DNA from: an uncultured Actinomycetes bacterium | Lineage (GTDB): Bacteria > Actinomycetota > Thermoleophilia > Gaiellales > Gaiellaceae | Assembly: GCA_963765295.1 (NCBI GenBank) | Contig: CAVXVO010000004.1 | Span: 349,059 to 413,058 of the forward strand | Length of the DNA: 64,000 nucleotides | Reading direction: 5' to 3' | Shown here: positions 1 to 64,000 of the stretch, in pieces | How the letters are laid out: each line of letters begins with the position of its first letter | Position numbering within the stretch: the first letter of the stretch is position 1 | Made by a program: the position numbers and the translations under genes | Notes under the pieces: generated by a model | What the model saw: only the letters and a program-made list of their open reading frames with translations | Databases searched by the model: none | What the model was told of the DNA's origin: nothing

Positions 1-32
1 AGGATCGTAGTCGCCGAGTAGAGTCGGCGCCG

Positions 33-836
33 ATGATCGACCGTGTCCGCGTCGAGCCGGGGCACAGGCCGAAGATCGCCGAGCGCGATCCGCGGGACAT
101 GCTCGGCCTCGTGGACAAGGCCGAGGCGAAGGAGCGGCTCGTCGAGCTGCACGCGCGTCTCGAGTCCCTCCACACCCGCTTGTACGCGGAGGGGCGCCGC
201 AGCGTGCTGCTCGTGATCCAGGGGATGGACGCGGCCGGAAAGGACGGTGTGATCCGCGCCGTGCTCCAGGGCGTGAACCCGCAGGGCTGCCGCGTCGTCT
301 CGTTCAAGGCGCCGGCCGGCGCCGAGGTCGCACACGACTACCTCTGGCGGATCCACGCCGTGCTCCCGGCCCGCGGCGAGATCGGGATCTTCAACCGCTC
401 GTACTACGAGGACGTCGTCACCGTCCGCATGCTCGACCTCGCGCCGAAGGAGGTCTGGAGCCGCCGGCCGCACCACATCAAGGAGTTCGAGCGCATGCTC
501 ACCGACGAGGGGACGACGCTGGTCAAGGTCTTCCTCAACGTCTCGCGCGACGAGCAGGCCAAGCGCCTCCGCGAGCGGATCCAGGATCCCGAGAAGCGCT
601 GGAAGTTCCGCAAGGCCGACCTCGACGTCCACGAGCGCTACGACGAGTTCATCGCCGCCTACGAGAACGCGCTGGCGGAGACGTCGACCGAGTGGGCGCC
701 GTGGCACGTCGTCCCGACCGACCGCAACTGGGTCAAGTCGACCGCCGTCGCGACGCTGCTCGTGGACACGCTCGACGAGCTCGACCCGCAGCTCCCTGCC
801 GGCGAAGCCGGGATCGAGCAGATCACAATCGACTGA
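33..836 (+). CDS. polyphosphate kinase 2 (PPK2) family phosphotransferase
   Basis: 267-aa ORF with ATG at 33. PPK2 hallmarks are visible in the translation: P-loop-like QGMDAAGKDG, YLWRIH and FNRSYYEDV. Confidence 0.9.
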   Translation: MIDRVRVEPGHRPKIAERDPRDMLGLVDKAEAKERLVELHARLESLHTRLYAEGRRSVLLVIQGMDAAGKDGVIRAVLQGVNPQGCRVVSFKAPAGAEVAHDYLWRIHAVLPARGEIGIFNRSYYEDVVTVRMLDLAPKEVWSRRPHHIKEFERMLTDEGTTLVKVFLNVSRDEQAKRLRERIQDPEKRWKFRKADLDVHERYDEFIAAYENALAETSTEWAPWHVVPTDRNWVKSTAVATLLVDTLDELDPQLPAGEAGIEQITID

Positions 837-866
837 CGCGGGCGCCGTTACAATGGCGCCGCTCGC

Positions 867-948
867 GGGGGTGTACCCGAGTGGCCAAAGGGGACGGGCT
901 GTAAACCCGTTGGCTCAGCCTACGGAGGTTCGAATCCTCCCGCCCCCA
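867..948 (+). tRNA. tRNA-Tyr (anticodon GTA)
   Basis: Cloverleaf read by eye. Acceptor is GGGGGTG/CGCCCCC with one G-T pair. Anticodon stem ACGGG/CCCGT carries loop CTGTAAA. It has a long variable arm and T-arm GGAGG-TTCGAATC-CTCC. No CCA is encoded. Confidence 0.9.
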
Positions 949-1046
949 TTTCCTCGATTTCCAGGGAGAATCAGATACACCAAAAGGCCAGGTACGAACC
1001 CGACCTCCGCCTGGCGCCGTCTCGGCTCAGCTCATGTGCTCGAGCA

Positions 1047-1532
1047 TCACACGACGAGTGATCGATACGCCGGCGTGAGCTCCTGCCAGCGCGCCTTCCA
1101 GTCCGATTCGCCCCCGGCCAGGTAGCGGCCGAGATCCTCGATGTGCGCCTGCCATCCGGCGCCGTGCTTGTAGAGGACGTCGAGCGGCAGCCCACGCTCC
1201 TCGACGACCAGCCGCGTGCGCTCACCTTCCGCGGTGAGCACGGCTTCGATCACAGCCTCGTCCTCGGTCTCCGGCTCCATCGTGACCACGAGGTGGTGTG
1301 GGGGGTCACAGACATCGACGCGTCCAGGGCCTTCCCAGGTGCTCGTGAAGCGCGTTTGCACGGCGCCGCCGACCCTTAGGTCTCCCTCGACCGTGGCGAT
1401 CCAGCGTGCGAGCCGGTGAGGCTCGGTGATGGCCGACCAGAGGTCGGTGATGTCGGTGTCGTAGACATCCTCCACGCGCACCGCACCGCGTTTCTCGTCG
1501 AGGCGGCGCATGCTGCCGAGGATCCGGCTCAT
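1047..1532 (-). CDS. SRPBCC / AHSA1 (activator of Hsp90 ATPase-like) domain protein
   Basis: 161 aa with ATG at 1532 preceded by AAAGGAGAGG. Its ATGA overlaps the upstream paralog stop. It shows the typical AHSA1 N-terminus (VEDVYDTDITDLWSAITEPHRLARW). Confidence 0.85.
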   Translation of the reverse strand: MSRILGSMRRLDEKRGAVRVEDVYDTDITDLWSAITEPHRLARWIATVEGDLRVGGAVQTRFTSTWEGPGRVDVCDPPHHLVVTMEPETEDEAVIEAVLTAEGERTRLVVEERGLPLDVLYKHGAGWQAHIEDLGRYLAGGESDWKARWQELTPAYRSLVV

Positions 1533-2041
1533 GTCGCCTCTCCTTTCGCCAAGGCCTCGTAGGCGGGAAGCAGCTCTGCCCAGCGCGACTCGCTGCCTGC
1601 CAGCTCACGCCCGGCGATGTGGGCGGCGAGGTTCTCGAGGTGGATCTGCACCCCGGCTCCGTAGGCGGGGAGCAGAGGCAGGGGCAGGCCCCGATGCTCG
1701 AGGAGCAGGACGGTCTGCCCGCCGTCGGCGGTCAGCCAGGCCTCGATGACGGTGGAGGTCGGCTGACCCGGCCGGGCGTCGGGATCGTGCATCGTGACCA
1801 GCAGCCGCCGCGGGGGCTCGCACGCGTCCACGCGCCCGGTGCGTTCGCCCGCGTCGGGAATGCGCACGTGCAACTCACCGCCCAGGCGGAGGTCGCCCTC
1901 GACCTCGCCGTACCAGCGGACCAGACGTCTGGGATCGGTCAGGGCCGCCCACAGGTCGTCGATATCGGTGTCGTACCGGTCCTCCAGCCGCACGACCCCG
2001 TTGCCGTCCTCCGATCGCAGGCTGCCCAGGATGCTCGTCAC
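1529..2041 (-). CDS. SRPBCC / AHSA1 domain protein (tandem paralog)
   Basis: The ORF track gives 1529..2134. I chose GTG at 2041 because it overlaps the ArsR stop as GTGA. The translation parallels its neighbour (LEDRYDTDIDDLWAALTDPRRLVRW). Confidence 0.8.
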   Translation of the reverse strand: MTSILGSLRSEDGNGVVRLEDRYDTDIDDLWAALTDPRRLVRWYGEVEGDLRLGGELHVRIPDAGERTGRVDACEPPRRLLVTMHDPDARPGQPTSTVIEAWLTADGGQTVLLLEHRGLPLPLLPAYGAGVQIHLENLAAHIAGRELAGSESRWAELLPAYEALAKGEAT

Positions 2042-2364
2042 TTGTCGCTCCTTCGTTCGCGCTTTCCCCGGGCCACCTCCGTGTGCAGGGCATCTAGCCG
2101 CTGCTGCCACAGGGCCCGATACCGGCCGAGCCATTCGTCGACCTCGGCGAGCGCTTCGGGGCGAAGACCGTAGACCCGGCGCTGGGCCTCCTGGCGAAAC
2201 TCGACCAGCCCCGCCTCCCGCAAGACCCGGAGATGCCGCGACACCCCAGGCCGTGCAATCGGCAACAGCGCGGCCAACTCACCCGCGGTGGCCGGGCCCT
2301 CCGTCAACGCCTCCAGCATCGTCCGCCGGCTCTCGTCCGACAGCGCCCGCAGAACAGCTTCCAT
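2038..2364 (-). CDS. ArsR/SmtB family winged-helix transcriptional regulator
   Basis: 108 aa with the ArsR HTH signature ESRRTMLEAL...AGELAALLPIARPGVSRHLRVLREAGLV. It is the first gene of a three-gene, translationally coupled operon. Confidence 0.9.
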   Translation of the reverse strand: MEAVLRALSDESRRTMLEALTEGPATAGELAALLPIARPGVSRHLRVLREAGLVEFRQEAQRRVYGLRPEALAEVDEWLGRYRALWQQRLDALHTEVARGKRERRSDK

Positions 2365-2400
2365 GGGTTGACCGTACCATAATGGTTACGTAACCGTCAA
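2365..2400. promoter_or_regulatory. candidate ArsR operator / promoter region
   Basis: A perfect 12-bp palindrome GGTTACGTAACC lies at 2384-2395. It is nested in imperfect outer arms TTGACCGT...ACCGTCAA, immediately upstream of the ArsR start. The surroundings are locally AT-rich (CCATAATGG). Confidence 0.35.
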
Positions 2401-2474
2401 GGTATACAAGACGAGCCGAGAGGCCGACGCCGGCGGAGGACCGGCGTCGGCGGTACCCGGTCAAGCTCGAGTCT

Positions 2475-3629
2475 TCAGGATGTCAGCACCGGACTGGCAA
2501 ACGCGGAGCCAGACGCGACGTCCTGTTCGTTCGGATCGATGGTTCCCAGGTTCTCGACGACCTCGAACCGGCTGTCTCTTGCCTGGGCGATGTACATGTT
2601 CATTCGAACGTGATGCTGACCGGGCACCATTTCGGCCGGACCGCCCGGCCCCTCGGGGATCGCTGCGTGGTCGAGCGCCTTCACGACATCGTCCTGCTCG
2701 AGCGAGCCTGCCTCTCGCACGGCGGCCTCCCAGAGCTTCAGGCCTCGGTACATGCCTGAACACGCGCTCCCGGCAGTGAACTGGGCGTTGCCCGGATAGA
2801 GCCTGTCGTACTCGCCGAGCAGTTCCTCGCTGAACGGGTCGCCGACGCTCTGGTAGTAGTCGAGGCAGCTGTACAGACCCTCCACGTGCGCGGCCGGCAC
2901 CAGGTTCAGGAAGTTCTCGTCGAAGTACGTGCAGACGAGGGATCCACCTCTGCTCGTGAAACCGGAGTCGTAGAGGAGCTCGAGGAACGGTGTGAGCCCG
3001 GGTGGCACGATCGTGTTGAAGACCACGTCTGCGCCGCTGGCCGTGATCCTGTCGACGGTCTCTGCGTAGTCGGTGTGGTCGAGGGGGAAGTACTCCTCTC
3101 CGACGATCGCACCACCGTTCGCCGCGACGACCTCACGGACCTTGTCGTTGAGCGTGTGCGGCCAGATGTAGTCCGCCGACGGCAGATAGAACTTCTTCGC
3201 TCCCGTCTCCTGCATCAGCCAGGGGATCAGCGGTTCGACCTGCTGCGCCGGTACCGGCCCGGTGCAGAAGATGAGCGGATCGCATTCCTGCCCTTCGTAC
3301 TGCTCCGGGTAGATGTAGAGCGTCTTGCCCTCCACGACGGCCGGGCCCTTGATCGCTTGCCTCATCGAGCTGTAGATGCCGCCGAGGATCACATCGACGT
3401 GGTCTTGCCGGACGAGCTTCTCTGCCTTGGCCTCGCCGACGCTGTCCGTGGTCTCGCTGTCCTCGAGGCACAGCTCGACCCTTCGTCCCAACAGCCCGCC
3501 GCTCGCATTGATGTCTTCGATCACCATCTTCGCCACGTTTGCGTTGGCGATGCCCATGAACGACAAGGGGCCTGTCTGGTCCGTGATCACGCCGACCTTG
3601 ATCGGACGAGCTGAAGCTGACTCTTGCAT
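2475..3629 (-). CDS. AmiC/urea-amide-type periplasmic-binding-fold ligand-binding protein without signal peptide (cytoplasmic sensor-like)
   Basis: I used the internal ATG at 3629, preceded by GAGGAGAAAAAG; the 621-aa track ORF is an out-of-context extension. The 384-aa translation starts MQESASARPIKVGVITDQTGPLSFMG..., typical of Leu/Ile/Val/amide-binding type I PBPs. It has no hydrophobic leader. Confidence 0.8.
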   Translation of the reverse strand: MQESASARPIKVGVITDQTGPLSFMGIANANVAKMVIEDINASGGLLGRRVELCLEDSETTDSVGEAKAEKLVRQDHVDVILGGIYSSMRQAIKGPAVVEGKTLYIYPEQYEGQECDPLIFCTGPVPAQQVEPLIPWLMQETGAKKFYLPSADYIWPHTLNDKVREVVAANGGAIVGEEYFPLDHTDYAETVDRITASGADVVFNTIVPPGLTPFLELLYDSGFTSRGGSLVCTYFDENFLNLVPAAHVEGLYSCLDYYQSVGDPFSEELLGEYDRLYPGNAQFTAGSACSGMYRGLKLWEAAVREAGSLEQDDVVKALDHAAIPEGPGGPAEMVPGQHHVRMNMYIAQARDSRFEVVENLGTIDPNEQDVASGSAFASPVLTS

Positions 3630-3675
3630 TGGCTTTTTCTCCTCTTCAGACTGGTTTGCGGTTCTCGGGCGGCGG

Positions 3676-3918
3676 TCAGACGAGGTCATGCTCGAAGGCC
3701 CAGCGGGTCGCCGCGGCGCGGCTGTGGACCTCGGCCTTCCGGTAGACGTTCTGGACGTGGTGGCCGACGGTCTTGGCCGAGATGCCGAGATCCTCGGCGA
3801 TCTCCCGATTCGACCCGCCGCGCACGAGGACGAGCAGGACCTCCAGCTCGCGCTCGGTGAGCCCGGCAGCAACCTCGCCTCCCGCGCGCGGAGAGGTACT
3901 AGGCGTCGTATCGGCCAC
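3676..3918 (-). CDS. stand-alone LuxR/GerE-type helix-turn-helix protein
   Basis: 80 aa with LTERELEVLLVLVRGGSNREIAEDLGISAKTVGHHVQNVYRK, a canonical GerE HTH. No receiver or ligand domain is present. The start is uncertain, and it overlaps the upstream ORF by 20 nt. Confidence 0.8.
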   Translation of the reverse strand: MADTTPSTSPRAGGEVAAGLTERELEVLLVLVRGGSNREIAEDLGISAKTVGHHVQNVYRKAEVHSRAAATRWAFEHDLV

Positions 3919-4171
3919 CGAGCTCCGCCGCCTGCGGCTTGCCCTTGTGTCCTGCCTCTTGCATGATCGGCGGCACTTCGGGGTCGGAGACGAAGCTCTG
4001 CCACCCCTGCGCGTCCCAGTCGAACAGTACCCAGACCCGGTCGTCCTCGTTCGGGTCGCGGAAGACCGTCGCGCCCTTCGACCCGTGCTGCTTGCGCTTC
4101 TCGGCGCCCTTGGTCGAGAAGACGTCCACGAACCGGTCGTAATCCTCGACCTGTGTCGTTGCCAGAATCAT
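3899..4171 (-). CDS. small conserved hypothetical protein (about 90 aa, possibly Dabb/ABM-like fold)
   Basis: ATG at 4171 is preceded by a GGAGGAGGAGGAG Shine-Dalgarno run. The translation MILATTQVEDYDRFVDVFSTKGAEKRKQHGSKGATVFRDPNEDDRVWVLFDWD... looks like a genuine globular protein. The family is not identified. Confidence 0.6.
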   Translation of the reverse strand: MILATTQVEDYDRFVDVFSTKGAEKRKQHGSKGATVFRDPNEDDRVWVLFDWDAQGWQSFVSDPEVPPIMQEAGHKGKPQAAELGGRYDA

Positions 4172-4340
4172 TGCTCCTCCTCCTCCTCCGTCGCTTGACC
4201 GGACGAGCATGCGTTGCGCAACGCCAGGCCGCATCGGGCGAACGCCCTATGCCGCGCGAACGAGGTCGTGCTCGAACCAGACCGTGGCCGCGCCGCGGCT
4301 GCGAACGCCGGCTCCACGCCCGGCTAGAATCGCCCCGCAC

Positions 4341-4413
4341 GCCCTCTTAGCTCAGCTGGTAGAGCACCTCCATGGTAAGGAGGGGGTCGACGGTTCGAGT
4401 CCGTCAGAGGGCT
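4341..4413 (+). tRNA. tRNA-Thr (anticodon GGT)
   Basis: Acceptor GCCCTCT/AGAGGGC and D-arm GCTCAGCTGGTAGAGC. Anticodon stem CCTCC/GGAGG carries loop ATGGTAA. T-arm is GACGG-TTCGAGT-CCGTC. Confidence 0.9.
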
Positions 4414-4502
4414 TCGCTCAGCAAGGCCGTGATGCGAAATACGAGCGAGGTCATGCCTCGCGATCGGCGCTGATCCGCCCCGCGGTGCGCGGTCTGCGGT
4501 TG

Positions 4503-4886
4503 CTACGCCGTTGGGAGCGTTGGGTATTGCTGAAGTAGGTCGAGCAGGCGGCCGATCTCGAGCCCGCTTTGCAGCTGGTGCCGCATTTCGTTGCTGGTCT
4601 TGATCGTGTAGTGGTTTCTGCGGCCGATGTGTTCGCGATCGATGTAGCCGGCTTCGATCAGCTCCGCGACGATGCGCTGTGCGGCTCGTTCGGTTATCCC
4701 TACCTGGACTGCGATATCTCGGAGTCGGACGTCTGGATCGTGGGCGAGGCAGAGGAGCACCTGGGCGTGACTGGTGAGGAATGTCCAGGGCTTCTCGTCC
4801 TTGGCGGGCTTCTCGTCCTTGGCGGGCTTCTCGTCCTTGGCGGGCTTCTCGTCCTTGGCGGGCTTCTCGTTCTTGACAGGCGACAT
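4503..4886 (-). CDS. winged-helix (MarR/ArsR-like) DNA-binding protein with N-terminal (KPAKDE)n repeat
   Basis: The C-terminal part (VRLRDIAVQVGITERAAQRIVAELIEAGYIDRE) is a wHTH. The N-terminus is five KPAKDE-type hexapeptides. I chose ATG at 4886. The alternative ATG at 4931 adds 15 codons of atypically AT-rich sequence. Confidence 0.7.
   Translation of the reverse strand: MSPVKNEKPAKDEKPAKDEKPAKDEKPAKDEKPWTFLTSHAQVLLCLAHDPDVRLRDIAVQVGITERAAQRIVAELIEAGYIDREHIGRRNHYTIKTSNEMRHQLQSGLEIGRLLDLLQQYPTLPTA
4791..4880. repeat. 18-bp tandem repeat, 4 perfect and 1 diverged copy (cttctcgtccttggcggg)
   Basis: Counted directly. Perfect copies lie at 4791-4808, 4809-4826, 4827-4844 and 4845-4862. A diverged copy lies at 4863-4880. 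The repeat is in frame and encodes KPAKDE on the minus strand. Confidence 0.95.
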
Positions 4887-4973
4887 TTTTAGCGTATTCT
4901 TATTGTCGTCATAAAGTTGTCCGGTTTGCATCGTAGCTCAGATCCTGCTGTCAGATCAACCCAGGAGGTCGAG

Positions 4974-5351
4974 ATGAGTGCTACGTGGCAGGAGCCGGTC
5001 ATCGGCACCGTCGACGTGACAGGAGCGATCACGGCTATCGATCTGAAGGGGGAGTTCGACGTCGCGAACGCGCCGGAGGTGATCGAGCATGCCGAGCGGG
5101 TTCTCGAGGCGGGTCGCCATCTGATCATGAACCTGAGCGATGCCACCTTCATCGACTCGGCGATCGTTCATGCCTTGTTCAGGGTCAACGAGACCGCCGG
5201 CAGCAAGGGGAGACAGTGTGTGCTCCAGTTCGGCACCCATCCGGGAGTCGAGCGTGTGCTCTCGATGACGGGCGCGGACAAGAAGCTGGCCTGCGCTTCC
5301 ACCCGCCGGGAAGCGATCGATTTGATCAACCTCCAGACAGCATCCCGGTAG
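4974..5351 (+). CDS. STAS-domain anti-sigma-factor antagonist (SpoIIAA-like)
   Basis: ATG at 4974 follows AGGAGG (4963-4968). The 125-aa translation has the STAS layout (IDLKGEFDVANAPEV...LIMNLSDATFIDSAIVHAL...). Confidence 0.8.
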   Translation: MSATWQEPVIGTVDVTGAITAIDLKGEFDVANAPEVIEHAERVLEAGRHLIMNLSDATFIDSAIVHALFRVNETAGSKGRQCVLQFGTHPGVERVLSMTGADKKLACASTRREAIDLINLQTASR

Positions 5352-5668
5352 CGCCGATGAGCATGGGTGAGAAGGGGAGAGCTCGACGTTCGGGTCGACG
5401 GCGTCGTGGTGGTGGTGCTTCGCGGTGAGCTCGATGTCGCGACCGGAGCTGATGCGTCGGCTGCGCTGGGCCTCCAAGACGCCTTCGTGGACGCCCTCGC
5501 CGACCCCGACGAGGGCCGCGTCTGACCGTCCCTGTAGGAACCCGACGGCGACAGACTCGGCGTTCGGCGCCCAGACCTTTGAATGCGACCCGACCGCCCG
5601 TCATCGGAACCGACCGAAACGGGGACACCCAGCCATCGGCGAGCAGATCGACGTACGCTTGGTCGTGA

Positions 5669-6235
5669 TTACCTCTGCTCTACGTGCTCTTCGACGGCTG
5701 GAGCATCCATCCGGCTCGCTGCCATACGGTTGATGCCGCTGCTGAGGCGTCCGCCTTCAGCGAGCTTGGTGAGCTGCTTGTCCGCCTTGCGTTCCTCGTC
5801 GATCGTCTGCTCGAGGAGCGACGCGGCAGCGTCGAAGTCGAGCTCGCGCGCCAGCGCCCGCGCCGTCCCGTACGCGGCCAGCTCGTAATTCTCGATGCGC
5901 TGCGCCGCGCCGATCAGGGCCGCGTCGATTGCTACCGCGTCACCGGTTGCCTCCGCCGTCACCACCGCGTCTGCGACCAAGCCCCGCATCGCTTCGCACG
6001 TCGTCTGGCCCGGCATCGCGAGACCGATCTCCACGGCTACCTGCCTCAAACGCTCGACATGCACACGAGTCTCCTCGAGATGAGCTTCGAGCGCATCCCT
6101 GAGATCGTAGGAATGCGCGGCCGCGGACAGTCTCGGTAGCCCCTCGACGAGCTGTTGTTCGGCGCTGTACAGGTCGGCGACCTCCTCGACCAAGACATCC
6201 GATAGCGAATTGAACTCCACATCGACCTCCTTCAA
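5669..6235 (-). CDS. DUF892 / YciE-YciF ferritin-like stress protein
   Basis: 188 aa with the family signature EEVADLYSAEQQLVEGLPRL...AHLEETRVHVERL...ENYELAAYGTA. Confidence 0.85.
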   Translation of the reverse strand: MKEVDVEFNSLSDVLVEEVADLYSAEQQLVEGLPRLSAAAHSYDLRDALEAHLEETRVHVERLRQVAVEIGLAMPGQTTCEAMRGLVADAVVTAEATGDAVAIDAALIGAAQRIENYELAAYGTARALARELDFDAAASLLEQTIDEERKADKQLTKLAEGGRLSSGINRMAASRMDAPAVEEHVEQR

Positions 6236-6337
6236 GCTAAGCGCGGCCTCGAATTTCGAGAACGCGATGTCGTTTCAGATCCAACGTTCTTTGGGCTCAT
6301 CGGCCTTCTTCTACGGTCGTCGCCTGGGCAGCGCTGG

Positions 6338-6562
6338 CTATTCCTCGATCACGGTCCGTCTTCGGCGCGGACCGCGGTCCACGAAGTAGCCGGGGCCGGC
6401 CCAGCTCGACCAGAACACAAGCGAGAGCAACGCTCCGACAATGCCGACGACGAGCAGGATGTAGCCGACCGTGTGGATATTGAATCCGCTTGTACTCACA
6501 TGAACCGCCCAGGCCATGATGGCACCGGCGGCGATCAGGATCATGCTGACTCCAAGTCCCAT
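6338..6562 (-). CDS. small two-TM membrane protein (DUF6458-like)
   Basis: 74 aa, MGLGVSMILIAAGAIMAWAV... with two hydrophobic helices and a basic tail. Confidence 0.7.
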   Translation of the reverse strand: MGLGVSMILIAAGAIMAWAVHVSTSGFNIHTVGYILLVVGIVGALLSLVFWSSWAGPGYFVDRGPRRRRTVIEE

Positions 6563-6578
6563 TGATTCCTCCTTGTGG

Positions 6579-6716
6579 TCAAACCGTCCGTCGCGCGAAG
6601 AACCCGACCAAGGCGACTAGCGCACAGACGAGCAGCACGAAGAACAGAAACTTTGTCACGAACACGCCGCCGAAAATAGCGACGGCGAGTAGCAGGATTA
6701 GTAGCGCAATTAGCAT
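6579..6716 (-). CDS. very small hydrophobic membrane peptide (45 aa)
   Basis: I chose the internal ATG at 6716, preceded by GAGTGAGGGAA. The translation MLIALLILLLAVAIFGGVFVTKFLFFVLLVCALVALVGFFARRTV is almost entirely transmembrane. Confidence 0.5.
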   Translation of the reverse strand: MLIALLILLLAVAIFGGVFVTKFLFFVLLVCALVALVGFFARRTV

Positions 6717-6880
6717 TTCCCTCACTCCTGAGTCGCTTGGACACATCAATCCCCAAAACAACGGCACGTTTAAACAGCAATGATGCGTGGTACCCGGCCG
6801 CCGGAATCCGCCGCGCGGCCGCACCCCATCCGCTACTACGCATCCGGTGTGGGCAGATCTTCCGCCGGAAGAGAAAGCGG

Positions 6881-7729
6881 CTACGACTTGGTGGTCTTCC
6901 GCCGTCGCCTCTTCGCCCGGGATGCAGTCTTACGTCGGCGTGACTCCTGGACGGCGTCCATGCTCGCGCGGAGCGCCTCCATCAGGTCGGCTGGTGCCTC
7001 TTCGTCTGCGGCAGGAGCGACGTGGACGCGGTCGCCTTTCTGCTTGCGCTTGATCACGGCCGTCAGGGCGGCCGTGTATGTGTCCTTGTACTTGGAGGGC
7101 TTCCAGTCGCCGGCGAGACTTGCGATCAGCCCGGTGGCGAGCTCGAGCTCGCGGCTGGAGACGGTGGGCAGCTTCGCCGGGACGATTCCGCGGGGCGGAT
7201 CTACCTCGTCGGCGAAATGCATCTGCTCGAGCGTCAGCACCCTGTCGCGAACCCGGAGGCAGCCGAGGTACTGGCGGCTGCGCATCACGAACTTCCCGAT
7301 GCCCGCCAGGCCTGACGTCTCCATCGCCCGGACGAGCAGCGCGTAGGCCCGCTCGGCGCCCTCCTGCGGTCCGACCAGGTACGTGTGTGCGAAGAAGGTC
7401 GGGTCGATCTGGTCGTAGGGGACGAAGTCCTCGAGTTCGAGCGCGTGGCCGCCGCCCTCGACCTGGGCGGCCTCGAAGTCCTCGTCCTCGAGGTGCACGA
7501 GCGTTCCCTTGGTCACCTCGAAGGCCTTGACGATCTCGTCATCCGGGACGGGCCTGTCCTCGAGCTTGCAGACCTTCTCGTACCCGATGGCGCCGTCGTC
7601 TCTGGCGTGCAGGAGCTGAAAGCGCAGCTTGTGCTCGTGAACGGCGGTGTAGACCCGGATCGGCACGTTCACGAGCCCGAAGCTGATCGATCCGGTCCAA
7701 AGCGACCTCGGCGCGCCCGCACGGGGCAT
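6881..7729 (-). CDS. ku: Ku protein (non-homologous end-joining DNA-end-binding protein)
   Basis: Start at ATG 7729 (MPRAGAPRSLWTGSISFGLVNVPIRVYTA..., the canonical bacterial Ku N-terminus). The C-terminal tail is Lys/Arg-rich. No ligD is adjacent. Confidence 0.9.
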   Translation of the reverse strand: MPRAGAPRSLWTGSISFGLVNVPIRVYTAVHEHKLRFQLLHARDDGAIGYEKVCKLEDRPVPDDEIVKAFEVTKGTLVHLEDEDFEAAQVEGGGHALELEDFVPYDQIDPTFFAHTYLVGPQEGAERAYALLVRAMETSGLAGIGKFVMRSRQYLGCLRVRDRVLTLEQMHFADEVDPPRGIVPAKLPTVSSRELELATGLIASLAGDWKPSKYKDTYTAALTAVIKRKQKGDRVHVAPAADEEAPADLMEALRASMDAVQESRRRKTASRAKRRRRKTTKS

Positions 7730-8364
7730 CCTTCGTCTATCGCCGTTCCAAGCGCGACGCAAACACGACCAGGGCTGCGTTACGGCAGCCAAACGACGAG
7801 GGCCGCGACCCGACAAGAAACACCGTGCGAGCACCAAGTGCATACGATCACCTCGATCATCGCCTCCGAACTCTCGGCCGGCGCACTGTGCGGAGTGCCG
7901 CGGGTTTGAAAGGTGGCCGGCCGGGAGACATTGAGCCTGAACGCGAGCCCGCGACCGTGGAATGGATCAGGGTGCTCGCTTCGCACCAACCTGGCGTATG
8001 GCTGGAGGGCCTCAGGCCGAGGCCCTTCAGCACCTGCTCGGCAGCCAAGACTGGACGCGGCCGTATACACGGTTGATGTTCAGGAGTCCCTGCGCGAGGT
8101 CATGGCTCATCCCGATGTCTGTCGGACGTCGGATCAGCTGGCGGTCTCGCCGTCCTGGTGCGACCGGGCCTCTTCGTGTGGCCTCGCTCTCCGTCTTCGC
8201 CGCGGACTTCGCCGCCCCCGCTTCGAGCAGCGCCCGAAGGTGCGCGAGCACCGGCGGGATGGGTTTGAACGAGTCAGACCACCTCGTTGATAGGGAAGTC
8301 TCGCAACCAGCGTCGAGCAGCTACAAGGTCTTTGGGTTCGGAGGCGCGTTCTCGGCGCGTCGAA

Positions 8365-8832
8365 TCATTCGCGCGCGCGTACGTCCGGCCGGGAAGCCCG
8401 ACGGAGCGGCAACACGTACCAGATCAGGAGCACGGCGAACCCGATCACGCAGGTCGTGACGATCGCGACCGTCGCGCCGTAGAGCACCGAGGTCACGAGA
8501 TAGACAGCCGCTAGGACCCCGAGAGCGAGAAGCCCCGTCCCCAAGAGGAACAATCGGCCCGCGACCACGATGACGTCGGTCTTCCCGCCCCAGCCCCAGC
8601 GGAGCCGGTGGTAGACGGGCGGGGCCATCAACAGCAGCGTGCCTGCGACCGTGCTGATCAACGCGATGAAGAGCGCGGCCTTCTCCACGGCGTCGACCTG
8701 GCCAAATCGCGTGGCAAACGGAACCGCGAGCAGAAATGCGAGCAACACCTGCGCTCCCGGAAGTGCGACTCTGAGCTCGTTCAGGAGCTCTGTCAGCTGA
8801 CGGTCGCTGCGCTCTTTCGGTGTCTCGACCAT
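8365..8832 (-). CDS. DUF6328-like membrane protein
   Basis: 155 aa with ERSDRQLTELLNELRVALPGAQVLLAFLLAVPFATRF followed by further TM helices. Confidence 0.7.
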   Translation of the reverse strand: MVETPKERSDRQLTELLNELRVALPGAQVLLAFLLAVPFATRFGQVDAVEKAALFIALISTVAGTLLLMAPPVYHRLRWGWGGKTDVIVVAGRLFLLGTGLLALGVLAAVYLVTSVLYGATVAIVTTCVIGFAVLLIWYVLPLRRASRPDVRARE

Positions 8833-9085
8833 GGCACCGACTCGCGTGGACGGCTAGTGGGCCGCCGCGACGACTAGCTCGCTCGGGCGAAGGCGCCCTC
8901 GGCGCCGAGGCGCACGAGATCGCGAGGTAAATGCTCCTCGAACGACCGTGAACACCCGAGCTCCATCAGGCGGCGGATCGCCGGGCTCGGGCTGACTCAC
9001 GGAGATCGAAAATGCCATGCCGGGCCAGTACCCGAACCCCGAGCCGAGAAACCTATTCTGCGCTCGCCGGGCTCCCGCCCGAGAA

Positions 9086-9409
9086 TCAGGTCTCGGTTTC
9101 CTCAGCTTCCTCTGCCTGCTCGCCGGCCTCGACGATGTCGCCGCGGGTGAAGAGGATCTCCTTCAGCGCGGCGCGCCACTTGGGTGTCCGCCGGAGGAGG
9201 AACTCCAGGTCCATTCCGAAGTGCTTGAACTCCTCACCCTGGGCGTTCTCCATGATCGCTTTGGCGTCGTCGTCTTGCTCGAGTGCGATTCGTTGCTGGT
9301 ACCAGCCGATTGCCTCTGCCTCCTCGGTGAGCGAAGCGATCATGCGCGCGAAGGTGCGGTCTTCGGCCGAAAGCTCCTCGGGCGGCTCGTGGTATTGGTC
9401 GAATCCCAT
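9086..9409 (-). CDS. encapsulated-ferritin-like (EncFtn family) small ferritin-like protein
   Basis: 107 aa. The E30-x6-Y37 ... E60-x2-H63 spacing (EAEAIGWY ... EEFKH) matches the di-iron site pattern of encapsulated ferritins. The tail is acidic with no recognisable cargo-loading peptide. Confidence 0.65.
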   Translation of the reverse strand: MGFDQYHEPPEELSAEDRTFARMIASLTEEAEAIGWYQQRIALEQDDDAKAIMENAQGEEFKHFGMDLEFLLRRTPKWRAALKEILFTRGDIVEAGEQAEEAEETET

Positions 9410-10072
9410 GCGTTGCTCCTCTCCATCGCAGACGATCGTCGTCGCGGCCCGTCGGTCGAGTTGCGGGGCCGGCCGAAGGACTGAACTCGCGTGCCCGGAC
9501 TCGGCGCGGAAAGCCGGGACGACGATCCACGGGGTCTACTGCCCGGCGTGCTCGAGCTGGATCAAAAAGTCGAAGGGTGATCCAGAAGAAGTTCCCGCGG
9601 CTCGGTCATTCCAGACATGCGAGTGCTCCCGTCCCATCAGTCAAGACTTCGGCTGCACGGCCTCCAAACCCGAGATCACGAAGAGAACGCTCTCTCTCCA
9701 CAACCGACCAGCGCCACACACGGAGCGGTAGCGAAGGTGAGCGTACGCACCTTTCCACTCGGCATCGCCTACGGCGCCGGGCGCTCTACGGGCAATCGAC
9801 GTACACGGCAACCTGCTCCACGTGGATCCGCGCACAGCTTGCATCGTGAAGAGCATCACGCTCCGTCCAGCCGTCCGCTCGGCAATCACCGGCGGCAACG
9901 ACACGGGCTGGGTCGCTGTCCAAGAGCCAACTTGATCAGGGATCGAGCCCGGGCCTGGCGGCGAGCGCCTGCGACAGAGGTGGGGGTTCGTCCCCGAGTC
10001 TTGTTCGAGCTCTCTCTGAGTCCATCAGGAGCTTCAGCCCGAGTACGCCGCGGGAGGTAGCCTCGTTTTTCG

Positions 10073-10615
10073 GTGTCCATCGCTCTTCCCATCGAGACGG
10101 AGCGCTTGGTGGTGCGTGCGTTTGCGCCTGCTGCCGACTGCGAGCAGATGCTGGAGGTCTACGGCGACGCCGAGGTCATGAGGTTCATTCCGGGTGGAGC
10201 GCTGCCCGACATCACGGCTGTGCTCGCGCTCCTCGCGGTCTACGCGAGGCGACAGCAGCGTCTCGGTTTCAGCTCTTGGGCGGTTGTCGAGCGAGAGAGT
10301 CAGCTTCTGATCGGCGATGTCGGCTTCGGCATCTTCCAGCCCACCGGCGACATCGAGCTGGGTTACACGCTTGCCCGTGACTACTGGGGTCGAGGGTACG
10401 CAAGCGAGGCAGCGAGAGCCTGTCTAGCAACAGCGCTCACCGATCTCGATGCTCCGCGAATCATCGTTGTGGTGGATGAAGAGAACGAAGCCTCGGGCCG
10501 CGTCGCCGAGCGGATCGGGATGGTAAGGATCGAAGCCATCGAGGCGCACGGACGCCCTCATCACGTCTTCGCCGCGACTCAGGCGACTCGCGACCGAACG
10601 GCCGCACAGCTCTAG
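10073..10615 (+). CDS. GNAT family N-acetyltransferase (RimJ/RimL-like)
   Basis: 180 aa with GTG start. Motifs seen: IETERLVVRAF, WAVVERESQLLIGDVGF and YWGRGYASEAARA. Confidence 0.85.
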   Translation: MSIALPIETERLVVRAFAPAADCEQMLEVYGDAEVMRFIPGGALPDITAVLALLAVYARRQQRLGFSSWAVVERESQLLIGDVGFGIFQPTGDIELGYTLARDYWGRGYASEAARACLATALTDLDAPRIIVVVDEENEASGRVAERIGMVRIEAIEAHGRPHHVFAATQATRDRTAAQL

Positions 10616-11016
10616 GAGTCGGCCCACCAGTCGCGCTGGCCATCGACGTCGTCGCGCTGAGCCTCGCCGAGATTGGGCGCGCCGATGACGAGGATCTCGA
10701 GGCCGTCCGGCCCGGCTTCGTAGCCTCGCCACGTGCCGGGCGGGACGCGCACCGCATCCCATTGCTCGAGCTCGACGATCTCGTCGTCGACCTTCATCCG
10801 TCCGCTCCCGCGCACGACCACGTACACCTCTTCTTGCGTCCTGTGCGTGTGGCCGTACGGAAAGCGATAGCCGGGCGGGACGCGCTGGTAGCACAGGCCG
10901 GATTGCTCGAGCTCGAGCGCCTGCGTCGCCATGCGGAACTCCAGGTCCGGCGCGCCGTCGAACTTCGGGCCGACGTCCTCCAGATCCGCCCTGAGGTTCC
11001 TGACCGTGAACGGCAC
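10612..11016 (-). CDS. cupin domain protein
   Basis: 134 aa with the cupin motif GHTHRTQEEVYVVVRGSG...V and a second motif with PPG. It is convergent with, and overlaps, the GNAT stop. Confidence 0.8.
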   Translation of the reverse strand: MPFTVRNLRADLEDVGPKFDGAPDLEFRMATQALELEQSGLCYQRVPPGYRFPYGHTHRTQEEVYVVVRGSGRMKVDDEIVELEQWDAVRVPPGTWRGYEAGPDGLEILVIGAPNLGEAQRDDVDGQRDWWADS

Positions 11017-11239
11017 GGCCCAATCCTATGGCGCCGAATCCGCGCCTGGGGTTGTCCCGAGCTTAGGCCACCGCCGCCTAGCCTCACCGTCATGACTCGT
11101 GTTCCCGCCGCCCAGAGCTCGCCGGAACCGTCCGTGCAGCAGCGGTCGAGCACAGCCAGTAACCACGCCCACTGACAACGAGTCCCGCGCTCCCCTTCCC
11201 GGGCGCGGGACTCACCCGTGCCTGGCGTAGGCTCATCGG

Positions 11240-11626
11240 GTGCGGATCGACAAGTGGTTGTGGGCGGCTCGGTTCTTCAAGACACGCACCGCGGCGACGG
11301 ACGCTGTCTCGGCCGGTCACGTGCGCGTCAACGGCGTGCGGGCGAAGCCGGCGAAGGAGGTCAGCGTCTCCGACACGGTCGTGGTCAGGCTTGGCGAGCT
11401 CGAGCGGACGGTGACGGTGACCGGGCTGGCCGAGAGGCGCAGCTCGGCCAAGGTCGCAGCGTCGCTGTACGTGGAGACTCCGGAGTCGATCGCGAGCCGT
11501 GAGCGGGCCATGCAGGAGCGTCGTCTCGCACGTCCGCTGGGAGCCGATCTTGGTGTGCGGCCGACGAAGCAGGCGCGCCGGCGCCTCGACGCGCTCCGCC
11601 GCTCGCAGCGGGACCGGCGGCGTTGA
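11240..11626 (+). CDS. hslR: S4-domain RNA-binding protein, heat-shock protein 15-like
   Basis: 128 aa. MRIDKWLWAARFFKTRTAATDAVSAGHVRVNG is the classic Hsp15/S4 N-terminus. The C-terminal tail is basic. Confidence 0.8.
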   Translation: MRIDKWLWAARFFKTRTAATDAVSAGHVRVNGVRAKPAKEVSVSDTVVVRLGELERTVTVTGLAERRSSAKVAASLYVETPESIASRERAMQERRLARPLGADLGVRPTKQARRRLDALRRSQRDRRR

Positions 11627-11682
11627 GTGGCGGCTAACCGGTTCCGCGCGACCTACTGCTCGCACGACCGAGCAGCGCGTCG

Positions 11683-12348
11683 CTAGGTGAACAGGCCGAT
11701 CAGTCCGCGGGCGATGAAGACCGCGCCGATCGCCGCGAAGACCCCTGCGACGATGCCGGTGTTGTTCCGCGTCATCCAGGTGCGCATCGCGGAGAGGCGT
11801 CGCTCGGAGCTCGCGCGGTTCGTGTAGTAGACGACGATGATCGCGGCCACGCCGAGCGTCGAGAGCACTGCGTAGAAGAGGTACGCGAGGGTCGCGTCGG
11901 TGCGGCTCAGCCCGGCCGCGGCGACGGCGAGCGCCGCGTCTACGACGAACACGAGGTTCACCCAGAACATCCCGAAGCCGAAGGCGACGATCGGTCGCAT
12001 TCGATCGAGCGCGGCCAGCCACTTCGGCTCGGCGGCGGTTGGATCGACGGCGACCCGTCCCTTCCATTTCCGGGTCGCCAGAAGGAGCAGGAGGACACCG
12101 AGGGCGAGTTGCACCGCGAGCATCGCGTTCGTGGCCGACTCACCAGGATTCGTGTGCGCCCCCCTGTAGACCCCGATGACGAGCGCGCCGACGAGGAGGA
12201 TCGAAGTGACCCAGCCGGCCACGAACGCGATCGCGCCCCGCGGGCCGGACTTCGCGCCGAGCAGGACGATCACCGCGACGATCCCCCACGGCGTGACGGA
12301 CGTGAGCAGGCCGAGCGCCAGCAGGTGCAGCAGGAGTTGCCGGCTCAC
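11683..12348 (-). CDS. GAP-family (DUF2910-like) polytopic membrane protein
   Basis: 221 aa with about 6 predicted TM helices. It overlaps the upstream SagB-type gene by 4 nt. Confidence 0.6.
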   Translation of the reverse strand: MSRQLLLHLLALGLLTSVTPWGIVAVIVLLGAKSGPRGAIAFVAGWVTSILLVGALVIGVYRGAHTNPGESATNAMLAVQLALGVLLLLLATRKWKGRVAVDPTAAEPKWLAALDRMRPIVAFGFGMFWVNLVFVVDAALAVAAAGLSRTDATLAYLFYAVLSTLGVAAIIVVYYTNRASSERRLSAMRTWMTRNNTGIVAGVFAAIGAVFIARGLIGLFT

Positions 12349-13799
12349 CGGCCGGCCGGATCGTGCAGGCGTCTCGGCTCGCCGGGCGCGCCGCCGGCCC
12401 GGTTGCGATAAGTCGGCACGCCGACGCAGGTGAAGATCAGGCCGATCAGCGGCTCGCCCACGAGCCCGGGGATCTCGGAGTCGAGGAAGGTCATCCCCGA
12501 AGCACCGATCCCGAGCGCATAGGCGGCCAGGTGCAGGCGGCCCTCGACGATCCCCGCGTCGAGCTGGGCCTCGCGGTAACCGCGATCGTCGAGCCGCTCG
12601 GCGTCGGCCGCGGCGATCACGACGAAGGCCGCGTCACGCCCGAGGTCCTGGTCGACGCAGACGCGGAACAGCTCGCCGCGCAGGTCGCCACTGCGAGTCG
12701 GCGTTGCGAGGTCGGGCCAGCGGTAGAGGCCAGGCCCCAGCCCGTCGACGGCGTGGACCGCGATGAAGTGCGGCACCCGGCTCCCACGCAGCGCTGCGGC
12801 GAGCGACCACTCGAAGACGTCGCGCGCGACCGAGCGGGAGGCGTCCATGATCCGCGTCGAGCCGCGCTGCAGGATCACCTCGTCGAGGCCGGCGGACGGC
12901 GGCGGTTCACCCTCGAGCGGCGCGCCCGCAGGCCACGGGTCGCCGAGCCTGTCGCCGTCGCCGGCGTGCTGCGCCTGCGTGACGAGCGGGAACTCGATCG
13001 GCGGCCGGCTGTCGACCGCGCCGACGGCGGCCTCGCCCGTCGAGCGAATCGCCGGCTCGCCGTCGCCGAGCGTCACGATCGCCACCGGGAACTCCTGCGT
13101 TCCGTCGGCGCCGACGAGCCGCGTCACGGCGGCGTCCGGGAAGACCGTGCGCAGGCGCGGGGCCAGGCCCGCATCGTCCGCCACCACGAGCGTCTGCGCC
13201 AGCATCGTCCCCGCGTCCCAGTAGATGTGGCGGAAGCCGCGCTCGGAGTAGCGCCAGCCGGTGCGCCAGGGGAGTCCCGTGACGACGAGCGTCGTCCTCT
13301 CGCCCCCCGGCGGCGGGCCGATCTGGAGCAGCGCGTGATTCGGGGGATCGAACCAGTGCACGCCGTCGGGAAGGCCCTCGACGCCACGCGCTGCGACGTA
13401 GAGGTCGAGCGGGAAGCGGCCGCCGGCCGATCCCGCCGCACGAAAGAGGTAGCGCCGCCCGTCCGCACGCTCGGTCGTCCGGACGACGCCGGCCGACAGG
13501 TGGAGGAGGCGCGCGAGGCGGGCAAGGTCGAGCGTGCCCGGCGGCGACGAGCTCCGGCCGGCGAGAACGGAGGTGGTCGTGCTCCCGCCGGGAGGCCAGC
13601 TGCGCGGCAGCTCGACGGCCGGGAGCCCGGGCGGGTAGGCCTTGCAGAGCGCCGGGAACGTCGCCAGATCGTTCGCAACGAAATCCTGCAGCACGCGCGG
13701 GTCGTCGACCGGCGTCACCCAGTCGTTCGCGGGATCCCACGAGACCAGGTCGTACGAAGTCAGGCGATGGTAGAGACGCGCGGTGTCCCCGGGGGCCAT
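12345..13799 (-). CDS. SagB/ThcOx-type dehydrogenase (double nitroreductase-fold)
   Basis: 484 aa. The N-terminal LYHRLTSY motif is typical of SagB-type proteins. A C-terminal nitroreductase-like half is present (GIVEGRLHLAAYALGIGASGMTF). Confidence 0.75.
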   Translation of the reverse strand: MAPGDTARLYHRLTSYDLVSWDPANDWVTPVDDPRVLQDFVANDLATFPALCKAYPPGLPAVELPRSWPPGGSTTTSVLAGRSSSPPGTLDLARLARLLHLSAGVVRTTERADGRRYLFRAAGSAGGRFPLDLYVAARGVEGLPDGVHWFDPPNHALLQIGPPPGGERTTLVVTGLPWRTGWRYSERGFRHIYWDAGTMLAQTLVVADDAGLAPRLRTVFPDAAVTRLVGADGTQEFPVAIVTLGDGEPAIRSTGEAAVGAVDSRPPIEFPLVTQAQHAGDGDRLGDPWPAGAPLEGEPPPSAGLDEVILQRGSTRIMDASRSVARDVFEWSLAAALRGSRVPHFIAVHAVDGLGPGLYRWPDLATPTRSGDLRGELFRVCVDQDLGRDAAFVVIAAADAERLDDRGYREAQLDAGIVEGRLHLAAYALGIGASGMTFLDSEIPGLVGEPLIGLIFTCVGVPTYRNRAGGAPGEPRRLHDPAGR

Positions 13800-13819
13800 T
13801 GACGAGAGTCTTCCAGCCC

Positions 13820-15136
13820 TCAGCCTTCGATGAGCTTCTCGATCGGCGGCGGCGCCCAGTCTCCGTCGACGACCTCCTCCCCGGGCCAGTAGATGCGGAG
13901 GATGAGGTTGAAGGGACCGGCCGGTGCCGGAAGCCAGTTCGACTCACGCCCGGCGCCCGGCGATTCGCGCTGGATCCAGAGGTCGAGCGAGCCGTCCGCG
14001 TCGAACGCAAGCGAGTCACGGTCGCCGATCGCGTACCGGTCGAGCGGGTTGTCGACGAAGTACTGGTGCTCGTCGTACATCGTGAGCGACCAGAAGGCGC
14101 GTGCGGGCGGTGTCTGCCCGGCCTCGAAATGGATGCGATAGCGCCGGGCACCGTTCAGCGGATCTCCGTCGCCGTCGATCGACGTGTGGGGATAGACAGC
14201 GTCCTCGGTGAGATTGGCGCCGAGACCGATGAGGGCGACGAACGCGCGCAGGCCGTAGTCGGTGCCGTAGGAGCCGAGCCCGCGCGTCATCGACCAGCCG
14301 TTCACGGCCTCGCCCGGCTGGCGAACCTGCGCCCTGAGCCCGGCCAGAGCGGCCTTCACTCCCTGGTCGAGGGCATCGCTCAGCTCGAGGCTCGGCTCGA
14401 AGGATCCTGGTCGCAGCCCGATCGACGCGAAGCGCTCCATCGCCGGCGTATCCGCCGCCGCCGGAGGGTTGTCGACCATGAGGGCCGCAAGCCGCTCGAA
14501 GAACGTCGCCGCGTCCATGCGCTCGACCTGAGCGGGGGGCGGCGTCTCCACGTCGACGTCGGGATCGATCGGCACCTCGGGCGGTGAGTAGTCGCTACCC
14601 CAGGCCGAGAGCGGAACGAGCGAGAGCTGGTCCTGGAAACGGTGCACGCTCTCGTAGTCGTCCTTACCGTTCGTCTGCGTCCGCCCGATCAGCCAGGCCA
14701 TGGCCGTCGGGGAGCGGAGCTCCTGGACGTCCGACGGGAGCTGCCCCTCCCACGTCGGGCCGACGATCGCGAACGCGCCCTCGCCGTCTCCGGTTGTGCG
14801 CGTACCCGGCGAGGCGAACACGTCTGTCCAGCCGGACAGGATCGGCAGGAGGTAGTAGCGGCCCCCGGACGCGGGCACGCCCAGCACGACCGGCTCGTCG
14901 GACAGGTCGAGCACGGCGGTCGAGTACAACGTGTCCGCGTTCGGACTGACGACCGCGGTGAACGACGCGTCGGGGAAGGCCCGCGCGTGCGCGAGCTGGT
15001 TGACGTGCTCCTTCCCGAACATCCCGTCCGTGTTCAGGGTCACCGCGCGCGTCACGTCCATGAGCACGAGCGGGTACCCGAACACGAACGCCTCCGCCGC
15101 CACGATTCGTGCCTCGTCGGGCGTGATCCCGGCCAT
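13820..15136 (-). CDS. DUF1254/DUF1214 domain protein
   Basis: 438 aa with AEAFVFGYPLVLMDVTR (DUF1254 start) and FWSLTMYD...NPLDRY...NWLPAP (DUF1214). Confidence 0.85.
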   Translation of the reverse strand: MAGITPDEARIVAAEAFVFGYPLVLMDVTRAVTLNTDGMFGKEHVNQLAHARAFPDASFTAVVSPNADTLYSTAVLDLSDEPVVLGVPASGGRYYLLPILSGWTDVFASPGTRTTGDGEGAFAIVGPTWEGQLPSDVQELRSPTAMAWLIGRTQTNGKDDYESVHRFQDQLSLVPLSAWGSDYSPPEVPIDPDVDVETPPPAQVERMDAATFFERLAALMVDNPPAAADTPAMERFASIGLRPGSFEPSLELSDALDQGVKAALAGLRAQVRQPGEAVNGWSMTRGLGSYGTDYGLRAFVALIGLGANLTEDAVYPHTSIDGDGDPLNGARRYRIHFEAGQTPPARAFWSLTMYDEHQYFVDNPLDRYAIGDRDSLAFDADGSLDLWIQRESPGAGRESNWLPAPAGPFNLILRIYWPGEEVVDGDWAPPPIEKLIEG

Positions 15137-15190
15137 GCGAGCCTCCTGTCGTCGAGAGGCGGGATCGTGCCAGATCGTCTCGCGGACCGG

Positions 15191-15664
15191 CTATGCCTCC
15201 CCGGCGGCGCGCTCGAGCTCGGCGATCTCGATCTTCCGCATGCCGAGCATCGCCTTCATCGCGCGCTGCGCCCGCCCGGGGTCGAGGTCCCCGAGGAGCT
15301 CCTCGAGCCGCGTCGGCACGACCTGCCACGAGAGGCCGAAGCGGTCCTTGAGCCAGCCGCAGGGGCCCTCTTCCCCGCCCTCGGAGAGCTTGCTCCAGTA
15401 CCTGTCGACCTCCTCCTGGCTCTCGCAGTGGACCTGGAACGAGATCGCCTCGCTGAAGCTGTACTCGGGCCCGCCGTTCAGCGCCAGGAACTCCTGGCCG
15501 TCGAGCTCGAAGCTCACGGTCATCACGGTTCCGGCGGGGCGCGGGCCTGCCTCGCCGTAACGCGCAACGTGGAGGATCCGCGAGTTCGGGAACACCGACG
15601 TGTAGAACGTCGCCGCCTCTTCGCCTTCCGTGTCGAACCACAGGCAGGGAGTCAAGTCGCGCAT
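15191..15664 (-). CDS. VOC-superfamily protein (PhnB / 3-demethylubiquinone-9 methyltransferase-domain type)
   Basis: I chose the internal ATG at 15664. MRDLTPCLWFDTEGEEAATFYTSVFPNS... and CGWLKDRFGLSWQVVP are family hallmarks. Confidence 0.85.
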   Translation of the reverse strand: MRDLTPCLWFDTEGEEAATFYTSVFPNSRILHVARYGEAGPRPAGTVMTVSFELDGQEFLALNGGPEYSFSEAISFQVHCESQEEVDRYWSKLSEGGEEGPCGWLKDRFGLSWQVVPTRLEELLGDLDPGRAQRAMKAMLGMRKIEIAELERAAGEA

Positions 15665-15770
15665 GTCCGTCCTTTCCGGTCGTGGTCGTCGCGGTGTAGA
15701 CCGTCGCGACGGTGCCGGCTCATCGGCCTCTAGACTGACCGGCTGTCCGCGAGGAGGTGAGCTGACGCAG

Positions 15771-17198
15771 GTGAGCGGGGGTGCTTCACGCAGAGCAGGG
15801 CGGCAGGTGCACCTCTCTCCTTCGGAGCGCTCGGCCCGCGGGAGGGCGGCGCGCAAGGAGGCGCCGCGGCGGGCGCACGGCGAGTGGGAGCCGGCGGCGG
15901 ACCGCCTCGACCCGATCGAGCTGCTCGAACGGCAGTCGGAGACCCGGGTGCCCGAGCTGGTGCCGATCCGCTACGGGCGAATGCTCGACTCGCCGTTCGC
16001 GTTCTTCCGCGGCGGCGCGGCGATCATGGCCGCCGATCTCGCGGACACCACTGCCTCGGGGTTCAACACGCAGCTCTGCGGCGACGCTCACCTCTCCAAC
16101 TTCGGCATCTTCGCCACGCCGGAGCGGAAGCTCGTCTTCGACATCAACGACTTCGACGAGACGCACAGCGGCCCGTGGGAGTGGGACGTGAAGCGGCTCG
16201 CCGCGAGCCTCGCCGTCGCCGCCCGGGAGGATGGATACGGGCGGAAGCCGCGGGCGGCGATCGTCACGGCGGCCGCGAACGAGTACCGGACAGCGATGAG
16301 ATCCCTCGCGAAGGAGCGAAGCCTGAAGGTCTGGTACTCGCACCTGGAGGTCGACAAGCTGATGGCACGGGTGCGCCGTGAGTTCGCCGCCCGCCGGCTC
16401 ACCCAGGTCGAGGCCGACGTCAGGAAGGCGCTGACGAAGGACAGCCTGCGCGCCTTCTCGAAGCTGACCGGGATCGTCGACGGGGAGCGCCGGATCATCG
16501 ACGACCCGCCGCTGATCATCTCGATCGAGCAGCTCCTCGAGGGGGAGGACTGGCGCCAGATCGACGACGAGATCCGCGCGATGGTGCAGCGGTACCGCCG
16601 TTCGCTGACCCTCGATCGACGCGACTTGCTCGACCAGTACCGGTTGGTCCACATCGCGCACAAGGTGGTCGGGGTCGGCAGCGTCGGCACGCGGGCATGG
16701 ATCGCGCTGTTCGTCGGCCGCGACGAGTCCGATCCGCTCATCCTCCAGGTCAAGGAGGCCCAGCCGTCGGTGCTCGAGCCGTTCACCGGGGCCAGCAAGT
16801 TCCGAAACCACGGCGAGCGGATCGTCACAGGGCAGCGCCGGATGCAGGCGGCAAGCGACCCGTTCCTCGGCTGGACGCACATCGCGCGCTCTCTGGACGG
16901 CGTTTCCCGCGACTACTACGTCCGGCAACTCTGGGACTGGAAGGGGAGCGCGACGATCGAGGGGATGAGCGTCGAGGGGCTCGCGCGGTACGGGCGCACG
17001 TGCGGCTGGACGCTCGCCCGCGCCCACGCGCGCTCCGGCGACCGGATTGCGATCGCGTCCTATCTCGGCAACGGGGACGCGTTCGACCGGGCGCTCGTGT
17101 CGTTCGCAGAGGCCTACGCCGACCAGAACGAGCGCGACTATGCGGCGCTCGCCGACGCCGCCGTCTCGGGACGCGTCCTGGCATACCAGGGGTTCTAG
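15771..17198 (+). CDS. DUF2252 domain protein
   Basis: Family signatures DPIELLERQSETRVPELVPIRYGRMLDSPFAFFRGGA and GDAHLSNFG. The start is uncertain; I chose GTG at 15771, 13 nt after GAGGAGG, while the track ORF starts at 15630. Confidence 0.8.
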   Translation: MSGGASRRAGRQVHLSPSERSARGRAARKEAPRRAHGEWEPAADRLDPIELLERQSETRVPELVPIRYGRMLDSPFAFFRGGAAIMAADLADTTASGFNTQLCGDAHLSNFGIFATPERKLVFDINDFDETHSGPWEWDVKRLAASLAVAAREDGYGRKPRAAIVTAAANEYRTAMRSLAKERSLKVWYSHLEVDKLMARVRREFAARRLTQVEADVRKALTKDSLRAFSKLTGIVDGERRIIDDPPLIISIEQLLEGEDWRQIDDEIRAMVQRYRRSLTLDRRDLLDQYRLVHIAHKVVGVGSVGTRAWIALFVGRDESDPLILQVKEAQPSVLEPFTGASKFRNHGERIVTGQRRMQAASDPFLGWTHIARSLDGVSRDYYVRQLWDWKGSATIEGMSVEGLARYGRTCGWTLARAHARSGDRIAIASYLGNGDAFDRALVSFAEAYADQNERDYAALADAAVSGRVLAYQGF

Positions 17199-17207
17199 AG
17201 GCCGGCG

Positions 17208-19601
17208 TCAGAGGTAGCTGTGGCGCTGGAGCCAGCGGAAGGCGAAGAAGCCCCAGATCGGCGGTAGGTAGAACGTCGCCAGCCGATACATGATGATCGC
17301 GGCGGCCGCGGCCGAGCTCGTCATGCCGGCGGAGGTGAGCCCGACCTCGAGCCCGAACTCGACGACGCCGATCCCGCCTGGCACCGGGATGAAGCTCGAG
17401 AAGAGCGAGATTCCCGAGTTGATCACGATCAGCTGGTTGAGCGGGATGTGGTACCCGAGGCCCCGGCACATCAGGCCGAGCGCCGTGGCGAACAGGACCT
17501 CGGTGGCGAGATTGCCGCCGATCAGCAGCAGGAGCTTGTTCGAGGCGCGGAGCGCGCCCAGGGCGCTCTTGACCTGCGGCAGCCAGACCCGCAGCCGGTC
17601 GACGACCGCCCGCCGGAGCCGGGGGACGACCACGACGACGAGCACGACGACGACCGCGATCCCGATGATGATCCAGAGCAGGGTCAGCGAGCTGGAGCCG
17701 GGCGCGGACAGGCCGAGCGAGAGGTCGGCGCTCGTGAACATGACCAGCACGAGCACGAGCACGGCCTGGAGGACGTTCCCCGCGAACGACTCGATCACTC
17801 CGGCCGTGACTGCCGCGGCCGCCGTCAGTCCCTGGCGCTGGAAGAAGCGGATGTCGACCGCCATCCTGGCCACGCTCGAGGGCACCGCGAGGTTGAGGTA
17901 CGACGTGGCCAGCTGCAGGACGTAGACCGGACCGAACCGGAGCTTGGCGGCGATCGACCCGAGCGCCGCGACGGCCTGCGTGAGTCGAGGCACCTGGGCG
18001 AACACGACGCCGAAGACGAGCCAGCCCCAGGTGGCGTCGGACAGATCGGTCTTCAACTGGCTGTAGTCGACGTTGCCCGCGACCTTGAGCACGGCGGCGA
18101 CCGCCAGCACGAGCAGGGCGATCTGGATGACCGAGCCCCAGGTCACGCGCCGGAGCTTGGCGAGCTCCGGCTCGGGAGCGCCGACCGCCGCCGCCGTCGC
18201 GTTTCGCAGCTCGTCGGTGTCGATCCCCCCCGCCTTGAGCGCGCTTCGCAGCGGACCGGCGAACGTCGGCGGCTGCAGATACGGGAGCAGATCGGCGACC
18301 GTGCCGGCACCGAGGGCGTCGACGGCCGCCTCGATCGCCCGTTCGCTTCCGACGACTGCCGCCGTCGACGCGAGCAGCTGGGCGCAATCGCTCTGCAGCT
18401 GGTCGGGCGTCGGCGTGACCGTTGCCTGACCGAAGTCGATCAGCCCCGCTTCGCCGTCGACGAGCGCGACGGTCGAGGGCGAGATCTCCCGATGCGCGAT
18501 GCTGCTGTCGCGGAGAGACGCGAGCGCATGCCAGAAGCGTCCGAGCGCCTCCCGGTCGGGGTCGGGTAGCTCCGACAGCGGCCGGACGGCTCCTCGCAGC
18601 ACGAGCAAGGCGTCTCCTCCCACCGTCGCCCCCGCCTTGACGAGCTTCCGGGTCGGCACGCCGGCGTCGATCGCGAGCAGCGTGACGAACGCCTCGTGCT
18701 CGACGGCCTGGACGCGGCTCAGCCCCGGCGCAGGGCCGCCGTCCTGGTACCACAGCTTTCGCCAGAAGGTCGCGAGGAGCTGGTTGTCGTAGGCGTTCCG
18801 GCCGTACACCTTGACGACGAGCGGCTGTCCGCGCTCGTCCTTCGCCTCCAGCTCGAAGACGCCCGCGACCTGACGCCGTGCCGCCTCGAGCCCGGTCGCG
18901 CGAACCCCGAGCTCCTGAAGGGCCGCCGCGACGTCCGCCACTCCCGGACGGCCGAGCGAGGTGCCGAACGCGAGCCGAACGGAGGCGGCGGCGGCAACCG
19001 CGACCAGGATCGCCGCCAGGGTTCCGCTCGGGACCGTCGGGTGCAGGACCAGGCCGCCGAGCAGCCCGAGCCCGAGGAGCCAGTGCCCGACCCGCTCCAG
19101 CCTGCGAACGAGCTGGGCGCCGACCGTGAGGACGACCGCACCCGCCTCGGCCACCCTGACGACGGGGAAGGACGGGGAGCGGGACCCGCCCAGGATCGCC
19201 CGGCCGATGTCGGGCCAGTGGCCAAGCGCGAGCCGGGTCGACACGATCGCGAGCACCGCGGCGGCGACGAACGACGCCAACGCCAGCACGACGACCCGGC
19301 CGCGACGGCTGATACCGACGAGGACGACGAGGACGATCGCCCACAGGGCGAGCAGGTCGAAGAGGAATCGCCAGACCGGATCGAGCCAGTCCGGGAAGCT
19401 GCCTAGGAACGCCGCGAAGGTTCGCTCGAACGGGCCGGGCGGGTAGGCGACGACGAGGAGGCCGAGCCCGGCCAGTGCCGCAACGAGGACGAGCACGTCG
19501 GTCGCGCGGCGTGACGTGGGGCCGCTCGACGGCGACGAGTAGAAGCCGCCCCACCGTGACGAGGCGACCGCCTCGCCCTGTCTGTCAGGGCCTGAGCTCA
19601 C
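17208..19601 (-). CDS. large membrane protein: N-terminal TM block, central kinase-like domain, C-terminal UPF0104/MprF-flippase-like TM domain
   Basis: 797 aa. The C-terminal about 330 aa resemble lysyl-phosphatidylglycerol-synthase TM (flippase-like) domains (GNLATEVLFATALG...IPVPGGIGVVE). The central soluble part has a kinase-like HREISPSTVALVDGEAGLIDFG. Confidence 0.7.
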   Translation of the reverse strand: MSSGPDRQGEAVASSRWGGFYSSPSSGPTSRRATDVLVLVAALAGLGLLVVAYPPGPFERTFAAFLGSFPDWLDPVWRFLFDLLALWAIVLVVLVGISRRGRVVVLALASFVAAAVLAIVSTRLALGHWPDIGRAILGGSRSPSFPVVRVAEAGAVVLTVGAQLVRRLERVGHWLLGLGLLGGLVLHPTVPSGTLAAILVAVAAAASVRLAFGTSLGRPGVADVAAALQELGVRATGLEAARRQVAGVFELEAKDERGQPLVVKVYGRNAYDNQLLATFWRKLWYQDGGPAPGLSRVQAVEHEAFVTLLAIDAGVPTRKLVKAGATVGGDALLVLRGAVRPLSELPDPDREALGRFWHALASLRDSSIAHREISPSTVALVDGEAGLIDFGQATVTPTPDQLQSDCAQLLASTAAVVGSERAIEAAVDALGAGTVADLLPYLQPPTFAGPLRSALKAGGIDTDELRNATAAAVGAPEPELAKLRRVTWGSVIQIALLVLAVAAVLKVAGNVDYSQLKTDLSDATWGWLVFGVVFAQVPRLTQAVAALGSIAAKLRFGPVYVLQLATSYLNLAVPSSVARMAVDIRFFQRQGLTAAAAVTAGVIESFAGNVLQAVLVLVLVMFTSADLSLGLSAPGSSSLTLLWIIIGIAVVVVLVVVVVPRLRRAVVDRLRVWLPQVKSALGALRASNKLLLLIGGNLATEVLFATALGLMCRGLGYHIPLNQLIVINSGISLFSSFIPVPGGIGVVEFGLEVGLTSAGMTSSAAAAAIIMYRLATFYLPPIWGFFAFRWLQRHSYL

Positions 19602-21828
19602 GGAGCCGCTGGTAGACGAGGAAGACAGCGAGGCCGACGAGGAGAGCGACGAACAGGAGCTTCCAGTAGTGGAGGAAGAGGACGATGACGGCGATCAGAG
19701 CCAGTATCACAGCGACCTGGTTGGCGGTCCGCAGGAACGTGCCCCTGAGCACCGACTCCCCGATCACGAAGGCGACCACGATCACGACCAGCAGCGCCCA
19801 GACCTTGTCCGGTACGACCAGGATCACGACGGCCAGCCCCACGAGCAGCGCGCTCAGAGAGATCGCCGCCCACACCTCTGCGGCCCGGTCGAAGCGCATC
19901 TGGGCAGGGGAAACCGGCTCGGCGGCGTTCCTGATGTGCGCCCGCGCATCGTCCGCCCGACCTGTCCGCCGGCGCTCGATCCGCCGCTCGAGACCCTCGA
20001 GGACGGCCGCGCTGGCCGACCGCTCCATGCGCAGGCCGGTCAGGCTCGCCGCCTCCTCCGCGACGAGCGCGTCCAGCCTCGTCGCCTCCACAGCGAGGTG
20101 CGGGCTTCCGTGCAGACTGCGGATCCGGACGCCGAGCTCCTGGAGCGTCGAGGTCGCCTCCGGGATCAGCCGGTCGAGCTCCTCCTGACGAGCCTGGAGC
20201 GACGCGCGCTCGCCTTCGAGCGCTTCGAGCTCGCGCGGCGGCGGTGGCACCTGGTCGAGCTCTGCGAATCCGAGCGGGTCGAACCACGAGTGGCGCGGCA
20301 GGCCGTCCCGCTCGTACATCGGGCCGGCCGGTGCGTTCTCACCGGAGATCGGGTCGCGCGCGAACAGGCCCCAGAGCCCGTGGTACCTGCTCGCCCACGG
20401 TGTCTCCTCGTCGATCACGTTGGGGCTCCACTCGTTCTCATGCCCCGGCCCGACCGCGACACCGTCGCCCCGGGCGAAGTCGATGAAGGGAATCCGGAGC
20501 GGGTTGCCGGTCTCGACGGTCTGGCCCAGTGTCGTCCGCCAGAACCTGCTCAGCGCACGGCTCAGGCCCCGCAACCGCACAGGGGTCGGCACCGACACCT
20601 CCGCCTGGTACTCCCCCGCCCTGAAGTACGCGGCATGGGATCCGGCGCCCGCGTACACGACCGGATGCTGGCCCTCGACCTCGAGGTCGACGCGATCGTC
20701 CCACCGGCGACGGAGATCGGCCCCGTGGTAGTCGTGCGACGCGTACGCGACCCACTCGGGGAGGAGCCGGTCGCCGTCCGCGTACAGGTAGACCGAGATC
20801 ATCTCCCAGTCGGACTCGTGGTCGTTGACCCCGTTGAAACCGGAGCGCCACGGGTTGTACGCGAAGAAGAACCAGTACTGGCAGATCGTCCAGCCGCCCT
20901 GCCGCACGACCCGTCCCTGGTACGCGTAGCGCGGATCCTGCTCGTGGATCGCCGCGTACTTCAGCGCCGCGGCCGCGGCGGTCGCACTCGGAACCGTCCC
21001 GCGGAGGAGCAGGGAGAGCGAGAACAGCCCGTCCGCGAGCCTCGGCAGCAGGCCGCCGCGGGCGAGCCGGCCGACTCCCGCGCGGAACTCGCTTCCCTGC
21101 TGCTTCGTCAGGCGGCGCTCACCGGCGAGAGCCTGGGCGCTCTCCTGGAGACCCTGTGGACCGACGAACCTCAGGTAGAACAGCGCGCCGAACGGCGCGT
21201 CGCGCTGCTCGACGAGACCGTCCGGGGTCAACGCGCCCTCGGTGACGATCTCCTTGTCGGAACCGTCCGGGAAGTGGAGCCAGAGGCTGCATCGCCGCAC
21301 GTAGGGCTCGACGTCCATGGGGAAGAACTTCTCGCCCTGCGTGTAGTGCACGATCGGCTCGAACGCCCTCAGGAGCTCGAGGTCGGTCGCCGTCGACTCG
21401 ATCCCGGCCGGCTTCGCCGAGTCGCCCGCCTGCCCGGGAACGGGGTCGGCGGGTGGGAGACGGGTTCCGAACGCCAGCTGCACCCCGATGGGCGTCAGCA
21501 TGAAGACCACGAAGGCGTCGAGCGCCATCGCCAGATGGTCCGGATGATCGAAGAAGAACTCGCGCAGCAGCTCGTTCATCAGGCCGACCACCGCCCAGGA
21601 CATCAGGGCCGCCCATGCCCAGCGGCGCATCCGCAAGGCCCCGAGGCCGAAGAGGATCGCAGCGACGCCGAGGACGATCAGCGTGGCTCCCGCCGCGGTC
21701 CCGCTCGAGTCCGCTCGGTCGACGACGCCGAGCACGCCGCGGCCGATGTCGTAGGCACCCACCGACAGCGCGACGCCGGCGACCAGCGTCACGCTCACCG
21801 GCCGCTGCGGGAGCTCGTGGGTTTCCAA
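19585..21828 (-). CDS. membrane-anchored Vps62/DUF946-like domain protein with coiled coil
   Basis: 747 aa. Motifs FEPIVHYTQGEKFFPMDVEPYV and QYWFFFAYNPW...NDHESDWEMISVYL...YASHDYHG match the Vps62-type pattern. It has N- and C-terminal TM segments. Its stop overlaps the downstream gene by 17 nt. An alternative GTG start lies at 21798. Confidence 0.65.
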   Translation of the reverse strand: METHELPQRPVSVTLVAGVALSVGAYDIGRGVLGVVDRADSSGTAAGATLIVLGVAAILFGLGALRMRRWAWAALMSWAVVGLMNELLREFFFDHPDHLAMALDAFVVFMLTPIGVQLAFGTRLPPADPVPGQAGDSAKPAGIESTATDLELLRAFEPIVHYTQGEKFFPMDVEPYVRRCSLWLHFPDGSDKEIVTEGALTPDGLVEQRDAPFGALFYLRFVGPQGLQESAQALAGERRLTKQQGSEFRAGVGRLARGGLLPRLADGLFSLSLLLRGTVPSATAAAAALKYAAIHEQDPRYAYQGRVVRQGGWTICQYWFFFAYNPWRSGFNGVNDHESDWEMISVYLYADGDRLLPEWVAYASHDYHGADLRRRWDDRVDLEVEGQHPVVYAGAGSHAAYFRAGEYQAEVSVPTPVRLRGLSRALSRFWRTTLGQTVETGNPLRIPFIDFARGDGVAVGPGHENEWSPNVIDEETPWASRYHGLWGLFARDPISGENAPAGPMYERDGLPRHSWFDPLGFAELDQVPPPPRELEALEGERASLQARQEELDRLIPEATSTLQELGVRIRSLHGSPHLAVEATRLDALVAEEAASLTGLRMERSASAAVLEGLERRIERRRTGRADDARAHIRNAAEPVSPAQMRFDRAAEVWAAISLSALLVGLAVVILVVPDKVWALLVVIVVAFVIGESVLRGTFLRTANQVAVILALIAVIVLFLHYWKLLFVALLVGLAVFLVYQRLRELRP

Positions 21829-21901
21829 GCCGCAGAGCCTAAACCGCCGAGCGACCGGCTACGGACGAGCCCCGGGGCGTCGTTGTGTAGCGTCAGCCCG
21901 G

Positions 21902-22396
21902 ATGGCCGCCGGGCACTTCCTCACCGCACCGCGGGCCTCGCACGCGGTCTACGGGTCGATCATCGTGCTCGCCGTCATCACCGGGCTCGACGAGGCGTCG
22001 GCGACGTCGCGCGAATGCCTGGTCGCAGTCGTGGGGCTCGCGATCGCGGTCGGCCTGTCCCAGATCTACTCCGACATGATCGCCGCGACGTTCCACGAGC
22101 AGCGCACCCTGCGGCGCGACGAATGGCTGGAGATCAGCGCCAACGTCGCATTCGGCTTCGGAGCGGCGCTCCTGCCGGCGATCTTCTTCGTCCTCGCGTC
22201 CGTCGGCGTGCTGAGCCTCGGCCACGCGTTCTCGATCGCCGAGTGGACGGGGATCGGGGTGATCTGGATCTACGTGTTCGCCGCAGCCCGCGCCACCGGG
22301 CTCCCGCTCGTGCGCTCGCTGGTGTGGTCGGTCGCACTGACCGCGTGCGGGGTCGGCCTGGTCGAGCTCAAGCTCCTGGCGCACCCCTCGGGCTAG
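21902..22396 (+). CDS. hypothetical polytopic membrane protein
   Basis: 164 aa with 4-5 hydrophobic helices. No family was recognised. Confidence 0.55.
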   Translation: MAAGHFLTAPRASHAVYGSIIVLAVITGLDEASATSRECLVAVVGLAIAVGLSQIYSDMIAATFHEQRTLRRDEWLEISANVAFGFGAALLPAIFFVLASVGVLSLGHAFSIAEWTGIGVIWIYVFAAARATGLPLVRSLVWSVALTACGVGLVELKLLAHPSG

Positions 22397-22400
22397 AAGC

Positions 22401-23087
22401 TCAGGGCGCGAACGGCAGGGTCGCGATCTCGACCGCGGCGTAGATGATGAGGATCGCGCCGACGCCGAGCAGGGCGAGACGGATGCCGCGCATGCGGAAG
22501 TGCGTCGAGATGCCGACGAGGAAGAGCACGCTCGCGAGGATGACGGTCGTCCGCACGTAGTCGTCCGCGGTGTGTCCTGCCTCCTGGCCCTTCGCGTACT
22601 CGTGGTCTGCCTGGGCGTCGAGGACGACCGACTCCTTCGCGCCCGTCGCGTGGTACTGCGGCATCGACTGGGGGCCCGGCGGCGCATTCGGGTTCGTGAA
22701 CGGGTGCGTCTTGATCCAGGCGTCGAACGCGACCTTGAGCTCGGGAAGGAAGCGCTTCTCCGCCACGCGGATCGCGTTCTTGTCCCCGGTCTGGTGGGCT
22801 CCGAGCCACGCGTTCATCGCCAAGCCGTCGCCAACCCGGTAGGTGAGCGACTCCTGGAACTCGCGGTTGGCCTTCGTCCGTGTCGCCGATGCCTTGGCGA
22901 GGTGGAGCGACGACTCGGTGCCCCACTTGGCAGCCGAGTAGCCCGACCAGGCGGCGACGATCGTGACGAGGGCGAGCATGAACGCCTCGGCGATCGTGAT
23001 CGCACGGTCGCGATCGTGCTGCGTGTGCTTCGCGTGCTCGCCGAGCTCCTTGCCGACCTCCGTGGCCGAGAGCCCGCCCTCAGCCAC
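22401..23087 (-). CDS. hypothetical membrane protein (DUF4337-like)
   Basis: I chose GTG at 23087 (VAEGGLSATEVGKELGEHAKH...). It has a TM helix near the N-terminus and two at the C-terminus. The track ORF extension (to 23273) is Ser/Thr/Arg-rich nonsense. Confidence 0.55.
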   Translation of the reverse strand: MAEGGLSATEVGKELGEHAKHTQHDRDRAITIAEAFMLALVTIVAAWSGYSAAKWGTESSLHLAKASATRTKANREFQESLTYRVGDGLAMNAWLGAHQTGDKNAIRVAEKRFLPELKVAFDAWIKTHPFTNPNAPPGPQSMPQYHATGAKESVVLDAQADHEYAKGQEAGHTADDYVRTTVILASVLFLVGISTHFRMRGIRLALLGVGAILIIYAAVEIATLPFAP

Positions 23088-24675
23088 GCGGTCCGTTCCG
23101 CATCGACGCGGGCCAGATGCCGTGCCGCCCCGGCATGAGGATGCCGTTCGGGTCGAGGGCGTCCTTGATCGTCTCCGTGAACCGCTTGTACGCGTGGTCG
23201 TTGAACGAGTACTGGTCGGACGCGAGATCCATGAAGTCGAGGTGCGCGCGGTACTCGCCGTAGCCCTGCTCACCGGCCTCGCGCACGAGCAGCTTGCAGG
23301 CGTCGTAGGCGCCGCGCACCTGCTCCTCGTTCGTCGTGTCGAAGATGACCATCGTGATGTGGACGAAGCTGCGGGCGTTGATCGGCAGCAGCGCGGCCAG
23401 GTAGTCGAGGTTCGCCTTCCTCTCGATCCGGTCGCGCAGGAGCCCGCAGACCTCGACGGCGTCCTTGCCCGTCATCGGCGCCACCGGCGAGAACCCGACG
23501 TGGCCGCCCTCCTCGCCGCCGTACCAGCCGGTCATCGTGTTGATGCCGAGGTTGGGGATGCCGATCTCGACCAACTCGACGGGATGCTCGATCCTGTCGT
23601 ACTCGTCGGGCGCGTACTTGGTGCCCCACACGTCGGCTCCCTCGATCCGCGAGAACGCCTCCTGCACGCGCTTGAACTTGAGGTCGACGATGTCCTCGTG
23701 GCCGTAGATGGCGAAGCGCATGATCCAGCGGCCGATCTCCAGCTCGCGCGCGATCCGATCGATCACGTCGTCCGGGATCGGCTCGTCCCCCGCGTGCCAC
23801 TTCGAGCGTCCCTCGGTCGTCAGGACGGCGGCGAGCAGGAGCGTGTTCAGCACCTGCGGCACGCCCTCGACGTCCCTGGCCAGCATCAGCTCGCGAAGCG
23901 TGTCGATCACCTGCGGGAGATCGGTGTCCTTCCAGACCCGGAGCCAGCACGGCATGTAGCACTCCGGCGTCGGCATCAGCCAGACGCCCATCTTCGTGAC
24001 GATCCCGTAGTTCGACTGCATGAACATCTGGTCAGGCGTCGGGCCGAGACCGCGCTTGTAGACATGCGCCGCCTTGCCGTTCGGAATCGCCCAACCGCCC
24101 GTCCGCATCAGCTCGCCGTCCGGGAGGACCACCTCCATCCCGCACTGCATCATCTGGTCCTGGCCGTAGGGCAGGTAGGTGATGCCGTGGTCGAGCGTGT
24201 TGCCGACGACGCTGCCCCAGCCGAGGTCGGCCACCGAGAGCCGCAGCTTGTGGCCCCCGGCCTCGATCGCGTCGTAGAGGTCGAACCACCTGACGCCCGG
24301 CTCGACGACGGCGTAGCCGAGCTCCCCGTCGATGTGCAGCACGCGGTTCATCCGCCGCAGATTGACCACGACCGAGCCGCGCACCCGCGGCGACGAGCCG
24401 CCGTACCCGTTGTTCCTGCCGACTCCGGAGACCCACAGCGGCACGCGGTGCTCGTTCGCGATCCGGACGATCGCCTGGACCTCCTCGACAGACTCGGGCT
24501 GGACGACGGCCGAGGCCTCGTAGTCGTCCCAGTCGCGGAACCAGAAGGGATCGCGGAACTCGGCCATGTCCTCCGGTGACGTGAGCACGTGCTCGGAGCC
24601 GACAGTGCGTTCGAACTCCCGGAGGGCGGCGGAGAGCGCGCTTTCCGAGACCGTTGGGGGAAGCGTCAGCGACAC
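23080..24675 (-). CDS. FAD-linked oxidase, vanillyl-alcohol oxidase / p-cresol methylhydroxylase family
   Basis: GTG at 24675 follows GGGAGG. The 531-aa translation has an FAD-binding PCMH domain (VVQPESVEEVQAIVRIANEHRVPLWVSGVGRNNGYGG) and a VAO-type cap/C-terminal domain. Confidence 0.85.
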   Translation of the reverse strand: MSLTLPPTVSESALSAALREFERTVGSEHVLTSPEDMAEFRDPFWFRDWDDYEASAVVQPESVEEVQAIVRIANEHRVPLWVSGVGRNNGYGGSSPRVRGSVVVNLRRMNRVLHIDGELGYAVVEPGVRWFDLYDAIEAGGHKLRLSVADLGWGSVVGNTLDHGITYLPYGQDQMMQCGMEVVLPDGELMRTGGWAIPNGKAAHVYKRGLGPTPDQMFMQSNYGIVTKMGVWLMPTPECYMPCWLRVWKDTDLPQVIDTLRELMLARDVEGVPQVLNTLLLAAVLTTEGRSKWHAGDEPIPDDVIDRIARELEIGRWIMRFAIYGHEDIVDLKFKRVQEAFSRIEGADVWGTKYAPDEYDRIEHPVELVEIGIPNLGINTMTGWYGGEEGGHVGFSPVAPMTGKDAVEVCGLLRDRIERKANLDYLAALLPINARSFVHITMVIFDTTNEEQVRGAYDACKLLVREAGEQGYGEYRAHLDFMDLASDQYSFNDHAYKRFTETIKDALDPNGILMPGRHGIWPASMRNGPRG

Positions 24676-24755
24676 GGGACCTCCCGGCGGGGTTGGTCTG
24701 GACGGAGGCCGCGAGTATATGAGCGGCAGCGCGTATCTAGAGTGGACTGGCCCCG

Positions 24756-25187
24756 ATGGCGCGCTTCGTGACGACGATCGAGTCCACCCTCGCCCCGGCG
24801 GACGCGTTCGCCTACATGGCCGACTTCGCAAACGCCTCGCGCTGGGACCCGAGCGTCGGCCGGGCGGAGCGCGTCGGAGACGGGCCGATCGGCGTCGGCT
24901 CCCAGTTCGACCTCGTGGCCCGGTTCGGAGGCAAGGACGTGCCACTTCGATACGCGGCCGTGGAGCACGAGCCGCCGAGCCGCGTCGTCCTCGAGGCTCG
25001 CCGGCCGGGCTTCACCTCGCGCGACACGATCACGATCGCGCCGGCCGCGGGCGGATCCACCGTCCACTACGACGCGGTGCTCGAGTTCGGCGGCTTCCGC
25101 CGGTTGCTCGACCCGCTCATGAACCTCGTCTTCGCGCGCGTCGGAGCCCGCGCCGCCGCGGGGCTCCGCGCCGAGCTGAACCCGTGA
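24756..25187 (+). CDS. SRPBCC (polyketide cyclase/dehydrase-like) protein
   Basis: 143 aa with MARFVTTIESTLAPADAFAYMADFANASRWDPSV. Its stop overlaps the next start as GTGA. Confidence 0.8.
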   Translation: MARFVTTIESTLAPADAFAYMADFANASRWDPSVGRAERVGDGPIGVGSQFDLVARFGGKDVPLRYAAVEHEPPSRVVLEARRPGFTSRDTITIAPAAGGSTVHYDAVLEFGGFRRLLDPLMNLVFARVGARAAAGLRAELNP

Positions 25188-26179
25188 GCGCCGCGCCGGG
25201 CGCCGGACTCGTCGACTCGCTGCTGGAGGTGACCGTCGTCGGGAGCTTCACGAGGATCGGCTTCCACGCCCGCCGGCGCCTGTTCCGCTGGACACCGCTC
25301 GCGTCGTTCCGGCTCGACGGCAAGGTCGTCGTCGTGACGGGCGCCACCTCCGGGCTCGGACGCTGGGCTGCCGAGACGATGGCCGGCCAGGGCGCGCAGG
25401 TCTGCATCGTCGGGCGCGACCCGGAGCGGACGGAGCGCGCACGAGCCGAGATCGCGGCGGCCACCGGCTCGGAGGTCGAGACCGAGCTCGCCGACCTCTC
25501 GTCGCTCGCGGAGACGGCCGCGCTCGCCGCACGCTTCGCCGAGCGTCACGACCGTCTCGACGTGCTCGTGCTGAACGCGGGCCTCCTCACGCACGACTTC
25601 ACGCTCACGCCCGAGGGGAACGAGGTGACCCTGGCAACGCATGTCCTGTCGCAGTTCCTGCTCACGGCCGCGCTCCGCCCGCTGCTCGAGGCGGCGGCGC
25701 CGGCGCGCGTGATCAGCACGTCCTCGGGAGGCATGTACACGCAGCCACTCGACGTCTCCGCCCTCCAGCCCGACGCCGGCTCGTACAACGGCACGAAGGC
25801 CTACGCGCGCTGCAAGCGAGCCCAGGTGGCGCTGACGGAGCAGTGGACGCGGCGCCTGCTCGGGACGGGCGTGACCGTCAACGCCATGCATCCCGGCTGG
25901 GCCGACACGCCGGCGATCCGCGACGCGCTTCCCGGCTTCAGCCGGATCGTCGGGCCGCTGCTCAGGACGCCGGGCGAGGGCGCGGACACGATCGTGTGGC
26001 TCGCCTCGGCGTCGGAGCCCGCCGAGCTCAGCGGCCTCTTCTTCCTCGACCGCCGCCAGCGGGCGAAGCACCGCCTCAGCCGCACGCGCCGTCCAGACGA
26101 GGCCGAGGAGTCGGCCCGGCTCTGGCAGCTCTGCGTCGAGCGCACCGCCGCGTTCGCGCCTGCGGATGCCGCTCCGTAA
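25184..26179 (+). CDS. SDR family oxidoreductase
   Basis: GTG at 25184 is in the same frame as the 537-aa track ORF. It has the Rossmann motif VVVVTGATSGLGR, NAG, and the catalytic YxxxK (YARCK). Confidence 0.85.
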   Translation: MSAAPGAGLVDSLLEVTVVGSFTRIGFHARRRLFRWTPLASFRLDGKVVVVTGATSGLGRWAAETMAGQGAQVCIVGRDPERTERARAEIAAATGSEVETELADLSSLAETAALAARFAERHDRLDVLVLNAGLLTHDFTLTPEGNEVTLATHVLSQFLLTAALRPLLEAAAPARVISTSSGGMYTQPLDVSALQPDAGSYNGTKAYARCKRAQVALTEQWTRRLLGTGVTVNAMHPGWADTPAIRDALPGFSRIVGPLLRTPGEGADTIVWLASASEPAELSGLFFLDRRQRAKHRLSRTRRPDEAEESARLWQLCVERTAAFAPADAAP

Positions 26180-26786
26180 CCGCGTCACGCCGCTCGGCGA
26201 GCTCGTCGCCGATCCGGCACGGGGCCTCGTCTACGGCAACCGCGGCTGCCTCCACGACGAGCACGGCCGGATCCGGCGGCGCTACAACGGCAAGCTCTGG
26301 ATCGCCTGCCGGCTCGAGTTCAAGGGCTGGCAGCGCGGGCCGCTCATGCAGCCCGGCCGCTTCACCGAGCTCTTCTTCCTCGACGAGGCGACCGCGTTCG
26401 CCGCCGGGCACCGCCCCTGCGCGCTCTGCCGGCGGGAGGACTACAACCGGTTCACGGAGCTCTTCGGTGCGAGCGGCGCGACCGAGATCAACGAGCGGCT
26501 GCACACCGAGCGGGTCGATCCGGCCACGCGCACCCACCGTCTCCACGCCGCGCCGCTCGACGACCTGCCGGACGGGGCCTTCGTCCTGTACGACGGCGCG
26601 GCGAGGCTCGTGCTCGGCGGCGCGCTGCTCACGTGGACGCCGGGCGGCTACACGGCGCGAACAGCCCGCCCCGTGGGCGGACGGGCGACGCTGATCACGC
26701 CGCCGTCACTCGTCCCCGTGCTCCGTAAGGGCTGGCAGGGAGCGGTCCCGCTCCTGCACCCGTCGGCGTTCGAGCCGGCTACTTGA
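26166..26786 (+). CDS. conserved hypothetical protein
   Basis: 206 aa. ATG at 26166 overlaps the SDR stop region. The composition is protein-like, with a Cys cluster (CALCRRED). The family is unknown. Confidence 0.55.
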   Translation: MPLRNRVTPLGELVADPARGLVYGNRGCLHDEHGRIRRRYNGKLWIACRLEFKGWQRGPLMQPGRFTELFFLDEATAFAAGHRPCALCRREDYNRFTELFGASGATEINERLHTERVDPATRTHRLHAAPLDDLPDGAFVLYDGAARLVLGGALLTWTPGGYTARTARPVGGRATLITPPSLVPVLRKGWQGAVPLLHPSAFEPAT

Positions 26787-27180
26787 GCGGGTTCGTGCCC
26801 GCCATCCAGATGATGACGCGGCTGAACTTCCCCTCGTCGTCGACGTCGAAGAAGTTGCAGTTGTGCATGTCGTTCTTCGTGCCGTCGTTCAGCTCGCCGA
26901 TGTAGCTCTGCTCGGTCGCGACCTTCCCGGCGTCGGGCTCGACGACGATGTTCTTGATCTCGTGGAAGATCGAGACGGAGTTGTTGCAGAAGTCGGTGAA
27001 CATCCGCCGGATCTCGTCCGCCCCGGTGAACACCGCGTTCGCGGTCTGAACCGTCATGACACAGTCGTCGGCGAAGTGGGACAGGATCGCGTCGACGTCC
27101 TGCGCGTCGACGGCCTTGAAGTAGGAGTCGGGCAGGGCTGCGAGCTGCTCCCTCGACAGCCGGGCGGTCTGCGTGGCCAC
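26779..27180 (-). CDS. NTF2-like / SnoaL-type small protein
   Basis: GTG at 27180 follows AAGGAGG. The 133-aa translation includes YFKAVDAQDVDAILSHFADDCVMTV, typical of the SnoaL-like fold. Confidence 0.75.
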   Translation of the reverse strand: MATQTARLSREQLAALPDSYFKAVDAQDVDAILSHFADDCVMTVQTANAVFTGADEIRRMFTDFCNNSVSIFHEIKNIVVEPDAGKVATEQSYIGELNDGTKNDMHNCNFFDVDDEGKFSRVIIWMAGTNPLK

Positions 27181-27212
27181 AAGCGCCTCCTTGGAGTTCG
27201 GGGCCGCCGAGT

Positions 27213-28262
27213 CTATCGCGCCCCGGCCAGACGCTCGGCCGCGAGATCGAGGGCGACGCGACCGGTCGAGACGCCGTCGGCCTCGCTCCGCTCGTAGATC
27301 GTCGCGAGGGTGGCGCCGATGCCCTCGAGCGCCCGCTCGACCTCGGCGTCGTGCCAGCCGAGCGACTCGCGGCCGACGTTGTGGAAGATGCCGCCGGCGT
27401 TGATGACGAAGTCGGGCGCATAGAGGATCCCGCGCGCACGGAGGAGGTCGGCGTCGGCCGGATCGGCCAGCTGGTTGTTCGCCGCGCCCGCGACGATCCG
27501 GCAGCGCAGGCCGGGGATCGTCTCCGCCGACAGTGTGCCGCCCGTCGCGCACGGAGCGTAGACGTCGCACTCCGCCGTCAGCGCGTCGCCGGGCTCGACG
27601 GCGCGGGCGCCGAGCTTCGCGGCCAGCGCCCGGACGCGAGCGGTGTCGACGTCGCTGACGACCACGTCGGCGCCGTCAACGGCCAGTGCTTCCGCGAGAC
27701 GCGCGCCGACGCTACCGACGCCCTGCACCAGCACCGTCCGCCGCTCGAGCGACGGCGAGCCGTGGACGCGGGCGATGCTCGCCCGGATCCCGTGGAAGAC
27801 GCCGCGCGCCGTGAACGGCCCCGGCTCGCCGGAGCCGGAGCTCTTCCCGAAGACGTGAGGGCACGTCTCGGCGACGACGTCGAGATCGGCCGGCGTCGTG
27901 TTCATGTCGCACCCGGTCAGGTAGTTGCCGCCGAACGAGCAGAGGAAATCGGCATAGCGCCGGAGCAGCGCACGCCGCTCGTCGCCGGACGGGAGGCTCG
28001 GCACGGCGAGGACCGCCTTGCCGCCGCCGAACGGCAGCCCCGCCACCGCGAACTTGGCCGTCATGCCGGCGGCGAGGCGCATCCCGTCCCGAAGTGCTTC
28101 CGCGGGGCTCGCGTAGACCTTCATCCGCGTGCCACCGCCTGCCGGCCCGAGCCGCCGCGAGTGGATGCAGACGAACATCCAGGTACCCGAGGGCGCGTCG
28201 AATCGGACCGCGACCTGCTCGCCGTCCCAGCTCTTGATTGCCTCTTCGAGATCCGCTGCCAT
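27213..28262 (-). CDS. Glu/Leu/Phe/Val dehydrogenase family enzyme (leucine/valine dehydrogenase-like)
   Basis: 349 aa with GPAGGGTRM, LPFGGGKAV, the NAD-binding motif VLVQGVGSVG, and APCATGG. Confidence 0.85.
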   Translation of the reverse strand: MAADLEEAIKSWDGEQVAVRFDAPSGTWMFVCIHSRRLGPAGGGTRMKVYASPAEALRDGMRLAAGMTAKFAVAGLPFGGGKAVLAVPSLPSGDERRALLRRYADFLCSFGGNYLTGCDMNTTPADLDVVAETCPHVFGKSSGSGEPGPFTARGVFHGIRASIARVHGSPSLERRTVLVQGVGSVGARLAEALAVDGADVVVSDVDTARVRALAAKLGARAVEPGDALTAECDVYAPCATGGTLSAETIPGLRCRIVAGAANNQLADPADADLLRARGILYAPDFVINAGGIFHNVGRESLGWHDAEVERALEGIGATLATIYERSEADGVSTGRVALDLAAERLAGAR

Positions 28263-28270
28263 TGACGCCA

Positions 28271-28307
28271 GATTGGCATCCTAAAGCCTCGTTCTCCAGG
28301 GCCAATC
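28271..28307. promoter_or_regulatory. candidate MocR operator in divergent promoter region
   Basis: A perfect 7-bp inverted repeat, GATTGGC (28271-28277) and GCCAATC (28301-28307), lies in a locally AT-rich 63-bp gap. CATAAT at 28312-28317 ends 8 nt before the MocR ATG, which suggests a near-leaderless transcript. Confidence 0.3.
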
Positions 28308-28325
28308 TCTCCATAATGGCTTTCG

Positions 28326-29765
28326 ATGCGTCAGGTCAGCGCCTCCCACGTCCGGCGGCTGCTCCCCGGCGTGCCGGGCGCGGCGCTCCCGGGCGGCGGG
28401 CCTGCCTACCAGCGGCTCGGTGCCGCGCTGCGCGCGCTGATCCTCGACGGACGCCTCCCGCTCGGGACTCGGCTGCCGGCCGAGCGCGAGCTCGCCCGGG
28501 CGCTCGGCGTCAGCCGGACGACCACGAGCGCCGCGTACGGCCTCCTCCGGCGCGAGGGCTACCTGTCCAGCCGGCGCGGCGCGGGCTCTTTCGCCGCCTT
28601 CCCGTCCGAGCCCTCCGCGTCCGGCCTTCCCTGGTTCGGCGAGACGGACGAGGGGCTGATCGACCTGACGATCGCGGCGCCGAGCGCCATCCCGGAGAGC
28701 ATCCTGGAGGCAGCGACCCGCGCCCTCGAGCAGCTGCCGCGCCACCTCGCCGGCGACGGCTATCGCGTCCTCGGCCTCCCCGAGCTCCGCGAGGCGGTCG
28801 CCGAGCTGTATCGCAGGCGCGGCCTGCAGACGAGCGCAGACGAGGTGATGATCACGAGCGGCGCGCAGGGCGCGATCGCGCTCGCCGCCCGCGTCTTCGT
28901 GTCTCCCGGCGCGGCGGTGCTCGTCGAGTCGCCCACCTACCCGAACGCCCTCGACTCGTTCCGCGCCGCGTCGGCGCGCCTCGTACCCGTTCCCGTCGCG
29001 GCGGGCTGGGACGACGAGCTCGTCGAGTCGAGCTTCCGCCAGGCTCTGCCGCGGCTCGCCTACTTCACGCCCGACTTCCACAACCCGACCGGCCGGCTCA
29101 TGCGCGCGGACGACCGTGCTGCGCTCGTGCGCGCTGCGCGCCGCACCGAGACGCTGCTGATCACCGACGAGAGCTATCTCGGGCTCGGTCTCGCCGACGA
29201 CCTTCCGGCCGTCTCGCCGCTCGCCGCGCACGACCCCGAGCGCGTGATCTCGATCGGCGGGCTGAGCAAGAGCACGTGGGGCGGCCTCCGCATCGGCTGG
29301 GTGCGCGCCACGCCGTCGCTCGTCAAGCGGTTCGGCGCCGCGAGGCCGAGCATGGACATCGCCAATCCGCTCCTCGAGCAGCTCGTCGCCCTCCAGCTCC
29401 TCGACGACCTGGACGGGATCCTGGCCGAGCGGCGCCGGCGGCTCGCGCGGCAGCTGCAGGCGCTCGCCGACGCCCTCGCCGAGGAGCTTCCGGGCTGGAC
29501 GTTCGCACCACCCGACGGCGGACTCTGCGTCTGGGTAGCGCTCGACCGCTCGAGCACGTCGCTCGTCGGACCGGCGGCGCGTGCAGGCGTACGGATCGTT
29601 CCAGGGCCCAGATTCGGCCTCGACGGGACGCTCGAGCGGTTCCTGCGCCTGCCGTTCGTGCTCCCGCCGGCGACGCTGCGCGAAGCGGTGACCCGGCTGG
29701 CGCAGGCCGCAGAGGACGTGCCGCGGTTCGAGGAGCTCGCGGGCGAGATCAGCTACGTCGTCTGA
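28326..29765 (+). CDS. MocR/GabR-type regulator (GntR wHTH fused to PLP aminotransferase-like domain)
   Basis: 479 aa. The N-terminal wHTH is LPAERELARALGVSRTTTSAAYGLLRREGYL. The remainder is a fold-type I aminotransferase-like domain (SPTYPNA...SKSTWGGLRIGW). Confidence 0.85.
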   Translation: MRQVSASHVRRLLPGVPGAALPGGGPAYQRLGAALRALILDGRLPLGTRLPAERELARALGVSRTTTSAAYGLLRREGYLSSRRGAGSFAAFPSEPSASGLPWFGETDEGLIDLTIAAPSAIPESILEAATRALEQLPRHLAGDGYRVLGLPELREAVAELYRRRGLQTSADEVMITSGAQGAIALAARVFVSPGAAVLVESPTYPNALDSFRAASARLVPVPVAAGWDDELVESSFRQALPRLAYFTPDFHNPTGRLMRADDRAALVRAARRTETLLITDESYLGLGLADDLPAVSPLAAHDPERVISIGGLSKSTWGGLRIGWVRATPSLVKRFGAARPSMDIANPLLEQLVALQLLDDLDGILAERRRRLARQLQALADALAEELPGWTFAPPDGGLCVWVALDRSSTSLVGPAARAGVRIVPGPRFGLDGTLERFLRLPFVLPPATLREAVTRLAQAAEDVPRFEELAGEISYVV

Positions 29766-29790
29766 CGGCGACGACCGCCGTCGGCCCGGC

Positions 29791-30243
29791 TCACGCGGCG
29801 TGCGCGTGCTGCGGCGCCGGAGCGCCCGCCCGGGGCGTGCTGGCGTCGACGAGCCCGAGGAGCCGCGCAGCGCTCGTACGGTCAGGTGCGAGCAGGAGGC
29901 GGCGATCGAGCCCGAACGTCTCGAACTGGCGCACGATCCACGGAGGAAGTGCGACCGCGAGTTGCCCGCCTTTGTCGACGAGCAGCTGCCGGACGGCGAG
30001 CAGGGCGTTCATGCCGGCGGTCGTGACCTCGTCCGCCTGCGTCAGGTCGACGAGGATCTTCGTCGCACCGGCCTCGACTGCCTGGCCGAGCTCGCTCTCG
30101 AACAGCGCCACGCTGCCCACGTCGATGATCCCGCGGGCGTTCACGATCGCGAGCAGCACGTTCGTGGAGACGACCGAGTCCGGGCGTTTCGCGTCCCGGG
30201 CTCGGAAGCGAGGATGGAAGATCGCTGAGGCGTGAGCGCTCAT
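29791..30243 (-). CDS. STAS-domain protein (anti-sigma antagonist-like)
   Basis: I chose the internal ATG at 30243. The 150-aa translation has ILVDLTQADEVTTAGMNALLAVRQLLVDKGGQLAVA. It lies downstream of the GGDEF-EAL gene on the same strand. Confidence 0.7.
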   Translation of the reverse strand: MSAHASAIFHPRFRARDAKRPDSVVSTNVLLAIVNARGIIDVGSVALFESELGQAVEAGATKILVDLTQADEVTTAGMNALLAVRQLLVDKGGQLAVALPPWIVRQFETFGLDRRLLLAPDRTSAARLLGLVDASTPRAGAPAPQHAHAA

Positions 30244-30290
30244 CCGACTCTGCCCGAACCGTTCCCGGCTCCGAGCAGGGCCAAACCCGC

Positions 30291-32240
30291 TCAGGCCGTG
30301 CGCTGGTCGAGCGCGGCCGCGCGGATGAAGGCGACCTCGGCCGCCCAGCGCGCTGCTTCGGCCTCGGGCAGCGGGCCGGAGAAGTAGAAGCCTTGCCCGG
30401 CGTCGCAATGCAGAGCCGCGAGGGCGCTGCTGATGTGCGCCGTGGCGACGCCCTCCGCCACGACCTCGAGACCGAGGTTGTGGGCGAGGTCGACCGTCGA
30501 GCGGACGATGGCGGCGCTGTCGTCGTCGGCCATCATCGTCATCACGAACGACTTGTCGATCTTGAGCACGTCGAGCGGCAGCCGCTTCAGATAGCCGAGC
30601 GACGAGTAGCCGCTGCCGAAGTCGTCGATCGCGAGCCGTACGCCGAGCTCCTTGAGCCGGTTCAGGATCGTGCGCGTCCGAACGGGGTCGCTCAGGATCG
30701 TGTTCTCGGTGATCTCGAGCTCGAGCAGGCCCGGCTCGATCCCGGTCTCGCTGAGCAGCAGGCTGACCTCGTCGGGGAGGTGCATGTCGAGCAGGTCGCG
30801 AGACGACAGGTTGACGGCGACGCCGACTCCGAGCCCGTGCTCCTGCCACTTCGCGCAGGTGCGGACGGCCTCGCGCATGACGTAGCGCGTCAGCGGCTTG
30901 ATCAGCCCCGTGTGCTCGGCGAAGGGGACGAATCGATCCGGCGTCAGCAGCCCCTGCTCCGGGTGCTGCCAGCGGACGAGGGCCTCGAAGCCGACGACCT
31001 CGGAGGTTCTCAGGCTGATCTTGGGCTGGTAGTAGAGGACGAGCTCGTTCTGCTCGATTGCCCGGCGGAGCTCCCCGAGCAGCTTCAGCCGGTCGGGTGA
31101 GTACACGTCGCGCTCGGGCGAGTAGATCCCGACGCCGGAGTGCCCCTCCTTGCTCTGGTACATGGCCACGTCCGCGTGGCGGAGCAGCGTGTCGACGTCG
31201 GTGCCGTGCTCGGGAAAGAGCGCGATGCCGATGCTCGCCTCGACCTCGAGCGTCAGCCCGCGGAGCGTGAACGGCCACTCGACCGCCTGGCGGAGCTTGC
31301 GCGCGATGACGAGCGCGTCGTCCGCCTCGTCGAGCCCGGATGCAAGCACGCCGAACTCGTCGCCGCCGAGCCGGGCAACCGTGTCTCCGGCGCGCAGGCT
31401 GTGGGCGAGCCGCTGCCCGACCTCACGGAGCAGGACATCCCCGCTCTCGTGCCCGAGTGTGTCGTTGACCTCCTTGAAGCGGTCCAGGTCGAGGAACATC
31501 ACGGCGACCTCGCCCGGGCGCCGCTTGGCGCCGTGGAGCGCCTGTTCGACGCGGTCGCGGAAGAGCACGCGGTTCGGGAGGCCGGTGAGGTTGTCGTGCA
31601 TGGCCTGGTGCTCGATCTCCTCGACCTGGCGGCGCAGGCGACGAGTGACACGGCGAAGCAGGGGGAAGAGCGACAGGTAGAGGATGAACAGCACGACGCC
31701 GAGGACGGCCGCCACGGGCCAGAAGGTCGACGACGCCGCCGCGGCGACCGGCCCGTAGTCCTCGTAGATCTCGATCACGCCCGTCCGCTTGCCCTTGATC
31801 ACCATCGGCGCGTAGGTTTCGAGCGCCTTCGTGTTCGGGCCCGTGCCGCCCTCGTCGTCGAGGTGGCTGACGTCGGTCGCCGTCGTCTGCGTCCGAAAGA
31901 CCTGCTGGACCGTGTCCTCGCCGGGTCGCGTGCCGATCAGTTCGTGCGCGTTCGAGTAGGTGACGCGGCCGTCGGGGGCGTACAGCTTGACGCGGAGCGC
32001 CCCGTCGATCAGCACCTGGCGGCTGAACAGCCGGTCGAGCGCCGCGCGGCGGCCGGCCGGCACCGGCCCCCGGAAGTCTGCGAGCCACAGGTTCTGGCGC
32101 GCGATCGTGCGGGCGACGAAGCTCGTGTGCGCGCTGGCGTTGGCCTCGGCTCGGTCGAGGGCGTAGCGCCCCGTGTACACGATCATCCCCACACCCGCGA
32201 CCACGATCGCGACGACGGACGTACCGAGGACGCGGAGCAT
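30291..32240 (-). CDS. membrane-anchored GGDEF-EAL protein (diguanylate cyclase/phosphodiesterase)
   Basis: ATG at 32240. The 649-aa translation has two TM segments flanking a sensor loop, an intact GGDEF (RLGGDEFGV), and intact EAL (FEALVRW) plus DDFGSGYSSL motifs. Confidence 0.9.
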   Translation of the reverse strand: MLRVLGTSVVAIVVAGVGMIVYTGRYALDRAEANASAHTSFVARTIARQNLWLADFRGPVPAGRRAALDRLFSRQVLIDGALRVKLYAPDGRVTYSNAHELIGTRPGEDTVQQVFRTQTTATDVSHLDDEGGTGPNTKALETYAPMVIKGKRTGVIEIYEDYGPVAAAASSTFWPVAAVLGVVLFILYLSLFPLLRRVTRRLRRQVEEIEHQAMHDNLTGLPNRVLFRDRVEQALHGAKRRPGEVAVMFLDLDRFKEVNDTLGHESGDVLLREVGQRLAHSLRAGDTVARLGGDEFGVLASGLDEADDALVIARKLRQAVEWPFTLRGLTLEVEASIGIALFPEHGTDVDTLLRHADVAMYQSKEGHSGVGIYSPERDVYSPDRLKLLGELRRAIEQNELVLYYQPKISLRTSEVVGFEALVRWQHPEQGLLTPDRFVPFAEHTGLIKPLTRYVMREAVRTCAKWQEHGLGVGVAVNLSSRDLLDMHLPDEVSLLLSETGIEPGLLELEITENTILSDPVRTRTILNRLKELGVRLAIDDFGSGYSSLGYLKRLPLDVLKIDKSFVMTMMADDDSAAIVRSTVDLAHNLGLEVVAEGVATAHISSALAALHCDAGQGFYFSGPLPEAEAARWAAEVAFIRAAALDQRTA

Positions 32241-32421
32241 GAGCCGAGGCGGGCTCGACGTATCGTGGCGACGGAACCTCACCGAACAAGGTTGTCGGCA
32301 TGCGAGGCGCCACGCTTGAAGCAACGGAGAGGGCCGACGCCACCGCGTGAGGACCCTCGGAACGACGACGAGGGGCTCCGTGCCGGAGCCCCTCGTGTCA
32401 CCTCGGTCCCCCCGGGGTGAG

Positions 32422-33282
32422 CTAGAGCCTCCCGCAGTGGCGGAGGCCGTTCAGGCAGACGTTGACGAGTCGCGTCAGCGCCGTCTGGTTCCAGGCGTTG
32501 AAGAAGTCCGCATGCGCCGAGTAGACGCCGCCCGACGAGAGGGCGAGCTCGTGCGCCCCGGACACCGGGTAGCGGTAGATCAGCGTGATCGCAGGCACGG
32601 CGACCGGATGATCCGCCGGGCATGCGCCGGCAGCCGGATACGCCATATGACTCTTGTGGTCGGCGCTGTCCGTGCTCTTCCCGTCCCAGCAGCTCGGGAA
32701 GATGACGTGGAGCCGGAGCCCCTGGCCGCGGCCGCCCGGACACGCAGGCGGCGCTTCCGACGCCGGCACGCCGCCCGCGACGCCGCAGTTCCAGAACGTG
32801 ATCCGCTTGCTCTGCGGGGTCGTCGCCTTCGAGTCGCCGGCGATCATCTCGAGCCCGGCGGGGAACGCGGTCACCCTGGCCATGGTGTTGCGGCGGTAGT
32901 AGATCGTCGCGCCGAGTGGTGTCACCGGCTGGCCGTCGACGATCAGCGTCGGCATCCAGTAGGCGGCCTTGTCGTTCGGCCGCTGGCAGGTCGTGCCCGC
33001 TGCCTGCAGCGACGCGAGCGTCGAGTTCGCGTCCGTGGACCTGTTGCCGACGAACGTGTGGTCGTGCGACTTCCCGGGCTGGCCCGGGTAGACGATCGGG
33101 TCGTCCGGCAGGAAGTGGACGAACCTGCACTCGCTGACGAAGTTGACGCCCGCGAGCACCTTCGCCCCCTTTGCCGCCGGCTTCGCGCCGCCGCCCCCGG
33201 CGAGGGCCGTCGAGACGGCGACCGCGGCGACGAGCGCCAGCGCCACCGTTCCGAGCATCAAACCTGTTGCCTTCCTCTTCAT
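32422..33282 (-). CDS. secreted DUF1996 domain protein
   Basis: ATG at 33282 (MKRKATGLMLGTVALALVAAVAV..., a signal peptide). DUF1996-type motifs are HDHTFVGN and YWMPTL. Confidence 0.75.
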   Translation of the reverse strand: MKRKATGLMLGTVALALVAAVAVSTALAGGGGAKPAAKGAKVLAGVNFVSECRFVHFLPDDPIVYPGQPGKSHDHTFVGNRSTDANSTLASLQAAGTTCQRPNDKAAYWMPTLIVDGQPVTPLGATIYYRRNTMARVTAFPAGLEMIAGDSKATTPQSKRITFWNCGVAGGVPASEAPPACPGGRGQGLRLHVIFPSCWDGKSTDSADHKSHMAYPAAGACPADHPVAVPAITLIYRYPVSGAHELALSSGGVYSAHADFFNAWNQTALTRLVNVCLNGLRHCGRL

Positions 33283-33425
33283 CGTTTCCGATCCCCTTTC
33301 CAAGAACGTGGTCAGCCGGAGGATCGGCGCCGCACCGCAGGGGGCGGCAAGGCGGTTGTAAGGAGTTTGTGAGGGTACTAAAGGTCAACTCCGCGGCCAT
33401 CCGGCCGATCACCTGGGAGAGCATC

Positions 33426-35447
33426 GTGAAACCTCCACTGAGCCGCACCGCCGTCCGCCTCGGACGCCGGGCCTATGCGTGTCTGGCCGTCGCCGGCCTG
33501 GCCGTGTTCGCGCTCGTGTCGGCAGAGGGGGTCGGCGGGTCGACGGCATCCTCGATCGTCGACCCCTGGCTACTCGACGGGTTGCTCGTCCTCGCCGTCA
33601 TCGTGCTCACGACACGTGTCGTGCTCGTCCGAGACGAGCGCGGCGCGTGGGCCGCCCTCGCCCTCGGGCTTGCGTGCTGGGCCGCCGGCGACCTGTCGTT
33701 CGACCTCGTCTACGGCGGCAACCCGCCCGTCCCGTCGGCCGCCGACCTTCTCTACCTCGCGTTCTACCCGTGCTGTTACGTCGCCCTCGTCCTGCTCTTC
33801 CGCTCGCGCATCTCGCACATCAGCCGCAGCCTCTGGCTCGACGGCCTGACCGCGGCGCTGACCGCGTGCGCGGTCGGATCGGCGGTGCTCGTCCAGGCGG
33901 TCGTCGAGACGACGGACGGGAGCTTCGAGACTGTCGCGACGAATCTCGCCTACCCGCTCGGCGACACGCTGCTGCTCGCGCTCGTCGTCTCCGTGTTCGT
34001 GCTCGCAGGGAAGCGACGGCCGGGGAGGACGTGGCTGCTCCTTGGCGCGGGCCTGCTCACGACGACGATCGCCGACGGCATCTACCTGTTCCAGGCGGCG
34101 ACGAACACGTATGCCGAGGGGTCGATGCTCGACCTGCTCTGGCCGGCCGCGATGCTGCTGCTCGTCTGGGCCGGGCTGGAGGAGCGGACACAGACGCAAC
34201 GGGTCGAGCTCGAGGGCCGCCCGCTCCTCGGGACGTCGCTCGTTTGCGGTCTCGTCGCGATCGGGATCTTCGCCGGCGACCACTTCCACCGGTTGAACCC
34301 GCTCGCCGGGCTCGCCGCCGGCCTGGCTCTCGCCTGCGTCGTCGCCCGCGCGTTCCTCACCTTCCGCGAGAACAGGCGAATCCTCGACCGGATGCGCGAG
34401 CAGACGGTGACGGACGCTCTCACCGGACTCCGCAACCGCCGCGGACTGCTGGCCGACCTGGAGGTGGCGAGCACAGCGGCGGGCCACGGCGAGGCGTGGG
34501 TGTTCGCGATCTTCGACCTGAACGGGTTCAAGCAGTACAACGACACGTTCGGCCATCCGGCCGGAGACGGGTTCCTGGCCCGGCTCGGCGGGCGACTCCG
34601 CGAGTCGGTCGAGTCCGAAGGCACGGCGTACCGGCTCGGAGGCGACGAGTTCTGCATCCTGTGCACGGCCGGCGACGACTCCGAGGCTCTCGTCCGCCGC
34701 GCGGTGGAGGCGCTGTCGGAGCGGAGCGAGGCGTTCGAGATCGAGGCCGCATACGGCGTCGCGTACCTGCCTCTCGATGCGTCCGACGCGTCAGAGGCGC
34801 TGCGCATCGCGGACGCCCGCCTGTACGCGCAGAAACGTGGGGCGACGGCGGGTCGCGGCCAGCCGCACGAGATCGTGCTCCAGGCGCTCTTCGAGCGCGA
34901 CCCTGAGCTCCGTGCCCACGTCGGCGAGGTCGCCGCGCTCGCGGTCGGAGTCGGCCGCCATCTGGGCTTCGCCCCGCCGGCGCTCGAGGAGCTGCGACTC
35001 GCCGCCGAGCTTCACGACATCGGGAAGCTCGGTGTGCCCGACGAGATTCTCCGCAAGCCGGGACCGCTGAGCGAGGACGAATGGAAGTTCATCAAGCGCC
35101 ACACGCTCGTCGGCCAGCGCATCCTCGCAGTCGCACCGATGCTGTCCCGCGTCGGCGAGATCGTCCGGGCGACGCACGAGCGCTGGGACGGAGGCGGGTA
35201 TCCGGACGGGCTCGCCGGCAAGGAGATCCCACTCTCCGCCCGGATCGTCTCCGTTTGCGACGCCTACACGGCGATGACGGCGGAGCGGGCGTACCGCCTC
35301 CCGGTCTCTTCCGCGGACGCGGTCGAGGAGCTGACGAGGTGCGCGGGCACCCAGTTCGATCCCGAGCTCGTTCCGCTGCTCCTCGTCGTGTTGCTCGAGC
35401 ACGCCCGCGAACACACGGCCGCAGAGCAGAAGTCGAAAGCCGCCTAG
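33426..35447 (+). CDS. polytopic membrane GGDEF + HD-GYP protein
   Basis: The start is uncertain; I chose GTG at 33426. It has about 8 TM helices, GGDEF (RLGGDEFCI), then HD-GYP (HDIGKLGVP ... HERWDGGGYPDGL). Confidence 0.85.
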   Translation: MKPPLSRTAVRLGRRAYACLAVAGLAVFALVSAEGVGGSTASSIVDPWLLDGLLVLAVIVLTTRVVLVRDERGAWAALALGLACWAAGDLSFDLVYGGNPPVPSAADLLYLAFYPCCYVALVLLFRSRISHISRSLWLDGLTAALTACAVGSAVLVQAVVETTDGSFETVATNLAYPLGDTLLLALVVSVFVLAGKRRPGRTWLLLGAGLLTTTIADGIYLFQAATNTYAEGSMLDLLWPAAMLLLVWAGLEERTQTQRVELEGRPLLGTSLVCGLVAIGIFAGDHFHRLNPLAGLAAGLALACVVARAFLTFRENRRILDRMREQTVTDALTGLRNRRGLLADLEVASTAAGHGEAWVFAIFDLNGFKQYNDTFGHPAGDGFLARLGGRLRESVESEGTAYRLGGDEFCILCTAGDDSEALVRRAVEALSERSEAFEIEAAYGVAYLPLDASDASEALRIADARLYAQKRGATAGRGQPHEIVLQALFERDPELRAHVGEVAALAVGVGRHLGFAPPALEELRLAAELHDIGKLGVPDEILRKPGPLSEDEWKFIKRHTLVGQRILAVAPMLSRVGEIVRATHERWDGGGYPDGLAGKEIPLSARIVSVCDAYTAMTAERAYRLPVSSADAVEELTRCAGTQFDPELVPLLLVVLLEHAREHTAAEQKSKAA

Positions 35448-35454
35448 ACCGAGG

Positions 35455-36553
<1,099 letters not shown>

Positions 36554-36783
36554 GTGACCTCCGTTTTCTTCGCGCTTGGTGGGACGTCGTGCCTGGGCCT
36601 ACCTGGAAACGCAAAGAGCCGGTCACGCTCCTCCGGCTCACCTTCGGGGAGCAGCGGATATTACAGCGGGAACCGTCAGGTTGTCGGAGACGGAACCGGC
36701 TTAAAGAACTCGTGACGACCGCGTCAAGCTCGTCACGTCCCTGGGACGGAGGAGACGGCCGGCGTGTCCTGCCGGGAGGTGGC

Positions 36784-36819
36784 TGAAGAGAAAAAGGCGG
36801 CGGGCCGTGGCCCGCCGCC
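36784..36819 (-). terminator. intrinsic-terminator-like hairpin oriented on the minus strand
   Basis: A 10-bp all-GC stem GGCGGCGGGC/GCCCGCCGCC (36796-36805 / 36810-36819) has a tetraloop. On the minus strand it is followed by TTTTTCTCTT. It lies in the divergent gap between the sigma gene and the MTHFR fusion gene. Confidence 0.55.
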
Positions 36820-36912
36820 TGAGACCCCCTGCGCGTCCGGAAACTCTGCCGTTAGTCTCTCGGTCGGAGGAGTTCGTCCCGTCCATCGGCACGTCGGGCG
36901 CCCGGCTTTAGA

Positions 36913-38731
36913 GTGGGCCGCGTGGCTCATCCCCTCATCGAGCGACTCGCGGCCGGCCCTCCGCTCTGCTGCGACGGCGGCATGGGCTCGCTGATCACGA
37001 GCGCCGTCCCGCGCTTGCGCTGCCCCGAGGAGGCCAATGTCCGGGCGCCGGAGAGCGTCCTCTCGTTGCACCTCGGCTTCATCCGCGCCGGAGCCGAGCT
37101 GATCGAGACCAACACGTTCGGCGCCAACAGGCGCAAGCTCGCCTCGCGCTTCCTCGAGGACGAGGTCGAGCGCATCAACTCCGACGGCGTGAAGATCGCC
37201 CGCGAGGCCCGGGAGGTGTCGGGCCGCCAGGTGTTCATTGCCGGCGCGATCGGGCCGCTCGGCGACCTCCGGGACGCGGAGGACGACCGGCGGGCGCTCT
37301 TCGCCGAGCAGGCCGAGCTGCTGGAGGCGCGCGGCGTCGACCTGTTCTTCGTCGAGACTTTCTACGACCTGGACGAGCTCGAGACGGCGATCGCCGCAGT
37401 GCGCGCCGTGTCCTCGTTGCCCGTCGTCGCGTTGCTGACCTTCGACGAGGACGGCCAGACGCTCGCCGGTGTCTCCGCGCGGGCCGCGGCGCTACGGCTG
37501 CGCGAGCTCGGCGTCGCGGCCGTCGGCGCGAACCACGGCGCGGGACCGCAGGCATGCCTCGAGGCGCTCGGGCGGATGGGCTCCGGACGGTCCGCCGCTT
37601 GCCGCGCTGCCGAACCTGGGCCTGGCCGGGCTGGCCGGCGGACGGATCGTCTTCCCGCACGCGACACCGGAGTACTGCTCGGAGTTCGCGGCCGAGGCGA
37701 TCGAGCTCGGCGCGATGCTCGTCGGCGGCTGTTGCGGAACGACGCCGACCGAGATCGAGGCCATTCGCACCGCGATCGACGAGGGCCGCCGCCCGCGGGC
37801 GCCGTTCCAGGCGACGGAGCGCGAGCTCGCAGTCGCGGCCGCCGCCGAGGAGGGCGAAACCCGGCTCGCACGCGACCTGCGCGAGGGGAACTGGGTCGTG
37901 TCGATCCAGCTCGACCCGCCGCTCGGAGGCAGCCACGCCGGGATGCTCGAGGTCGCCGGCGAGATCGGGGCTTCGGGCCTCGCGGGCTTCGTGGACATCA
38001 ACGACAACGCCACCGCGCGGGCGGCGATGAGCGGCCTGATGATGGCGGCGGCGATCGAGCGCTCCGCCGGCGTCGAGACGATCCCGCATCTGACGCCGCG
38101 GGACTCGACGATCATGGGGCTCGAGTCGCTGCTCCTCGGTGCGCATGCCGAAGGCGTCCGAAACATCCTCGCCGTGACGGGCGACCCTCCGGAGGTCGGC
38201 GACTACCCGGGCTCGCAGGGCGTGTACGAGGTCGACTCGATCGGCCTGACGAAGCTCGTCTCGCATCTCAACGCCGGCGAGGACTACAACGGCAAGGCGA
38301 TCGACGCGCCGACCTCGTTTTTCCCCGGCGTCGCCGTCAACCCGACCGCCGACGACCTCGAGCTCGAGGCGACGCGCTTCCGCGAGAAGGTCGACGCCGG
38401 CGCGCGGTTCGCGATGACACAGATCCTGTTCGACCTCGAGTACCTCGTCCGCTTTCTCGACCTGTTCGGCGGCAGCTCGCCGATTCCGCTCCTCGTCGGC
38501 CTGTTCCCGGTCTGGAGTTACCGCCTGGCGCTGCGGCTGCACAACGAGGTGCCGGGCATCGTCGTCCCCGAGCACCTGCAGGCCGCGCTCCTCGATGCAG
38601 GCCCAGGAGCCGCGGAGGTCGGCCTCGAGTACACGCGCCGCCTGTACGCGGAATCGCGCGAGCAGGCGGCCGGCGTCTACGTGGTGGCGCCGTTCAGGAA
38701 GCCACTCGCGGCCCTCGACGTGCTCCACTAG
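36913..38731 (+). pseudogene. bifunctional homocysteine S-methyltransferase / 5,10-methylenetetrahydrofolate reductase (YitJ-like); +1 frameshift near 37575-37585
   Basis: The S-methyltransferase domain begins in the 36913 frame (CCDGGMGS...ETNTFGAN). It continues in the 37469 frame, which holds its zinc motif LVGGCCGTTP. The MTHFR domain follows (IPHLTPRD...ILAVTGDPP). A single extra base after ...CGGATG joins the frames. Confidence 0.85.
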
Positions 38732-38744
38732 ACTGTCCCCGCTC

Positions 38745-38818
38745 GGGGGCGTAGTTCAGCTGGTTAGAACGCCGGCCTGTCACGCCGGAGGTCGCGGGTT
38801 CGAGTCCCGTCGCTCCCG
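38745..38818 (+). tRNA. tRNA-Asp (anticodon GTC); attachment site of integrated elements
   Basis: Acceptor GGGGGCG/CGCTCCC and D-arm GTTCAGCTGGTTAGAAC. Anticodon stem GCCGG/CCGGA-type carries loop CTGTCAC. T-arm is GCGGG-TTCGAGT-CCCGT. Confidence 0.9.
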
Positions 38819-38821
38819 TCC
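38773..38821 (+). repeat. direct repeat copy 1 (attL-like; 3' 46 nt of tRNA-Asp plus 3 nt)
   Basis: The 49-bp sequence cggcctgtcacgccggaggtcgcgggttcgagtcccgtcgctcccgtcc is identical to 50259-50307. Its 3' 44 bp are identical to 59814-59857. Confidence 0.95.
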
Positions 38822-38826
38822 TAGCG

Positions 38827-38855
38827 AAGCCCTGCATGTGCAGGGCTTTTCTGTT
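38827..38855 (+). terminator. tRNA-Asp terminator hairpin
   Basis: AAGCCCTG-catgtg-CAGGGCTT is followed by TTCTGTT. Confidence 0.6.
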
Positions 38856-38902
38856 CAGATGGGTCATTGCCCAGTGGCGCTTTTGCTCGACATCCTTTCG
38901 GA

Positions 38903-38924
38903 TGTCAGCGCAATGTCAGCAGGG
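38903..38924 (+). repeat. arm-type-site-like motif, left copy (TGTCAGCGCaATGTCAGCAgGG)
   Basis: It contains ATGTCAGC twice, 11 bp apart. It lies 82 bp inside DR1 and is 20/22 identical to 50137-50158. Confidence 0.6.
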
Positions 38925-40157
38925 CAGTCGAAACCGGCTTTTCGCCCGCCTCTCCCGACAGGTCGTGCGCGGGTGCGGATGCGCCGAATCCGAACGAAAG
39001 CAGCCGGTCGCGGGCTTCATCGCGCTGCGGCTTGCCGAACGACCGGGCGTAGCTCCTCATCCAGACCGAAAGCGAGTGCCCGGTCATTTGCGCCGCCTCC
39101 ACGGGGTCAACTCCTCGACGTCCGGACAGCGAGCAAAACGATCGACGGAGGTCGTGGGGGGTCACCTTGCCGAGTCCGGCTCTCTTGGCGGCAACTTCGA
39201 CTCCGCGCACGGCGACGTTCCGCTGACTGAGGGGCGTGCCAGCGCGACTGACGAACACGAGGTCGCCGTCGCCACCTCGTCCCAGTGCCTGCTCGCGAGC
39301 CAGCAACTCGACCAGCGCATCCTCGACAGCCGGGAGCATCGGCACCACGCGAACGCCCGCCGCTGTCTTCGTCGGGACGATGCGAGCGGGCCGGTCTGCC
39401 CGCGCCAACGAAAGCTGTCCACGGATGTTGATCTCGCCTTCGACGAAGTCAACGTCGCACCACCGGAGTCCGAGCGCCTCGCTCAGCCGGAGGCCGGTGT
39501 AGGCGAGGACGGCCACGACCGGCTTGTAGATCGTGTCGGCGTGCCGGGCCAGCGCCGCCAACTCTTGCTCATCAAGAACGCGGCCGTGTCCTCCAGCACG
39601 AGGTCGGGGAAGCTCGGCCGGATCAAGTCCATCAAGTGGTGATCTACTGATAAGTCCTCGACGGCCAGCCAGCCGGTACACGGCGCGAAGAATGAGCAGC
39701 ACAGACGCGATGGTCGATTCGGCGTACCTTCGCCGCCGCATGGAATGAATGACTTCGGCGACGTGATCAGGCTCAACATCACCGATCTTCCGGTGACCCA
39801 GTGCCGGGGAGATGTGCAAGCGCCACCGGTCGCGGTAGAGGTCAACGCCTCGTTCTGAGCGTCGCCCGCTGGCGGCTAGCCCGTCAAGCCAGGGAAGTAA
39901 ACGAGTTGAGCAAACGCGTCCAGGCTCTGGGGGACGGCGACGACCCGGTCGCCGATGTCACGTTGCGCGAGTAGCGCGCGTGTCTCCTTGAGAGCCGCCC
40001 GGTCGCTCCTGGCTGAGAGTTTCTTCGTGTGTTGCGTGCGATCGCTATCCCGGAACGTAGCTTCGTAGACCCACGTCCCATCTTTCCGGCGACGCTTGTA
40101 GATGTTCTCGGCGACGCGGACGCGCGATGCAGCGCCGTGCGAGGATTCATTTCGCAT
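38905..40157 (-). pseudogene. int: tyrosine recombinase/integrase, interrupted by a -1 frameshift (about 39879-39915)
   Basis: The N-terminal arm/SAM-like part is ORF 39876..40157 (ENIYKRRRKDGTWVYEATFRD...). The catalytic part is in the frame of ORF 38905..39819, with R...HDLRRS...GHSLSVWMRSY active-site-type motifs. That frame stays open upstream as LLPWLDGLAASGRRSERGVDLYRDRWRLHISPALG. Confidence 0.85.
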
Positions 40158-40545
40158 GGGGAGTAGCTCCTCTCCTTGCCGGGGGCGGGGCCGTTAGCGC
40201 GGCGCTCGCCCCATTTCGTGTCGTCTGAATCGTACCGTCCGCCCTCAAAGCGGCGTCCAGCGCGGAGGTATCGACGAGCCAGCGTGCTCCGTCTCGGACA
40301 GCACCTGGAAGCTGTCCGCGCTGAGCCCGTTTGCGAAGCGCGCCGGACGTGCTCCGATAGCGCGTGGCGGCCTCCTCCAGGGTCAGCCATGCCGGTCTCG
40401 CCTCACCGAGTTGCGCCAGCACGATCTCGGCCGCCCTCATCGCGATCGTCTCGATCGAGCCCGGCGGGCACACGAACGTCATCTCGACGATGTTGCCGTT
40501 CGCCGTGCCAGCCGTCCTCGTCCGAGTCCGAGGATCGCTGTTCAC
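40147..40545 (-). CDS. xis: excisionase-like helix-turn-helix (HTH_17/MerR-type) protein
   Basis: 132 aa with WLTLEEAATRYRSTSGALRKRAQRGQLPGAVRDGARWLV. Its GTG start overlaps the upstream stop (GTGA), and its 3' end overlaps the int start. Confidence 0.65.
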   Translation of the reverse strand: MNSDPRTRTRTAGTANGNIVEMTFVCPPGSIETIAMRAAEIVLAQLGEARPAWLTLEEAATRYRSTSGALRKRAQRGQLPGAVRDGARWLVDTSALDAALRADGTIQTTRNGASAALTAPPPARRGATPHAK

Positions 40546-41312
40546 GCGTCCTCCGGAATGTCAGGGGTGAACGGGAGGTCGTCGTCGTCGTCGTCGTCGT
40601 CTAGCTCGAACTCCTCGGGTTGGCAGCGTCGCCCTGCAAGGGCGTTATCAAGGAGGCGGTAGGCGTACCCCGCATCAGAGCGGACGTCCGGCCGCTGATC
40701 TACGGAGGCGAGAACGTCGTAGACCTCGTCCGCGTCCAGACGTCCGAACCGCTTTCGGAAGAGCAAAAGTGTCCCTGAGTCTGCGTCTTCGAGACTGTCC
40801 ACTAGTTCTTGAAGAGCGTGGTCTGTCTCGTCCTCGACTGACGTGGGTTCTGATCGCAGATACTCGCGCGGCGTCGCGTCAGCGGCGTCCGCGTGACAGT
40901 CAGTCAGGCTCTCCCTACTCTCTCCTCCTTCCTCTATACGTGCCCGCTCGATAGCGGGCGTTTGTGCGGGTGTTTGTGCGGGGCTTCCCGCGGGTGTTTC
41001 GCTCGCTATGTCCCGCTCGGACGCGGGGGTTTCGTCCCCGAAGAGGAGCGTGTACGTCCCACGGTGACCGCGACCCGTGTGTTCGGGCGGTTCGTAGCTG
41101 AGCAGGCCCTTGTAGATCAGTCCGTCCCTGGCCCGCTTGAAGCTCCGCCCGTGGTGTAACCGCGAAGATTCGCGGAGCAGGTCTTCACCGACGCGCTGTG
41201 ACCTGACACGGAAGCCAAGCAACAGGCGAACGAGGGCTATAGCAAGCTGCCACTCCTCAGTACCCAGCCCGGCGTCGAGGAGGCGCTCGTGGAAGACGTT
41301 GTAGTCGCTCAC
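40542..41312 (-). CDS. putative replication/winged-helix protein with acidic C-terminus (Rep_O-like N-terminus)
   Basis: 256 aa. The N-terminal about 100 aa resemble the phage replication-protein wHTH (EEWQLAIALVRLLLGF...SFKRARDGLIYKGLLSY). It contains a D8 run encoded by (GTC)8. The assignment is tentative. Confidence 0.45.
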   Translation of the reverse strand: MSDYNVFHERLLDAGLGTEEWQLAIALVRLLLGFRVRSQRVGEDLLRESSRLHHGRSFKRARDGLIYKGLLSYEPPEHTGRGHRGTYTLLFGDETPASERDIASETPAGSPAQTPAQTPAIERARIEEGGESRESLTDCHADAADATPREYLRSEPTSVEDETDHALQELVDSLEDADSGTLLLFRKRFGRLDADEVYDVLASVDQRPDVRSDAGYAYRLLDNALAGRRCQPEEFELDDDDDDDDLPFTPDIPEDA

Positions 41313-41848
41313 GCGCCCGCCTTCAGCGCGTGGCCGACGCCCCTCTCGGGGGCTAAGTCAGGGTCGTCCTGTCGCCCCGGGCCCGCCCGCGTCGGCCGAG
41401 CCCGGCGACGCCCGCGCGGCCGTGACCTCCCCTGAGCCGTCTGCCTCGACGTACTCACCGACGTCGCCCGCGCACACGTTGACGGCGAGATCGCGGCGCG
41501 GCTCTGAGCCACGCGGGAGTCGAGTCGCCACGCCACCTCCGTGAGTGCGGCTGCGGCCATCTCTATCTCGCTCGCACCGCCGTCCTCGCCAGAGGCAAGG
41601 GCGTCGGCTGCGTCTTCTCGCTCGGCGCGTGTCATAGAGACGCCGTCCCGACCCGCCCGGGTGATGGCTTCCGCCAACGTGTCCCTAGCCGCCTCCAGGC
41701 GCATCGCCGAGGTCGGCGGCGACGACCACGCTCCGCCCTGGACTTGCCACGCCGCATATCCCGCTGCGGCGTGATCAGCCGGGTCTAGCTCGGCGGTCGG
41801 ACTCAGCGCGTCGGCGGCCACCGGAATACCGTCCTGCAGTTCACGCAA
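41309..41848 (-). CDS. hypothetical protein (island A)
   Basis: 179-aa ORF whose stop overlaps the next start (GTGA). The C-terminal third is Arg/Pro-rich, and an alternative frame (RDLAVNVCAGDVGEYVEADGSGEV) looks more protein-like. A further frameshift is therefore possible. Confidence 0.4.
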   Translation of the reverse strand: MRELQDGIPVAADALSPTAELDPADHAAAGYAAWQVQGGAWSSPPTSAMRLEAARDTLAEAITRAGRDGVSMTRAEREDAADALASGEDGGASEIEMAAAALTEVAWRLDSRVAQSRAAISPSTCARATSVSTSRQTAQGRSRPRGRRRARPTRAGPGRQDDPDLAPERGVGHALKAGA

Positions 41849-42023
41849 ACGAGTCTAGGACGGCGCCAGGACGGAGCCCCGAAACCCGCCGCAAAACGGC
41901 TAAGGGCCGCACATTGGCGGCCCCTGCCGGTGAACTTCGTCGGACGGTAACCGACAGAGCGAATCGTAGAGACCGCGCCGGAGAGCAAACCTCATTTGCC
42001 GCGAGACGAGCCGGGAGGTCGAA

Positions 42024-42251
42024 CTAATCGCCCAGATGCCGAAGTTCCTTCGGCACCCAGGTCGGGCTGAAGTGCTCGAAGCAGTCGAAGACCATCTTCG
42101 CCACCCCGTGATCGACGCGAACCGCCACACCCTTCCGATACAGCCCGCAAACGTCGGCATGTCCGACATCCTCGTCGCGATCGATCCGCGATTCAAGCTC
42201 GCTTGGCCCCGAGGGTGTGGGGTAGACGGCTCTGTGGTGCAGACCTATCAT
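42024..42251 (-). CDS. small hypothetical protein (island A)
   Basis: Internal ATG (MIGLHHRAVYPTPSG...FEHFSPTWVPKELRHLGD). No family was recognised and the coding signal is weak. Confidence 0.3.
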   Translation of the reverse strand: MIGLHHRAVYPTPSGPSELESRIDRDEDVGHADVCGLYRKGVAVRVDHGVAKMVFDCFEHFSPTWVPKELRHLGD

Positions 42252-42286
42252 CCTCGCCTCAGCGAGCACAAGGAGGCAGGGAACCC

Positions 42287-42616
42287 ATGCGCGCATCGAT
42301 TCGATACCTCGCCGTTGCCGCGCTCGCGGCCGCCGTGACCAGCGCCGTCATGGCGACAACCGGACAGGCGAGCAGCGACAGGACGGCGACGAAGAACTAC
42401 ACGCTGAAGCCTGGGAGCTACGTCAGGTTCGTGGGCATTGACCTGTCCTGCCTCTATCAGCCGAACGACCCGGATCATCACGATCCAGGGCCTGCGTTGT
42501 TCTGCAACCGCTACAGCGCCAACAACAGCCGGTCGTTCGGCGCGAGCAACTACCACTACAGGGTGAGCGATCCAGCGGGCAATCACTGGATCACCACCAT
42601 CAACAGGTCGCCGTAA
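42287..42616 (+). CDS. small secreted hypothetical protein
   Basis: ATG at 42287 follows AAGGAGG. The translation begins MRASIRYLAVAALAAAVTSAVMATTGQASS, a signal peptide. The mature part is about 80 aa. Confidence 0.6.
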   Translation: MRASIRYLAVAALAAAVTSAVMATTGQASSDRTATKNYTLKPGSYVRFVGIDLSCLYQPNDPDHHDPGPALFCNRYSANNSRSFGASNYHYRVSDPAGNHWITTINRSP

Positions 42617-42754
42617 GGCTCGAAACCCGACCCCCTGCGTCGCTCACCGTCGCGGCCGACTTGTACCCCGGAAGCGGCCCGGCGAGGGAGATCGTGGCCG
42701 CGCCTCCGACGCGATGAACCTCGGCCCGTCCGCTTTCGCGGCCAACATGGAGCA

Positions 42755-43534
42755 ATGCCGCGCACGTGCAGCGTCTGCTCCCATCCGGATAGGCAGAAGA
42801 TCGACAGATTGCTCCTGGAGCAAACGTTAAGGGACGTGTCGGGACAGACGGGTATCGGGAAGTCGGCGCTCGGTCGCCACAAGCTCGCCCACCTGCCCGG
42901 CGCGCTCGTGCTCGCCAACGAGCAGGAGATCGAGCGGCACCGGCAGTTGTTCGACGAGGCGCAGAGCTTGCAGCGGTCGCTCGCGGGCTGGGGCGCAGTG
43001 CGCGAGCCCGGGGAGTGGCTGGAGCTTCGCGAACGCGCTGTGGCGGACTACGAGTCGGGACGGTTCCTCCTCACCCGGCTGGGCGCCGAACGGCACCTCG
43101 ACCCCGAACAGGTCGCGACGCTACTCCACCTCCGCGGCCGGATCATCGACGAGATGCACCTGACCACCGGGCTGGAACTGATGCTGCTCGACGCGGCGCT
43201 CATCGCCTTCAGAAACATGCTGCTGATCGAGGAGTGGATCGGGAACCTAAGCTTGCTGGTCGAACACCACCTGTTCCGCGACGAGGGGCCGACCCCGAAG
43301 ATCAACCGCACGAACGGCCGCTACCAGGGCCTCGCTGCCGAGGACGACGCGCGACGCCTCCGGGACGACCTGCTCCCCGCGCTCGACCGGGCGAGCAAGA
43401 ACTTTGTCAGCGCGATCAAGACGCTCCGCGACTTCCACGGCACCGGCGTCAACGTCACCATCGCCGCGGTGGGCCAGATGAACGTCGGCGAGCAGCAACT
43501 TGTCGTCGGGCCGAGTGTGACGCCGTCCGCCTAG
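42755..43534 (+). CDS. hypothetical protein with N-terminal CxxC + HTH-like module (phage/plasmid-type)
   Basis: 259 aa. MPRTCSVCSHPDRQKIDRLLLEQTLRDVSGQTGIGKSALGRHKLAHL resembles small DNA-binding modules of mobile elements. The remainder is unknown. Confidence 0.55.
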   Translation: MPRTCSVCSHPDRQKIDRLLLEQTLRDVSGQTGIGKSALGRHKLAHLPGALVLANEQEIERHRQLFDEAQSLQRSLAGWGAVREPGEWLELRERAVADYESGRFLLTRLGAERHLDPEQVATLLHLRGRIIDEMHLTTGLELMLLDAALIAFRNMLLIEEWIGNLSLLVEHHLFRDEGPTPKINRTNGRYQGLAAEDDARRLRDDLLPALDRASKNFVSAIKTLRDFHGTGVNVTIAAVGQMNVGEQQLVVGPSVTPSA

Positions 43535-43846
43535 CGCGCGACCGACCCGACGGCGCAGGCGGACGCCCGCTGAAACCTCACACGATGTGAGACTTGGCGA
43601 GCCCGGGCTCAGCCCGTGAGCGGCTCTCTGACGTCGATCCGGCCCGGGACGACGATCACCCCACTTCCGCCTCGCAGGGCTTCCACTGTGCTCGTGGCGG
43701 GTTGTAACAGGCTCGTCGCTAAGCCGGGCCCCTCGCCCTACTACGCCCTCGCGCCGACGAGCATCACGAGCGGCGGCGAGGTGTAGGCGTCGTGGCTGTG
43801 TCGTCCGCGAGTCGGAGCCCAGCCTGGCGCGTGTCACCATTCCTGG

Positions 43847-44830
43847 ATGGGGCGGACGCCATGGGAGATTCTGACCGAGGCCGATGAGCACCTCCGCGAA
43901 CCGAGGCTGTCTGGTGTCGAGTCTTGGCGCATGACACCGGGGACGGTCTTGCAACGGTGGTCGTCTCTGAGCGAGCTGGACAGGCCGCGCTACCTGACGT
44001 TCGAGCAGCGGATGGGCCGCTTCCCGGATGCGGTCAGAACCTGGCCGGTGGAATGGCAGGGCAACCTGATTCTGGTGGCGCTGCGCCACCGGCACCTTCT
44101 CGACCAGGAGAAGCTGGCTCGAACGCTCGGTGTCGAGCCATGGGAGATCAAGCCCGCCCTGCCAGTGCGAGTGCGGATGAAGCTCGGGTTCGAGCCGGGC
44201 TTCGAGACGCTCGTGACCGACGAGCAAGTAGCCCGATTCATCGACGTTCGAGTGACCCGGATGCGCGGCGCGACCATCGCCACCGGCACTTCCTACGCCA
44301 CCGCCACCGTCATCCCCGACGCCCTGATCGCACTGACGCGCGCGGCCGTCGGTGACTTCGCGACCGAGCCACTGCCTCTCGACCACCCGCTCGGCCTCTA
44401 CCAGTCGTATCTCCGTCAGACGCCCGCCGTGGTCAAGACTGTGCTTGAAGACGTTTCGAACCGGGTCAACTTCCCGATCTGGGCTCCAGCCGACCTGCTA
44501 GCCGGAGGCGATGTGTTCCATCTCGACGGCGCTGACTGGTCATCAGCACTGGGCTCACCCGCCAGCGAACTCGACCGGATCACTCTCACACTCTCGATGC
44601 AGCCCGGCCACTGGACGACCTACCTCGACCAGTCGCCGAGCCCCGCACACAACAAGCAGGCACGACAGGAGTGGCCGCGATACACCACACCCGGAGCCGA
44701 TAAACCCTGGATGACAAACGTGCTCCAGGTCGAGCGCGAGGGCGTCGGGATCACGATCGTCGCGCACGAACGCTTCCCCGAATCCCTGCAACCGATCGCG
44801 GACTCGCTCGTCCCGTTCGCAGCCGGGTAG
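43847..44830 (+). CDS. hypothetical protein (island A)
   Basis: 327-aa ORF with non-repetitive, protein-like composition. No motif was recognised. Confidence 0.5.
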   Translation: MGRTPWEILTEADEHLREPRLSGVESWRMTPGTVLQRWSSLSELDRPRYLTFEQRMGRFPDAVRTWPVEWQGNLILVALRHRHLLDQEKLARTLGVEPWEIKPALPVRVRMKLGFEPGFETLVTDEQVARFIDVRVTRMRGATIATGTSYATATVIPDALIALTRAAVGDFATEPLPLDHPLGLYQSYLRQTPAVVKTVLEDVSNRVNFPIWAPADLLAGGDVFHLDGADWSSALGSPASELDRITLTLSMQPGHWTTYLDQSPSPAHNKQARQEWPRYTTPGADKPWMTNVLQVEREGVGITIVAHERFPESLQPIADSLVPFAAG

Positions 44831-45180
44831 CGGCCCCTCCGACTTCAACCGGCCCCCGGTCAAGTTAGACGTATCGAGCCGCAGCAGCGGCACGGAAAGG
44901 TACTGACGGCCACCCGCATCGACAAGCCGACACTTTCCTCGCACAGCACACCCGCACCGTCCCAGCAGTGAGGGCCGCTCGTGGCGGTGCGGGCTCCTTA
45001 CCCCACAGAACCGCCTGACCCTGGCCGCCCCGGGGCCAGGCGCGTTTCGCCAAGCCTCCTAGTAGTAGGCCGAGCCCGAGCCGGGCCACCCGCCCTCGAC
45101 GCCCGACTACGCCTCGGCGAAGACGACCATCACGTACGGCGCCGACGCCGTCACCTCGATCGGCGCCGCCAGACAGGTGC

Positions 45181-45423
45181 TTACGCCATGGCGGTTCCGA
45201 CCGCCTCGATCGGCTTTGACCCCGAGGAAACCTCCTTCACCTTCCGACCCCGCCGTGCCTGCTTGCGGCCCTTACGGGCAAGCTCCTCAGCTTCTTCAAC
45301 CGTGACATCGAGGACAAACTGGCCCTTACGGGAGTCCGCGAACGTGACTGTCACGGTCGCGCTATTGCCTTCCTCGATGACGTCGCCCGAGAGGTCTGAA
45401 ACGATCACGGTTCGTCTTGCCAC
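45181..45423 (-). CDS. small basic protein resembling the Lsr2 N-terminal (oligomerisation) domain
   Basis: GTG at 45423 follows AAAGGAG. VARRTVIVSDLSGDVIEEGNSATVTVTFADSRKGQFVLDVTVEEAEELARKG parallels the Lsr2 N-terminal pattern. An Arg/Lys-rich linker follows. No obvious C-terminal AT-hook domain is present. Confidence 0.45.
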   Translation of the reverse strand: MARRTVIVSDLSGDVIEEGNSATVTVTFADSRKGQFVLDVTVEEAEELARKGRKQARRGRKVKEVSSGSKPIEAVGTAMA

Positions 45424-45565
45424 GTCCGCTCCTTTCGCCGAGAGGGGACGAAACCTAGCCAAGCCAACGCGCGACAGAACCACTTCACGGTGGGCCCGGG
45501 ATCGGCCGACTCCGAGTGCGTGGGCGATGAAGTGCGAGTTGAGTCCGGTCGGAACCGGGGTAGGC

Positions 45566-45784
45566 CTAGATCGAGTCCCGCTCGCGCGAGCTTGCGGCGG
45601 GTACCGACGGCGGCGTGGTGTCGTCGTCGATCGCGTCGGCGTGGTGGACGATGCCGTCCTTCAACTCGCGGATGCCCTTGCCGAGAGAGCGTCCCATCTC
45701 GGGGAGACGCTTCGGCCCGAAGACGAGGAGTACGACAAGCGCGAAGATCGCGATGTGCCAGGGGCTGATCAGTCCCGATCCCAT
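45566..45784 (-). CDS. tatA: twin-arginine translocase subunit TatA/E
   Basis: 72 aa. MGSGLISPWHIAIFALVVLLVFGPKRLPEMGRSLGKGIRELK is the canonical TatA TM helix plus amphipathic helix. Confidence 0.9.
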   Translation of the reverse strand: MGSGLISPWHIAIFALVVLLVFGPKRLPEMGRSLGKGIRELKDGIVHHADAIDDDTTPPSVPAASSRERDSI

Positions 45785-46009
45785 CGCGAGTGAGGCTAGC
45801 AGCCGGGCCTCGCGCTCTGATGCGCGCTCGCGTCGTTGAGACCAGGCACGGCCCGATCGGGGGCGATCTCGCCTCGATCAGGCCGAGGATGAGGGTTTGC
45901 TGCCTCGCGTCGACGCGTCTCACTCTCGCCTCATCTGGGATCGTGACCCTCGGTCGCCACTCAGGATGGATAGGAGTGACGACCAGCCTCGGGTTGAGAC
46001 GCGGTCGCG

Positions 46010-47638
46010 TTGTGGTCAGACGGGTCGCGTGTGACCAGCGAGCGGGCGCCAGGTGCAGCCGCGTGGCTGGTGGCGGCGTTCGGCTGGCTGGAGCGGCTGG
46101 CCGGTAGCTGGCGAGGGGCAGTTGCGCTGTTTGCTGTCGCGCTTGCTGATTTCGTTGTGCAGGCGGTCGCGTGGCCGTTGATCGCCGGGAAGAACCTCGA
46201 TCAGTATCTGCTGACGTACGTTCAGTTGTTCGATCGGCACCCGTTGTTGCCGTGGGCGCCGCTGTTTCGCGGCCCGGGAGCAGGCGTCGTGATCGGGCCG
46301 TTGCTCAGCCTCGACCGCGGCGGGTTGGCGGAGCCGGTGGCGGCGGTGCTGTTCGCGGTGTCGATCGTCGCCTGGAGCGGCGCGGCCCTGTGGTTCGGAC
46401 GCCGTGCCGCGATCCTGACCGCGTTCGCGCTGCTCTTGTATCCGGGGTACGGCGGTCTGTTTCACGAGTTCGCGAGCGAGATCGTGATGGCGACCGTGTT
46501 CTCCCTGTGGGCGCTCGCGGTCACGAGAGCGGCGATGCGGCCGTCCGTCGCCCGGTTCGCGCTCGCCGGGCTCGGGATCGCCGGGCTCGTGCTGATCCGG
46601 CCGGGCAACGCCGTCCTCGTGCCGTTCGCTCTGTTCCCGCTTCTACTCGCCGGACAGCGGAGACGGCGGCTGACGTGGGCCGCTGCGTTCGCGGCCGCGG
46701 CTTGCCTGCCCCTGGCCGCCTGGACGCTTCAGAACGGCTGGCGCTACGGCGACTACACGCTCGCCCGAGGGGGAAACGCTGTCATCCCCTTCTACCGCAC
46801 CTTCGTGCTCGACAAGACCGTCTCACCCGCCAACGGCCCCGCCTCACGCCGACTCGCCGCAGCCATCCAGCAACACCTACTCACACACAACCCCTACAAG
46901 GCGAACCACGTCACCCTGCAACAAGTGCTCGCGTCCGGTAGCAGCCGTGTCCACGAAGACCTGTACGTCCTTTCCGACCAGGTCTTCGGCTGGAACAGCG
47001 CCTACTCAACCCTCCGCGACGCAGGCTGGGAAGCGATCAAGGCACACCCGGGCACCTACGCCTCCAGCGTCGCCGACACGGTCTGGCAGCAACTCTCAAG
47101 CCCCGTCTACTCCACCCGCTCCCAGCACACACCCACGACTCCCACCGGCAACGATGGCCGCGTCCCCGCACCGAGCAAAGGCGAGTTGATCCCAGTCGGG
47201 CAGACGGCCTGGATATCCCGACCCGATCAGAGCATCCGCGAACTCTGGACATCCCCGACCACCCACGAGTTCGTCTTCCTCAAACCCGGCCAGAAACCAC
47301 GCTTCAACCAGATCACCCACGACCTCACGACACTCGCCGGCAACTTCCCCCACCGCGCCGGAAGCACCGAAGTCCAGCATCGGTTGAACCAGATCGCCCA
47401 TCGCTACCCGCCACCGATCTTCTGGCTCCTAGTCGGGCTGGCTGCCCTCCTGATTCGACGCCCGCTCGGAACAAAGACCGTCGCCATGCTTACGACCGCC
47501 GCCCTGACGGTGATCGCCTTCAACGCACTCGCCCAGACCGCGGAGCCGAGGTACATGCTCCCCGTCGCACCCGCCTTCATCCTCCTCGCAGCCGCCGCAC
47601 TCCTCGGCCACACGCGACCGTCTGATCCGACAGACTGA
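46010..47638 (+). CDS. GT-C fold membrane glycosyltransferase (GT39/ArnT-PMT-like)
   Basis: 542 aa with about 9 N-terminal TM helices, a large soluble loop or domain, and a C-terminal TM helix. The family is assigned by architecture only, and the start is uncertain. Confidence 0.55.
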   Translation: MWSDGSRVTSERAPGAAAWLVAAFGWLERLAGSWRGAVALFAVALADFVVQAVAWPLIAGKNLDQYLLTYVQLFDRHPLLPWAPLFRGPGAGVVIGPLLSLDRGGLAEPVAAVLFAVSIVAWSGAALWFGRRAAILTAFALLLYPGYGGLFHEFASEIVMATVFSLWALAVTRAAMRPSVARFALAGLGIAGLVLIRPGNAVLVPFALFPLLLAGQRRRRLTWAAAFAAAACLPLAAWTLQNGWRYGDYTLARGGNAVIPFYRTFVLDKTVSPANGPASRRLAAAIQQHLLTHNPYKANHVTLQQVLASGSSRVHEDLYVLSDQVFGWNSAYSTLRDAGWEAIKAHPGTYASSVADTVWQQLSSPVYSTRSQHTPTTPTGNDGRVPAPSKGELIPVGQTAWISRPDQSIRELWTSPTTHEFVFLKPGQKPRFNQITHDLTTLAGNFPHRAGSTEVQHRLNQIAHRYPPPIFWLLVGLAALLIRRPLGTKTVAMLTTAALTVIAFNALAQTAEPRYMLPVAPAFILLAAAALLGHTRPSDPTD

Positions 47639-47676
47639 CCACATGTCCACGACCGCGGCGCGAAGCGGCCGCGAAC

Positions 47677-48771
47677 ATGAAGGGCCCTGACCGGCTCTGG
47701 GCAGGCGAACACGACGAGCGCCACTGGCGATGGGCGCCGCTCGGCGTCGGCACGTTGGCGTTCGCCCTCGGGCTAGTCAGCCTCACAGGTCAGCGACGCT
47801 CCTACGACGAGCGAATCACGATCGAGACCTCGGCCCGCTCGGTAAGCGGTATCTGGCACGCGGCACGGACGACCGAGGCACCGCACCTCGTCTACTACCT
47901 ACTGATGAAGCCCTGGCTCGCTGCCTTCGGGTCGAGCGACTGGGTTGCACGCTTCCCCTCCATCGTATTCGGGGCACTAGCAGCGACGCTGCTGACGGCA
48001 CTCGGTATCCGCCTGTTCGGAGGCCTCGCCGGTCTGGTTGCCGGGGCGGCCTTGGCGACAGCCCCGTACGTGATGCACTTCTCGCAATGGGCGCGCGGCT
48101 ACTCGCTGGCGCTCCTCCTGACCGTGCTCGCCAGCTACGCCTACGCACGCGCCCACGACGACCCACGGGGACGATGGGTGGCGCTCTGGGCGGTCGCGCT
48201 CGTCGCCGCCTGCTGGGTCAACCTGTTCGCGATCTCCGTCCTCGCCGCACAGGTGACCGCTTACCTGGTCATGCGGCCGCGCCCACGGCCCCGTCTCGCC
48301 ACTGCCGCCCTCCTCGCAGTCAGCGCGGCCGTGACACCGATCATCATCCTCGTCGCGACCGCAGACAACGGCCAACTCAACTGGATTCCCACACCCACCA
48401 TCCACCGCGTCGCCGTACAAACCTGGGACTGGTCGAGCCGAAACCCCGTCGCGCTCGTGGCGGCAGCGATCGGCGTCGTCGCACTGCTGGTCGGAACCCG
48501 GCGCCCCCCGCGCTGGAAAGCACTCCTCGTCATCGGCTGGACGATCGCTCCCTTCCTGCTCACCCTCGCCCTGTCGATCGTGCAACCCGCCTTCGACTCC
48601 CACTACCTCCTAACCGCAGCCGCCGGACTCGCACTCCTCATCGGAGCAGGCATCGCCGCCCTCCCACAACGGGCATCCCTGATCCTGCTCGCCCTCGTCG
48701 CCGCAGGCGCCGGACTGCAACTCGCCCACTACTACATCGCACCCGGACGCCCCTTCACATCGCTGTTCTGA
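47677..48771 (+). CDS. GT-C fold membrane glycosyl/mannosyltransferase (GT39/PMT_2-like)
   Basis: 364 aa. YDERITIETS...APHLVYYLLMKPWLAAFGSSDWVARFPSIVFGALA matches the conserved first-loop pattern of PMT_2-type transferases. The protein is polytopic. Confidence 0.65.
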   Translation: MKGPDRLWAGEHDERHWRWAPLGVGTLAFALGLVSLTGQRRSYDERITIETSARSVSGIWHAARTTEAPHLVYYLLMKPWLAAFGSSDWVARFPSIVFGALAATLLTALGIRLFGGLAGLVAGAALATAPYVMHFSQWARGYSLALLLTVLASYAYARAHDDPRGRWVALWAVALVAACWVNLFAISVLAAQVTAYLVMRPRPRPRLATAALLAVSAAVTPIIILVATADNGQLNWIPTPTIHRVAVQTWDWSSRNPVALVAAAIGVVALLVGTRRPPRWKALLVIGWTIAPFLLTLALSIVQPAFDSHYLLTAAAGLALLIGAGIAALPQRASLILLALVAAGAGLQLAHYYIAPGRPFTSLF

Positions 48772-49149
48772 CCCGCAGCATCGAGTTGGCTTAGCCGTTC
48801 TCCTTGCGGTCGCGGTGGGAGGCGCGCCAGAAGAACCAGCCGACAACGCCGAGAATCACCAGCGGGACGACGATCGAGGCGACGATGATCCCCGCCGTCG
48901 CGGCCGCCTCGGACACCCTGAAGACCAGCACCGAACAGGGAGGTTATGCTCGACCCGTGGGCCCGGGCTTGCGGCTTGACGAGATTTCGCTGCTGCACGG
49001 CGTGCTGCCCTGGAAGATCGACGCGACACGACCGAGGATCGTGAATCGTCCCAGAGTCGCGCTCGCCCTCGTGGCGAATCATGTTGGCCGCGGCCGCGTC
49101 ACGGTGCAAATCCTGAAGCCGACACATCCGACCGCGGCAGCGACTGTTG

Positions 49150-50061
49150 CTAGAGCTTCGTCGCCCAGTACTCAGTGGGCTGTTCGAGATCGATGCAATA
49201 GAGGGTCTGCTCCTCCCCGAGCGTGATGCCGGGGAAGCGCACCGGCCAGCAGAGGTCGCGGAAGACATGGAACGTGACGAGGACTCCGTCGCCGTCCGTC
49301 CTCGCGCGGAGGAGGTGCGTGGGTTCGACGATCCTGGTGCCGTGTCGGTTCGCGGCGCAGTACGCATCGGCGGGTTCGGTTTCGCCTTTCATCGCCGCCT
49401 GGAGCGCCTCACGCACGGGGTCGAGCGCGACCTCGTAGACGTTGTCGCCGAGGCAGAGCGCGAGGTACAGGTAGGCGATGCCGACCGGAACGTGGAGCGG
49501 GGTGATCGGGTCGGTGAGGGCCGGTGCGAACTTCGCGTCAGTCCAGTCGATCTGCCACTGGATGCGGTAGCCGGGTCGGACGTCGATCCAGTCACCGGGC
49601 TCGGCCCTCTCGAAGCGGGCCAGGAGGTCTGCCTTCTGCTCGTCGGATGCGCCCATCCGGTCTAGCTCGGCGAGCGCCTGCTTGATCGTGTTCTCGTCGC
49701 TCTTGATTCTCGCCGACTCCTTTGGCCGTAGCTCCGCCCGGTCGTCCATCCCCGCCTCGACTCGGCCGTACTCCTGGTGGTCGGTGAAGTAGCTCTGCTG
49801 GTAGCGAACACTGGTCACAATGCCTCGCGGGAGTCGGTCTTCGAGCTTGTCCACGAGCAGGCGCACCGAGATGTCTCGTGCGAGCAGCCCCTCCGAGGCG
49901 CCCATGTCGCTGTTGCACCGCTTGCAGACGTTGAACGCCGAGAGCCTGCCGCCGATCGACTGCGGAATGACGTGTCCGTCGGTGCGCTGTGTCATCGGCT
50001 CGCCGTCCTCGGGCGTTCCGAGGCAGACAACGCAGCGCGTGTCGAGCCAGGGCACCTTCAC
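49150..50061 (-). CDS. HNH-endonuclease-motif protein with about 230-aa uncharacterised C-terminal domain
   Basis: I chose GTG at 50061. CVVCLG...DGHVIPQSIGG...NVCKRCNSDMG gives a CxxC...H...N...CxxC HNH-type zinc-finger layout. It is the last gene before DR2. Confidence 0.6.
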   Translation of the reverse strand: MKVPWLDTRCVVCLGTPEDGEPMTQRTDGHVIPQSIGGRLSAFNVCKRCNSDMGASEGLLARDISVRLLVDKLEDRLPRGIVTSVRYQQSYFTDHQEYGRVEAGMDDRAELRPKESARIKSDENTIKQALAELDRMGASDEQKADLLARFERAEPGDWIDVRPGYRIQWQIDWTDAKFAPALTDPITPLHVPVGIAYLYLALCLGDNVYEVALDPVREALQAAMKGETEPADAYCAANRHGTRIVEPTHLLRARTDGDGVLVTFHVFRDLCWPVRFPGITLGEEQTLYCIDLEQPTEYWATKL

Positions 50062-50136
50062 GGCACCGAGAGTACGGAACCGATCAGAACCGGCGGCGGC
50101 GACCGAGCGACAGCTACACGACTCGGCTGTTCGCCG

Positions 50137-50158
50137 TGTCAGCGCGATGTCAGCACGG
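50137..50158 (+). repeat. arm-type-site-like motif, right copy (TGTCAGCGCgATGTCAGCAcGG)
   Basis: It lies 101 bp inside DR2, in the same orientation as the left copy at 38903-38924. Confidence 0.6.
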
Positions 50159-50258
50159 ACGCGTCTTGCGCCGTCCATACCCGTCGCTCGGAAGCGCCAG
50201 GATTCGAGAATCCACGGTGGCCGCGGGACGTCGTGTCCAGCCGTGTCGCAGCACTGTT

Positions 50259-50307
50259 CGGCCTGTCACGCCGGAGGTCGCGGGTTCGAGTCCCGTCGCT
50301 CCCGTCC
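50259..50307 (+). repeat. direct repeat copy 2 (attR of island A / attL of island B)
   Basis: 49/49 identical to 38773-38821. It is followed by its own terminator hairpin AAGACGCTG-gaaa-CAGCGTCTT plus TTTCTTT (50311-50339). Confidence 0.95.
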
Positions 50308-50457
50308 CGAAAGACGCTGGAAACAGCGTCTTTTCTTTGCTTCCAGGCGCCGCGTCCTTCACGCGGATCCGCCAGGGAGGCGCCGCCGTGGAACCACGTG
50401 GAGCGCCTTCCGGGCAGAGCGACCGATCCGTCCCAACGTCCTATCACCGTCGCCGGA

Positions 50458-50961
50458 TCAGACGTTCCCCGGCTCCTGCTCGCTGCGGGCTCGCGCGATG
50501 ATCGCGGTCGTCGAGAGGGGGTTGCCGGCAGCGTCGGCGCTCGTGTACGGAACCGTGGCGAAGATCCCGAGCCGGACCGCCGCGCCGTAGTAGTGGGCGA
50601 TCTCGTTCTCCTCGAAATCGTCGCCGTGGACGACGAGGTCGAGCTCGTGCTGCTCGATGAAAGGGTCGTCGACGATCAGCGGGCAATCGGGCACGACGAG
50701 GTCGACGTACCTGCAGGCGCCGACCACGGCCACCCGTTCGGCGAGCGGGACGATGGGACGCCGCTTGTACGCGGCCGCCGCGTCGTCGCCGAGCAGCCCG
50801 ACGAGCAGCCGCACGTGCGAATCGGCCTCCTCGAGCGGGACGCCGTCTCGGTCGGCAGCGCGTTCGCAGGCCAGCACGCGCACCTGGCGGAGGAAGTTGA
50901 CGTGGCCGCCGTGGAAGAGGTCACCGACCATGTCCGCGTACGCGTTGAAAGCCCGGGTCAC
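50458..50961 (-). CDS. PCYT-like cytidylyltransferase (choline/ethanolamine-phosphate cytidylyltransferase-type, CTP_transf_like)
   Basis: 167 aa with the HxGH motif (DLFHGGHVNF), an RYVD motif (ACRYVDLVV) and a C-terminal ...STTAIIARA motif. These are as in CCT/ECT-type enzymes rather than TagD. Confidence 0.75.
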   Translation of the reverse strand: MTRAFNAYADMVGDLFHGGHVNFLRQVRVLACERAADRDGVPLEEADSHVRLLVGLLGDDAAAAYKRRPIVPLAERVAVVGACRYVDLVVPDCPLIVDDPFIEQHELDLVVHGDDFEENEIAHYYGAAVRLGIFATVPYTSADAAGNPLSTTAIIARARSEQEPGNV

Positions 50962-50963
50962 GG

Positions 50964-51719
50964 TTGTATAGTCGCCCGGATCGTGCCCAGCTGCCGGCGG
51001 ACCGTCGCACGGTGACCACCTCGCCCTGGGACGATGTCTGGCAGAGGCGGACGTTCGACTACTCCCGTGGCTCGCTCCTGTCGGCGCTGATGGCGGCGGA
51101 CGGATTCGGCACGGGGTTCGGCAAGGTCGACGAAGAGAACTGGGCCGGCTATGTCCGGACTATCGCCGGGCGGCTGCGCATCGCGCCGGGCTCGAGCGTC
51201 CTCGAGGTCGGCTGCGGAGCCGGCGCCTTCCTCTATGAGCTCTACCGACAGGGGTGCACCGTCTCGGGGATCGACCGGTCGCCCAAATTGATCGAGTACG
51301 CGCGGCAGGCAATGCCGGAGGGGCGCTTCGACGTCGCCGACGCCTCCGAGCTCGACCCGGGCGAGCCGGTCGACGCCGTCGTGTCGTTCGGCGTCTTCCT
51401 CTACTTCCCCTCGCTGGCCTACGCTCGCCGTGTCCTTGAGCGCATGGCCGTCTCCGCACGGCACGTCGTCGCTGTCCTCGACCTGCCGGATCGCGCCAGG
51501 CGGGCCGAGGACCTGGCCCGCCGTCAGGAGCTCGCCGGTGGCGCCGAGGCCTACGAAGAGTTCTACCGCGGGCTCACGCATCTCTACTTCGACCGGACCT
51601 GGTTCACCCGGACGCTCGACCGGTGCGGCCTGGCCGACGTGGAGGTCGCCGACCAGGAGCTCGTCGGCTACTCGCACGCCCCGTTCCGGTTCAACGCCTG
51701 GGGTTTCGCCCGAGACTGA
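50964..51719 (+). CDS. class I SAM-dependent methyltransferase
   Basis: It has motif I VLEVGCGAGAF and motif II DAVVSFGVFLYF. The start is either TTG at 50964 or, more plausibly, GTG at 51012. Confidence 0.8.
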   Translation: MYSRPDRAQLPADRRTVTTSPWDDVWQRRTFDYSRGSLLSALMAADGFGTGFGKVDEENWAGYVRTIAGRLRIAPGSSVLEVGCGAGAFLYELYRQGCTVSGIDRSPKLIEYARQAMPEGRFDVADASELDPGEPVDAVVSFGVFLYFPSLAYARRVLERMAVSARHVVAVLDLPDRARRAEDLARRQELAGGAEAYEEFYRGLTHLYFDRTWFTRTLDRCGLADVEVADQELVGYSHAPFRFNAWGFARD

Positions 51720-53096
51720 TCAGGTCTGGGCGATCGCCTGCACGACCGGCTCGGGCGGGAGCAGCTCGCTGCCTCTCTTCACCGAGATCCAGAACAGCAC
51801 TCGGTCCTCGTCCCCCTGGTTCGCAACGCCCCGGTGGATCGTTCCGAAGTCCATCTTCAGGATGCTGAACGGCGGCCCCAGCAACTGCCGAACGCTGACC
51901 CAGTCCCCCTCGCGCGCAAGCAGGCGGAGATCGACGGCGTCGAGGTCCTTGGTCGCGCGACGGTAGACCTCCTCGGAGGTGCGGAGCGGGAGAATCGCGT
52001 ACTGCAGCGCGTTCTCCGGCCGCAACTCGGTGAGGGGGATGAAGATCGTGCCGTAGTCCATCGTGTAGTCGACGTGCCAGTCCTGCGCCGTCGATCCGAC
52101 CGGATTGACGATCAGGCCGTAGCCGTCGAGGTGGACGCCCGGGCCGTAGTGCCGGGCCATCTGACGAGCCCAGGCGTCGAGCTCCTCCCCACGCTCCACC
52201 GGAAGCCTGTCACCGTCGCCCGACCGCTGCCAGATGTTGACCCAGAACACCGCCTGCCGCGCCATGCTCCCGCTCCACTCGTCGGCCATCAGCCGCTCCA
52301 CATCGCGCCAGGCGCCGGCCAGGAGCTCCTGCTGGGGGACGGCCACCGTTCCCAGGTGCGTCATGCCCGCCGGTGAGTCGTCGTAGGGCACCGGCGTGCG
52401 AGGCGCCTCGCGCCATTCCTCGAGGATGAACGCGACGTACGCGAGCTCGCACCACGCGTACAGGACGGCCGGCGCCAGCAATCCCCACTCGAGGACGTGG
52501 AGGATCGTCGTGACGGACCCGGGCTGCCCCGACCAGGCCAGGTCGACACACCAGGCGAGCGCGACGACCGGGTAGGCGAGCCACAGAAACGAGCCGAACG
52601 CCGTGTACGACCCGCCCGGCATGCACCACTGGAGGATCACGCGGAAACCGCGCTGCGGCCCCAGCCGCGGGTACCGCCCGGTCGCGGTCGTGGCGAAGTC
52701 GAAGACGCAGGCGACGAGCTCGATCGTTGTGACGGCCAGGATCAGCGGCGCCCAGGTGGGCGAGAGCCTGACGAACCAGGACAGGATGACGACGTAGGCC
52801 AGGACGTCGGCCAGCCAGTCCACGCCCGAGCCGAACACCGTGCACTCGCGATACGCGCGGGCCACGGGGCCGTCGACCCAGTCGAGCAGGATCGAGGCCA
52901 GCAGCAGCCCCGCCGTCAGCAGCGGATGTGCGGTGGTGATCGTGGCGCCTGCCGCCAGGCAGAGAGCGACCCGCGCGTAACCGATCAGGTTCGACCGGTA
53001 GTACCGGATCTCCGCGAAGCGGGTGGACGGGCCGCCCGGCGCAGGCGACGGCACCCACTCGCCGCCTTCGAAGATCAGCACTCCCGCCGGGCGCAC
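51720..53096 (-). CDS. CDP-alcohol phosphatidyltransferase fused to a C-terminal HxD...H (PhyH/2OG-oxygenase-like) domain
   Basis: 458 aa. The complete CDP-OH signature DWVDGPVARAYRECTVFGSGVDWLAD (D-x2-DG-x2-AR-x8-G-x3-D-x3-D) lies in a 6-TM N-terminal half. The C-terminal about 220 aa are soluble, with WHVDY ... GTIHRGVAN. Confidence 0.7.
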   Translation of the reverse strand: MRPAGVLIFEGGEWVPSPAPGGPSTRFAEIRYYRSNLIGYARVALCLAAGATITTAHPLLTAGLLLASILLDWVDGPVARAYRECTVFGSGVDWLADVLAYVVILSWFVRLSPTWAPLILAVTTIELVACVFDFATTATGRYPRLGPQRGFRVILQWCMPGGSYTAFGSFLWLAYPVVALAWCVDLAWSGQPGSVTTILHVLEWGLLAPAVLYAWCELAYVAFILEEWREAPRTPVPYDDSPAGMTHLGTVAVPQQELLAGAWRDVERLMADEWSGSMARQAVFWVNIWQRSGDGDRLPVERGEELDAWARQMARHYGPGVHLDGYGLIVNPVGSTAQDWHVDYTMDYGTIFIPLTELRPENALQYAILPLRTSEEVYRRATKDLDAVDLRLLAREGDWVSVRQLLGPPFSILKMDFGTIHRGVANQGDEDRVLFWISVKRGSELLPPEPVVQAIAQT

Positions 53097-53128
53097 GTCG
53101 CGACTATAAGGCTGCCAGGCTCGACGCG

Positions 53129-54373
53129 GTGCGTCAGTATCCCCCGATGCACCCGCGCGAACGTAGGTCGACCAGGCGGCGGTTCGTGGTCGCGTCGGCC
53201 GGTGCGATCGCCGCGCTGCGAGCCGGCCTATCGGTCGCCGCAGCCGCAGGCGTGCCGCTCGGACCCGGCGGCATCCCGCTCGCTAGGCGCGATCATCCCG
53301 TGACGCTGCCGATCTACCCGGACAACGAGCCGATCGACTCCGTCAAGAGCCCAGAGCGGGGGCCGCTCCAGGTCTTCACCTGGAGCGCCTACATCAACCC
53401 GACCGTCGTGAAGGCGTTCGAGAAGCAGTACAAGGTCGGAGTCACCGTCACGAGCTTCGAGAACGAGGAGGAGGCGCTCGCGAAGCTGTCGAGTGGGGCC
53501 GTGCACTTCGACGTCTGGTTCGGGACCGTGCAGTACCTCGGCAAGTCCGTCGCAGGCAAGCTGATCCAGCCTCTCAACCATCACTACCTGCCGAACCTGC
53601 GCGCGAACATCTGGCCGTCGCTCGTCAGCCCCTACTACGACGTCGGCTCCCGCTACACCATCCCGTACGTCGTCTACACGACGGGCATCTCGTGGCGACG
53701 CGACAAGGTCAGGGCCCCGACGACCTTCGCGAACCCTTACGACATTCTCTGGGGGACGCCTAGGAGCGCGGGCAAGGTCGCCGTGATCGACGATCTGCGG
53801 GAGGCACTCGGGATGACGCTGCTTCGGCGTCACGTCGCAAACGTGAACACGGAGAGCCCCGCTCTCGTCGGACGGGCCGGCGCCGATCTCTCCGAGCTGA
53901 CGAAGCGTCTGAACGTCAAGGTCAACCAGACCGACTACCAGGACATCCCCTCGGGAGCGACCTGGATCGCCCAGGCCTACTCGGGAGACATGGCGACCTC
54001 CGCGTACTACATGCCGAAGGGCGTGCCGGTGAGCGTGGTCGGCTTCTGGCGGCCGCAGCGGGGCGGGATGATCGGCAACGACGTGATCACGGTGCTGCGC
54101 GGCTCGAAGCGGCCGGTCCTGGCACACCACTTCCTGAACTTCCTGCTCGACCGAGGTCACGCGCTCGAGAACTTCGGCTTCCTCGGCTACGTGCCGCCGC
54201 AGAAGAGCCTCGACCCCGCGTCGCTGATCGCGAAGGGGTACGTGCCGAAGAACCTGGCGTCCACGATCGTCCGGGAGGAGGAGTTCCGGCACGACCACAC
54301 GCTGCTGCCGCTGACGACGGCCGGCGAGATTCTCTGGCAGAACGCCTGGTCGAAGTTCAAGGCCGGCGGCTAG
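53129..54373 (+). CDS. PotD/PotF-family ABC substrate-binding protein with Tat-type signal
   Basis: 414 aa with a twin-arginine leader (RRSTRRRFVVASAGAIAAL). Family-typical motifs are VFTWSAYINP and YVVYTTGISWRRDKV. The ligand cannot be inferred. Confidence 0.8.
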   Translation: MRQYPPMHPRERRSTRRRFVVASAGAIAALRAGLSVAAAAGVPLGPGGIPLARRDHPVTLPIYPDNEPIDSVKSPERGPLQVFTWSAYINPTVVKAFEKQYKVGVTVTSFENEEEALAKLSSGAVHFDVWFGTVQYLGKSVAGKLIQPLNHHYLPNLRANIWPSLVSPYYDVGSRYTIPYVVYTTGISWRRDKVRAPTTFANPYDILWGTPRSAGKVAVIDDLREALGMTLLRRHVANVNTESPALVGRAGADLSELTKRLNVKVNQTDYQDIPSGATWIAQAYSGDMATSAYYMPKGVPVSVVGFWRPQRGGMIGNDVITVLRGSKRPVLAHHFLNFLLDRGHALENFGFLGYVPPQKSLDPASLIAKGYVPKNLASTIVREEEFRHDHTLLPLTTAGEILWQNAWSKFKAGG

Positions 54374-54392
54374 GCGCGGAACCGAGGAGCGG

Positions 54393-55292
54393 GTGATGGG
54401 GCGGCACCGGTTCCTCTGGCCCCTGTTCGCTTTCCCGGGAACGGTCTGGCTCGTCCTGTTCTTCCTGATCCCGTTCTACGCCGTCCTGTCGGTGGCGTTC
54501 GGCACAGTCGATCCGATCTTCCAGGGCCCGGTGCCCGTCTGGAACCCCCTGGACTGGCAATTCGAGACGATGCGCTCGGTCCTCGACCAGCTCCGGCCCG
54601 GGGAGGTCTTCTGGACGGTCTTCGTCCGCACGTTCGCCTATGTGGCGGTCGCACTCGCCGGCTGCCTCGCGATCGGCTATCCCGTGGCGTACTACCTCGC
54701 CCGTCATGCCGGGCGGACGAAGGTGCTGCTGCTCGTGCTGCTGATCATCCCGTTCTGGGTCAGCTACCTGATGCGGATGCTGGCCTGGATCGGGTTGCTC
54801 CTGCCCGACGGGCTCGTCAACCGCACGCTCGTCGACCTCGGCATCCTCAGCCACCCGTACGGCTGGCTCGACGGGCAGCCGTCGTCCGTGATCTTCGCGC
54901 TCGTCTACGGCTACGTGCCCTACCTGATCCTGCCGCTGTTCGCTGTCCTCGATCGGATCGAGCCGCACCTGATCGAGGCCGGCCTTGATCTGGGCGCGAG
55001 CCGTTTCGCCACATTCCTCCACGTCACGCTGCCGCTCAGCAAGCAGGGCATTCTCGCCGGCTGCGTCCTGATCGCCCTGCCGATGTTCGGCGACTACTAC
55101 ACGAACGACGTCATCTCGGGCTCGCCGGGCACGTCGATGATCGGCAACCAGATCAACCTCTTCTTCCAGGGTGGCCCTCAGCGCACGACAGGTGCGGCGC
55201 TCGTCATCGTCCTGGCCCTGCTGCTCGCCGGGCTGATGTCCTACTACCTGATCTCGACCGCGCGCGCGTCGCGCCGGCCGGCGGTGGCATGA
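54393..55292 (+). CDS. ABC importer permease (PotB-like)
   Basis: 299 aa with 6 TM helices and an EAA-type loop (LIEAGLDLGASRFATFLHVTLP). Confidence 0.85.
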   Translation: MMGRHRFLWPLFAFPGTVWLVLFFLIPFYAVLSVAFGTVDPIFQGPVPVWNPLDWQFETMRSVLDQLRPGEVFWTVFVRTFAYVAVALAGCLAIGYPVAYYLARHAGRTKVLLLVLLIIPFWVSYLMRMLAWIGLLLPDGLVNRTLVDLGILSHPYGWLDGQPSSVIFALVYGYVPYLILPLFAVLDRIEPHLIEAGLDLGASRFATFLHVTLPLSKQGILAGCVLIALPMFGDYYTNDVISGSPGTSMIGNQINLFFQGGPQRTTGAALVIVLALLLAGLMSYYLISTARASRRPAVA

Positions 55293-56164
55293 AGCGCGTC
55301 CGCGAGTGGTGGTCGAATCCGTGGGGGCGGCCGCGCTTCCTCGTCGCGTTCACCTGGCTCTACATCGCCTGGTCGATCGTCCCGATCGCGATCGCCATCC
55401 TGTTCTCGTTCAACGCGGGCAAGTCCCGGAGCGTCTGGCAGGGCTTCTCGACGCGCTGGTACTGGGGCCCTCAATCCGTCCTCCACGACCCGACGCTGCG
55501 AGGGGCGCTCGAGCAGAGCCTCAAGCTGGCCGTGGTGGACATGGCGATCGCGGTTCCGCTCGGCGTGGCGCTCGCACTCGGGCTCACGCGCTGGCGGGGT
55601 TACGGCTCACGGCCCGCGAACCTGCTGATGCTGTTCCCGCTCGTCATGCCCGAGATCGTGATGGCGGTGTCGCTGCTGCTCGTCTTCACGACGCTGTACC
55701 GGTTCGAGCTCGGCACGACGGCGCAGGTGCTCGGGCAAGTGACGTTCTCGGTCTCGTTCGTCGTGGTGGTCGTACGCGGCAGGCTCCTCTCGATCGGGAG
55801 GGAGTACGAGGAGGCCGCGGCCGACCTCGGCGCCTCGCCGGCCGCCGCGCTGCGGCTCGTCCTGCTGCCGCTGCTCTTGCCGGCGATCCTCGCCAGCTTC
55901 GTGGTCGTGTTCGCGCTCTCGATCGACGACTTCGTGGTCACGGACTACCTCTCGTCCGACGCCTCCACCCAGACGGTGCCGATCCAGATCTACTCGAGCG
56001 TCCGCGGCACGAGCACGCCTGCGCTCAACGCCGTGGCGACGCTGATGGTCGTGGCGACGCTGCTCGCGTTCGCGCTGGTGTTCGTCCTCCACCGGCGCTA
56101 CTCGGGCCGCCAGGACGCAGGCGGCAGCTCGTCCCTGCGGGAGATCGCGGCCTTCGATGTCTGA
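55289..56164 (+). CDS. ABC importer permease (PotC-like)
   Basis: 291 aa with the loop [23 protein letters not shown]. It overlaps its neighbours by 4 and 8 nt. Confidence 0.85.
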
Positions 56165-57282
56165 CACGCCTGTCGAGGCTCGCCCCACGCTCAAGGGCGG
56201 CGCCGTCGAGCTCGTCGACCTGCGCAAGCGGTTCGGCGATGTGGACGCGGTCGACGGGATCAGCCTGCAGATCCCCGCGGGCGAGTTCTTCTCGCTGCTC
56301 GGCCCGTCCGGCTGCGGCAAGACGACGACGCTGCGCCTGATCGCCGGGTTCGAGCGGCCCGACGGCGGCCGGATCTCGCTCGACGGCGTCGACATGGCCG
56401 CGACGCCGCCTCACCGCCGCAGGGTGAACACGGTCTTTCAGAGCTATGCGCTCTTTCCCGCACCTGTCCGTGTTCGACAACGTGGCGTTCGGCCTCCGGC
56501 GACGGCGGACGCCGCGGGCCGAGATCGACCGACGCGTCGGCGCCATCCTCGAGGCCGTACGGCTCGAAGGGCTGGAGAAGCGCCGGCCCTCGCAGCTTTC
56601 AGGCGGCCAGCAGCAACGGGTTGCGCTGGCGCGAGCGCTCGTGCTCGAGCCGTCCGTGCTGCTGCTCGACGAGCCGCTCGGCGCACTCGATGCGAAGCTG
56701 CGCAAAGCTCTCCAGCTCGAGCTGAAGACGATTCACGAGGAGTTCGGGATCACCTTCGTCTACGTCACGCACGACCAGGAAGAGGCACTGACGATGTCCA
56801 ACCGGATCGCGGTCATGTCCGCCGGGCGCGTCGAGCAGGTCGCGACGCCCGAGGAGATCTACGAGGAGCCGGCGACCGTGTTCGTCGCGGACTTCCTCGG
56901 CGTCTCGAACCTGATGACGGCGACGGCGGAAGGCACGGACGACGGCCGCTGTGTGCTGCGGCTCGGGGAGTCGGTGCTGCACGCGTCACGCGGCGAGACC
57001 TCGGCGCGCGGCAAGGTGAGGATCGTGATCCGCCCGGAGCGGGTGCAGGTCGAGCCGTACGCGCCGGGAGGCGAGAACCGGATCCCGGGGATGGTCGAGC
57101 GGGTCGTCTACCTCGGCTCGCTGGACCAGCTCGTGATTCGACTAGCGACGGGCGACGTGCTCCAGGCCGTTCTCGTGAACGACGGCGGGCCGAAGGCGTT
57201 CGCCCAGGGCGTGCCGGTACGAGTGCATCTGCCGGCCGAGGCGTTGCTGGTGCTCCCCGAGCGGCCGGGCGTCGCGCCGTGA
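56157..57282 (+). pseudogene. PotA-like ABC importer ATPase; +1 frameshift at about 56460
   Basis: Walker A (GPSGCGKTT) and the Q-loop start ([10 protein letters not shown]) are in the 56157 frame. [31 protein letters not shown] and the H-loop are in the 56446 frame. An extra G in tttcccGcacctg separates the two frames. Confidence 0.85.
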
Positions 57283-59492
57283 ACGTGAGCGACGTGAACG
57301 CGACGGAGGACCCGGGAATCCGGCAGTCGCTCCAGGCGCTCTGGCCCTACTTCCGCCCCTACCCGCGCCTGCTCGTGCTCATCGGTCTCGGCCTGCTCGT
57401 CGAAGCGGCGTTCAACGTCTTCCTGCCGCTGAGCTTCAGCATCCTGATCGACAAGGCGCTGATCCCGAAGGACAAGCAGGTGCTCGTGATCGTGCTCGTC
57501 GCGCTCGCTTTGGGCGTCGTGATCACGGGCGTGGTCGGCGTCGCCCGCGACCGGCTCTACGCGCGGCTGACGGCGAGCGTGATCGCCGACTTGCGGCTCG
57601 AGATCTTCGCCCATCTGCAGAAGCTCTCGCTCGGCTTCTACGCGCGCATGCAGCTCGGGGACATCCTGGCGCGGTTCTCCGGCGACCTGGTCGCGCTCGA
57701 GGGAGCGTTCGTCTCCGCCCTGGCCTGGGCGGTCGCACCGGCGCTCGACGTCTGCGTCTACACCGTGGTGCTGTTCATCCTCGACTGGCGGCTGGCGCTC
57801 CTGGCGATGCTCGTCTGGCCGATCGCGCTCCTCGGGCCCCGCTACTTCGCGCCCCGCGCAGTATCCGGAAGCTACGAGAAGAAGCGCCTCGAATCCCAGA
57901 CGCTGAGCGTCGTCCAGGAGAACATCTCCGGCCAGTCCGTCGTCAAGGCGTTCGGGCTCGAAGACGCGTGGCTCGCCAGCTTCGAGGACCGCAATGCCCG
58001 ACTGCGGCACAGCACGGCCCACGTCTCCTTCCTCAGCTCGCTGGTGGAGAGGAGTGCGTATTCGGGCGTCCTCGCACTCGACGTCGCGATCATCGGCGTC
58101 GGCTCCTGGCTCTCGTTCAACGGCTCGCTCTCGATCGGGAAGCTGGTCGCCTTCCAGGGCGTCTTCCTGGCGCTCGGCTACGGGCTCGCATACGTCACGC
58201 AGTACATGCCCGGTCTCGTGCAGGGGCTCGGGGGCTTTCGCCACATCTCGGAGCTCTTCGAGCAGGAACCGCAGGTCGTCGACGAGGCGGAGAGCGTGCC
58301 CCTGCCGCGGCTGCGCGACGAGATCCGCTTCGACAGCGTCACCTTCGGCTACTCCGAGCCCGACGCGAACCTACAGAACCTGAGCGTGAGGATCGCCGCC
58401 GGCGAGTCCGTCGCCTTCGTCGGTTCGAGCGGCTCGGGTAAGAGCACGGCGCTCAGCCTGGTGATGCGCTTCTACGACCCGTGGTCCGGCTCGGTGACGT
58501 TCGACGGCCACGACCTGCGGACGGTGACGTCCGCCTCGCTCCGCTCGCAGTTCGGCGTCGTCTTCCAGGAGAGCTTCCTGTTCAACACGTCGGTCCGCGA
58601 GAACATCCGCATGGGGAAGCCGGACGCGAGCGACGCCGAGGTCGAGGCTGCCGCGAGCGCGGCTGAGATCCACGAGTTCGTTCTCGGTCAACCGGAGGGC
58701 TACGACACGGTGGTCGGCGAGCGCGGCGGCATGCTCTCCGGAGGCCAGCGCCAGCGGCTCGCGATCGCGCGCGCGATTCTCCGGGATCCGGCGATCCTCG
58801 TGCTCGACGAGGCGACCTCGGCGCTCGATCCGGGCACGGAGGCCGCGATCAACGCGACGCTGGAGCGGGTCGCCAAGGGCCGGACGACGATCACCGTCAC
58901 GCACCGGCTCGCCATCGCCACGACCGCCGACCGGATCTTCGTGCTCGACCAGGGCCGGCTCGTCGAGAGCGGCCCCCACGAGGAGCTGGTCGCAGCCCAG
59001 GGCCTCTACCACGAGCTCTGGAAGCGGCAAAGCGGCTTCACGGTGGAGGCTGACGGCGACCGGGCCGTGGTCAGTCCCGAGCGGCTCGCGCAGGTACCGA
59101 TCCTGAGCGGCGTCGCGCCCGAGCTGCTCGCGCAGATCGCGGCGCTGTTCACGAGCGAGCAGTACCCGGCCAGGCGCGTCGTCGTCCAGGAAGGAGACCC
59201 CGGCGACCGCTTCTACCTCGTGGTCCGGGGGCGGTTGATCGCCACCCGGAAAGACGCGGACGGCAACGCCGTCCAGGTCAACGTCCACGAGGACGGCGAC
59301 CACTTCGGCGAGATCGCGTTGCTGCGCAAGGCGAACCGGCTGGCGACGGTGACGACCGAGACGCCGGCCCTGCTCCTCTCCCTCGCGCGCGAGCCCTTCC
59401 TCGAGCTAATCGAGAGCGCTCCTCACGTCCGGGAGTCGATGGATCGCATCATCGACGAGTACCTCGCAGCCTGGGCCGCGCGAGATCCCTAG
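57279..59492 (+). CDS. ABC exporter (TMD-NBD half transporter) with C-terminal cyclic-nucleotide-binding domain
   Basis: GTG at 57279 overlaps the PotA stop (GTGA). The 737-aa translation has a 6-TM exporter domain, Walker [18 protein letters not shown] and [16 protein letters not shown]-type cNMP domain follows ([19 protein letters not shown]). Confidence 0.85.
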
Positions 59493-59813
59493 GCCCCTCG
59501 AGAGACGGCACCCCGGCAACGCGCGAATCGCTCACACAAGCCGAATCGGCGACCAGCGGCGACTAACGGCGACGGGTCACCCTTCTCCGAGTGCAGATCC
59601 AATGCCGGCTGAGGGATCTCGCGTTGGCCATCAGCCGGTCAGCCAACGGGTCGACTGCCCTGAACACCGATGCCGACTAGGCAGGTTTTGGAACGAACAT
59701 GGAACGCAGAGGTGACGACCGACGGCGAACCGAGCACCGCCGAGATCCCGGAATTCGGCTCAAACAGGCGTGGATGGCGAACAGCGGCGACTACGGCGAA
59801 CCCCGACGCTCAA

Positions 59814-59857
59814 CTGTCACGCCGGAGGTCGCGGGTTCGAGTCCCGTCGCTCCCGTC
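59814..59857 (+). repeat. direct repeat copy 3 (attR-like remnant of tRNA-Asp 3' end)
   Basis: 44/44 identical to 38778-38821. It is followed by hairpin AAAGGCGC-tgcctacg-GCGCCTTT plus T-run (59861-59890), which also abuts the stop of the convergent gene. Confidence 0.95.
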
Positions 59858-59887
59858 GCGAAAGGCGCTGCCTACGGCGCCTTTTGC

Positions 59888-61147
59888 TTACCGCGTGCGG
59901 AGCTCTGCGATCACCTGCTCGGCCTCGCGCAGGTCTTTGGCAAGCGTCTGCAGAAGCTTCCAGCCGATCACGCCGTTCGCCTCGACGAGCGGACGGAGCT
60001 CCCAGAGCGTGAGCCCGTAGCAGACGAGTTCCTCGGACGCAGTGATCGTCGCGATACGCACACCTTCGTCGATCAATGCGACCTCGCCGAAGTAGTCGCC
60101 TGGCCCCAGGGTCGCACGGAGCTCGCCGCCGATCGTGACCGTGACCTCGCCGGACTGGATCACGTAGAACGCGGCTCCGCCCGAGCCCTCCTTGATCACC
60201 GTCTCGCCCTTGGGGAAGTGACGTTCCTTGAACAGGCGGGCGATCTGGACGACCTCGTCGCGGTCCAGGTCGGCGAACAGACGAACGCCTTGAACGACCT
60301 CGACCGGTGCGCCTCCCGAGGGCGCCGGGTCGGAGCCGGTTCGCGTGATCGCCCGGCACTGGAGCAGGTAGAGCTGGTCTCCGGCGATGGCCCATTCGAT
60401 GTCCCGGTCGGGGCCGTAGACCTCCTCGCACCGCTCCGCCAGCCGGTGCAGTTCCTCGAGCTGGGAGTCGTCGAGGCAGAGCTCTTCGGCGAGCTCGGGT
60501 GAGAGCTTCTCCTCGAACGTGCCGCCTTCGGGAAGCGTCCGGATGGCGATCTTCTTCAGGCCCGCCGTGCGCTCGAGCACCTGCCCGGAGCGATCGATGC
60601 GGAAGTTGTCCGGGATCACCATCCCGGCGACAACGGCTTCGCCGAGCCCCCAACTCGCTTCGATCAGCCGTTCGTCTGCGCCGTTGATCGGGTTCCGGGT
60701 GAACATCACGCCGGCGCACACGGGGTCGAGCAGCGACTGGACGACGACACCGACGCTGGGCCGCCTGAAGAGCCCGACGCGCTGCCGATAGGTGATCGCC
60801 GAGTCCGAGTTGGCAGACCACCAGATCTCTCGGACCGCGTCCGCGACCGCGTCCACCCCGGGAACGTTGAGCAGCGTCATGTGCTGCCCGGCGAAGCTCG
60901 CCTCCGCCCCGTCCTCGTCGACAGCCGACGAGCGCACCGCGAGCGGGCTCCCGAGCGGTCCGACCAGCTTCGCCACGTCCTGGAATGCCTGCTTCTCACC
61001 GCCCGCGACCGCCTCGACGACAGCGCCCGAGAGCGCCACGCCGGGCGGGAGCGGCAGACCCGAACGTGCCGCCTCCCCGAGCCCGACCGCCTTCGAGCCG
61101 AACAGGGATTCGTCGTGGGCCTGCTCGAGCGGGACGATGCCGTCCAT
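59888..61147 (-). CDS. PEP/pyruvate-binding (PPDK_N ATP-grasp) domain protein fused to a C-terminal cNMP-binding domain
   Basis: 419 aa. GSKAVGLGEAARSGLPLPPG...AVRSSAVDEDGAEASFAGQH is the PPDK_N signature. The C-terminal part is GDYFGEVALIDEGVRIATI (cNMP-binding fold). Its ATG overlaps the upstream stop (ATGA). Confidence 0.8.
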   Translation of the reverse strand: MDGIVPLEQAHDESLFGSKAVGLGEAARSGLPLPPGVALSGAVVEAVAGGEKQAFQDVAKLVGPLGSPLAVRSSAVDEDGAEASFAGQHMTLLNVPGVDAVADAVREIWWSANSDSAITYRQRVGLFRRPSVGVVVQSLLDPVCAGVMFTRNPINGADERLIEASWGLGEAVVAGMVIPDNFRIDRSGQVLERTAGLKKIAIRTLPEGGTFEEKLSPELAEELCLDDSQLEELHRLAERCEEVYGPDRDIEWAIAGDQLYLLQCRAITRTGSDPAPSGGAPVEVVQGVRLFADLDRDEVVQIARLFKERHFPKGETVIKEGSGGAAFYVIQSGEVTVTIGGELRATLGPGDYFGEVALIDEGVRIATITASEELVCYGLTLWELRPLVEANGVIGWKLLQTLAKDLREAEQVIAELRTR

Positions 61148-62784
61148 CAGAGCACGGTCACCTCGCCGGCGTCGCCGTCGACGCGGACCTGCGCTCCGTC
61201 AGGGATCAGCCCCGTCCCCTCTCGCGTCCCGACGACGCCCGGGATGCCGTACTCACGCGAGACGATCGCCGCGTGTGACAGCAGCCCACCCGCGTCCGTC
61301 ACGATCGCCCCGAGCAACGGGAGCAGGATGTTGAACGCCTCGGTCGTCGACTCCGTCACGAGAACGTCCCCCTTGACGATGCGGTCGAACTCGGTCGGGC
61401 CGGAGATGAGCCGCGCCGTCCCCTCGTAGCTGCCGGGGCTCGCCGCCAACCCTCGCACGAGTCGCTCCTCGTGCTCGGCCTCCGAGCTCGCGAAGATCTC
61501 GCCGACGGCGATCATCGTCGCCCGCATGATCCGCGCGACGCCGGGCGGAAGCCCGCTCGGGTCGGGCGGAGGCGGCGGGGGCGGGCCGAGCGTCGGCGGC
61601 GCATCTTTCGCCGTGAGCGACGTCCGCAGCGCGTTCCGTGCCGCGAGCTCCTCCGCGGACGGGCCACCGGTGCCGGATACGAGCGCCTTCATCTCCTCGA
61701 AGTCGGCGTCGACGAAGTGCTCCGGATCCTGGATCCGCCCGCTCGCTGCGAGCCGCCGACCGGCGCCGATCACCGCTCGCCGCATGATCCCCGATGCCCA
61801 GATGTCGCTGAAGACACCGCGTTCGTCGCGGAGGCGGTAGGTCAACCGGGCCTCCGCGAGCAGATCGTCGAACTCGGCACGATGCTCCTCGGGCACCTGG
61901 TTGCGGACGTCGGCGATGCGCCCCTCGACGTCGGACTCCTCCCGAGCTCCCTCGTCCGCCGCGACGCGGATCGCCCGCAGCAGCGTGTCGGGCATCTCGA
62001 GGGCGTATCGGCCTGCGATGTCGAAGCCGTCGAGGAGCCGGTAGCCGACCAGGTCGAGGTACGCGGACGCCGCCGCTCCTGCCTCGCCGTCGAACGAGCG
62101 CAGCTGCTCCAGGACGTCGCCCGGATCGCCGTCCGACTCGAGGAGCTGTCGAGCCGCGGGATCGGCGTCGATCGCGGCCAGCAGCCGCTCGAGCTCCGAC
62201 GAGGCACCCGAGGACACGGGCGACGCGCCGCGCATCAGGCCGAGCAGCTCCGACGGTGGCAGGCCAGTCCAGTCGCCCACGTGCGCCAGGAAGTCCCCGG
62301 TCGGCAGCACTGCCGCGCCCGTGAAGCGCATGTGCTGGTAGATCATCTCGATGTGGTGGTCGCGGCAGCGCGTCAGGTACGCCACCAGCTCGTCGTCGGA
62401 GAGCGCTTCGGGATCGACCGACTGCAGCTCCCGGTGCACGGCCACCGCCGCAGGCTTGAACGTCTCGTCCCACTGGCGCAGCTGCTCGCGCCAGAGCTTG
62501 CCCTGAACGGCCTCCTCTGCCCGCTGGAAGCGAGCCGGGATCTCACTCTCGGCGACGGGGACGATCGTCTTGTACGCGAAGCCGTTCAGATACTGGTAGC
62601 CGAGCGTGTCGATCAGCATCCCGTAGAAGCTCGTCAGCTCGCGAAAGCCTCGCTGGAACGGCTCCGGGTGCATCTCGGCCCAATAGCGCGTGACGGGACG
62701 CGGAAAGTGAACGGCGTCCAACTCCCAAAACCCCGGCCCGGGAGAATCGAATTGAAGGTCGCTCGCTGCTGTTTCCGTAGACAT
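61147..62784 (-). CDS. PEP-utilising-enzyme mobile (phospho-His swivel) domain protein with large N-terminal helical domain
   Basis: ATG at 62784 follows GAGAAGGGGG. The C-terminal sequence GDVLVTESTTEAFNILLPLLGAIVTDAGGLLSHAAIVSREYGIPGV is the swivel-His domain. The upstream about 430 aa resemble the central domain of rifampicin-phosphotransferase-like enzymes. Confidence 0.75.
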   Translation of the reverse strand: MSTETAASDLQFDSPGPGFWELDAVHFPRPVTRYWAEMHPEPFQRGFRELTSFYGMLIDTLGYQYLNGFAYKTIVPVAESEIPARFQRAEEAVQGKLWREQLRQWDETFKPAAVAVHRELQSVDPEALSDDELVAYLTRCRDHHIEMIYQHMRFTGAAVLPTGDFLAHVGDWTGLPPSELLGLMRGASPVSSGASSELERLLAAIDADPAARQLLESDGDPGDVLEQLRSFDGEAGAAASAYLDLVGYRLLDGFDIAGRYALEMPDTLLRAIRVAADEGAREESDVEGRIADVRNQVPEEHRAEFDDLLAEARLTYRLRDERGVFSDIWASGIMRRAVIGAGRRLAASGRIQDPEHFVDADFEEMKALVSGTGGPSAEELAARNALRTSLTAKDAPPTLGPPPPPPPDPSGLPPGVARIMRATMIAVGEIFASSEAEHEERLVRGLAASPGSYEGTARLISGPTEFDRIVKGDVLVTESTTEAFNILLPLLGAIVTDAGGLLSHAAIVSREYGIPGVVGTREGTGLIPDGAQVRVDGDAGEVTVL

Positions 62785-62906
62785 CTGGCCCCCTTCTCGT
62801 TCAGCGAAAGCTTTCCCGGAGAGCTTCTCAGACGGCACCGACCGGCGCAGAAGCAACAAACGCCGGCAAGCGCTCTTCGGACGAGAGGGGCCTAGACTCA
62901 GGGCAG

Positions 62907-64000
62907 ATGTCGAGTGTCTACGGTGCGTTCGACGACGCCGCCCGGGAGTACGTGATCCGGCGGCCGGACACGCCGTTGCCGTGGCTCAACTACCTCGGCC
63001 AGGATGACCTCTTCGGCCTCTGCACGAACACCGGAGGCGGCTACACGTTCTGGCGTGACGCGCGCTTGCGGCGGCTGACCCGCTACCGCTACAACGACGT
63101 GCCGCTCGATTCCGTCGGCCGCTACCTCTACGTCAACGACGGCGGCAGCGTCTGGAACCCCGGCTGGAAGCCCACCAAAGCGCAACTCGACCGTTACGAG
63201 TGCCGGCACGGACTCGGCTACACGCGCATCCTCGGGGCGAAGGACGGCATCGAAGCCGAACTCTGCTTCTTCGTGCCGCCCGGCGACGACGTCGAGGTAT
63301 GGCGGACGACTGTGCGCAACACGAGCTGTTCAGCGAAGGAGCTGCGGCTCTTCTCCTACGTCGAGTTCTGCCTCTACGAGGCGCTGAACGACATGTCGAA
63401 CTTCCAGCGGACCTACTCGATCGGGGAGGTCGACGTCGAGCGCTCGGGAGCGGCGATCTTCCATACCACCGAGCTCCGCGAGCGGCGGGCCCACGTGACG
63501 CTGTTCGGCTGCACTCGGGACGTCACCGGCTTCGACACGTCGCGCGACGGCTTCGCCGGCGTCCACAACGGCCTGCACGAGGCCGCGGTGCCGTCCGCGG
63601 GCTGCGCCACCGGGAGCGTTGCGCACGGCTGGAACCCCGTTGGCTCGCACCAGGTCGACCTGCGGCTCGAGCCCGGTGCGGAGGAAACCTTCTCCTTCCT
63701 GCTCGCCTACGTCGACGAGGGCGGGACAACGAGCGGGCCTGGAGCTGCTCGACCGCTATTCGAATCCCGCCGCGGTCGACGACGCGCTGGCGCGACTCGC
63801 TGCATTCTGGGACGAGCTGCTGTCCGGCTTCCAGGTCGAATGCCCCGACCCGCATCTCCGGCGGATGCTGAACACCTGGAACCAGTACCAGTGCATGGCC
63901 ACCTTCAACTTGTCGCGCTCGGCCAGCCTGTTCGAGACCGGCATCGGCCGCGGCATGGGCTTCCGCGACTCGAACCAGGACGTGCTCGGCTTCGTCCACC
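62907..64000 (+). pseudogene. GH94 glycoside phosphorylase (cellobiose/chitobiose phosphorylase family), 5' part; runs off the window; +1 frameshift about 63715-63740
   Basis: ATG at 62907. MSSVYGAFDDAAREYVIRRPDTPLPWLNYLG...RYRYNDVPLDSVGRYLYV is a typical GH94 N-terminus. After ...[10 protein letters not shown] the conserved sequence ([20 protein letters not shown]...[20 protein letters not shown]) continues in the next frame. It is absent from the ORF track because it has no stop in the window. Confidence 0.8.

Follow-up and report, generated by a model that had tools for sequence, protein, structure and literature searches.

Among the islands that target tRNA genes are those with a tyrosine integrase that makes its crossover in the anticodon loop, such as the P4-like elements and the actinomycete elements pSAM2 and SLP1. 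It is also known that elements can accumulate in tandem at such hot spots (tandem accretion). The cis-mobilizable element (CIME) and the accretion model were defined for the ICESt1-related elements of Streptococcus thermophilus (reviewed in PMC5704250), and in Bordetella petrii the clc-like islands GI1-GI3 stand in tandem at a tRNA-Gly gene, where tandem islands trap genomic DNA (PMC2717098).

We discuss here a tRNA-Asp gene with insertions in a soil actinobacterium of the family Gaiellaceae, within a stretch of 64,000 nucleotides that we call the window. The explanation that we favour, with moderate confidence, is that the tRNA-Asp(GTC) gene is a site-specific integration hot spot followed by two repeat-bounded segments of different origins, segment A being a recent island and segment B a CIME-like remnant.

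The tRNA-Asp gene and its repeats

The target gene, its left neighbour and the repeat copies are as follows.
36913-38731, plus strand: homocysteine S-methyltransferase / MTHFR fusion gene, left flank (Pfam S-methyl_trans, E 6e-40)
38745-38818, plus strand: intact tRNA-Asp(GTC), the integration target (attB/attL; Rfam RF00005, 71.5 bits; 38744-38821 by ARAGORN)
38773-38821, plus strand: DR1, 49 bp, the last 46 nt of the tRNA and 3 nt more, core of attL of island A (exact extension)
38822-38853, plus strand: hairpin 1 with T-run, supplied by island A (fold -20.0 kcal/mol, z -4.8)
50259-50307, plus strand: DR2, a perfect 49-bp match to DR1; attR of island A, and the border of segment B on its left (exact extension)
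50309-50334, plus strand: hairpin 2 with T-run (fold -16.8 kcal/mol, z -5.0)
59814-59857, plus strand: DR3, a 44-bp copy of the core, identity beginning exactly at the anticodon loop CTGTCAC (exact extension)
59858-59887, plus strand: hairpin 3 with T-run, directly adjoining the stop codon at which the convergent PPDK_N gene ends (fold -22.9 kcal/mol, z -5.8)

The sequence-only reading that preceded this analysis had claimed three perfect copies of the 3' half of the tRNA on one strand, each followed by a different hairpin and T-run, and on both points it was right. Exact string extension gives a 44-bp core in triplicate, all on the plus strand (38777-38820, 50263-50306 and 59814-59857), and a 49-bp pair (38773-38821 and 50259-50307). 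A search of the window allowing up to 3 mismatches found 3 copies against 0.00 expected (100 shuffles), with no further degenerate copies in the window. Each copy is followed, 1-4 nt away, by its own hairpin ending in TTTT, with z values from -4.8 to -5.8; a terminator scanner with a strict T-run threshold (5 or more T in 8), applied to hairpin 1 alone, did not call it. DR3 with hairpin 3 is 90% identical to DR2 with hairpin 2 over 72 nt.

The tRNA-Asp locus is a family-wide integration hot spot. Extra copies of the repeat are present in 11 of the 40 relatives having enough flank, as 1-2 extra repeats that bound islets of 1.6-8.3 kb, and no tyrosine integrase was detectable in any of these islets. 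The right arms of the islets are conserved between genomes, and across all islets the left boundaries of the repeats cluster at the anticodon loop, which argues for integrase-catalysed events and not homologous recombination. The sequence-only reading had considered that all relatives might carry the identical arrangement; in the 80 relatives examined, tRNA-Asp is followed by neither A nor B.

Island A

Island A comprises the following features.
38822-50258: island A, integrated element of 11.4-11.5 kb between DR1 and DR2
38905-40157, minus strand: tyrosine integrase, transcribed towards the tRNA, split in two frames near 39880 (PF00589 E 3e-21; phrog_1 E 1e-51)
40147-40545, minus strand: Xis/RDF-like HTH_17 protein (PF12728 E 3e-5, under the gathering score; PHROG RDF/excisionase E 1e-5)
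40542-46107, mixed strands: cargo without assigned function, with the five ORFs that follow
40542-41312, minus strand: cargo ORF
41309-41848, minus strand: cargo ORF
42755-43534, plus strand: cargo ORF
43847-44830, plus strand: cargo ORF (weak tRNA_edit match)
44981-45793, plus strand: cargo ORF
46010-47638, plus strand: cargo PMT_2-type membrane glycosyl/mannosyltransferase (Pfam PF13231; NCBIfam mannosyltransferase E 2e-18, the basis for the pair)
47677-48771, plus strand: second cargo PMT_2-type membrane glycosyl/mannosyltransferase (same basis)
49150-50178, minus strand: HNH_5 endonuclease-domain protein, last gene of the island (PF14279 E 1e-8)

Island A is a genuine integrated element, with an integrase and a Xis-like gene by the tRNA, atypical composition and an empty site in L001, the nearest relative (93% nt identity). 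In L001 the order is MTHFR, a single tRNA-Asp and a hairpin 2-type terminator, and hairpin 1 is absent. The left junction (L001 7876-11236, window 35449-38821) matches at 93% and the right junction, DR2 with hairpin 2 (L001 11188-11264, window 50259-50334), at 97.4%, with nothing between the two matches, so that the empty site is precise. Homology with L001 ends directly after the T-run of hairpin 2. In the composition check that had been proposed, island A departs from the core in GC (66.6% against 70.6%), in TETRA correlation (r 0.53 against 0.71-0.79 for core chunks) and in GC3 (0.73-0.85 against about 0.9).

With regard to the recombination module, Pfam and PHROGs match the integrase over 38905-39819, and a family HMM matches both fragments (38908-39957 and 39879-40193); full-length homologues have 390-430 aa. 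The frame break near 39880 is evident in three-frame translation, and because of it present activity of island A is unproven. The break may be a sequencing error, as there are at least 3 other single-base frameshifts in conserved genes of the window; compared with its intact 602-aa orthologue in L001, the MTHFR fusion gene has gained one G near 37586, which breaks its frame and is accompanied by a GC3 frame switch. The xis-int-tRNA layout is kept in L169, at tRNA-Ala, where a homologue of the Xis protein precedes an integrase 67% identical to that of island A. The earlier claim that island A has a recombination module and island B has none holds by Pfam, PHROGs and the recombinase family HMM run over all ORFs of the window, matches to the last being confined to island A.

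The cargo at 40542-46107 has no notable Pfam, PHROG, PADLOC or PDB matches, and its GC3 is below that of the core. Pfam and PHROGs showed no genes for replication, conjugation (FtsK/Tra, relaxase) or phage structure in the ORFs of island A, and we have for this reason rejected its classification as an ICE, AICE or prophage.

Island A was acquired recently; its tyrosine integrase, aided by the Xis-like protein, would have recombined the attP of the element with the chromosomal tRNA gene. The attP would have held tRNA sequence running from the anticodon stem/loop to 3 nt beyond the 3' end. The tRNA was thus rebuilt with the 3' end and hairpin that the element brought in (DR1 and hairpin 1), and the former 3' end and terminator (DR2 and hairpin 2) were moved 11.5 kb downstream, a step shown by the precise empty site of L001.

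Segment B and the right flank

Segment B and the DNA to its right contain the following.
50308-59813: segment B ("island B"), 9.5 kb between DR2 and DR3
50458-50961, minus strand: cytidylyltransferase of the lipid/headgroup module (Pfam, NCBIfam)
50964-51719, plus strand: SAM methyltransferase of the same module, specific to the window (Pfam, NCBIfam)
51720-53096, minus strand: long CDP-alcohol phosphatidyltransferase of the same module (Pfam, NCBIfam)
53129-59492, plus strand: transport module of PotD/F-like binding protein, two permeases, ATPase and exporter (Pfam, NCBIfam)
56157-57282, plus strand: ATPase of the transport module, frameshift near 56460 (GC3 frame profile; extra G relative to L168 and L084)
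57279-59492, plus strand: MsbA-like exporter fused to a cNMP-binding domain (Pfam, NCBIfam)
59493-59813, plus strand: non-coding right arm of segment B, 320 bp, directly left of DR3
59888-61147, minus strand: PPDK_N-cNMP gene (Pfam)
61147-62784, minus strand: PEP-utilizer gene (Pfam)
62907-64000, plus strand: GH94 (cellobiose-phosphorylase-type) gene, frameshift near 63650 (PF06165 E 8e-69; translation and frame profile)

Segment B is an accessory operon-like cluster that includes two ABC systems and is predicted to take up a polar head-group-like compound, activate it with CDP, transfer it and export it. In keeping with its accessory nature, no more than 84 homologues of the transferase were found at E<1e-20 in a set of 5.8e9 proteins, none of these 84 being from the genome of L001. 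The transport module is 91% identical (nt) to that of L168, and orthologous clusters are present in L084, L085 and L168, in each case at another locus and without repeats. No recombinase was found among the genes of segment B, no backbone remnants are present apart from the 320-bp right arm, and the sampled relatives include no empty site. In the composition check segment B, unlike island A, is host-like (TETRA r 0.79 against the core, as for core chunks). Serial site-specific integration is therefore well supported for island A and only partly for segment B, and of the proposed composite locus with sharply differing halves the confinement of the recombination module to A stands, while the status of B as an island is only partly supported.

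The case for integration of segment B comes from its right end. DR3 differs from DR2 in its left boundary (44 against 49 bp), and the right arm has two copies of ..GGCGA(C/A)CAGCGGCGACTA(A)CGGCGA.. at 59530-59565 and 59758-59793 (direct repeat D3). The DR3 boundary and the arm motif match the right end of a repeat-bounded islet at the second repeat of L063, another Gaiellaceae genome, and in 1.9 Mb searched the motif lies beside CTGTCAC only there and 3' of PPDK_N in L083. The P arm of A bears no relation to that of B. The perfect 44-bp copy from the anticodon loop, together with the L063-like arm, implies that att recombination happened at some point. The boundary and motif indicate a putative second, independent element type, and suggest that segment B is a remnant, resembling a cis-mobilizable element, from another family of elements. 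Most likely another element, its integrase since lost, would have integrated there first and left segment B behind, and island A would have joined it later by tandem accretion.

DR3 does not mark the end of the non-ancestral DNA. By parsimony the ancestral right flank is probably GreA-TypA/BipA-AidB; the GreA-TypA/BipA flank is absent from the window, and non-ancestral DNA would therefore extend past DR3. The whole of 50335-64000 is non-syntenic with L001 and L002, and the GH94 gene, which has no match in either, appears to lie outside the ancestral tRNA-Asp flank. The PEP-utilizer and PPDK_N genes form a conserved 2.95-kb pair that is located elsewhere in relatives: in L081 and L166, which share the backbone of the window, it is 35 kb upstream, beside tRNA-Thr (L081 8314-11255 matches window 62835-59893 at 91%, adjoining the tRNA), and it is in other contexts in L082, L083 and L167. 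L081 and L166 are each other's closest kin (sisters, 95.8%) and the window falls outside this pair, so that the PPDK_N move may have gone in either direction. The predicted empty site of MTHFR, tRNA-Asp, DR3-type terminator and PPDK_N-cNMP is missing from all 80 of the genomes anchored on MTHFR and from all 87 of the loci anchored on PPDK_N. The proposal that each insertion displaced the older terminator rightwards is not supported either, as it predicts a DR3-type hairpin in the island-free L001, which has the DR2 type. The DNA right of DR3 is thus probably not the original flank, the locus having been further rearranged or the array reaching beyond the window.

Competing explanations and known systems

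Several observations weigh against the favoured explanation: hairpin 2 and not hairpin 3 follows the intact tRNA of the island-free L001, segment B is host-like, has no backbone beyond its 320-bp arm, has its counterparts elsewhere without repeats and finds no empty site in the sampled relatives, PPDK_N is not conserved at the tRNA-Asp position in relatives, and the integrase frame of island A is broken. Given hairpin 2 in L001, entry of B by att recombination requires either that L001 retains a B-type left end or that A and B were captured as a composite. It is possible, although we think it unlikely, that segment B is host-lineage accessory DNA, enclosed by homologous or illegitimate recombination and not integrated via DR2 and DR3, having come from another locus or a related donor genome in a larger block (the B cluster, arm, DR3, hairpin 3, PPDK_N pair, and GH94 onwards), with DR3 an attR relic of an element integrated in the block's other context. 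The native composition of B, the sharing of hairpin 2 with L001 up to its T-run, the missing GreA-BipA flank and loss of synteny from 50335, the changes of neighbourhood of both the B cluster and the PPDK_N pair among close relatives, and the arm motif 3' of PPDK_N in L083 all fit this, and the tandem islands of B. petrii can trap core DNA (PMC2717098). Against it stands the perfect 44-bp DR3, which starts exactly at the anticodon loop and has, like the L063 islet, an element-type arm, so that att recombination took place at some point. Nor does anything point directly to a donor block or second tRNA-Asp locus, and the PPDK_N move may have gone in either direction.

We think it improbable that A and B arrived as one composite, island A having entered an L001-like donor tRNA-Asp already trailed by hairpin 2, the B cluster and a distal repeat, and excision between DR1 and DR3 having captured all between (cis-mobilisation) for integration into the tRNA-Asp of the window lineage, with hairpin 3 its native terminator. 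This would account for an internal hairpin 2 nearly identical to the native terminator of L001 and for three cores still identical, and there is published precedent both for gene capture and for accreted composites being transferred (PMC5704250 and references therein; PMC2717098). However the native hairpin 3 would have to differ by about 25% from that of L001 while the adjacent gene is 93% identical, the GreA-BipA flank expected after it is absent, and with unrelated P arms the use of both by a single integrase is unproven. Least probable by far is an origin of the repeats in faulty assembly, for instance through chimeric joining at a conserved tRNA in a metagenome-assembled genome. The window has at least 4 single-base frameshifts, typical of error-prone long-read consensus, and chimeras could plausibly form at tRNA-Asp, a sequence that many Gaiellaceae of the same soils share at 100% identity, but repeats of 44-49 bp are far below long-read length, each has unique flanks and its own hairpin, 11 independently assembled relatives (short-read MAGs included) have multi-repeat architecture, and the junctions of island A match the L001 empty site to the base.

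In comparison with the tRNA-targeting islands, island A has the intact tRNA at one end and an anticodon-loop-to-3'-end repeat at the other, an integrase convergent on the tRNA with a Xis-like gene upstream, a replacement 3' end and terminator, atypical composition and a close relative without it. It differs in that no replication, conjugation or phage structural genes were detected, in a cargo mostly of uncharacterised proteins with two PMT_2 glycosyltransferases and an HNH protein, and in an integrase frame broken in the present assembly. Segment B resembles a CIME in having no integration or transfer genes and att-type repeats core-identical to those of the adjacent integrase-bearing element, within an array sharing one target gene end. 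It differs in that nothing points to its descent from a decayed ICE or IME, as it has no backbone pseudogenes and just the 320-bp arm. Its arm is unrelated to that of A, simple accretion does not account for the order of the terminators, the right flank has been rearranged, and mobilisation of B is putative. GI1-GI3 of B. petrii are ICEs, large and self-transmissible, whose integrases are related and for which PCR has shown circular forms (PMC2717098), whereas the window locus has only one small integrase-bearing island. The two loci are nonetheless alike in that several direct tRNA-end repeats delimit adjacent islands, alternative pairs of repeats may be used and originally non-island genomic DNA can be enclosed (PMC2717098).

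The tRNA-Asp repeats and island A

The window has a GC content of about 69% and comes from a Gaiellaceae host (Thermoleophilia, Actinomycetota), and the best relatives of the homocysteine S-methyltransferase/MTHFR fusion gene (MTHFR) to the left of the tRNA are all in Gaiellaceae or "Actinomycetes" MAGs. A sequence-only reading had described a tRNA-Asp(GTC) gene followed by two further copies of its 3' half, all in one orientation and each with a distinct hairpin behind it, and its coordinates and description are accurate. Rfam gives a single tRNA, which ARAGORN calls tRNA-Asp(GTC), and the repeat limits are from exact extension. The three copies are referred to as DR1, DR2 and DR3, and the hairpins after them as hairpins 1, 2 and 3.

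Repeats and the segments between them
38745-38818: tRNA-Asp(GTC)
38773-38821 and 50259-50307: exact 49-bp repeat, which with the intact tRNA-Asp bounds island A
38777-38820, 50263-50306 and 59814-59857, all + strand: 44-bp core of DR1, DR2 and DR3
38822-50258: island A, between DR1 and DR2
50308-59813: segment B, between DR2 and DR3

DR2 and DR3 are identical at 44/44 bp; the identity of DR3 begins exactly at CTGTCAC and that of DR2 (49 bp) 4 nt earlier. A search for the core allowing up to 3 mismatches gives exactly 3 matches, with 0.00 expected by chance, and there are no degenerate further copies in the window or in the downstream regions of L001, its nearest relative, and L002, an outgroup. 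Hairpins 1, 2 and 3 are strong (-20.0, -16.8 and -22.9 kcal/mol; z -4.8 to -5.8), and each stands directly after the core and ends in a T-run. The repeats are unlikely to be an assembly artefact, as every copy has unique flanks, the island A junctions match L001 to the base, and the same architecture is present in 11 independent assemblies.

In L001 MTHFR is followed by a single tRNA-Asp and then directly by a hairpin. The left flank has 93% nucleotide identity (L001 7876-11236 with window 35449-38821), and L001 11188-11264 aligns at 97.4% with window 50259-50334, which is DR2 plus hairpin 2. L001 is a precise empty site for island A. DR1 and hairpin 1 were brought in by island A, and DR2 and hairpin 2 are the previous 3' end of the tRNA gene. 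Composition had been put forward as a check on both segments, and it marks out island A as atypical (GC 66.6% against 70.6%; GC3 0.73-0.85 against about 0.9; tetranucleotide correlation with the core, TETRA r, 0.53 against 0.71-0.79 for 9.5-kb core chunks), whereas segment B is indistinguishable from the core (TETRA r 0.79, GC3 about 0.92).

Genes were called by third-position GC and then scanned for domains and families.

Gene order of island A, from the tRNA-proximal end
Tyrosine integrase, convergent on the tRNA: PF00589 E 3e-21, phrog_1 E 1e-51, family HMM E 7e-162
HTH_17/RDF-like (Xis-like) gene, next after the integrase: HTH_17 24.5 bits, under the 27-bit cut-off; PHROG RDF/excisionase E about 1e-5
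ORFs without assigned family
Two PMT_2 glycosyltransferases
HNH_5 protein

The integrase HMM, run over all window ORFs, matches island A only, which bears out the earlier view that there is a recombination module in island A and none in B. An integrase 67% identical to that of island A lies at tRNA-Ala in another soil contig (L169) with the same xis-int-tRNA layout, a homologue of the HTH_17 gene being upstream of it, and the family is thus a typical tRNA-targeting one. The L169 integrase and Xis homologue (9565-11164) abut tRNA-Ala(TGC), so the tRNA target has switched within the family; the island there carries an AbiEi/AbiEii pair.

For island A, Pfam gives no domains of conjugation (relaxase, FtsK/Tra, T4SS), of replication or of phage structure among 20 ORFs, and PHROGs match only the integrase and the Xis-like gene; on this count the island does not qualify as an ICE, AICE or prophage. 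Defence families were not detected, the uncharacterised proteins gave no result with PADLOC, PHROGs or a PDB sequence search, and the viral contigs searched held neither relatives of island A nor attP-type junctions.

The integrase ORF is broken into two frames near 39880. It is one of four single-base frameshifts in otherwise intact genes, the others being in the MTHFR fusion (about 37586; one G more than the intact orthologue in L001), an ABC ATPase (about 56460; one extra G relative to relatives' loci L168 and L084) and GH94 (about 63650). All four are probably long-read consensus errors. With at least three further frameshifts in conserved genes, we treat the break in the integrase as probably such an error and not as proof of decay, and pseudogene calls in this assembly are correspondingly unreliable.

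Island A is a real and precisely bounded insertion that behaves as a classical tRNA-targeting integrative island. Its mechanism is based on an empty site, repeats and int/xis-like genes that were all observed, and from these we infer excision.

A hot spot at tRNA-Asp in Gaiellaceae

One or two extra core copies are present in 11 of the 40 relatives in which 3 kb or more of sequence follows tRNA-Asp; they bound islets of 1.6-8.3 kb in which no tyrosine integrase is detectable (L003, L008, L017, L031, L037, L044, L047, L058, L063, L073 and L080). A clear integrase beside tRNA-Asp was found only in L013 and L028, with weak matches in L041 and L076. The left identity boundaries of all islets fall at the anticodon loop (CTGTCAC, +/- 1-5 nt), which favours integrase crossover, and on this clustering homologous (Campbell-type) integration was rejected as the source of the repeats. 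Islet cargo is ordinary (histidine kinases, MMPL, hydrolases, regulators), and islets whose cargo differs from one genome to another nevertheless have conserved right arms (L017 and L031, 85% over 210 nt; also L008 and L037). The tRNA-Asp locus is a family-wide integration hot spot. The tRNA-Asp gene of L037 (12730-12850) is partly duplicated internally, in its 5' and middle region, perhaps through an assembly error or as the scar of a recombination.

The proposal of serial integration into tRNA-Asp is partly supported: for island A it is upheld fully and the hot-spot concept stands, but the predicted original site and the simple order of terminators are not supported.

A wider reading, which we think improbable, is that tRNA-Asp is a docking platform shared by Gaiellaceae, where integrase-less cassettes of 1.6-9.5 kb with conserved att arms accumulate and swap between genomes, being moved in trans by rare elements with an integrase, island A among them. 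If true, CIME-like cassettes (CIME, cis-mobilizable element) would be mobilised in cis and trans throughout the lineage, in place of a sporadic decay of islands. It would explain the extra repeats without integrase in 11 of the 40 relatives, the conserved right arms with differing cargo, and the hopping of whole operons (the segment B cluster and the PPDK_N pair discussed below) between tRNA-adjacent sites.

Segment B and the right flank

Segment B (50308-59813) holds one compact cluster, for a cytidylyltransferase, a methyltransferase that is specific to the window, a long CDP-alcohol phosphatidyltransferase, an importer of the PotD/F type and an MsbA-like exporter to which a cNMP-binding domain is fused. 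Between the cluster and DR3 lie 320 non-coding bp. The gene content points to a head-group compound that would be taken up, CDP-activated and exported or flipped, with cyclic nucleotides in control. In the segment, no recombinase, integration or transfer genes were found by Pfam (all B genes) or by the integrase HMM (all window ORFs). The transferase has 84 homologues at E<1e-20 among 5.8 billion proteins, the best 85% identical and none of them from the genome of L001; rotifer and other eukaryotic entries are included.

The cluster is accessory. It is downstream of tRNA-Asp in none of 80 relatives, and is found at other loci in three of the relatives' loci (84-91% nucleotide identity), with homology to the window only within 50497-59495.

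The B-like cluster in the window and in relatives
Window 50458-59492: between DR2 and DR3
L168 1311-9548: 29 bp after tRNA-Arg(TCT)
L084 9989-18314: near another tRNA-Arg
L085 3376-11572: no tRNA nearby

Flanking tRNA-end repeats were looked for at the clusters of L084, L085 and L168 and there are none. The cluster is rare and conserved; its two modules are mosaic (91%, 85% and 69% nucleotide identity to L168), and the two-gene lipid module has opposite orientations in different genomes.

The search for empty sites in relatives, which succeeded for island A in L001, failed for segment B. The site that had been predicted, tRNA-Asp joined to PPDK_N, is absent from 80 MTHFR-anchored and 87 PPDK_N-anchored loci: PPDK_N is within 10 kb at 0/80 of the former, and neither tRNA-Asp nor MTHFR is present at the latter (80 metagenome loci plus L081-L083, L166 and L167). 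No backbone-gene pseudogenes were seen in segment B.

The PPDK_N pair (PEP-utilizer and PPDK_N-cNMP genes) to the right of DR3 is a 2.95-kb module (window 59888-62856; about 8300-11280 in L081, L082, L083, L166 and L167) with constant borders and a different neighbourhood in almost every relative (87-96% nucleotide identity). L081, from the genome of L001, and L166 both have the tRNA-Tyr to tRNA-Thr backbone of the window, and carry the pair just upstream of tRNA-Thr, with its relative orientation reversed, between window-equivalent 4258 and 4318; the window itself has 60 unrelated bp there. Parsimony does not polarise this move, since L081 and L166 group together as sisters (95.8%) and the window falls outside them. 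A truncation of PPDK_N at the DR3 junction (419 against 425 aa) was considered and dropped, since the C-terminal tail varies across relatives.

Two other segments of the window also differ from L081 and L166: 950-2473, after tRNA-Tyr, with two AHSA1-family genes, and the low-GC (64.5%) 4417-11018, after tRNA-Thr, with MarR, STAS, DUF892, Ku, DUF6328, EncFtn-like and GNAT genes. Neither has a tRNA-end repeat or an integrase.

GreA-TypA/BipA-AidB lies a few kb past tRNA-Asp in both L001 and L002 (identities: window-L001 93.0%, window-L002 87.3%, L001-L002 87.9%), and by parsimony is the ancestral right flank. It is missing from the window, so non-ancestral DNA, including the GH94 gene, reaches past DR3 to at least 64000.

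An att origin of segment B is favoured by the start of DR3 identity exactly at CTGTCAC, by the repeated motif in the 320-bp right arm and by the accessory nature of the cluster. The putative trace of an element is confined to this right arm, the left side being the native-looking hairpin 2. The arm has two copies of a motif (59530-59565 and 59758-59793), the arm motif/core pattern being GCGACTANCGGCGA-N(10-20)-CTGTCACGCCGGAGG. The motif adjoins CTGTCAC at only two other places in the 1.9 Mb of related sequence, once at L063's second repeat and once 3' of PPDK_N in L083. The latter (L083 11391-11436, minus strand, with window 59776-59820) lacks the rest of the tRNA half and resembles an attR that arose at a secondary site; oddly, it adjoins the same gene, PPDK_N, as in the window.

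Integration of att by att necessarily leaves the native downstream sequence behind the last repeat. The terminator of L001 is hairpin 2, not hairpin 3, and the simple rightward displacement of terminators that had been suggested is not supported on this point. There are three ways out: L001 may retain the left end of a B-type element; segment B, DR3 and the right flank may have come as a block by other recombination; or island A and segment B may have been captured together and passed on as one composite by an L001-like donor. L063 has the same terminator oddity as the window. The hairpins after tRNA-Asp in L013 and L028, where an integrase follows, were considered as a sign that hairpin 2 is element-borne and rejected, as the real similarity is limited to the repeat part, with stems that are different.

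Significance and comparison with known systems

For an uncultured and poorly studied soil family of actinobacteria, the analysis describes an active hot spot of integration and a small, well-delimited integrative island, with exact att sites that could serve for tests or as a genetic tool. The locus is also a case in which being bounded by repeats is not the same as having been integrated as a unit, segment B and the right flank having a more complicated history. It adds little to general biology, as both the tandem accretion of islands at tRNA genes and att-flanked remnants lacking an integrase are already established concepts.

The A-B arrangement resembles the tRNA-Gly islands of Bordetella petrii, where tandem integration encloses DNA originally outside any island (PMC2717098). 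It is also like the tandem accretion and CIMEs described for streptococcal ICEs and IMEs (PMC5704250). Segment B is like a CIME in having no integrase and in being flanked by att sites, with a core shared with its neighbour, but is unlike one in that the empty-site test failed. Given this result, and with derivation from an element no more than a possibility, we call segment B CIME-like and not a member of the CIMEs.

What the first reader, a model, noticed from the sequence alone, without database searches (positions are those of the whole stretch)
38822..50258. Island A: coupled rep-like/xis/int module and matching 22-bp double ATGTCAGC motifs just inside both ends
On the minus strand, four genes are chained by overlapping stops and starts: hypothetical, rep-like, HTH excisionase-like, then tyrosine integrase (GTGA at 41309-41312, GTGA at 40542-40545, and an 11-nt overlap at 40147-40157). 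TGTCAGCGCaATGTCAGCAgGG at 38903-38924 lies 82 bp inside DR1. TGTCAGCGCgATGTCAGCAcGG at 50137-50158 lies 101 bp inside DR2. Each contains ATGTCAGC-type octamers one helical turn apart. After excision these would flank the 49-bp core, as P and P' arm-type integrase-binding sites do. I saw no FtsK/Tra-type transfer gene and no capsid or terminase. It is therefore neither a typical actinomycete conjugative element nor an obvious prophage. It may be a small mobilisable or decaying element.
Basis: partly seen in the sequence, partly recalled or inferred. Interest (0 to 1): 0.6.

Follow-up and report, generated by a model that had tools for sequence, protein, structure and literature searches.

The report
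Integrase arm sites of tRNA-Asp island
An 11.4-kb mobile island sits at the end of a tRNA-Asp gene, and the matching 22-bp double motifs just inside its two ends are very probably the outer ("arm") docking sites of its lambda-type integrase; this is an ordinary mechanism, seen here in an uncharacterised family of actinobacterial elements.

Summary
These features are present at the stated coordinates: tRNA-Asp(GTC), a perfect 49-bp direct repeat, the four-gene overlapping chain hyp-rep-xis-int, and the two 22-bp double TGTCAGC motifs. The motif occurs only twice in the 3.75-Mb genome.

Comparative evidence supports the arm-site reading.
- Related integrases (53-79% identity) in about a dozen metagenomic or genomic elements carry the same TG(T/C)CAGC-N4-TG(T/C)CAGC pair.
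- The pair sits at a nearly fixed distance 5' of a tRNA-derived core (116-118 bp in five independent elements, 106 in a sixth).
- 3' of the core it sits at 71-73, 82 or 95-96 bp.
- This holds even when the core is tRNA-Ala or tRNA-Asn instead of Asp.
- Two contigs show the joined attP layout.
- The integrase N-terminal 93 aa fold like known arm-binding domains.

The rep-like protein is a winged-helix protein. Its gene contains element-specific 12-bp iterons, a lambda O/ori-like layout.

No transfer or virion gene is detectable. The integrase frameshift may be an assembly error.

Verdict: a new member of a known kind. Binding of the integrase to the motifs is inferred, not shown.

The parts
38744..38821 (+). 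tRNA-Asp(GTC), the integration target; its 3' 49 nt are the attL copy of the core
   Evidence: ARAGORN; direct repeat D6
38773..38821 (+). DR1, the attL identity segment (49 bp)
   Evidence: 100% identical to 50259-50307
38822..38858 (+). Element-borne terminator-like hairpin plus U tract directly after the tRNA 3' end
   Evidence: RNA fold -20 kcal/mol, z -3.6. Analogous hairpins follow DR2 and DR3 and the cores of L013, L019 and L041.
38902..38924 (+). P' arm double site (ATGTCAGC gca ATGTCAGC); overlaps the last 6 codons and the stop of int
   Evidence: It starts 95 bp after the T-arm anchor, as in L025 (96 bp).
38905..39819 (-). Integrase C part (core-binding and catalytic domains)
   Evidence: Phage_integrase 3e-21, phrog_1 1e-51. 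The catalytic R, K, HxxR, H and Y align to XerA and Tn1549 Int.
39885..39900 (-). Site of the 1-nt loss that splits int. The N frame reads ..VYFPGLTG*; the other frame reads LPWLDGLAASGRRSERGV.
   Evidence: the homologue P0012 reads YFPWLDGLVSSG across this point
39876..40157 (-). Integrase N part, the putative arm-binding domain
   Evidence: Aligns to the N-termini of about 80 full-length homologues. AF2 model pLDDT 79, beta-sheet plus helix. Top 3 PDB fold hits are arm-type binding domains 3rmp, 3ju0, 3jtz.
40147..40545 (-). Xis-like HTH_17 protein (recombination directionality factor)
   Evidence: HTH_17 3e-5 (below the curated cut-off), phrog_7506 RDF 1e-5. 50-56% identical proteins sit directly upstream of int in L012, L013 and L019.
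40542..41312 (-). Rep-like initiator candidate: N-terminal winged helix, disordered linker, helical C-domain
   Evidence: No Pfam, NCBIfam or PHROG hit. AF2 model. Fold hits are MarR-type winged helices, RepA_N initiators 4pql/4pt7/5kbj and DnaD-N, at E~0.1. Only 8 relatives among 5.8e9 proteins.
40953..41040 (-). Putative origin inside the gene: five 11-12-bp iterons ((G/A)AAC-N-CCCGC type), two CCCGC-N6-GCGGG palindromes, then a purine-rich tract (to about 40916)
   Evidence: (D13). The homologues L008, L009 and L011 have the same layout, each with its own repeat unit.
41309..41848 (-). First gene of the overlapping chain; unknown function
   Evidence: ORF coordinates; no family hit
42203..48771 (.). 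Cargo block: secreted 137-aa protein (42203-42616 +), 259-aa protein (42755-43534 +), 327-aa protein (43847-44830 +), Lsr2-like (45181-45483 -), TatA (45566-45784 -), two PMT_2/GT-C-type membrane proteins (46010-47638 +, 47677-48771 +)
   Evidence: The 259-aa gene and the second GT-C gene recur at about 80% nt identity in L057 beside an unrelated Int/Xis.
49150..50178 (-). HNH_5 endonuclease-domain protein; the true start may be the GTG at 50061
   Evidence: HNH_5 1.3e-8; ORF translation
50136..50158 (+). P arm double site (GTGTCAGC gcg ATGTCAGC)
   Evidence: It ends 118 bp before the T-arm anchor, against 116-117 bp in L012, L013, L019 and L071.
50200..50219 (+). Semi-conserved P-arm box (GGATTCGAGAATCCACGGTG) between the arm site and the core; candidate Xis or host-factor site
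   Evidence: Aligns with ATTCGGCTCAACGGTGCG of L019, L013 and island B. The function is inference only.
50259..50307 (+). DR2, the attR identity segment (displaced tRNA-Asp 3' fragment)

Best explanation
Island A (38822-50258) is a small integrative element inserted by site-specific recombination into the 3' end of tRNA-Asp.

Recombination module. It is of the lambda / mycobacteriophage L5 / pSAM2 type.
- A heterobivalent tyrosine integrase would bind the tRNA-derived core with its central and catalytic domains.
- Its about 75-aa N-terminal domain would bind the two double TGTCAGC sites.
- After excision these sites lie about 100 bp 5' (P arm) and about 80 bp 3' (P' arm) of the 49-bp core.
- The HTH_17 Xis encoded just upstream of int would set the direction towards excision, perhaps through the semi-conserved box between the P site and the core.

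Replication. Once excised, the circle could be replicated by the winged-helix Rep-like protein acting on the iterons inside its own gene, as lambda O acts on ori-lambda.

Transfer. The element has no detectable transfer or virion genes. Spread would need a helper, so it would behave as a mobilisable or satellite-like element.

Shown: the anatomy; the uniqueness of the motif; its conservation, geometry and linkage to the Int-Xis module; the fold of the N-domain.

Inferred: that Int binds the motifs; that Xis, Rep and the origin work as proposed; that the element is or recently was active.
For: Uniqueness: 2 copies in the window (0.01 expected) and 2 in the genome.

Conservation:
- The double motif (at most 1 mismatch) is found in 11 of 19 loci that encode Int homologues of at least 53% identity.
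- It is nearly always 0-550 bp beyond the int stop; the one exception overlaps the int 3' end. There is only one stray hit in 107 kb.
- L013, a syntenic tRNA-Asp island in a relative, has GTGCCAGCGCCGTGCCAGCG inside both ends.
- L019 and L023 show motif-core-motif, the joined attP layout.

Linkage to the core rather than to particular genes:
- The cores differ (Asp in the window, L013, L019, L025, L041; Ala-TGC in L012, L023 and L071 = G187; Asn in L024) while the motif stays.
- Replication genes also differ: D5_N primase in L013, a DnaB-type helicase next to P0009.

Geometry:
- The P motif ends 116-118 bp before the T-arm anchor in 5 independent elements.
- The P' motif starts at 71-73, 82 or 95-96 bp, in steps of about one or two helical turns.

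Concerted change: all half-sites within one element share T or C at position 3.

N-domain:
- The AF2 model has a beta-sheet plus a helix.
- The top three PDB fold matches are arm-type binding domains of P4-like, HPI and HAI7 integrases; the Tn916 Int N-domain also appears.
- The catalytic residues are intact.

Other modules:
- Xis homologues travel with Int.
- The iteron layout is conserved in Rep homologues, each with its own repeat unit.

Literature: pairs of arm-type sites flanking attP cores are the rule for lambda-like actinobacteriophage integrases (PMC10865867).
Against: - No binding or excision data exist.
- The fold matches are weak statistically (E 0.2-0.4, TM 0.42-0.50).
- The integrase is split by a frameshift in this assembly.
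- Two related loci, L018 and L020, have no TGNCAGC pair near int.
- In distant relatives, TGGCAGC pairs bracket the int gene itself. I could not fit that arrangement to an attP.
- The Rep-like protein matches no curated replication family. Its fold hits are generic winged helices.
- The window's N-domain departs from the near-invariant DGRQR hairpin.
Confidence: 0.78

Rival explanations
1. The element is a dead relic: an AICE-like element or prophage that lost its transfer or virion genes and whose integrase is truly frameshifted. The motifs would then be fossil arm sites with no present function.
For: - int is frameshifted.
- The N-domain has unique G40R/R41T changes.
- No Tra, FtsK or virion genes are detected.
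- The cargo is mosaic, and an integrase-less island lies next to it.
- AICE remnants and tandem insertions at one tRNA are documented (PMC2440964).
Against: - All other parts are intact: a perfect 49-bp repeat, both double sites, the catalytic residues, Xis, and Rep with its iterons.
- Both arms share the same unusual second half-site, ATGTCAGCA, which suggests recent selection.
- A conserved sigma-70 gene nearby is also frameshifted, so the int frameshift may be an assembly error.
- Sister elements (L013, L057) also lack transfer genes, so the small size may be the native state.
Confidence: 0.3
2. The double motifs are binding sites for another protein rather than for the integrase N-domain: Xis/RDF, a repressor that controls int and the HNH gene, or a partition or replication protein.
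For: - The Xis homologue co-occurs with Int as strictly as the motif does.
- The left motif overlaps the int 3' end, and the right motif lies at the 5' end of the HNH ORF.
- In distant relatives a pair lies upstream of int, like an operator.
Against: - RDF sites normally lie on one arm only, between the arm site and the core. Here the motif is on both arms at a fixed distance from the core, and at a variable distance from genes: 11 to 535 bp from the int stop.
- The motif differs from the Rep iterons and persists with other replication modules.
- A dedicated arm-binding-type N-domain is present.
Confidence: 0.08
3. The two motifs match by chance or belong to a generic genome-wide repeat.
For: None beyond the short length of the half-site.
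Against: - 0.01 matches are expected in the window and 2 are found.
- No other copy exists in 3.75 Mb.
- The motif recurs at the same positions in about a dozen related elements.
Confidence: 0.01

Closest known systems
Lambda Int/attP and mycobacteriophage L5 Int/attP (heterobivalent tyrosine integrases with arm-type sites)
   Same: - The integrase has an N-terminal arm-binding domain plus core-binding and catalytic domains.
- Short direct-repeat sites sit on both arms about 70-120 bp from the core.
- int ends next to the P' arm.
- A small Xis is encoded just upstream of int.
- Pairs of arm-type sites flank the core, as reported for lambda-like actinobacteriophage integrases (PMC10865867).
   Different: - The motif (TG(T/C)CAGC x2, 11 bp apart) and this integrase clade are uncharacterised.
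- The nearest sequenced phage integrases are below 35% identical.
- Only one pair was detected on each arm, against lambda's P1, P2 and P'1-3 (from general knowledge).
- No virion genes are present.
AICEs such as pSAM2, pMEA300 and SLP1 (actinomycete integrative and conjugative elements; PMC2440964)
   Same: - About 10-kb size and integration into a tRNA 3' end.
- A rep-xis-int gene order.
- The ability, inferred here, to replicate after excision.
- Tandem insertion at one tRNA that leaves a roughly 44-bp att site between elements.
   Different: - No FtsK/SpoIIIE-type Tra, Spd, Kor/Pra or Nudix genes.
- Rep is neither RepSA, RepAM nor prim-pol by HMM.
- No match in the plasmid collection.
Arm-binding domains of P4-like / HPI / HAI7 integrases (PDB 3rmp, 3jtz, 3ju0) and the Tn916 Int N-domain (1b69)
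   Same: They are the best fold matches of the modelled 93-aa N part. The shared fold is a small beta-sheet packed on a helix.
   Different: Sequence identity is only 15-18% and the Foldseek E-values are weak. The DNA motif is unrelated as far as I know.
Lambda O protein with ori-lambda inside the O gene
   Same: The N-terminal winged-helix DNA-binding domain is followed by a flexible linker. The DNA that encodes the linker carries direct repeats and an A/purine-rich tract.
   Different: - No hit to the Pfam Phage_rep_O model or to any Rep model.
- The repeats are 11-12 bp; lambda's iterons are about 19 bp (from general knowledge).
- Origin function is untested.
CIMEs (cis-mobilisable elements) and accretion at ICE attachment sites; relevant to neighbouring island B
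   Same: Island B (50308-59813) is bounded by att copies and has arm-like double sites, but no recombinase.
   Different: Its arm motif (TGGAACG) differs from island A's, so island A's integrase would not be expected to serve it.

Membership tests
Heterobivalent (lambda-type) tyrosine integrase system | Tyrosine recombinase catalytic domain with R, K, H-x-x-R, H/W and Y | tested here: met
   Phage_integrase 3e-21. Motifs TGLRLSE, KT..GVR, PHDLRRS, GHS and SYA align to XerA and Tn1549 Int.
Heterobivalent (lambda-type) tyrosine integrase system | Separate N-terminal arm-binding domain | tested here: met
   The 93-aa N part is homologous to the N-termini of roughly 400-aa relatives. AF2 gives a beta-sheet plus helix. 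The top PDB fold hits are arm-type binding domains, with weak E-values.
Heterobivalent (lambda-type) tyrosine integrase system | Repeated arm-type sites on both sides of the attP core, distinct from the core sequence | tested here: met
   The double motif lies on both arms in the window, L013, L019 and L023. The distances are conserved, and the cores vary while the motif stays.
Heterobivalent (lambda-type) tyrosine integrase system | Integrase N-domain physically binds the arm sites; excision needs Xis | not testable with these tools
   Needs EMSA or footprinting and in vivo recombination assays
Heterobivalent (lambda-type) tyrosine integrase system | Intact integrase reading frame | tested here: inconclusive
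   A 1-nt loss splits the gene. A nearby sigma-70 gene is also frameshifted.
AICE (actinomycete integrative and conjugative element) | FtsK/SpoIIIE-domain Tra protein (conjugation module) | tested here: not met
   None of 60 ORFs from all frames hits it in Pfam or PHROGs at E<=0.01
AICE (actinomycete integrative and conjugative element) | Int plus Xis and integration into a tRNA 3' end | tested here: met
AICE (actinomycete integrative and conjugative element) | RepSA, RepAM or prim-pol replication protein | tested here: not met
   The gene in the Rep position matches no model. It is a winged-helix protein of a rare family.
Prophage | Terminase, portal, capsid, tail or lysis genes | tested here: not met
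   No such hit. No DNA or protein match to sequenced phages beyond distant integrases.
Phage satellite (PICI / P4-like) | Small int-carrying island with its own replication initiator and origin, without a full virion gene set | tested here: inconclusive
   Size, Int, Xis and Rep with iterons fit. Distant Rep homologues sit beside a capsid gene (L011) or a weak TerL hit (L008). No packaging or helper-interference gene was recognised here.
Phage satellite (PICI / P4-like) | Induction and packaging by a helper phage | not testable with these tools
   Needs culture work; no helper is known
Lambda O-type initiator with an origin inside its gene | Match to the Phage_rep_O family model | tested here: not met
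   No Pfam hit even at E<=1
Lambda O-type initiator with an origin inside its gene | N-terminal winged-helix domain plus direct repeats inside the linker-coding DNA | tested here: met
   AF2 winged helix at residues 1-90 and a disordered stretch at 95-156. The iterons are in the window and, each with its own repeat unit, in L008, L009 and L011.

The most novel reading that the evidence does not exclude
The Int-Xis-arm-site module may define a large, undescribed family of small actinobacterial integrative replicons with three properties.
1. The arm code (TGTCAGC, TGCCAGC, TGGCAGC, possibly TGGAACG) and the arm-to-core geometry are held fixed, while the tRNA core (Asp, Ala, Asn), the replication module and the cargo are swapped.
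2. Some members, like this one, would replicate from an origin inside a new winged-helix initiator gene and spread as helper-dependent satellites.
3. Integrase-less neighbours such as island B keep their own arm sites at the same 117/95-bp geometry and would be moved in trans by a matching integrase elsewhere.
Probability: 0.3. Interest if true: 0.55.

Novelty: new member of a known kind. Interest (0 to 1): 0.35.

Why it matters
If confirmed, this gives a defined attP (about -140 to +120 around a tRNA-derived core), a simple arm-site motif and a matched Int-Xis pair for a group of actinobacteria. The taxon is unnamed here; the flanks are syntenic with L013. Few integration tools exist for such organisms.

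It also offers a natural series of elements in which arm motif, spacing and core vary separately. That series is useful for studying how arm-binding domains read DNA and how intasome geometry is constrained.

The recombination mechanism itself is textbook. The candidate origin inside the rep gene and the integrase-less island with its own arm sites are the less ordinary by-products.

Tried and rejected
- Genome-contig scan with the Int C part: only an unrelated Dialister integrase.
- Family-level genome searches: Rep is in 4 of 301 genomes and close Int relatives in 2 of 401. Species representatives gave few sister islands, so I used metagenome contigs instead.
- Sequenced phages and plasmids: no close relative of Int or Rep.
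- IMG/VR scan for the consensus double motif: one hit, with no Int or tRNA context.
- Empty-site search in the genus: the right flank of DR3 is not next to tRNA-Asp in relatives. It lies by tRNA-Thr in G214, so the region is rearranged and no clean empty attB was obtained.
- Gauging the assembly's indel error rate against G214: inconclusive, because the indels seem to lie in G214.
- Looking for an N-domain residue that tracks T versus C at half-site position 3: no consistent position among five sequences.
- Looking for an integrase beside the second TGGAACG P arm on contig C2: none within 20 kb.
- TerS-like idea for the 259-aa protein: no family hit, and its homologues are unnamed.
Full report
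**What is there**

- The window carries tRNA-Asp(GTC) at 38744-38821.
- Its last 49 nt are repeated perfectly at 50259-50307. The two copies bracket an 11.4-kb segment.
- That segment has slightly lower G+C than its flanks (66.6% against about 69%).
- Next to the tRNA, on the minus strand, four ORFs overlap stop-to-start: 41309-41848 (unknown), 40542-41312 (rep-like), 40147-40545 (HTH_17, Xis-like) and the integrase.

**The integrase**

- It is in two pieces. A 93-aa N part (39876-40157) aligns to the N-termini of about 80 full-length relatives of roughly 400 aa. A 304-aa C part (38905-39819) hits Phage_integrase at 3e-21 and phrog_1 at 1e-51.
- The catalytic R, K, HxxR, H and Y are present.
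- Homologues read YFPWLDGL across the break. The window has lost one base right after YFP.

**The rest of the island**

- A small secreted protein, 259-aa and 327-aa proteins of unknown function, a weak Lsr2-like gene, and TatA.
- Two PMT_2/GT-C-type membrane proteins and an HNH_5 protein.
- None of 60 ORFs from all six frames matches FtsK/Tra, terminase, capsid or portal models.

**The motif is real and not a generic repeat**

- TGTCAGCGCNATGTCAGCANGG occurs at 38903-38924 and 50137-50158, both on the + strand.
- No further copy exists in the window at up to 3 mismatches (0.01 expected). None exists in the 3.75-Mb genome at up to 2 mismatches.
- The left copy overlaps the last six codons of int.
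- The right copy lies in the first 14 codons of the longest HNH ORF. It lies upstream of that gene if the GTG at 50061 is the true start.

**Comparative test**

The integrase has many relatives at 53-79% identity, nearly all on metagenome contigs.

1. L013 is the most informative.
   - It comes from a relative with the same flanking genes. The sigma-70 and S-methyltransferase genes are 74-84% identical in DNA.
   - It carries a 9.9-kb island in the same tRNA-Asp, bounded by a 43-bp repeat.
   - That island has GTGCCAGCGCCGTGCCAGCG 60 bp inside one end and about 106 bp inside the other.
   - This is the same architecture as in the window, with T changed to C in all four half-sites.
2. A scan of all loci found the double motif (at most one mismatch) in 11 of the 19 loci with Int homologues of at least 53% identity.
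   - It is nearly always within 0-550 bp beyond the int stop; in L024 it overlaps the int 3' end. There is one stray hit in 107 kb.
3. L019 and L023 show motif, tRNA-derived core, motif. This is the joined attP layout expected after excision, or a junction of two tandem sister elements.
4. The core varies while the motif stays.
   - tRNA-Asp fragment in the window, L013, L019, L025 and L041.
   - tRNA-Ala(TGC) fragment in L012, L023 and a same-genus genome (L071).
   - tRNA-Asn in L024.
5. The replication genes vary too: a D5_N primase in L013 and a DnaB-type helicase next to P0009.
6. The Xis homologue always travels with Int.

So the motif is linked to the Int-Xis module and to the core, and not to Rep, the cargo or a particular neighbouring gene.

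**Geometry** (measured from a fixed point in the tRNA T-arm, GGAGGTCGC)

- The P-side motif ends 118 bp upstream in the window, 117 in L012 and L013, 116 in L019 and L071, and 106 in L023.
- The P'-side motif begins 95 bp downstream in the window, 96 in L025, 82 in L023, and 71-73 in L013, L019 and L041.
- The P' values differ by about one or two helical turns.
- Spacing conserved to within 1 bp across different cores is what an intasome with bridged arm and core sites would demand.

**The arm-binding domain**

- An AlphaFold2 model of the 93-aa N part used an alignment of 57 sequences. It has mean pLDDT 79, with four short strands followed by a long helix.
- Its three best PDB fold matches are the arm-type binding domains of P4-like, HPI and HAI7 integrases (3rmp, 3ju0, 3jtz).
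  - Probability is 0.89-0.95 and TM 0.42-0.50, but E is only 0.2-0.4.
  - The Tn916 Int N-domain also appears.
- The core of this domain (Y-x-R-R ... F-R-D-x-D-G-R-Q-R) is kept even in integrases only about 30% identical overall. Those carry TGGCAGC pairs.
- The window's copy has unique G40R/R41T changes in that hairpin.
- Both of its arms share an unusual second half-site, ATGTCAGCA, where relatives mostly have GTGTCAGCG. This may be co-adaptation or early decay.

**The rep-like gene**

- It matches no Pfam, NCBIfam or PHROG model.
- It has only eight relatives among 5.8 billion proteins.
- The model shows a confident N-terminal winged helix (residues 1-90), a disordered stretch (95-156) and a helical C-domain.
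- Fold matches are MarR-type winged helices, RepA_N plasmid initiators (4pql, 4pt7, 5kbj) and the DnaD N-domain, all near E = 0.1.
- The DNA encoding the disordered linker holds five 11-12-bp direct repeats, two CCCGC-N6-GCGGG palindromes and a purine-rich tract.
- The homologues in L008, L009 and L011 have the same layout, each with its own repeat unit.
- This mirrors lambda O with ori-lambda inside the O gene, and it supports an initiator-plus-origin reading at about 65%.
- Distant homologues lie next to a capsid gene (L011) or a weak TerL hit (L008). The family therefore has phage-like company.

**What kind of element**

- It shares size, tRNA target and rep-xis-int order with AICEs (PMC2440964). 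It fails their defining conjugation module.
- It fails every prophage criterion.
- L057 carries the 259-aa gene and a GT-C gene at about 80% nucleotide identity next to an unrelated Int/Xis, so the cargo is mosaic.
- The best description is a small integrative, probably replicative, non-self-transmissible element. It may be mobilisable, satellite-like or recently inactivated.

**Is the frameshift real?**

- A conserved sigma-70 gene 3 kb away is also frameshifted relative to its 85%-identical orthologue in L013.
- The genome is an 8-contig assembly scored 90.6% complete.
- An assembly error is therefore plausible.

**Neighbour**

- A third copy of the tRNA-Asp 3' fragment lies at 59814-59857.
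- The segment between DR2 and DR3 has no integrase but carries its own double sites.
  - An exact TGGAACGAACATGGAACG ends 117 bp before the anchor.
  - A degenerate TGGAACCACGTGGAGCG starts 95 bp after it.
  - This is the same geometry as island A.
- It also has a P-arm box like that of L019 and L013.
- Each of the three tRNA 3' copies is followed by its own terminator hairpin.
- The same TGGAACG P arm, joined to a tRNA-Ala fragment, occurs on contig C2 of this genome.

**Verdict**

- The arm-site interpretation is strongly supported by comparison, but binding is not shown.
- The mechanism is a known one in an uncharacterised family.

Noticed in passing
window 50308-59857: 'Island B' between DR2 and a third tRNA-Asp 3' copy (59814-59857) has no integrase. 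It does have its own double sites, TGGAACGAACATGGAACG (59689-59706) and TGGAACCACGTGGAGCG (50389-50405). These sit at the same 117/95-bp geometry as island A's sites. It looks like a CIME-like relic of a sister element with a different arm code.
   Followed up: partly
G000:C2:49040-49230 (L074/L078): The same TGGAACG P arm, followed about 117 bp later by a tRNA-Ala(TGC) 3' fragment and a terminator hairpin, occurs on another contig of this genome. No integrase homologue or tRNA lies within 20 kb upstream.
   Followed up: partly
window 40916-41040 (minus strand): The rep-like gene contains 11-12-bp iterons, two palindromes and a purine-rich tract in the DNA that encodes its disordered linker. 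Homologues keep the layout, each with its own repeat unit. This is a candidate origin inside the initiator gene.
   Followed up: yes
window 36440-36470: A conserved sigma-70-family gene (85% identical to its L013 orthologue) is split by a one-base frameshift. This suggests that the assembly carries indel errors.
   Followed up: partly
L031, L035, L036, L037, L040, L044: In integrases only about 30% identical to this one, TGGCAGC double sites bracket the int gene. One pair lies about 165 bp upstream in opposite orientation and one just after the stop. The position of their core is unknown.
   Followed up: no
L012 4710-4760: Beyond the tRNA-Ala-type core of L012 lies a different double repeat, GGAATGGTGAGCGGAATGGTGAG. 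It is probably the P' arm of a neighbouring element with yet another arm motif.
   Followed up: no
window 59893-60900 versus G214:C3 (L069): In a same-genus genome, the DNA to the right of DR3 lies next to tRNA-Thr(GGT), the homologue of window 4318-4417. This implies a rearrangement between tRNA-linked sites.
   Followed up: no
window 42755-43534 and 47677-48771; L057: The 259-aa protein and a PMT_2/GT-C gene recur at about 80% nucleotide identity in another island (L057) that has an unrelated integrase and Xis. This cargo pair moves between integration modules.
   Followed up: partly

Follow-up and report, generated by a model that had tools for sequence, protein, structure and literature searches.

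A rare gene module in an uncultured actinomycete, with a CDP-alcohol phosphotransferase fused to a 2-oxoglutarate dioxygenase, probably builds and exports a methylated, choline-like phosphate head group

A 64,000-nucleotide stretch of DNA from an uncultured Actinomycetes bacterium (hereafter the window) carries a rare and uncharacterised set of genes whose probable role is to make and export a phosphate head group that is methylated and choline-like. The set includes a cytidylyltransferase (CT), a class I SAM-dependent methyltransferase (MT), a CDP-alcohol phosphotransferase fused to an Fe(II)/2-oxoglutarate (2OG) dioxygenase, and an MsbA-like ABC exporter (Table 1). We read the nucleotidyltransferase, the SAM N-methyltransferase(s), the transferase/2OG-oxygenase and the exporter as a conserved module for a CDP-(N-methyl)aminoalcohol route that yields a tailored membrane or envelope product, and we give this reading an even chance of being correct.

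Three ORFs were confirmed at 50458-53096, encoding CT, MT and the CDP-alcohol phosphotransferase on strands -/+/-. The divergent starts of CT and MT are 2 bp apart and the convergent stops of MT and the fused gene 0 bp apart, as expected from the packed trio with 0-50 bp gaps described in the initial annotation. All three ORFs have a coding-type composition (GC3 0.89-0.92, GC2 0.42-0.50; genome GC 69%). A single sigma-70-like site was found in the region 50100-53300, against 0.2 expected. Since this sole regional promoter overlaps the start of the longer MT ORF, translation of MT probably begins at the GTG at 51012 (235 aa) rather than at the TTG at 50964. The same layout, with MT antisense between the transferase and CT, recurs in the independent metagenome contigs L029 and L030 (87-91% nucleotide identity) and is partly seen in L025/L026; an assembly accident is therefore excluded.

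Table 1. Features of the cluster and its surroundings (positions in the window)
Feature	Position	Strand	Length	Evidence and remarks
Direct repeat copy 2 of tRNA-Asp 3' half, att-like	50263-50311	+		44-49 nt identical to tRNA-Asp 38777-38821
CT, HxGH class, ECT/CCT-like	50458-50961	-	167 aa	PF01467 CTP_transf_like, E 2.8e-11; motifs; family profile scores
Sigma-70-like promoter for MT	50945-50972	+		TTGAAA-16-TATAGT, 10/12 matches; overlaps CT gene 5' end
MT, class I SAM-dependent, longest version	50964-51719	+	251 aa	Methyltransf_25/23/11, E 6e-14 to 7e-12; likely start GTG 51012
Transferase-oxygenase fused ORF	51720-53096	-	458 aa	
Fe(II)/2OG dioxygenase domain	51723-52385	-	aa ~238-458	AlphaFold2 and Foldseek; PhyH-like fold
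CDP-alcohol phosphotransferase domain	52413-53096	-	aa 1-228	PF01066, E 1.1e-11; N-terminal beta-hairpin, ~6 TM helices
PotD/PotF-like substrate-binding protein	53129-54373	+		Twin-arginine-type signal, read by eye
ABC importer permease	54393-55292	+		BPD_transp_1; syntenic with L002, L011, L012
ABC importer permease	55289-56164	+		BPD_transp_1; syntenic with L002, L011, L012
PotA-like importer ATPase with TOBE domain	56157-57282	+		Broken by one-base insertion, extra G at 56460
MsbA-like ABC exporter	57279-59492	+		Transmembrane domain, ATPase, C-terminal cyclic-nucleotide-binding domain; overlaps importer-ATPase stop by 4 bp
Direct repeat copy 3 of tRNA-Asp 3' half	59814-59857	+		Followed by hairpin and T-run

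The third gene had been described as a membrane enzyme with the full CDP-alcohol phosphotransferase signature. Its PF01066 match and its six-helix model bear this out for the N-terminal part, and the gene proved to be bifunctional, with a separate, well-folded oxygenase domain of ~220 residues at the C-terminus. The transferase signature reads D72xxD75G76xxA79R80x8G89xxxD93xxxD97, and in 70 homologues all of these numbered residues are either invariant or conserved to at least 90%. About six TM helices with the signature on TM2-TM3 were looked for; in the AlphaFold2 model of the domain (pLDDT 92), helices span residues 34-52, 58-81, 87-111, 113-137, 166-187 and 193-227. From this model and by analogy with solved CDP-alcohol phosphotransferases, the oxygenase domain is predicted to share the cytoplasmic face with the active site of the transferase. 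The near-invariant catalytic residues and the topology both argue for the proposed route. The transferase belongs to none of the characterised subfamilies tested (PgsA, PssA, PIPS, Cls, archaeal synthases, CPT/EPT). Its NCBIfam matches all reached 16-29 bits against cut-offs of 107-304 (the best 29 against 180), and its profile matched PgsA, PssA and PIPS in the PDB at E 0.05-0.4 and CPT/EPT not at all. At these scores the enzyme is not of the PgsA or PIP-synthase type, an outcome that would have spoken against a Kennedy-type reading; the lack of a specific likeness to CPT/EPT, or to any other member with a solved structure, does count against the proposed route.

The oxygenase domain matched no Pfam model, whether PhyH or other 2OG-oxygenase models, at E <= 1. 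Its AlphaFold2 model (pLDDT 93) adopts a double-stranded beta-helix, for which Foldseek returned 503 PDB matches at E <= 1e-3 with AviO1, PrhA, EvdMO1 and KanJ at the top (probability 1.00); these and proline hydroxylase matched at E ~1e-7 and TM 0.53-0.59. Conservation of the iron triad and the 2OG-Arg (H341-x-D343, H421 and R432) is 90% or more, and the window protein has all four residues. R432 lies 11 residues past the distal H421, the same spacing as between H264 and R275 in PAHX. An exhaustive HMMER search found the family in 225 clusters among 1.84e9 and did not spill over into large known families. Judged by sequence and model, the domain is thus a new sequence family of Fe(II)/2OG dioxygenase. 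It has the beta-helix fold and the HxD...H triad in common with PhyH-like dioxygenases (AviO1, EvdMO1, KanJ, PrhA, proline hydroxylases), but differs from them in its want of Pfam membership, its tiny family and its transferase-fused context. Fusion to a membrane transferase is the usual setting of this family, and transferase and oxygenase are joined in about 70 homologues. In close relatives, the oxygenase domain has been cleanly deleted and is therefore dispensable for the transferase; these deletions weigh against the proposed route.

In CT, the motifs FHGGH (aa 16-20), YKRRP, CRYVD (aa 83-87), VVHGDD (aa 110-115) and PYT...LSTT (LSTT at aa 149-152) were read. H17, G19 and H20 of the HxGH motif are invariant across 30 CT family members, and the conserved CRYVD and VVHGDD align with the RYVDEV-type motif and the HGDD/HDD loop of CCT and ECT. 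Canonical RTEGISTT was not found in CT. Its family has VPYTxG-ISTT as the consensus, in which Y stands in place of R, and the window CT has YTSADAAGNPLSTT at this position, with a 6-residue insert and a likeness to the degenerate motif in the second domain of ECT. The choline-box Trp of CCT aligns with a Leu in the window CT. When the CT-family profile was compared with the PDB, rat CCT (102 bits), PfCCT (97) and the domains of human ECT (85 and 95) outscored Fom1 CyTase (71), TagD (55), TarD (51) and an RfaE-like protein (31). These scores give a ranking and not a tree; as such, they uphold the view of CT as PCYT-like rather than of the TagD or ADP-heptose type and support the proposed route, against which the altered RTEGISTT has to be set. 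The CTs of L025 and L029 share 80-85% identity with the window CT; in L002 and L010-L013, where CT adjoins a full-length fused gene, the figure is 52-57%. In Microthrix, a CT of the same family (48% identity) occurs together with an ordinary CDP-alcohol transferase, with glycosyltransferases and with a gene of the inositol-monophosphatase family. CT family membership therefore leaves the substrate unfixed, a further point against the proposed route.

The assignment of the second gene to the class I SAM methyltransferases is confirmed by motif I (ExGxGxG, here LEVGCGAG) and by matches to Methyltransf_25/23/11/31/12 above the cut-offs. Similarity to PEAMT or PmtA at the family level was not found (best NCBIfam match 45 bits where the cut-off is 180, no equivalog reached), and the match to the PEAMT structures 5wp4/5wp5 was confined to the Rossmann core, with an E of 1e-4. 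MT is 79-84% identical to its counterparts in L025 and L029 and 34-41% identical to MTs that adjoin or are fused with pathway genes in L001, L003, L005, L006, L008, L014, L016 and L017. The closest full-length actinobacterial relatives (L002, L010-L013) have no MT, which counts against the proposed route; methylation is therefore either not obligatory or performed by SET (L012, L025). SET-domain methyltransferases are frequent additional members of the related loci, and two proteins (P0076, P0079) are SET-oxygenase fusions.

The CT, MT and transferase functions do co-occur in other genomes: they recur together around the fused gene in four bacterial phyla, without MT in the relatives just named. 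Clustering of the neighbourhoods of 19 loci returned five conserved families only, namely the fused gene, the ABC exporter with its cyclic-nucleotide domain, MT/NTP-PLP, SET and the HxGH CT. In Acidobacteriota, Verrucomicrobiota and other loci, the fused transferase adjoins a ~600-aa fusion of a LicC-like NTP_transferase and a CobD-like PLP enzyme. The nucleotidyltransferase half of this fusion best matched LicC (1jyk) and the PLP half Thr-phosphate decarboxylase (3fkd, E 1e-24; TIGR01140, 161 bits), and the PLP half had no match to the class V PLP domain of Tde1415. NTP_transferase, PLP enzyme and MT form one 837-aa protein in L003/L004. The HxGH CT replaces the NTP_transferase-PLP fusion in the actinobacterial clade, a non-orthologous displacement. 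Compared with L002/L011, the window has the block of fused gene and CT inverted relative to the importer and exporter, and L012 shows yet another arrangement; the linkage of the parts persists through rearrangement. The displacement, the domain fusions, the five-family clustering and this linkage all argue for the proposed route.

In that route, CT would convert CTP and a phospho-aminoalcohol, which we infer to be of the phosphoethanolamine or phosphocholine type, into a CDP-aminoalcohol, and MT would N-methylate the soluble head group either as the phospho-base or as the CDP-conjugate. The six-helix transferase would then move the phospho-aminoalcohol to a membrane-associated hydroxyl, the simplest acceptor being diacylglycerol or another lipid alcohol. 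The fused cytoplasmic dioxygenase may tailor the same molecule by hydroxylating the head group or product, or by creating the acceptor hydroxyl, and the exporter, under the gating of a cyclic nucleotide, would flip or export the product. As for the phospho-base, neither a kinase nor a decarboxylase was detected among the predicted ORFs scanned in the window, which weighs against the route. The initial annotation had likewise seen no head-group kinase in the cluster, and none is conserved in the 19 related loci. A CobD-like phospho-amino-acid decarboxylase fused to a nucleotidyltransferase would explain the missing kinase in the sister phyla.

Three known pathways invite comparison. With the eukaryotic Kennedy pathway (PCYT1/PCYT2 and CHPT1/CEPT1), the cluster shares an HxGH CT nearest to ECT/CCT and a PF01066 transferase with the full signature, but it lacks a choline/ethanolamine kinase, CPT/EPT-specific similarity and an unaltered RTEGISTT, and it adds the fused 2OG oxygenase, a dedicated ABC exporter and the methyltransferase(s). 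With the route of plants, Plasmodium and nematodes from serine via phosphoethanolamine N-methyltransferase to phosphocholine, the sister loci share a decarboxylase, an N-MT and a CT, once as the single 837-aa polypeptide; this combination implies methylation of the phospho-base before transfer. The sister-loci decarboxylase differs in being CobD-like and would use a phospho-amino acid instead of free serine, MT is not a PEAMT orthologue, and the decarboxylase is missing from the window. The CDP-choline pathway of Treponema denticola consists of LicCA, a LicC-type CT fused to a kinase, and a choline phosphotransferase, with choline scavenged from outside; neither this nor the LicC-LicD systems are known to include a methyltransferase, an oxygenase or a dedicated exporter. 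Shared with them is the cytidylyl-activated choline-type head group, and LicC-like enzymes replace CT in the sister loci.

The initial annotation had suggested, as an alternative to a kinase encoded elsewhere, a phosphonate such as aminoethylphosphonate (AEP) as substrate, and had placed the adjacent importer in the same broad family as AEP-binding proteins. Its Kennedy-type reading stood as to CT type and co-occurrence of functions and found no support on this point. The binding protein, whose counterparts in L002 and L011 are cluster-linked and 86% identical (73% identity in L012), matches only PotF/PotD-type polyamine binders. It keeps the acidic residues aligned with the amine-ligating E185, D247 and D278 of PotF, and this fits a cationic amine and not an anionic phosphonate. 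The importer possibly serves, as we infer, to supply or salvage such an amine; its ATPase is intact in L002 (12951-14042), and the frameshift in the window counts against the proposed route. AEP importers belong to the PotD superfamily, and an N-methylated phosphonolipid made from imported AEP activated by CT would accord with this membership and with the absent kinase. HxGH-class CTs also act on phosphonates, as reflected in the Fom1 CyTase score, and 24% of Ppm enzymes carry a fused PF01467 domain (PMC6697681). We nevertheless consider this version improbable: neither a scan of predicted ORFs along the 64-kb window nor the set of conserved genes in the 19 related loci yielded PEP mutase (Ppm), phosphonopyruvate decarboxylase (Ppd) or AEP transaminase, CCT and ECT outscored Fom1, and the sister loci carry a CobD-like decarboxylase, not an AEP transaminase.

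The polyamine-type importer, together with polyamine genes near the cluster in L001 and L030, would also suit a CDP-diacylglycerol donor, as in PgsA, Pcs or PssA. Phosphatidyl would then be placed on an imported, N-methylated amine hydroxylated by the fused oxygenase, and CT would serve another purpose. The oxygenase-transferase and SET-oxygenase fusions fit an oxygenase that makes the alcohol substrate, and the weak NCBIfam and PDB matches of the transferase point to CDP-diacylglycerol-using enzymes, although all of these scores fall far under the family cut-offs. The constant companion of the fused gene is a soluble-substrate nucleotidyltransferase of either type, once fused with MT, and this would go unexplained. 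We therefore regard such a donor as unlikely.

The exporter bears on the acceptor. It is the most widely conserved partner of the fused gene (42-86% identity in about 14 loci and four phyla) and scores best against MsbA-type lipid flippase models, in support of the proposed route with its lipid acceptor; good scores were also obtained with models for glucan, HepA and type I secretion. The same CDP-activated N-methyl aminoalcohol might be donated to a glycan, a lipoglycan or a protein, or might end up in a soluble phosphodiester, and the ABC transporter would export that product; comparable systems are LicD phosphocholine decoration, FtaD of C. difficile and DIPP synthase. This alternative seems to us somewhat unlikely. 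To our knowledge, all CDP-alcohol phosphotransferases are membrane proteins, even those with soluble substrates (DIPPS), so membrane location is compatible with it. LicD enzymes take phosphocholine from CDP-choline, and the close relative L030 has a LicD-family gene and a Wzx-like (Polysacc_synt) flippase 2 kb from CT; this LicD neighbour also favours the CDP-aminoalcohol route in general. C. difficile FtaABCD likewise groups a cytidylyltransferase, a SAM N-methyltransferase and a phosphotransferase in one operon, the last probably from a family other than PF01066, but has no oxygenase or exporter. In that CDP-threonine pathway, methylation takes place on the CDP-conjugate, and transfer to the acceptor, GlcNAc on flagellin, proceeds through CDP-N-methylthreonine (bioRxiv 10.64898/2026.02.12.704994). 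Two PMT_2 glycosyltransferases on a neighbouring island would fit a non-lipid acceptor as well. However, no glycosyltransferase is conserved across the 19 loci clustered, and the homologues in rotifers and protists are more natural in lipid metabolism. In the bifunctional cytidylyltransferase/CDP-alcohol phosphotransferase IPCT/DIPPS, too, a PF01066 enzyme is joined to a soluble domain from its own pathway, but the partner there is the nucleotidyltransferase and here a 2OG oxygenase, and the product there is a soluble osmolyte.

The fused gene was found only in uncultured soil bacteria, rotifers and protists, and in no cultured organism. A more specific form of the CDP-aminoalcohol route is offered tentatively, as one that is less likely right than wrong: oxygenase and transferase might work as one machine, in which the acceptor hydroxyl is made, or a quaternary-ammonium head group hydroxylated, on a substrate N-methylated by SET or class I enzymes, and capped with the CDP-derived phospho-aminoalcohol. 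The product would be exported under cyclic-nucleotide control, and the gene would have passed horizontally to bdelloid rotifers and protists. If so, the oxygenated, methylated phospho-aminoalcohol lipids or envelope molecules would form a class not described before, with uncultured bacteria of soil and peat as their only makers.

The cluster lies in a variable region beside tRNA-Asp. Repeat copy 2, 150 bp from the CT stop and followed by a terminator-like hairpin and T-run at 50309-50334, forms the right end of an integrase-bearing island (38822-50306), and copies 2 and 3 bracket exactly the CT-MT-transferase-importer-exporter segment. The bracketing repeats and adjoining element, and an antisense MT missing in the nearest full-length relatives, are what a chance juxtaposition of three unrelated genes might leave. 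This explanation is highly improbable and in practice refuted by neighbourhood conservation, since in four phyla the fused gene is accompanied by the same functions, with fusions among them, and L029 and L030 show exactly this arrangement. The two PMT_2 glycosyltransferases mentioned above are located on neighbouring island 1.

ORF calling located the three genes of the cluster exactly where the initial annotation had placed them, and their tight packing was borne out, the divergent starts being 2 bp apart and the convergent stops directly adjacent (0 bp). Pfam supported the three families proposed, returning CTP_transf_like for the cytidylyltransferase (CT), class I methyltransferase models for the methyltransferase (MT), and CDP-OH_P_transf for the transferase. 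The FHGGH, RYVD and C-terminal STT motifs quoted for the CT were all found in the sequence, and the DxxDGxxAR...GxxxDxxxD signature of the transferase was complete. The window has a GC content of 69%, and all three genes show coding-type codon-position composition (GC3 0.89-0.92). The same layout, with the MT antisense between the transferase and the CT, recurs in two independent metagenome contigs, L029 and L030 (87-91% nucleotide identity), indicating that it is no accident of the window assembly; the divergent MT/CT pair is also present in L025/L026. That the MT is a spurious antisense ORF was ruled out by its GC3 of 0.89 and Pfam E-value of 6e-14, and this reading is also contradicted by its 41% identity to an MT adjoining the fused gene in another phylum. 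The sole sigma-70-like promoter within 50100-53300 (TTGAAA-16-TATAGT, 50945-50972, + strand) overlaps the TTG at 50964, which makes the GTG at 51012 the more likely MT start; given this start, the predicted MT promoter would fall within the opening codons of the CT gene. An exact look-up of the window CT among recorded genes gave no identical product.

Positions of the main features of the window, and eukaryotic copies of the fused protein
Feature	Position	Strand	Description
CT	50458-50961	-	167 aa; Pfam CTP_transf_like, E 2.8e-11
MT	50964-51719	+	251 aa as longest ORF; class I methyltransferase Pfam models, E 6e-14 to 9e-11
Fused transferase gene	51720-53096	-	458 aa; CDP-OH_P_transf, E 1.1e-11
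Importer ATPase	56157-57282		PotA-like
Exporter	57279-59492		transmembrane domain, ATPase, C-terminal cNMP-binding domain
tRNA-Asp	38744-38821
Tyrosine integrase	38905-39819	-	abuts tRNA-Asp
Integrated element	38822-50306		genes of unassigned kind, tRNA_edit-like gene, two PMT_2 glycosyltransferases, HNH_5 protein
tRNA-Asp repeat, second copy	50263-50311
tRNA-Asp repeat, third copy	59814-59857
Rotaria copies			P0060, P0062, P0364-P0368
EukProt protist copies			P0059, P0068, P0087, P0088

The CDP-alcohol transferase assignment of the third gene stood, although the initial annotation had overlooked a C-terminal oxygenase domain. The PF01066 match spans only residues 35-140 of the protein, and residues ~238-458 gave no Pfam match even at E <= 1. 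All full-length homologues conserve this region, which carries the motifs QxWHxDY, HRGxxN and RxxFWxS. Its AlphaFold2 model (mean pLDDT 93) was compared with the PDB by Foldseek and matched PhyH-like Fe(II)/2-oxoglutarate (2OG) dioxygenases (E ~1e-7, TM 0.53-0.59), including AviO1, EvdMO1, KanJ, PrhA/AndA, FtmOx1, proline hydroxylase and ThoJ. H341-x-D343, H421 and R432 are each at least 90% conserved, R432 lying 11 residues after the distal His; H341/D343/H421 are the predicted iron triad and R432 the predicted 2OG-binding arginine. A halogenase was ruled out since the Asp of HxD is conserved, and the domain should accordingly be a hydroxylase-type enzyme by its residues. In the full-length AlphaFold2 model (pLDDT 92), an N-terminal beta-hairpin precedes six transmembrane helices, which are followed by the oxygenase. 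The even number of helices puts the oxygenase on the same face as the N-terminus, and by analogy with solved family members this would be the cytoplasmic face, alongside the transferase active site. Foldseek matches of the full-length model were dominated by the oxygenase domain and left the transferase domain without structural placement. A profile of the fused-gene family likewise placed the transferase nowhere in the PDB (all E >= 0.05), and identity with PgsA or PIP synthase was ruled out on this result together with NCBIfam scores far below the family cut-offs.

The window protein falls into a 90%-identity cluster whose five other members are short forms of 243-258 aa (L029 1105-1881 and L030 10001-10732; proteins P0045 and P0359-P0362), present in several independent samples. 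Comparison with L029 and L030, by blastn for L030, traced the short forms to a clean 686-bp deletion (window 51712-52397) that removes the whole oxygenase domain. The short-form relatives in these two contigs are the closest ones, with > 90% identity in the transferase domain, and retain the antisense MT and the CT. Such a clean loss argues that the oxygenase is a tailoring or auxiliary activity, apparently not required by the transferase.

The CT had been described as PCYT-like, and the scores agree with this. The single sequence matched human ECT best among the PDB entries compared (E 3.5e-17), followed by CCTs (~1e-10), the Fom1 CyTase (1e-7) and TarD (2e-3). When a family profile built from 30 members was scored against the PDB, rat CCT (102 bits), Plasmodium CCT (97) and two ECT domains (85 and 95) exceeded Fom1 (71), TagD (55), TarD (51) and an RfaE-like protein (31). 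Enzymes of the glycerol-3-phosphate or ADP-heptose type, with which the CT did not group, were ruled out on these scores. In the CT family, the RTEGISTT motif is replaced by PYTxGISTT, and the window CT carries a six-residue insert there. A CT-family gene with 48% identity is also found in Candidatus Microthrix (L027/L028, 5315-6516), where it is divergently oriented beside a plain 210-220-aa CDP-alcohol transferase and near glycosyltransferases, an inositol-monophosphatase-family gene, an oxidoreductase, an aminotransferase and a carbamoyltransferase. This pairing is different from the window module and likewise uncharacterised; together with the altered RTEGISTT motif, it indicates that membership of the CT family does not fix the substrate.

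Three sources were used to assess the gene neighbourhood: Pfam annotation already computed for the contigs, tblastn searches of all fetched loci with the window proteins, and all-against-all ORF clustering across 19 loci. No more than five families were recurrent there: the fused gene itself, the ABC exporter, the MT, a nucleotidyltransferase and SET-domain proteins. The co-occurrence of CT/nucleotidyltransferase, MT and transferase functions expected from the initial annotation was thus observed. The exporter, whose best NCBIfam models are MsbA-related and MsbA, is present in ~14 loci covering all four phyla (42-86% identity). The class I MT is found in nearly all non-actinobacterial loci and is 34-41% identical to the window MT, and SET-domain proteins of 174-200 aa, with NHSC, ELxxDY and post-SET Cys motifs, are found in nine loci. 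The nucleotidyltransferase exists in two interchangeable forms. In Acidobacteriota, Verrucomicrobiota and others, it is a ~600-aa fusion of a LicC-like NTP_transferase (best match LicC, 1jyk) with a CobD-like PLP enzyme (best match L-threonine-O-3-phosphate decarboxylase, 3fkd, E 1e-24; TIGR01140 161 bits versus 112 for HisC), whereas the actinobacterial clade has the small HxGH CT instead. In L003/L004, the LicC-like, CobD-like and MT domains form a single 837-aa protein. Three kinds of fusion (NTP-PLP-MT, transferase-oxygenase and SET-oxygenase) therefore indicate that the parts belong to one process.

The block of fused gene and CT is inverted relative to the importer/exporter block between the window and L002/L011, and L012 has yet another arrangement; the linkage of the parts survives rearrangement. 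The full-length relatives nearest to the window (L002, L010-L013) lack the MT, and their CTs are only 52-57% identical to that of the window, against 83-86% for the fused gene, the binding protein and the exporter. The CT and MT pair of the window looks like a swapped-in allele common to L025, L029 and L030. Verrucomicrobial loci L023 (6157-11298), L022 and L024 carry a stand-alone oxygenase together with the ABC-cNMP exporter and one to three SET genes, and a transferase domain is missing from the vicinity; the reduced sets indicate that the trio can exist apart from the CDP-alcohol step.

The fused gene is rare. A search of 5.8 billion proteins gave 92 relatives of the fused protein, and when 1.84 billion representatives were searched exhaustively with HMMER, the oxygenase-domain profile matched 225 clusters at E <= 1e-3. 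Of the ten long members scanned, six proved to be CDP-OH_P_transf fusions and four lacked any Pfam match; many other members of the oxygenase family stand alone at ~220-250 aa, and in two the oxygenase is fused to a SET domain. Using a profile from an alignment of 18 full-length bacterial members, 15 loci were found among 185,579 prokaryotic species (one genome per species), all in metagenome-assembled genomes and none in a cultured organism. The carriers are uncultured Actinomycetes (73-85% identical to the window), Terriglobia, Acidobacteriia, Bryobacteraceae, Turneriella and Verrucomicrobiota. Eukaryotes have full-length copies as well, 29-44% identical to the window protein: the bdelloid rotifers Rotaria sordida and R. 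magnacalcarata carry them on contigs of up to 686 kb, and others were found in protist transcriptomes (EukProt). These copies probably reflect inter-domain horizontal transfer, and if so they would be a clear case of membrane chemistry passed between domains.

Taken as a whole, a Kennedy-like mechanism has, in our judgement, an even chance of being correct. The CT would make a CDP-aminoalcohol, the head group would be N-methylated at the soluble stage by the MT (elsewhere by SET proteins), and the PF01066 domain would move the phospho-aminoalcohol onto a membrane-associated alcohol. The fused oxygenase would then oxidatively tailor the substrate or product, and outward transport of the product by the MsbA-like exporter would be controlled by a cyclic nucleotide. 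In the main rival, the donor chemistry is unchanged and the acceptor is not a lipid; it could be a glycan, a protein or a soluble alcohol. In its favour, FtaABCD of C. difficile demonstrates that a bacterial CT, N-methyltransferase and phosphotransferase can work with a non-lipid acceptor, methylation there taking place on the CDP-conjugate (bioRxiv 10.64898/2026.02.12.704994). In L030, the region adjoining the CT (11968-18721) holds two class III nucleotide cyclases, a Polysacc_synt (Wzx-like) flippase and a LicD-family gene, the latter two 2 kb from the cluster. LicD enzymes transfer phosphocholine from CDP-choline. The LicD neighbour fits a CDP-choline-like product of the CT and MT, and the L030 neighbours suggest that the CDP-activated head group has a second use, directed at glycans. 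Cyclic-nucleotide control is suggested by the cyclases, in keeping with the cNMP-binding domain that the exporter carries.

The Kennedy-like mechanism resembles the Kennedy pathway in its core logic, and every catalytic domain belongs to a known superfamily. What is new is the transferase-oxygenase fusion, the oxygenase sequence family, which databases do not recognise, the interchangeable activating enzymes, the dedicated and predictedly cNMP-gated exporter, the SET partners and the restriction to uncultured lineages plus eukaryotes whose copies were probably acquired horizontally. A full-text literature search gave no description of the fusion or of the cluster. Synthesis of head groups through CDP-aminoalcohols (Kennedy-type) is regarded as an essentially eukaryotic trait, the few bacterial exceptions being host-associated and choline-scavenging, and we are aware of no earlier CDP-alcohol phosphotransferase coupled to oxidative tailoring. 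The module, patchy across Actinomycetota, Acidobacteriota, Verrucomicrobiota and Spirochaetota, appears self-contained. Should the product be a lipid, the lipidomes of soil and peat would gain a new class of head group, and biomarkers could be drawn from a new source.

Neither a kinase nor a PEP mutase or CobD-like gene was found among the predicted ORFs scanned across the window, in line with the earlier remark that a head-group kinase is absent. In sister loci, the CobD-like domain offers a candidate phospho-base source independent of a kinase, as it would convert phosphoserine or phosphothreonine to phosphoethanolamine or 1-amino-2-propanol phosphate by decarboxylation; some lineages are thus predicted to have such a source. 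CobD homologues that decarboxylate serine phosphate were reportedly described by Keller and colleagues in 2016, from norcobamide synthesis.

Linkage of the PotD-like importer to the cluster is confined to the actinobacterial clade. The stop of its ATPase and the start of the exporter overlap by 4 bp, and importer and exporter are probably co-transcribed. Relative to the L002 gene (88% identical), a one-base insertion (extra G) at 56460 frameshifts the ATPase, which means either that the gene is a pseudogene or that a homopolymer was misassembled. Polyamine binders are the only matches of the binding protein, which, aligned to PotF, keeps the residues at E185, D247, D278, W37 and Y40, which we take to be ligand-relevant positions; this points to a cationic amine as ligand rather than an anionic phosphonate. 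The suggestion of 2-aminoethylphosphonate or another phosphonate as substrate consequently found no support, given this polyamine-type binding protein and the lack of a PEP mutase among the window ORFs scanned. Two unrelated loci have genes of polyamine metabolism no more than 5-8 kb away from the cluster: L001 (1-3657) has two spermine-synthase-like genes, an AdoMet decarboxylase, an amine oxidase and an OGFOD2-like oxygenase, and L030 (97-2485) has an arginase, a pyruvoyl arginine decarboxylase and a deoxyhypusine-synthase-like gene. With the PotD-like importer, these genes point to a possible connection between the module and polyamine-like amines.

Two further sites carry direct repeats of the 3' 44-49 nt of tRNA-Asp, each copy being followed by a hairpin and a T-run; the repeat and the abutting integrase mark the stretch from the tRNA to the second copy as an integrated element. 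The CT-MT-transferase-importer-exporter segment, which has host-like GC3 and no integrase, is flanked precisely by the second and third repeats. In L030, a single tRNA-Asp, intact and with no repeats, is found ~8 kb away from the cluster, beside the same MTHFR gene. Given the lack of an integrase and the L030 arrangement, 50307-59857 was not established as a complete mobile element, and the safest statement is that the cluster lies in a tRNA-Asp-associated variable region. Just beyond the third repeat (59888-62859, - strand) are a PEP-utilizers mobile-domain protein and a PPDK_N protein with a C-terminal cNMP-binding domain, a second cyclic-nucleotide-binding enzyme near the exporter. Further genes related to membrane lipids are found elsewhere in the window: a Sap (sulfolipid-1-addressing protein) family gene is located at 11683-12348 (- strand), and 17208-21828 (- strand) encodes a 797-aa protein with an LPG_synthase_TM (MprF-like) domain next to a 747-aa ORF without a Pfam match.
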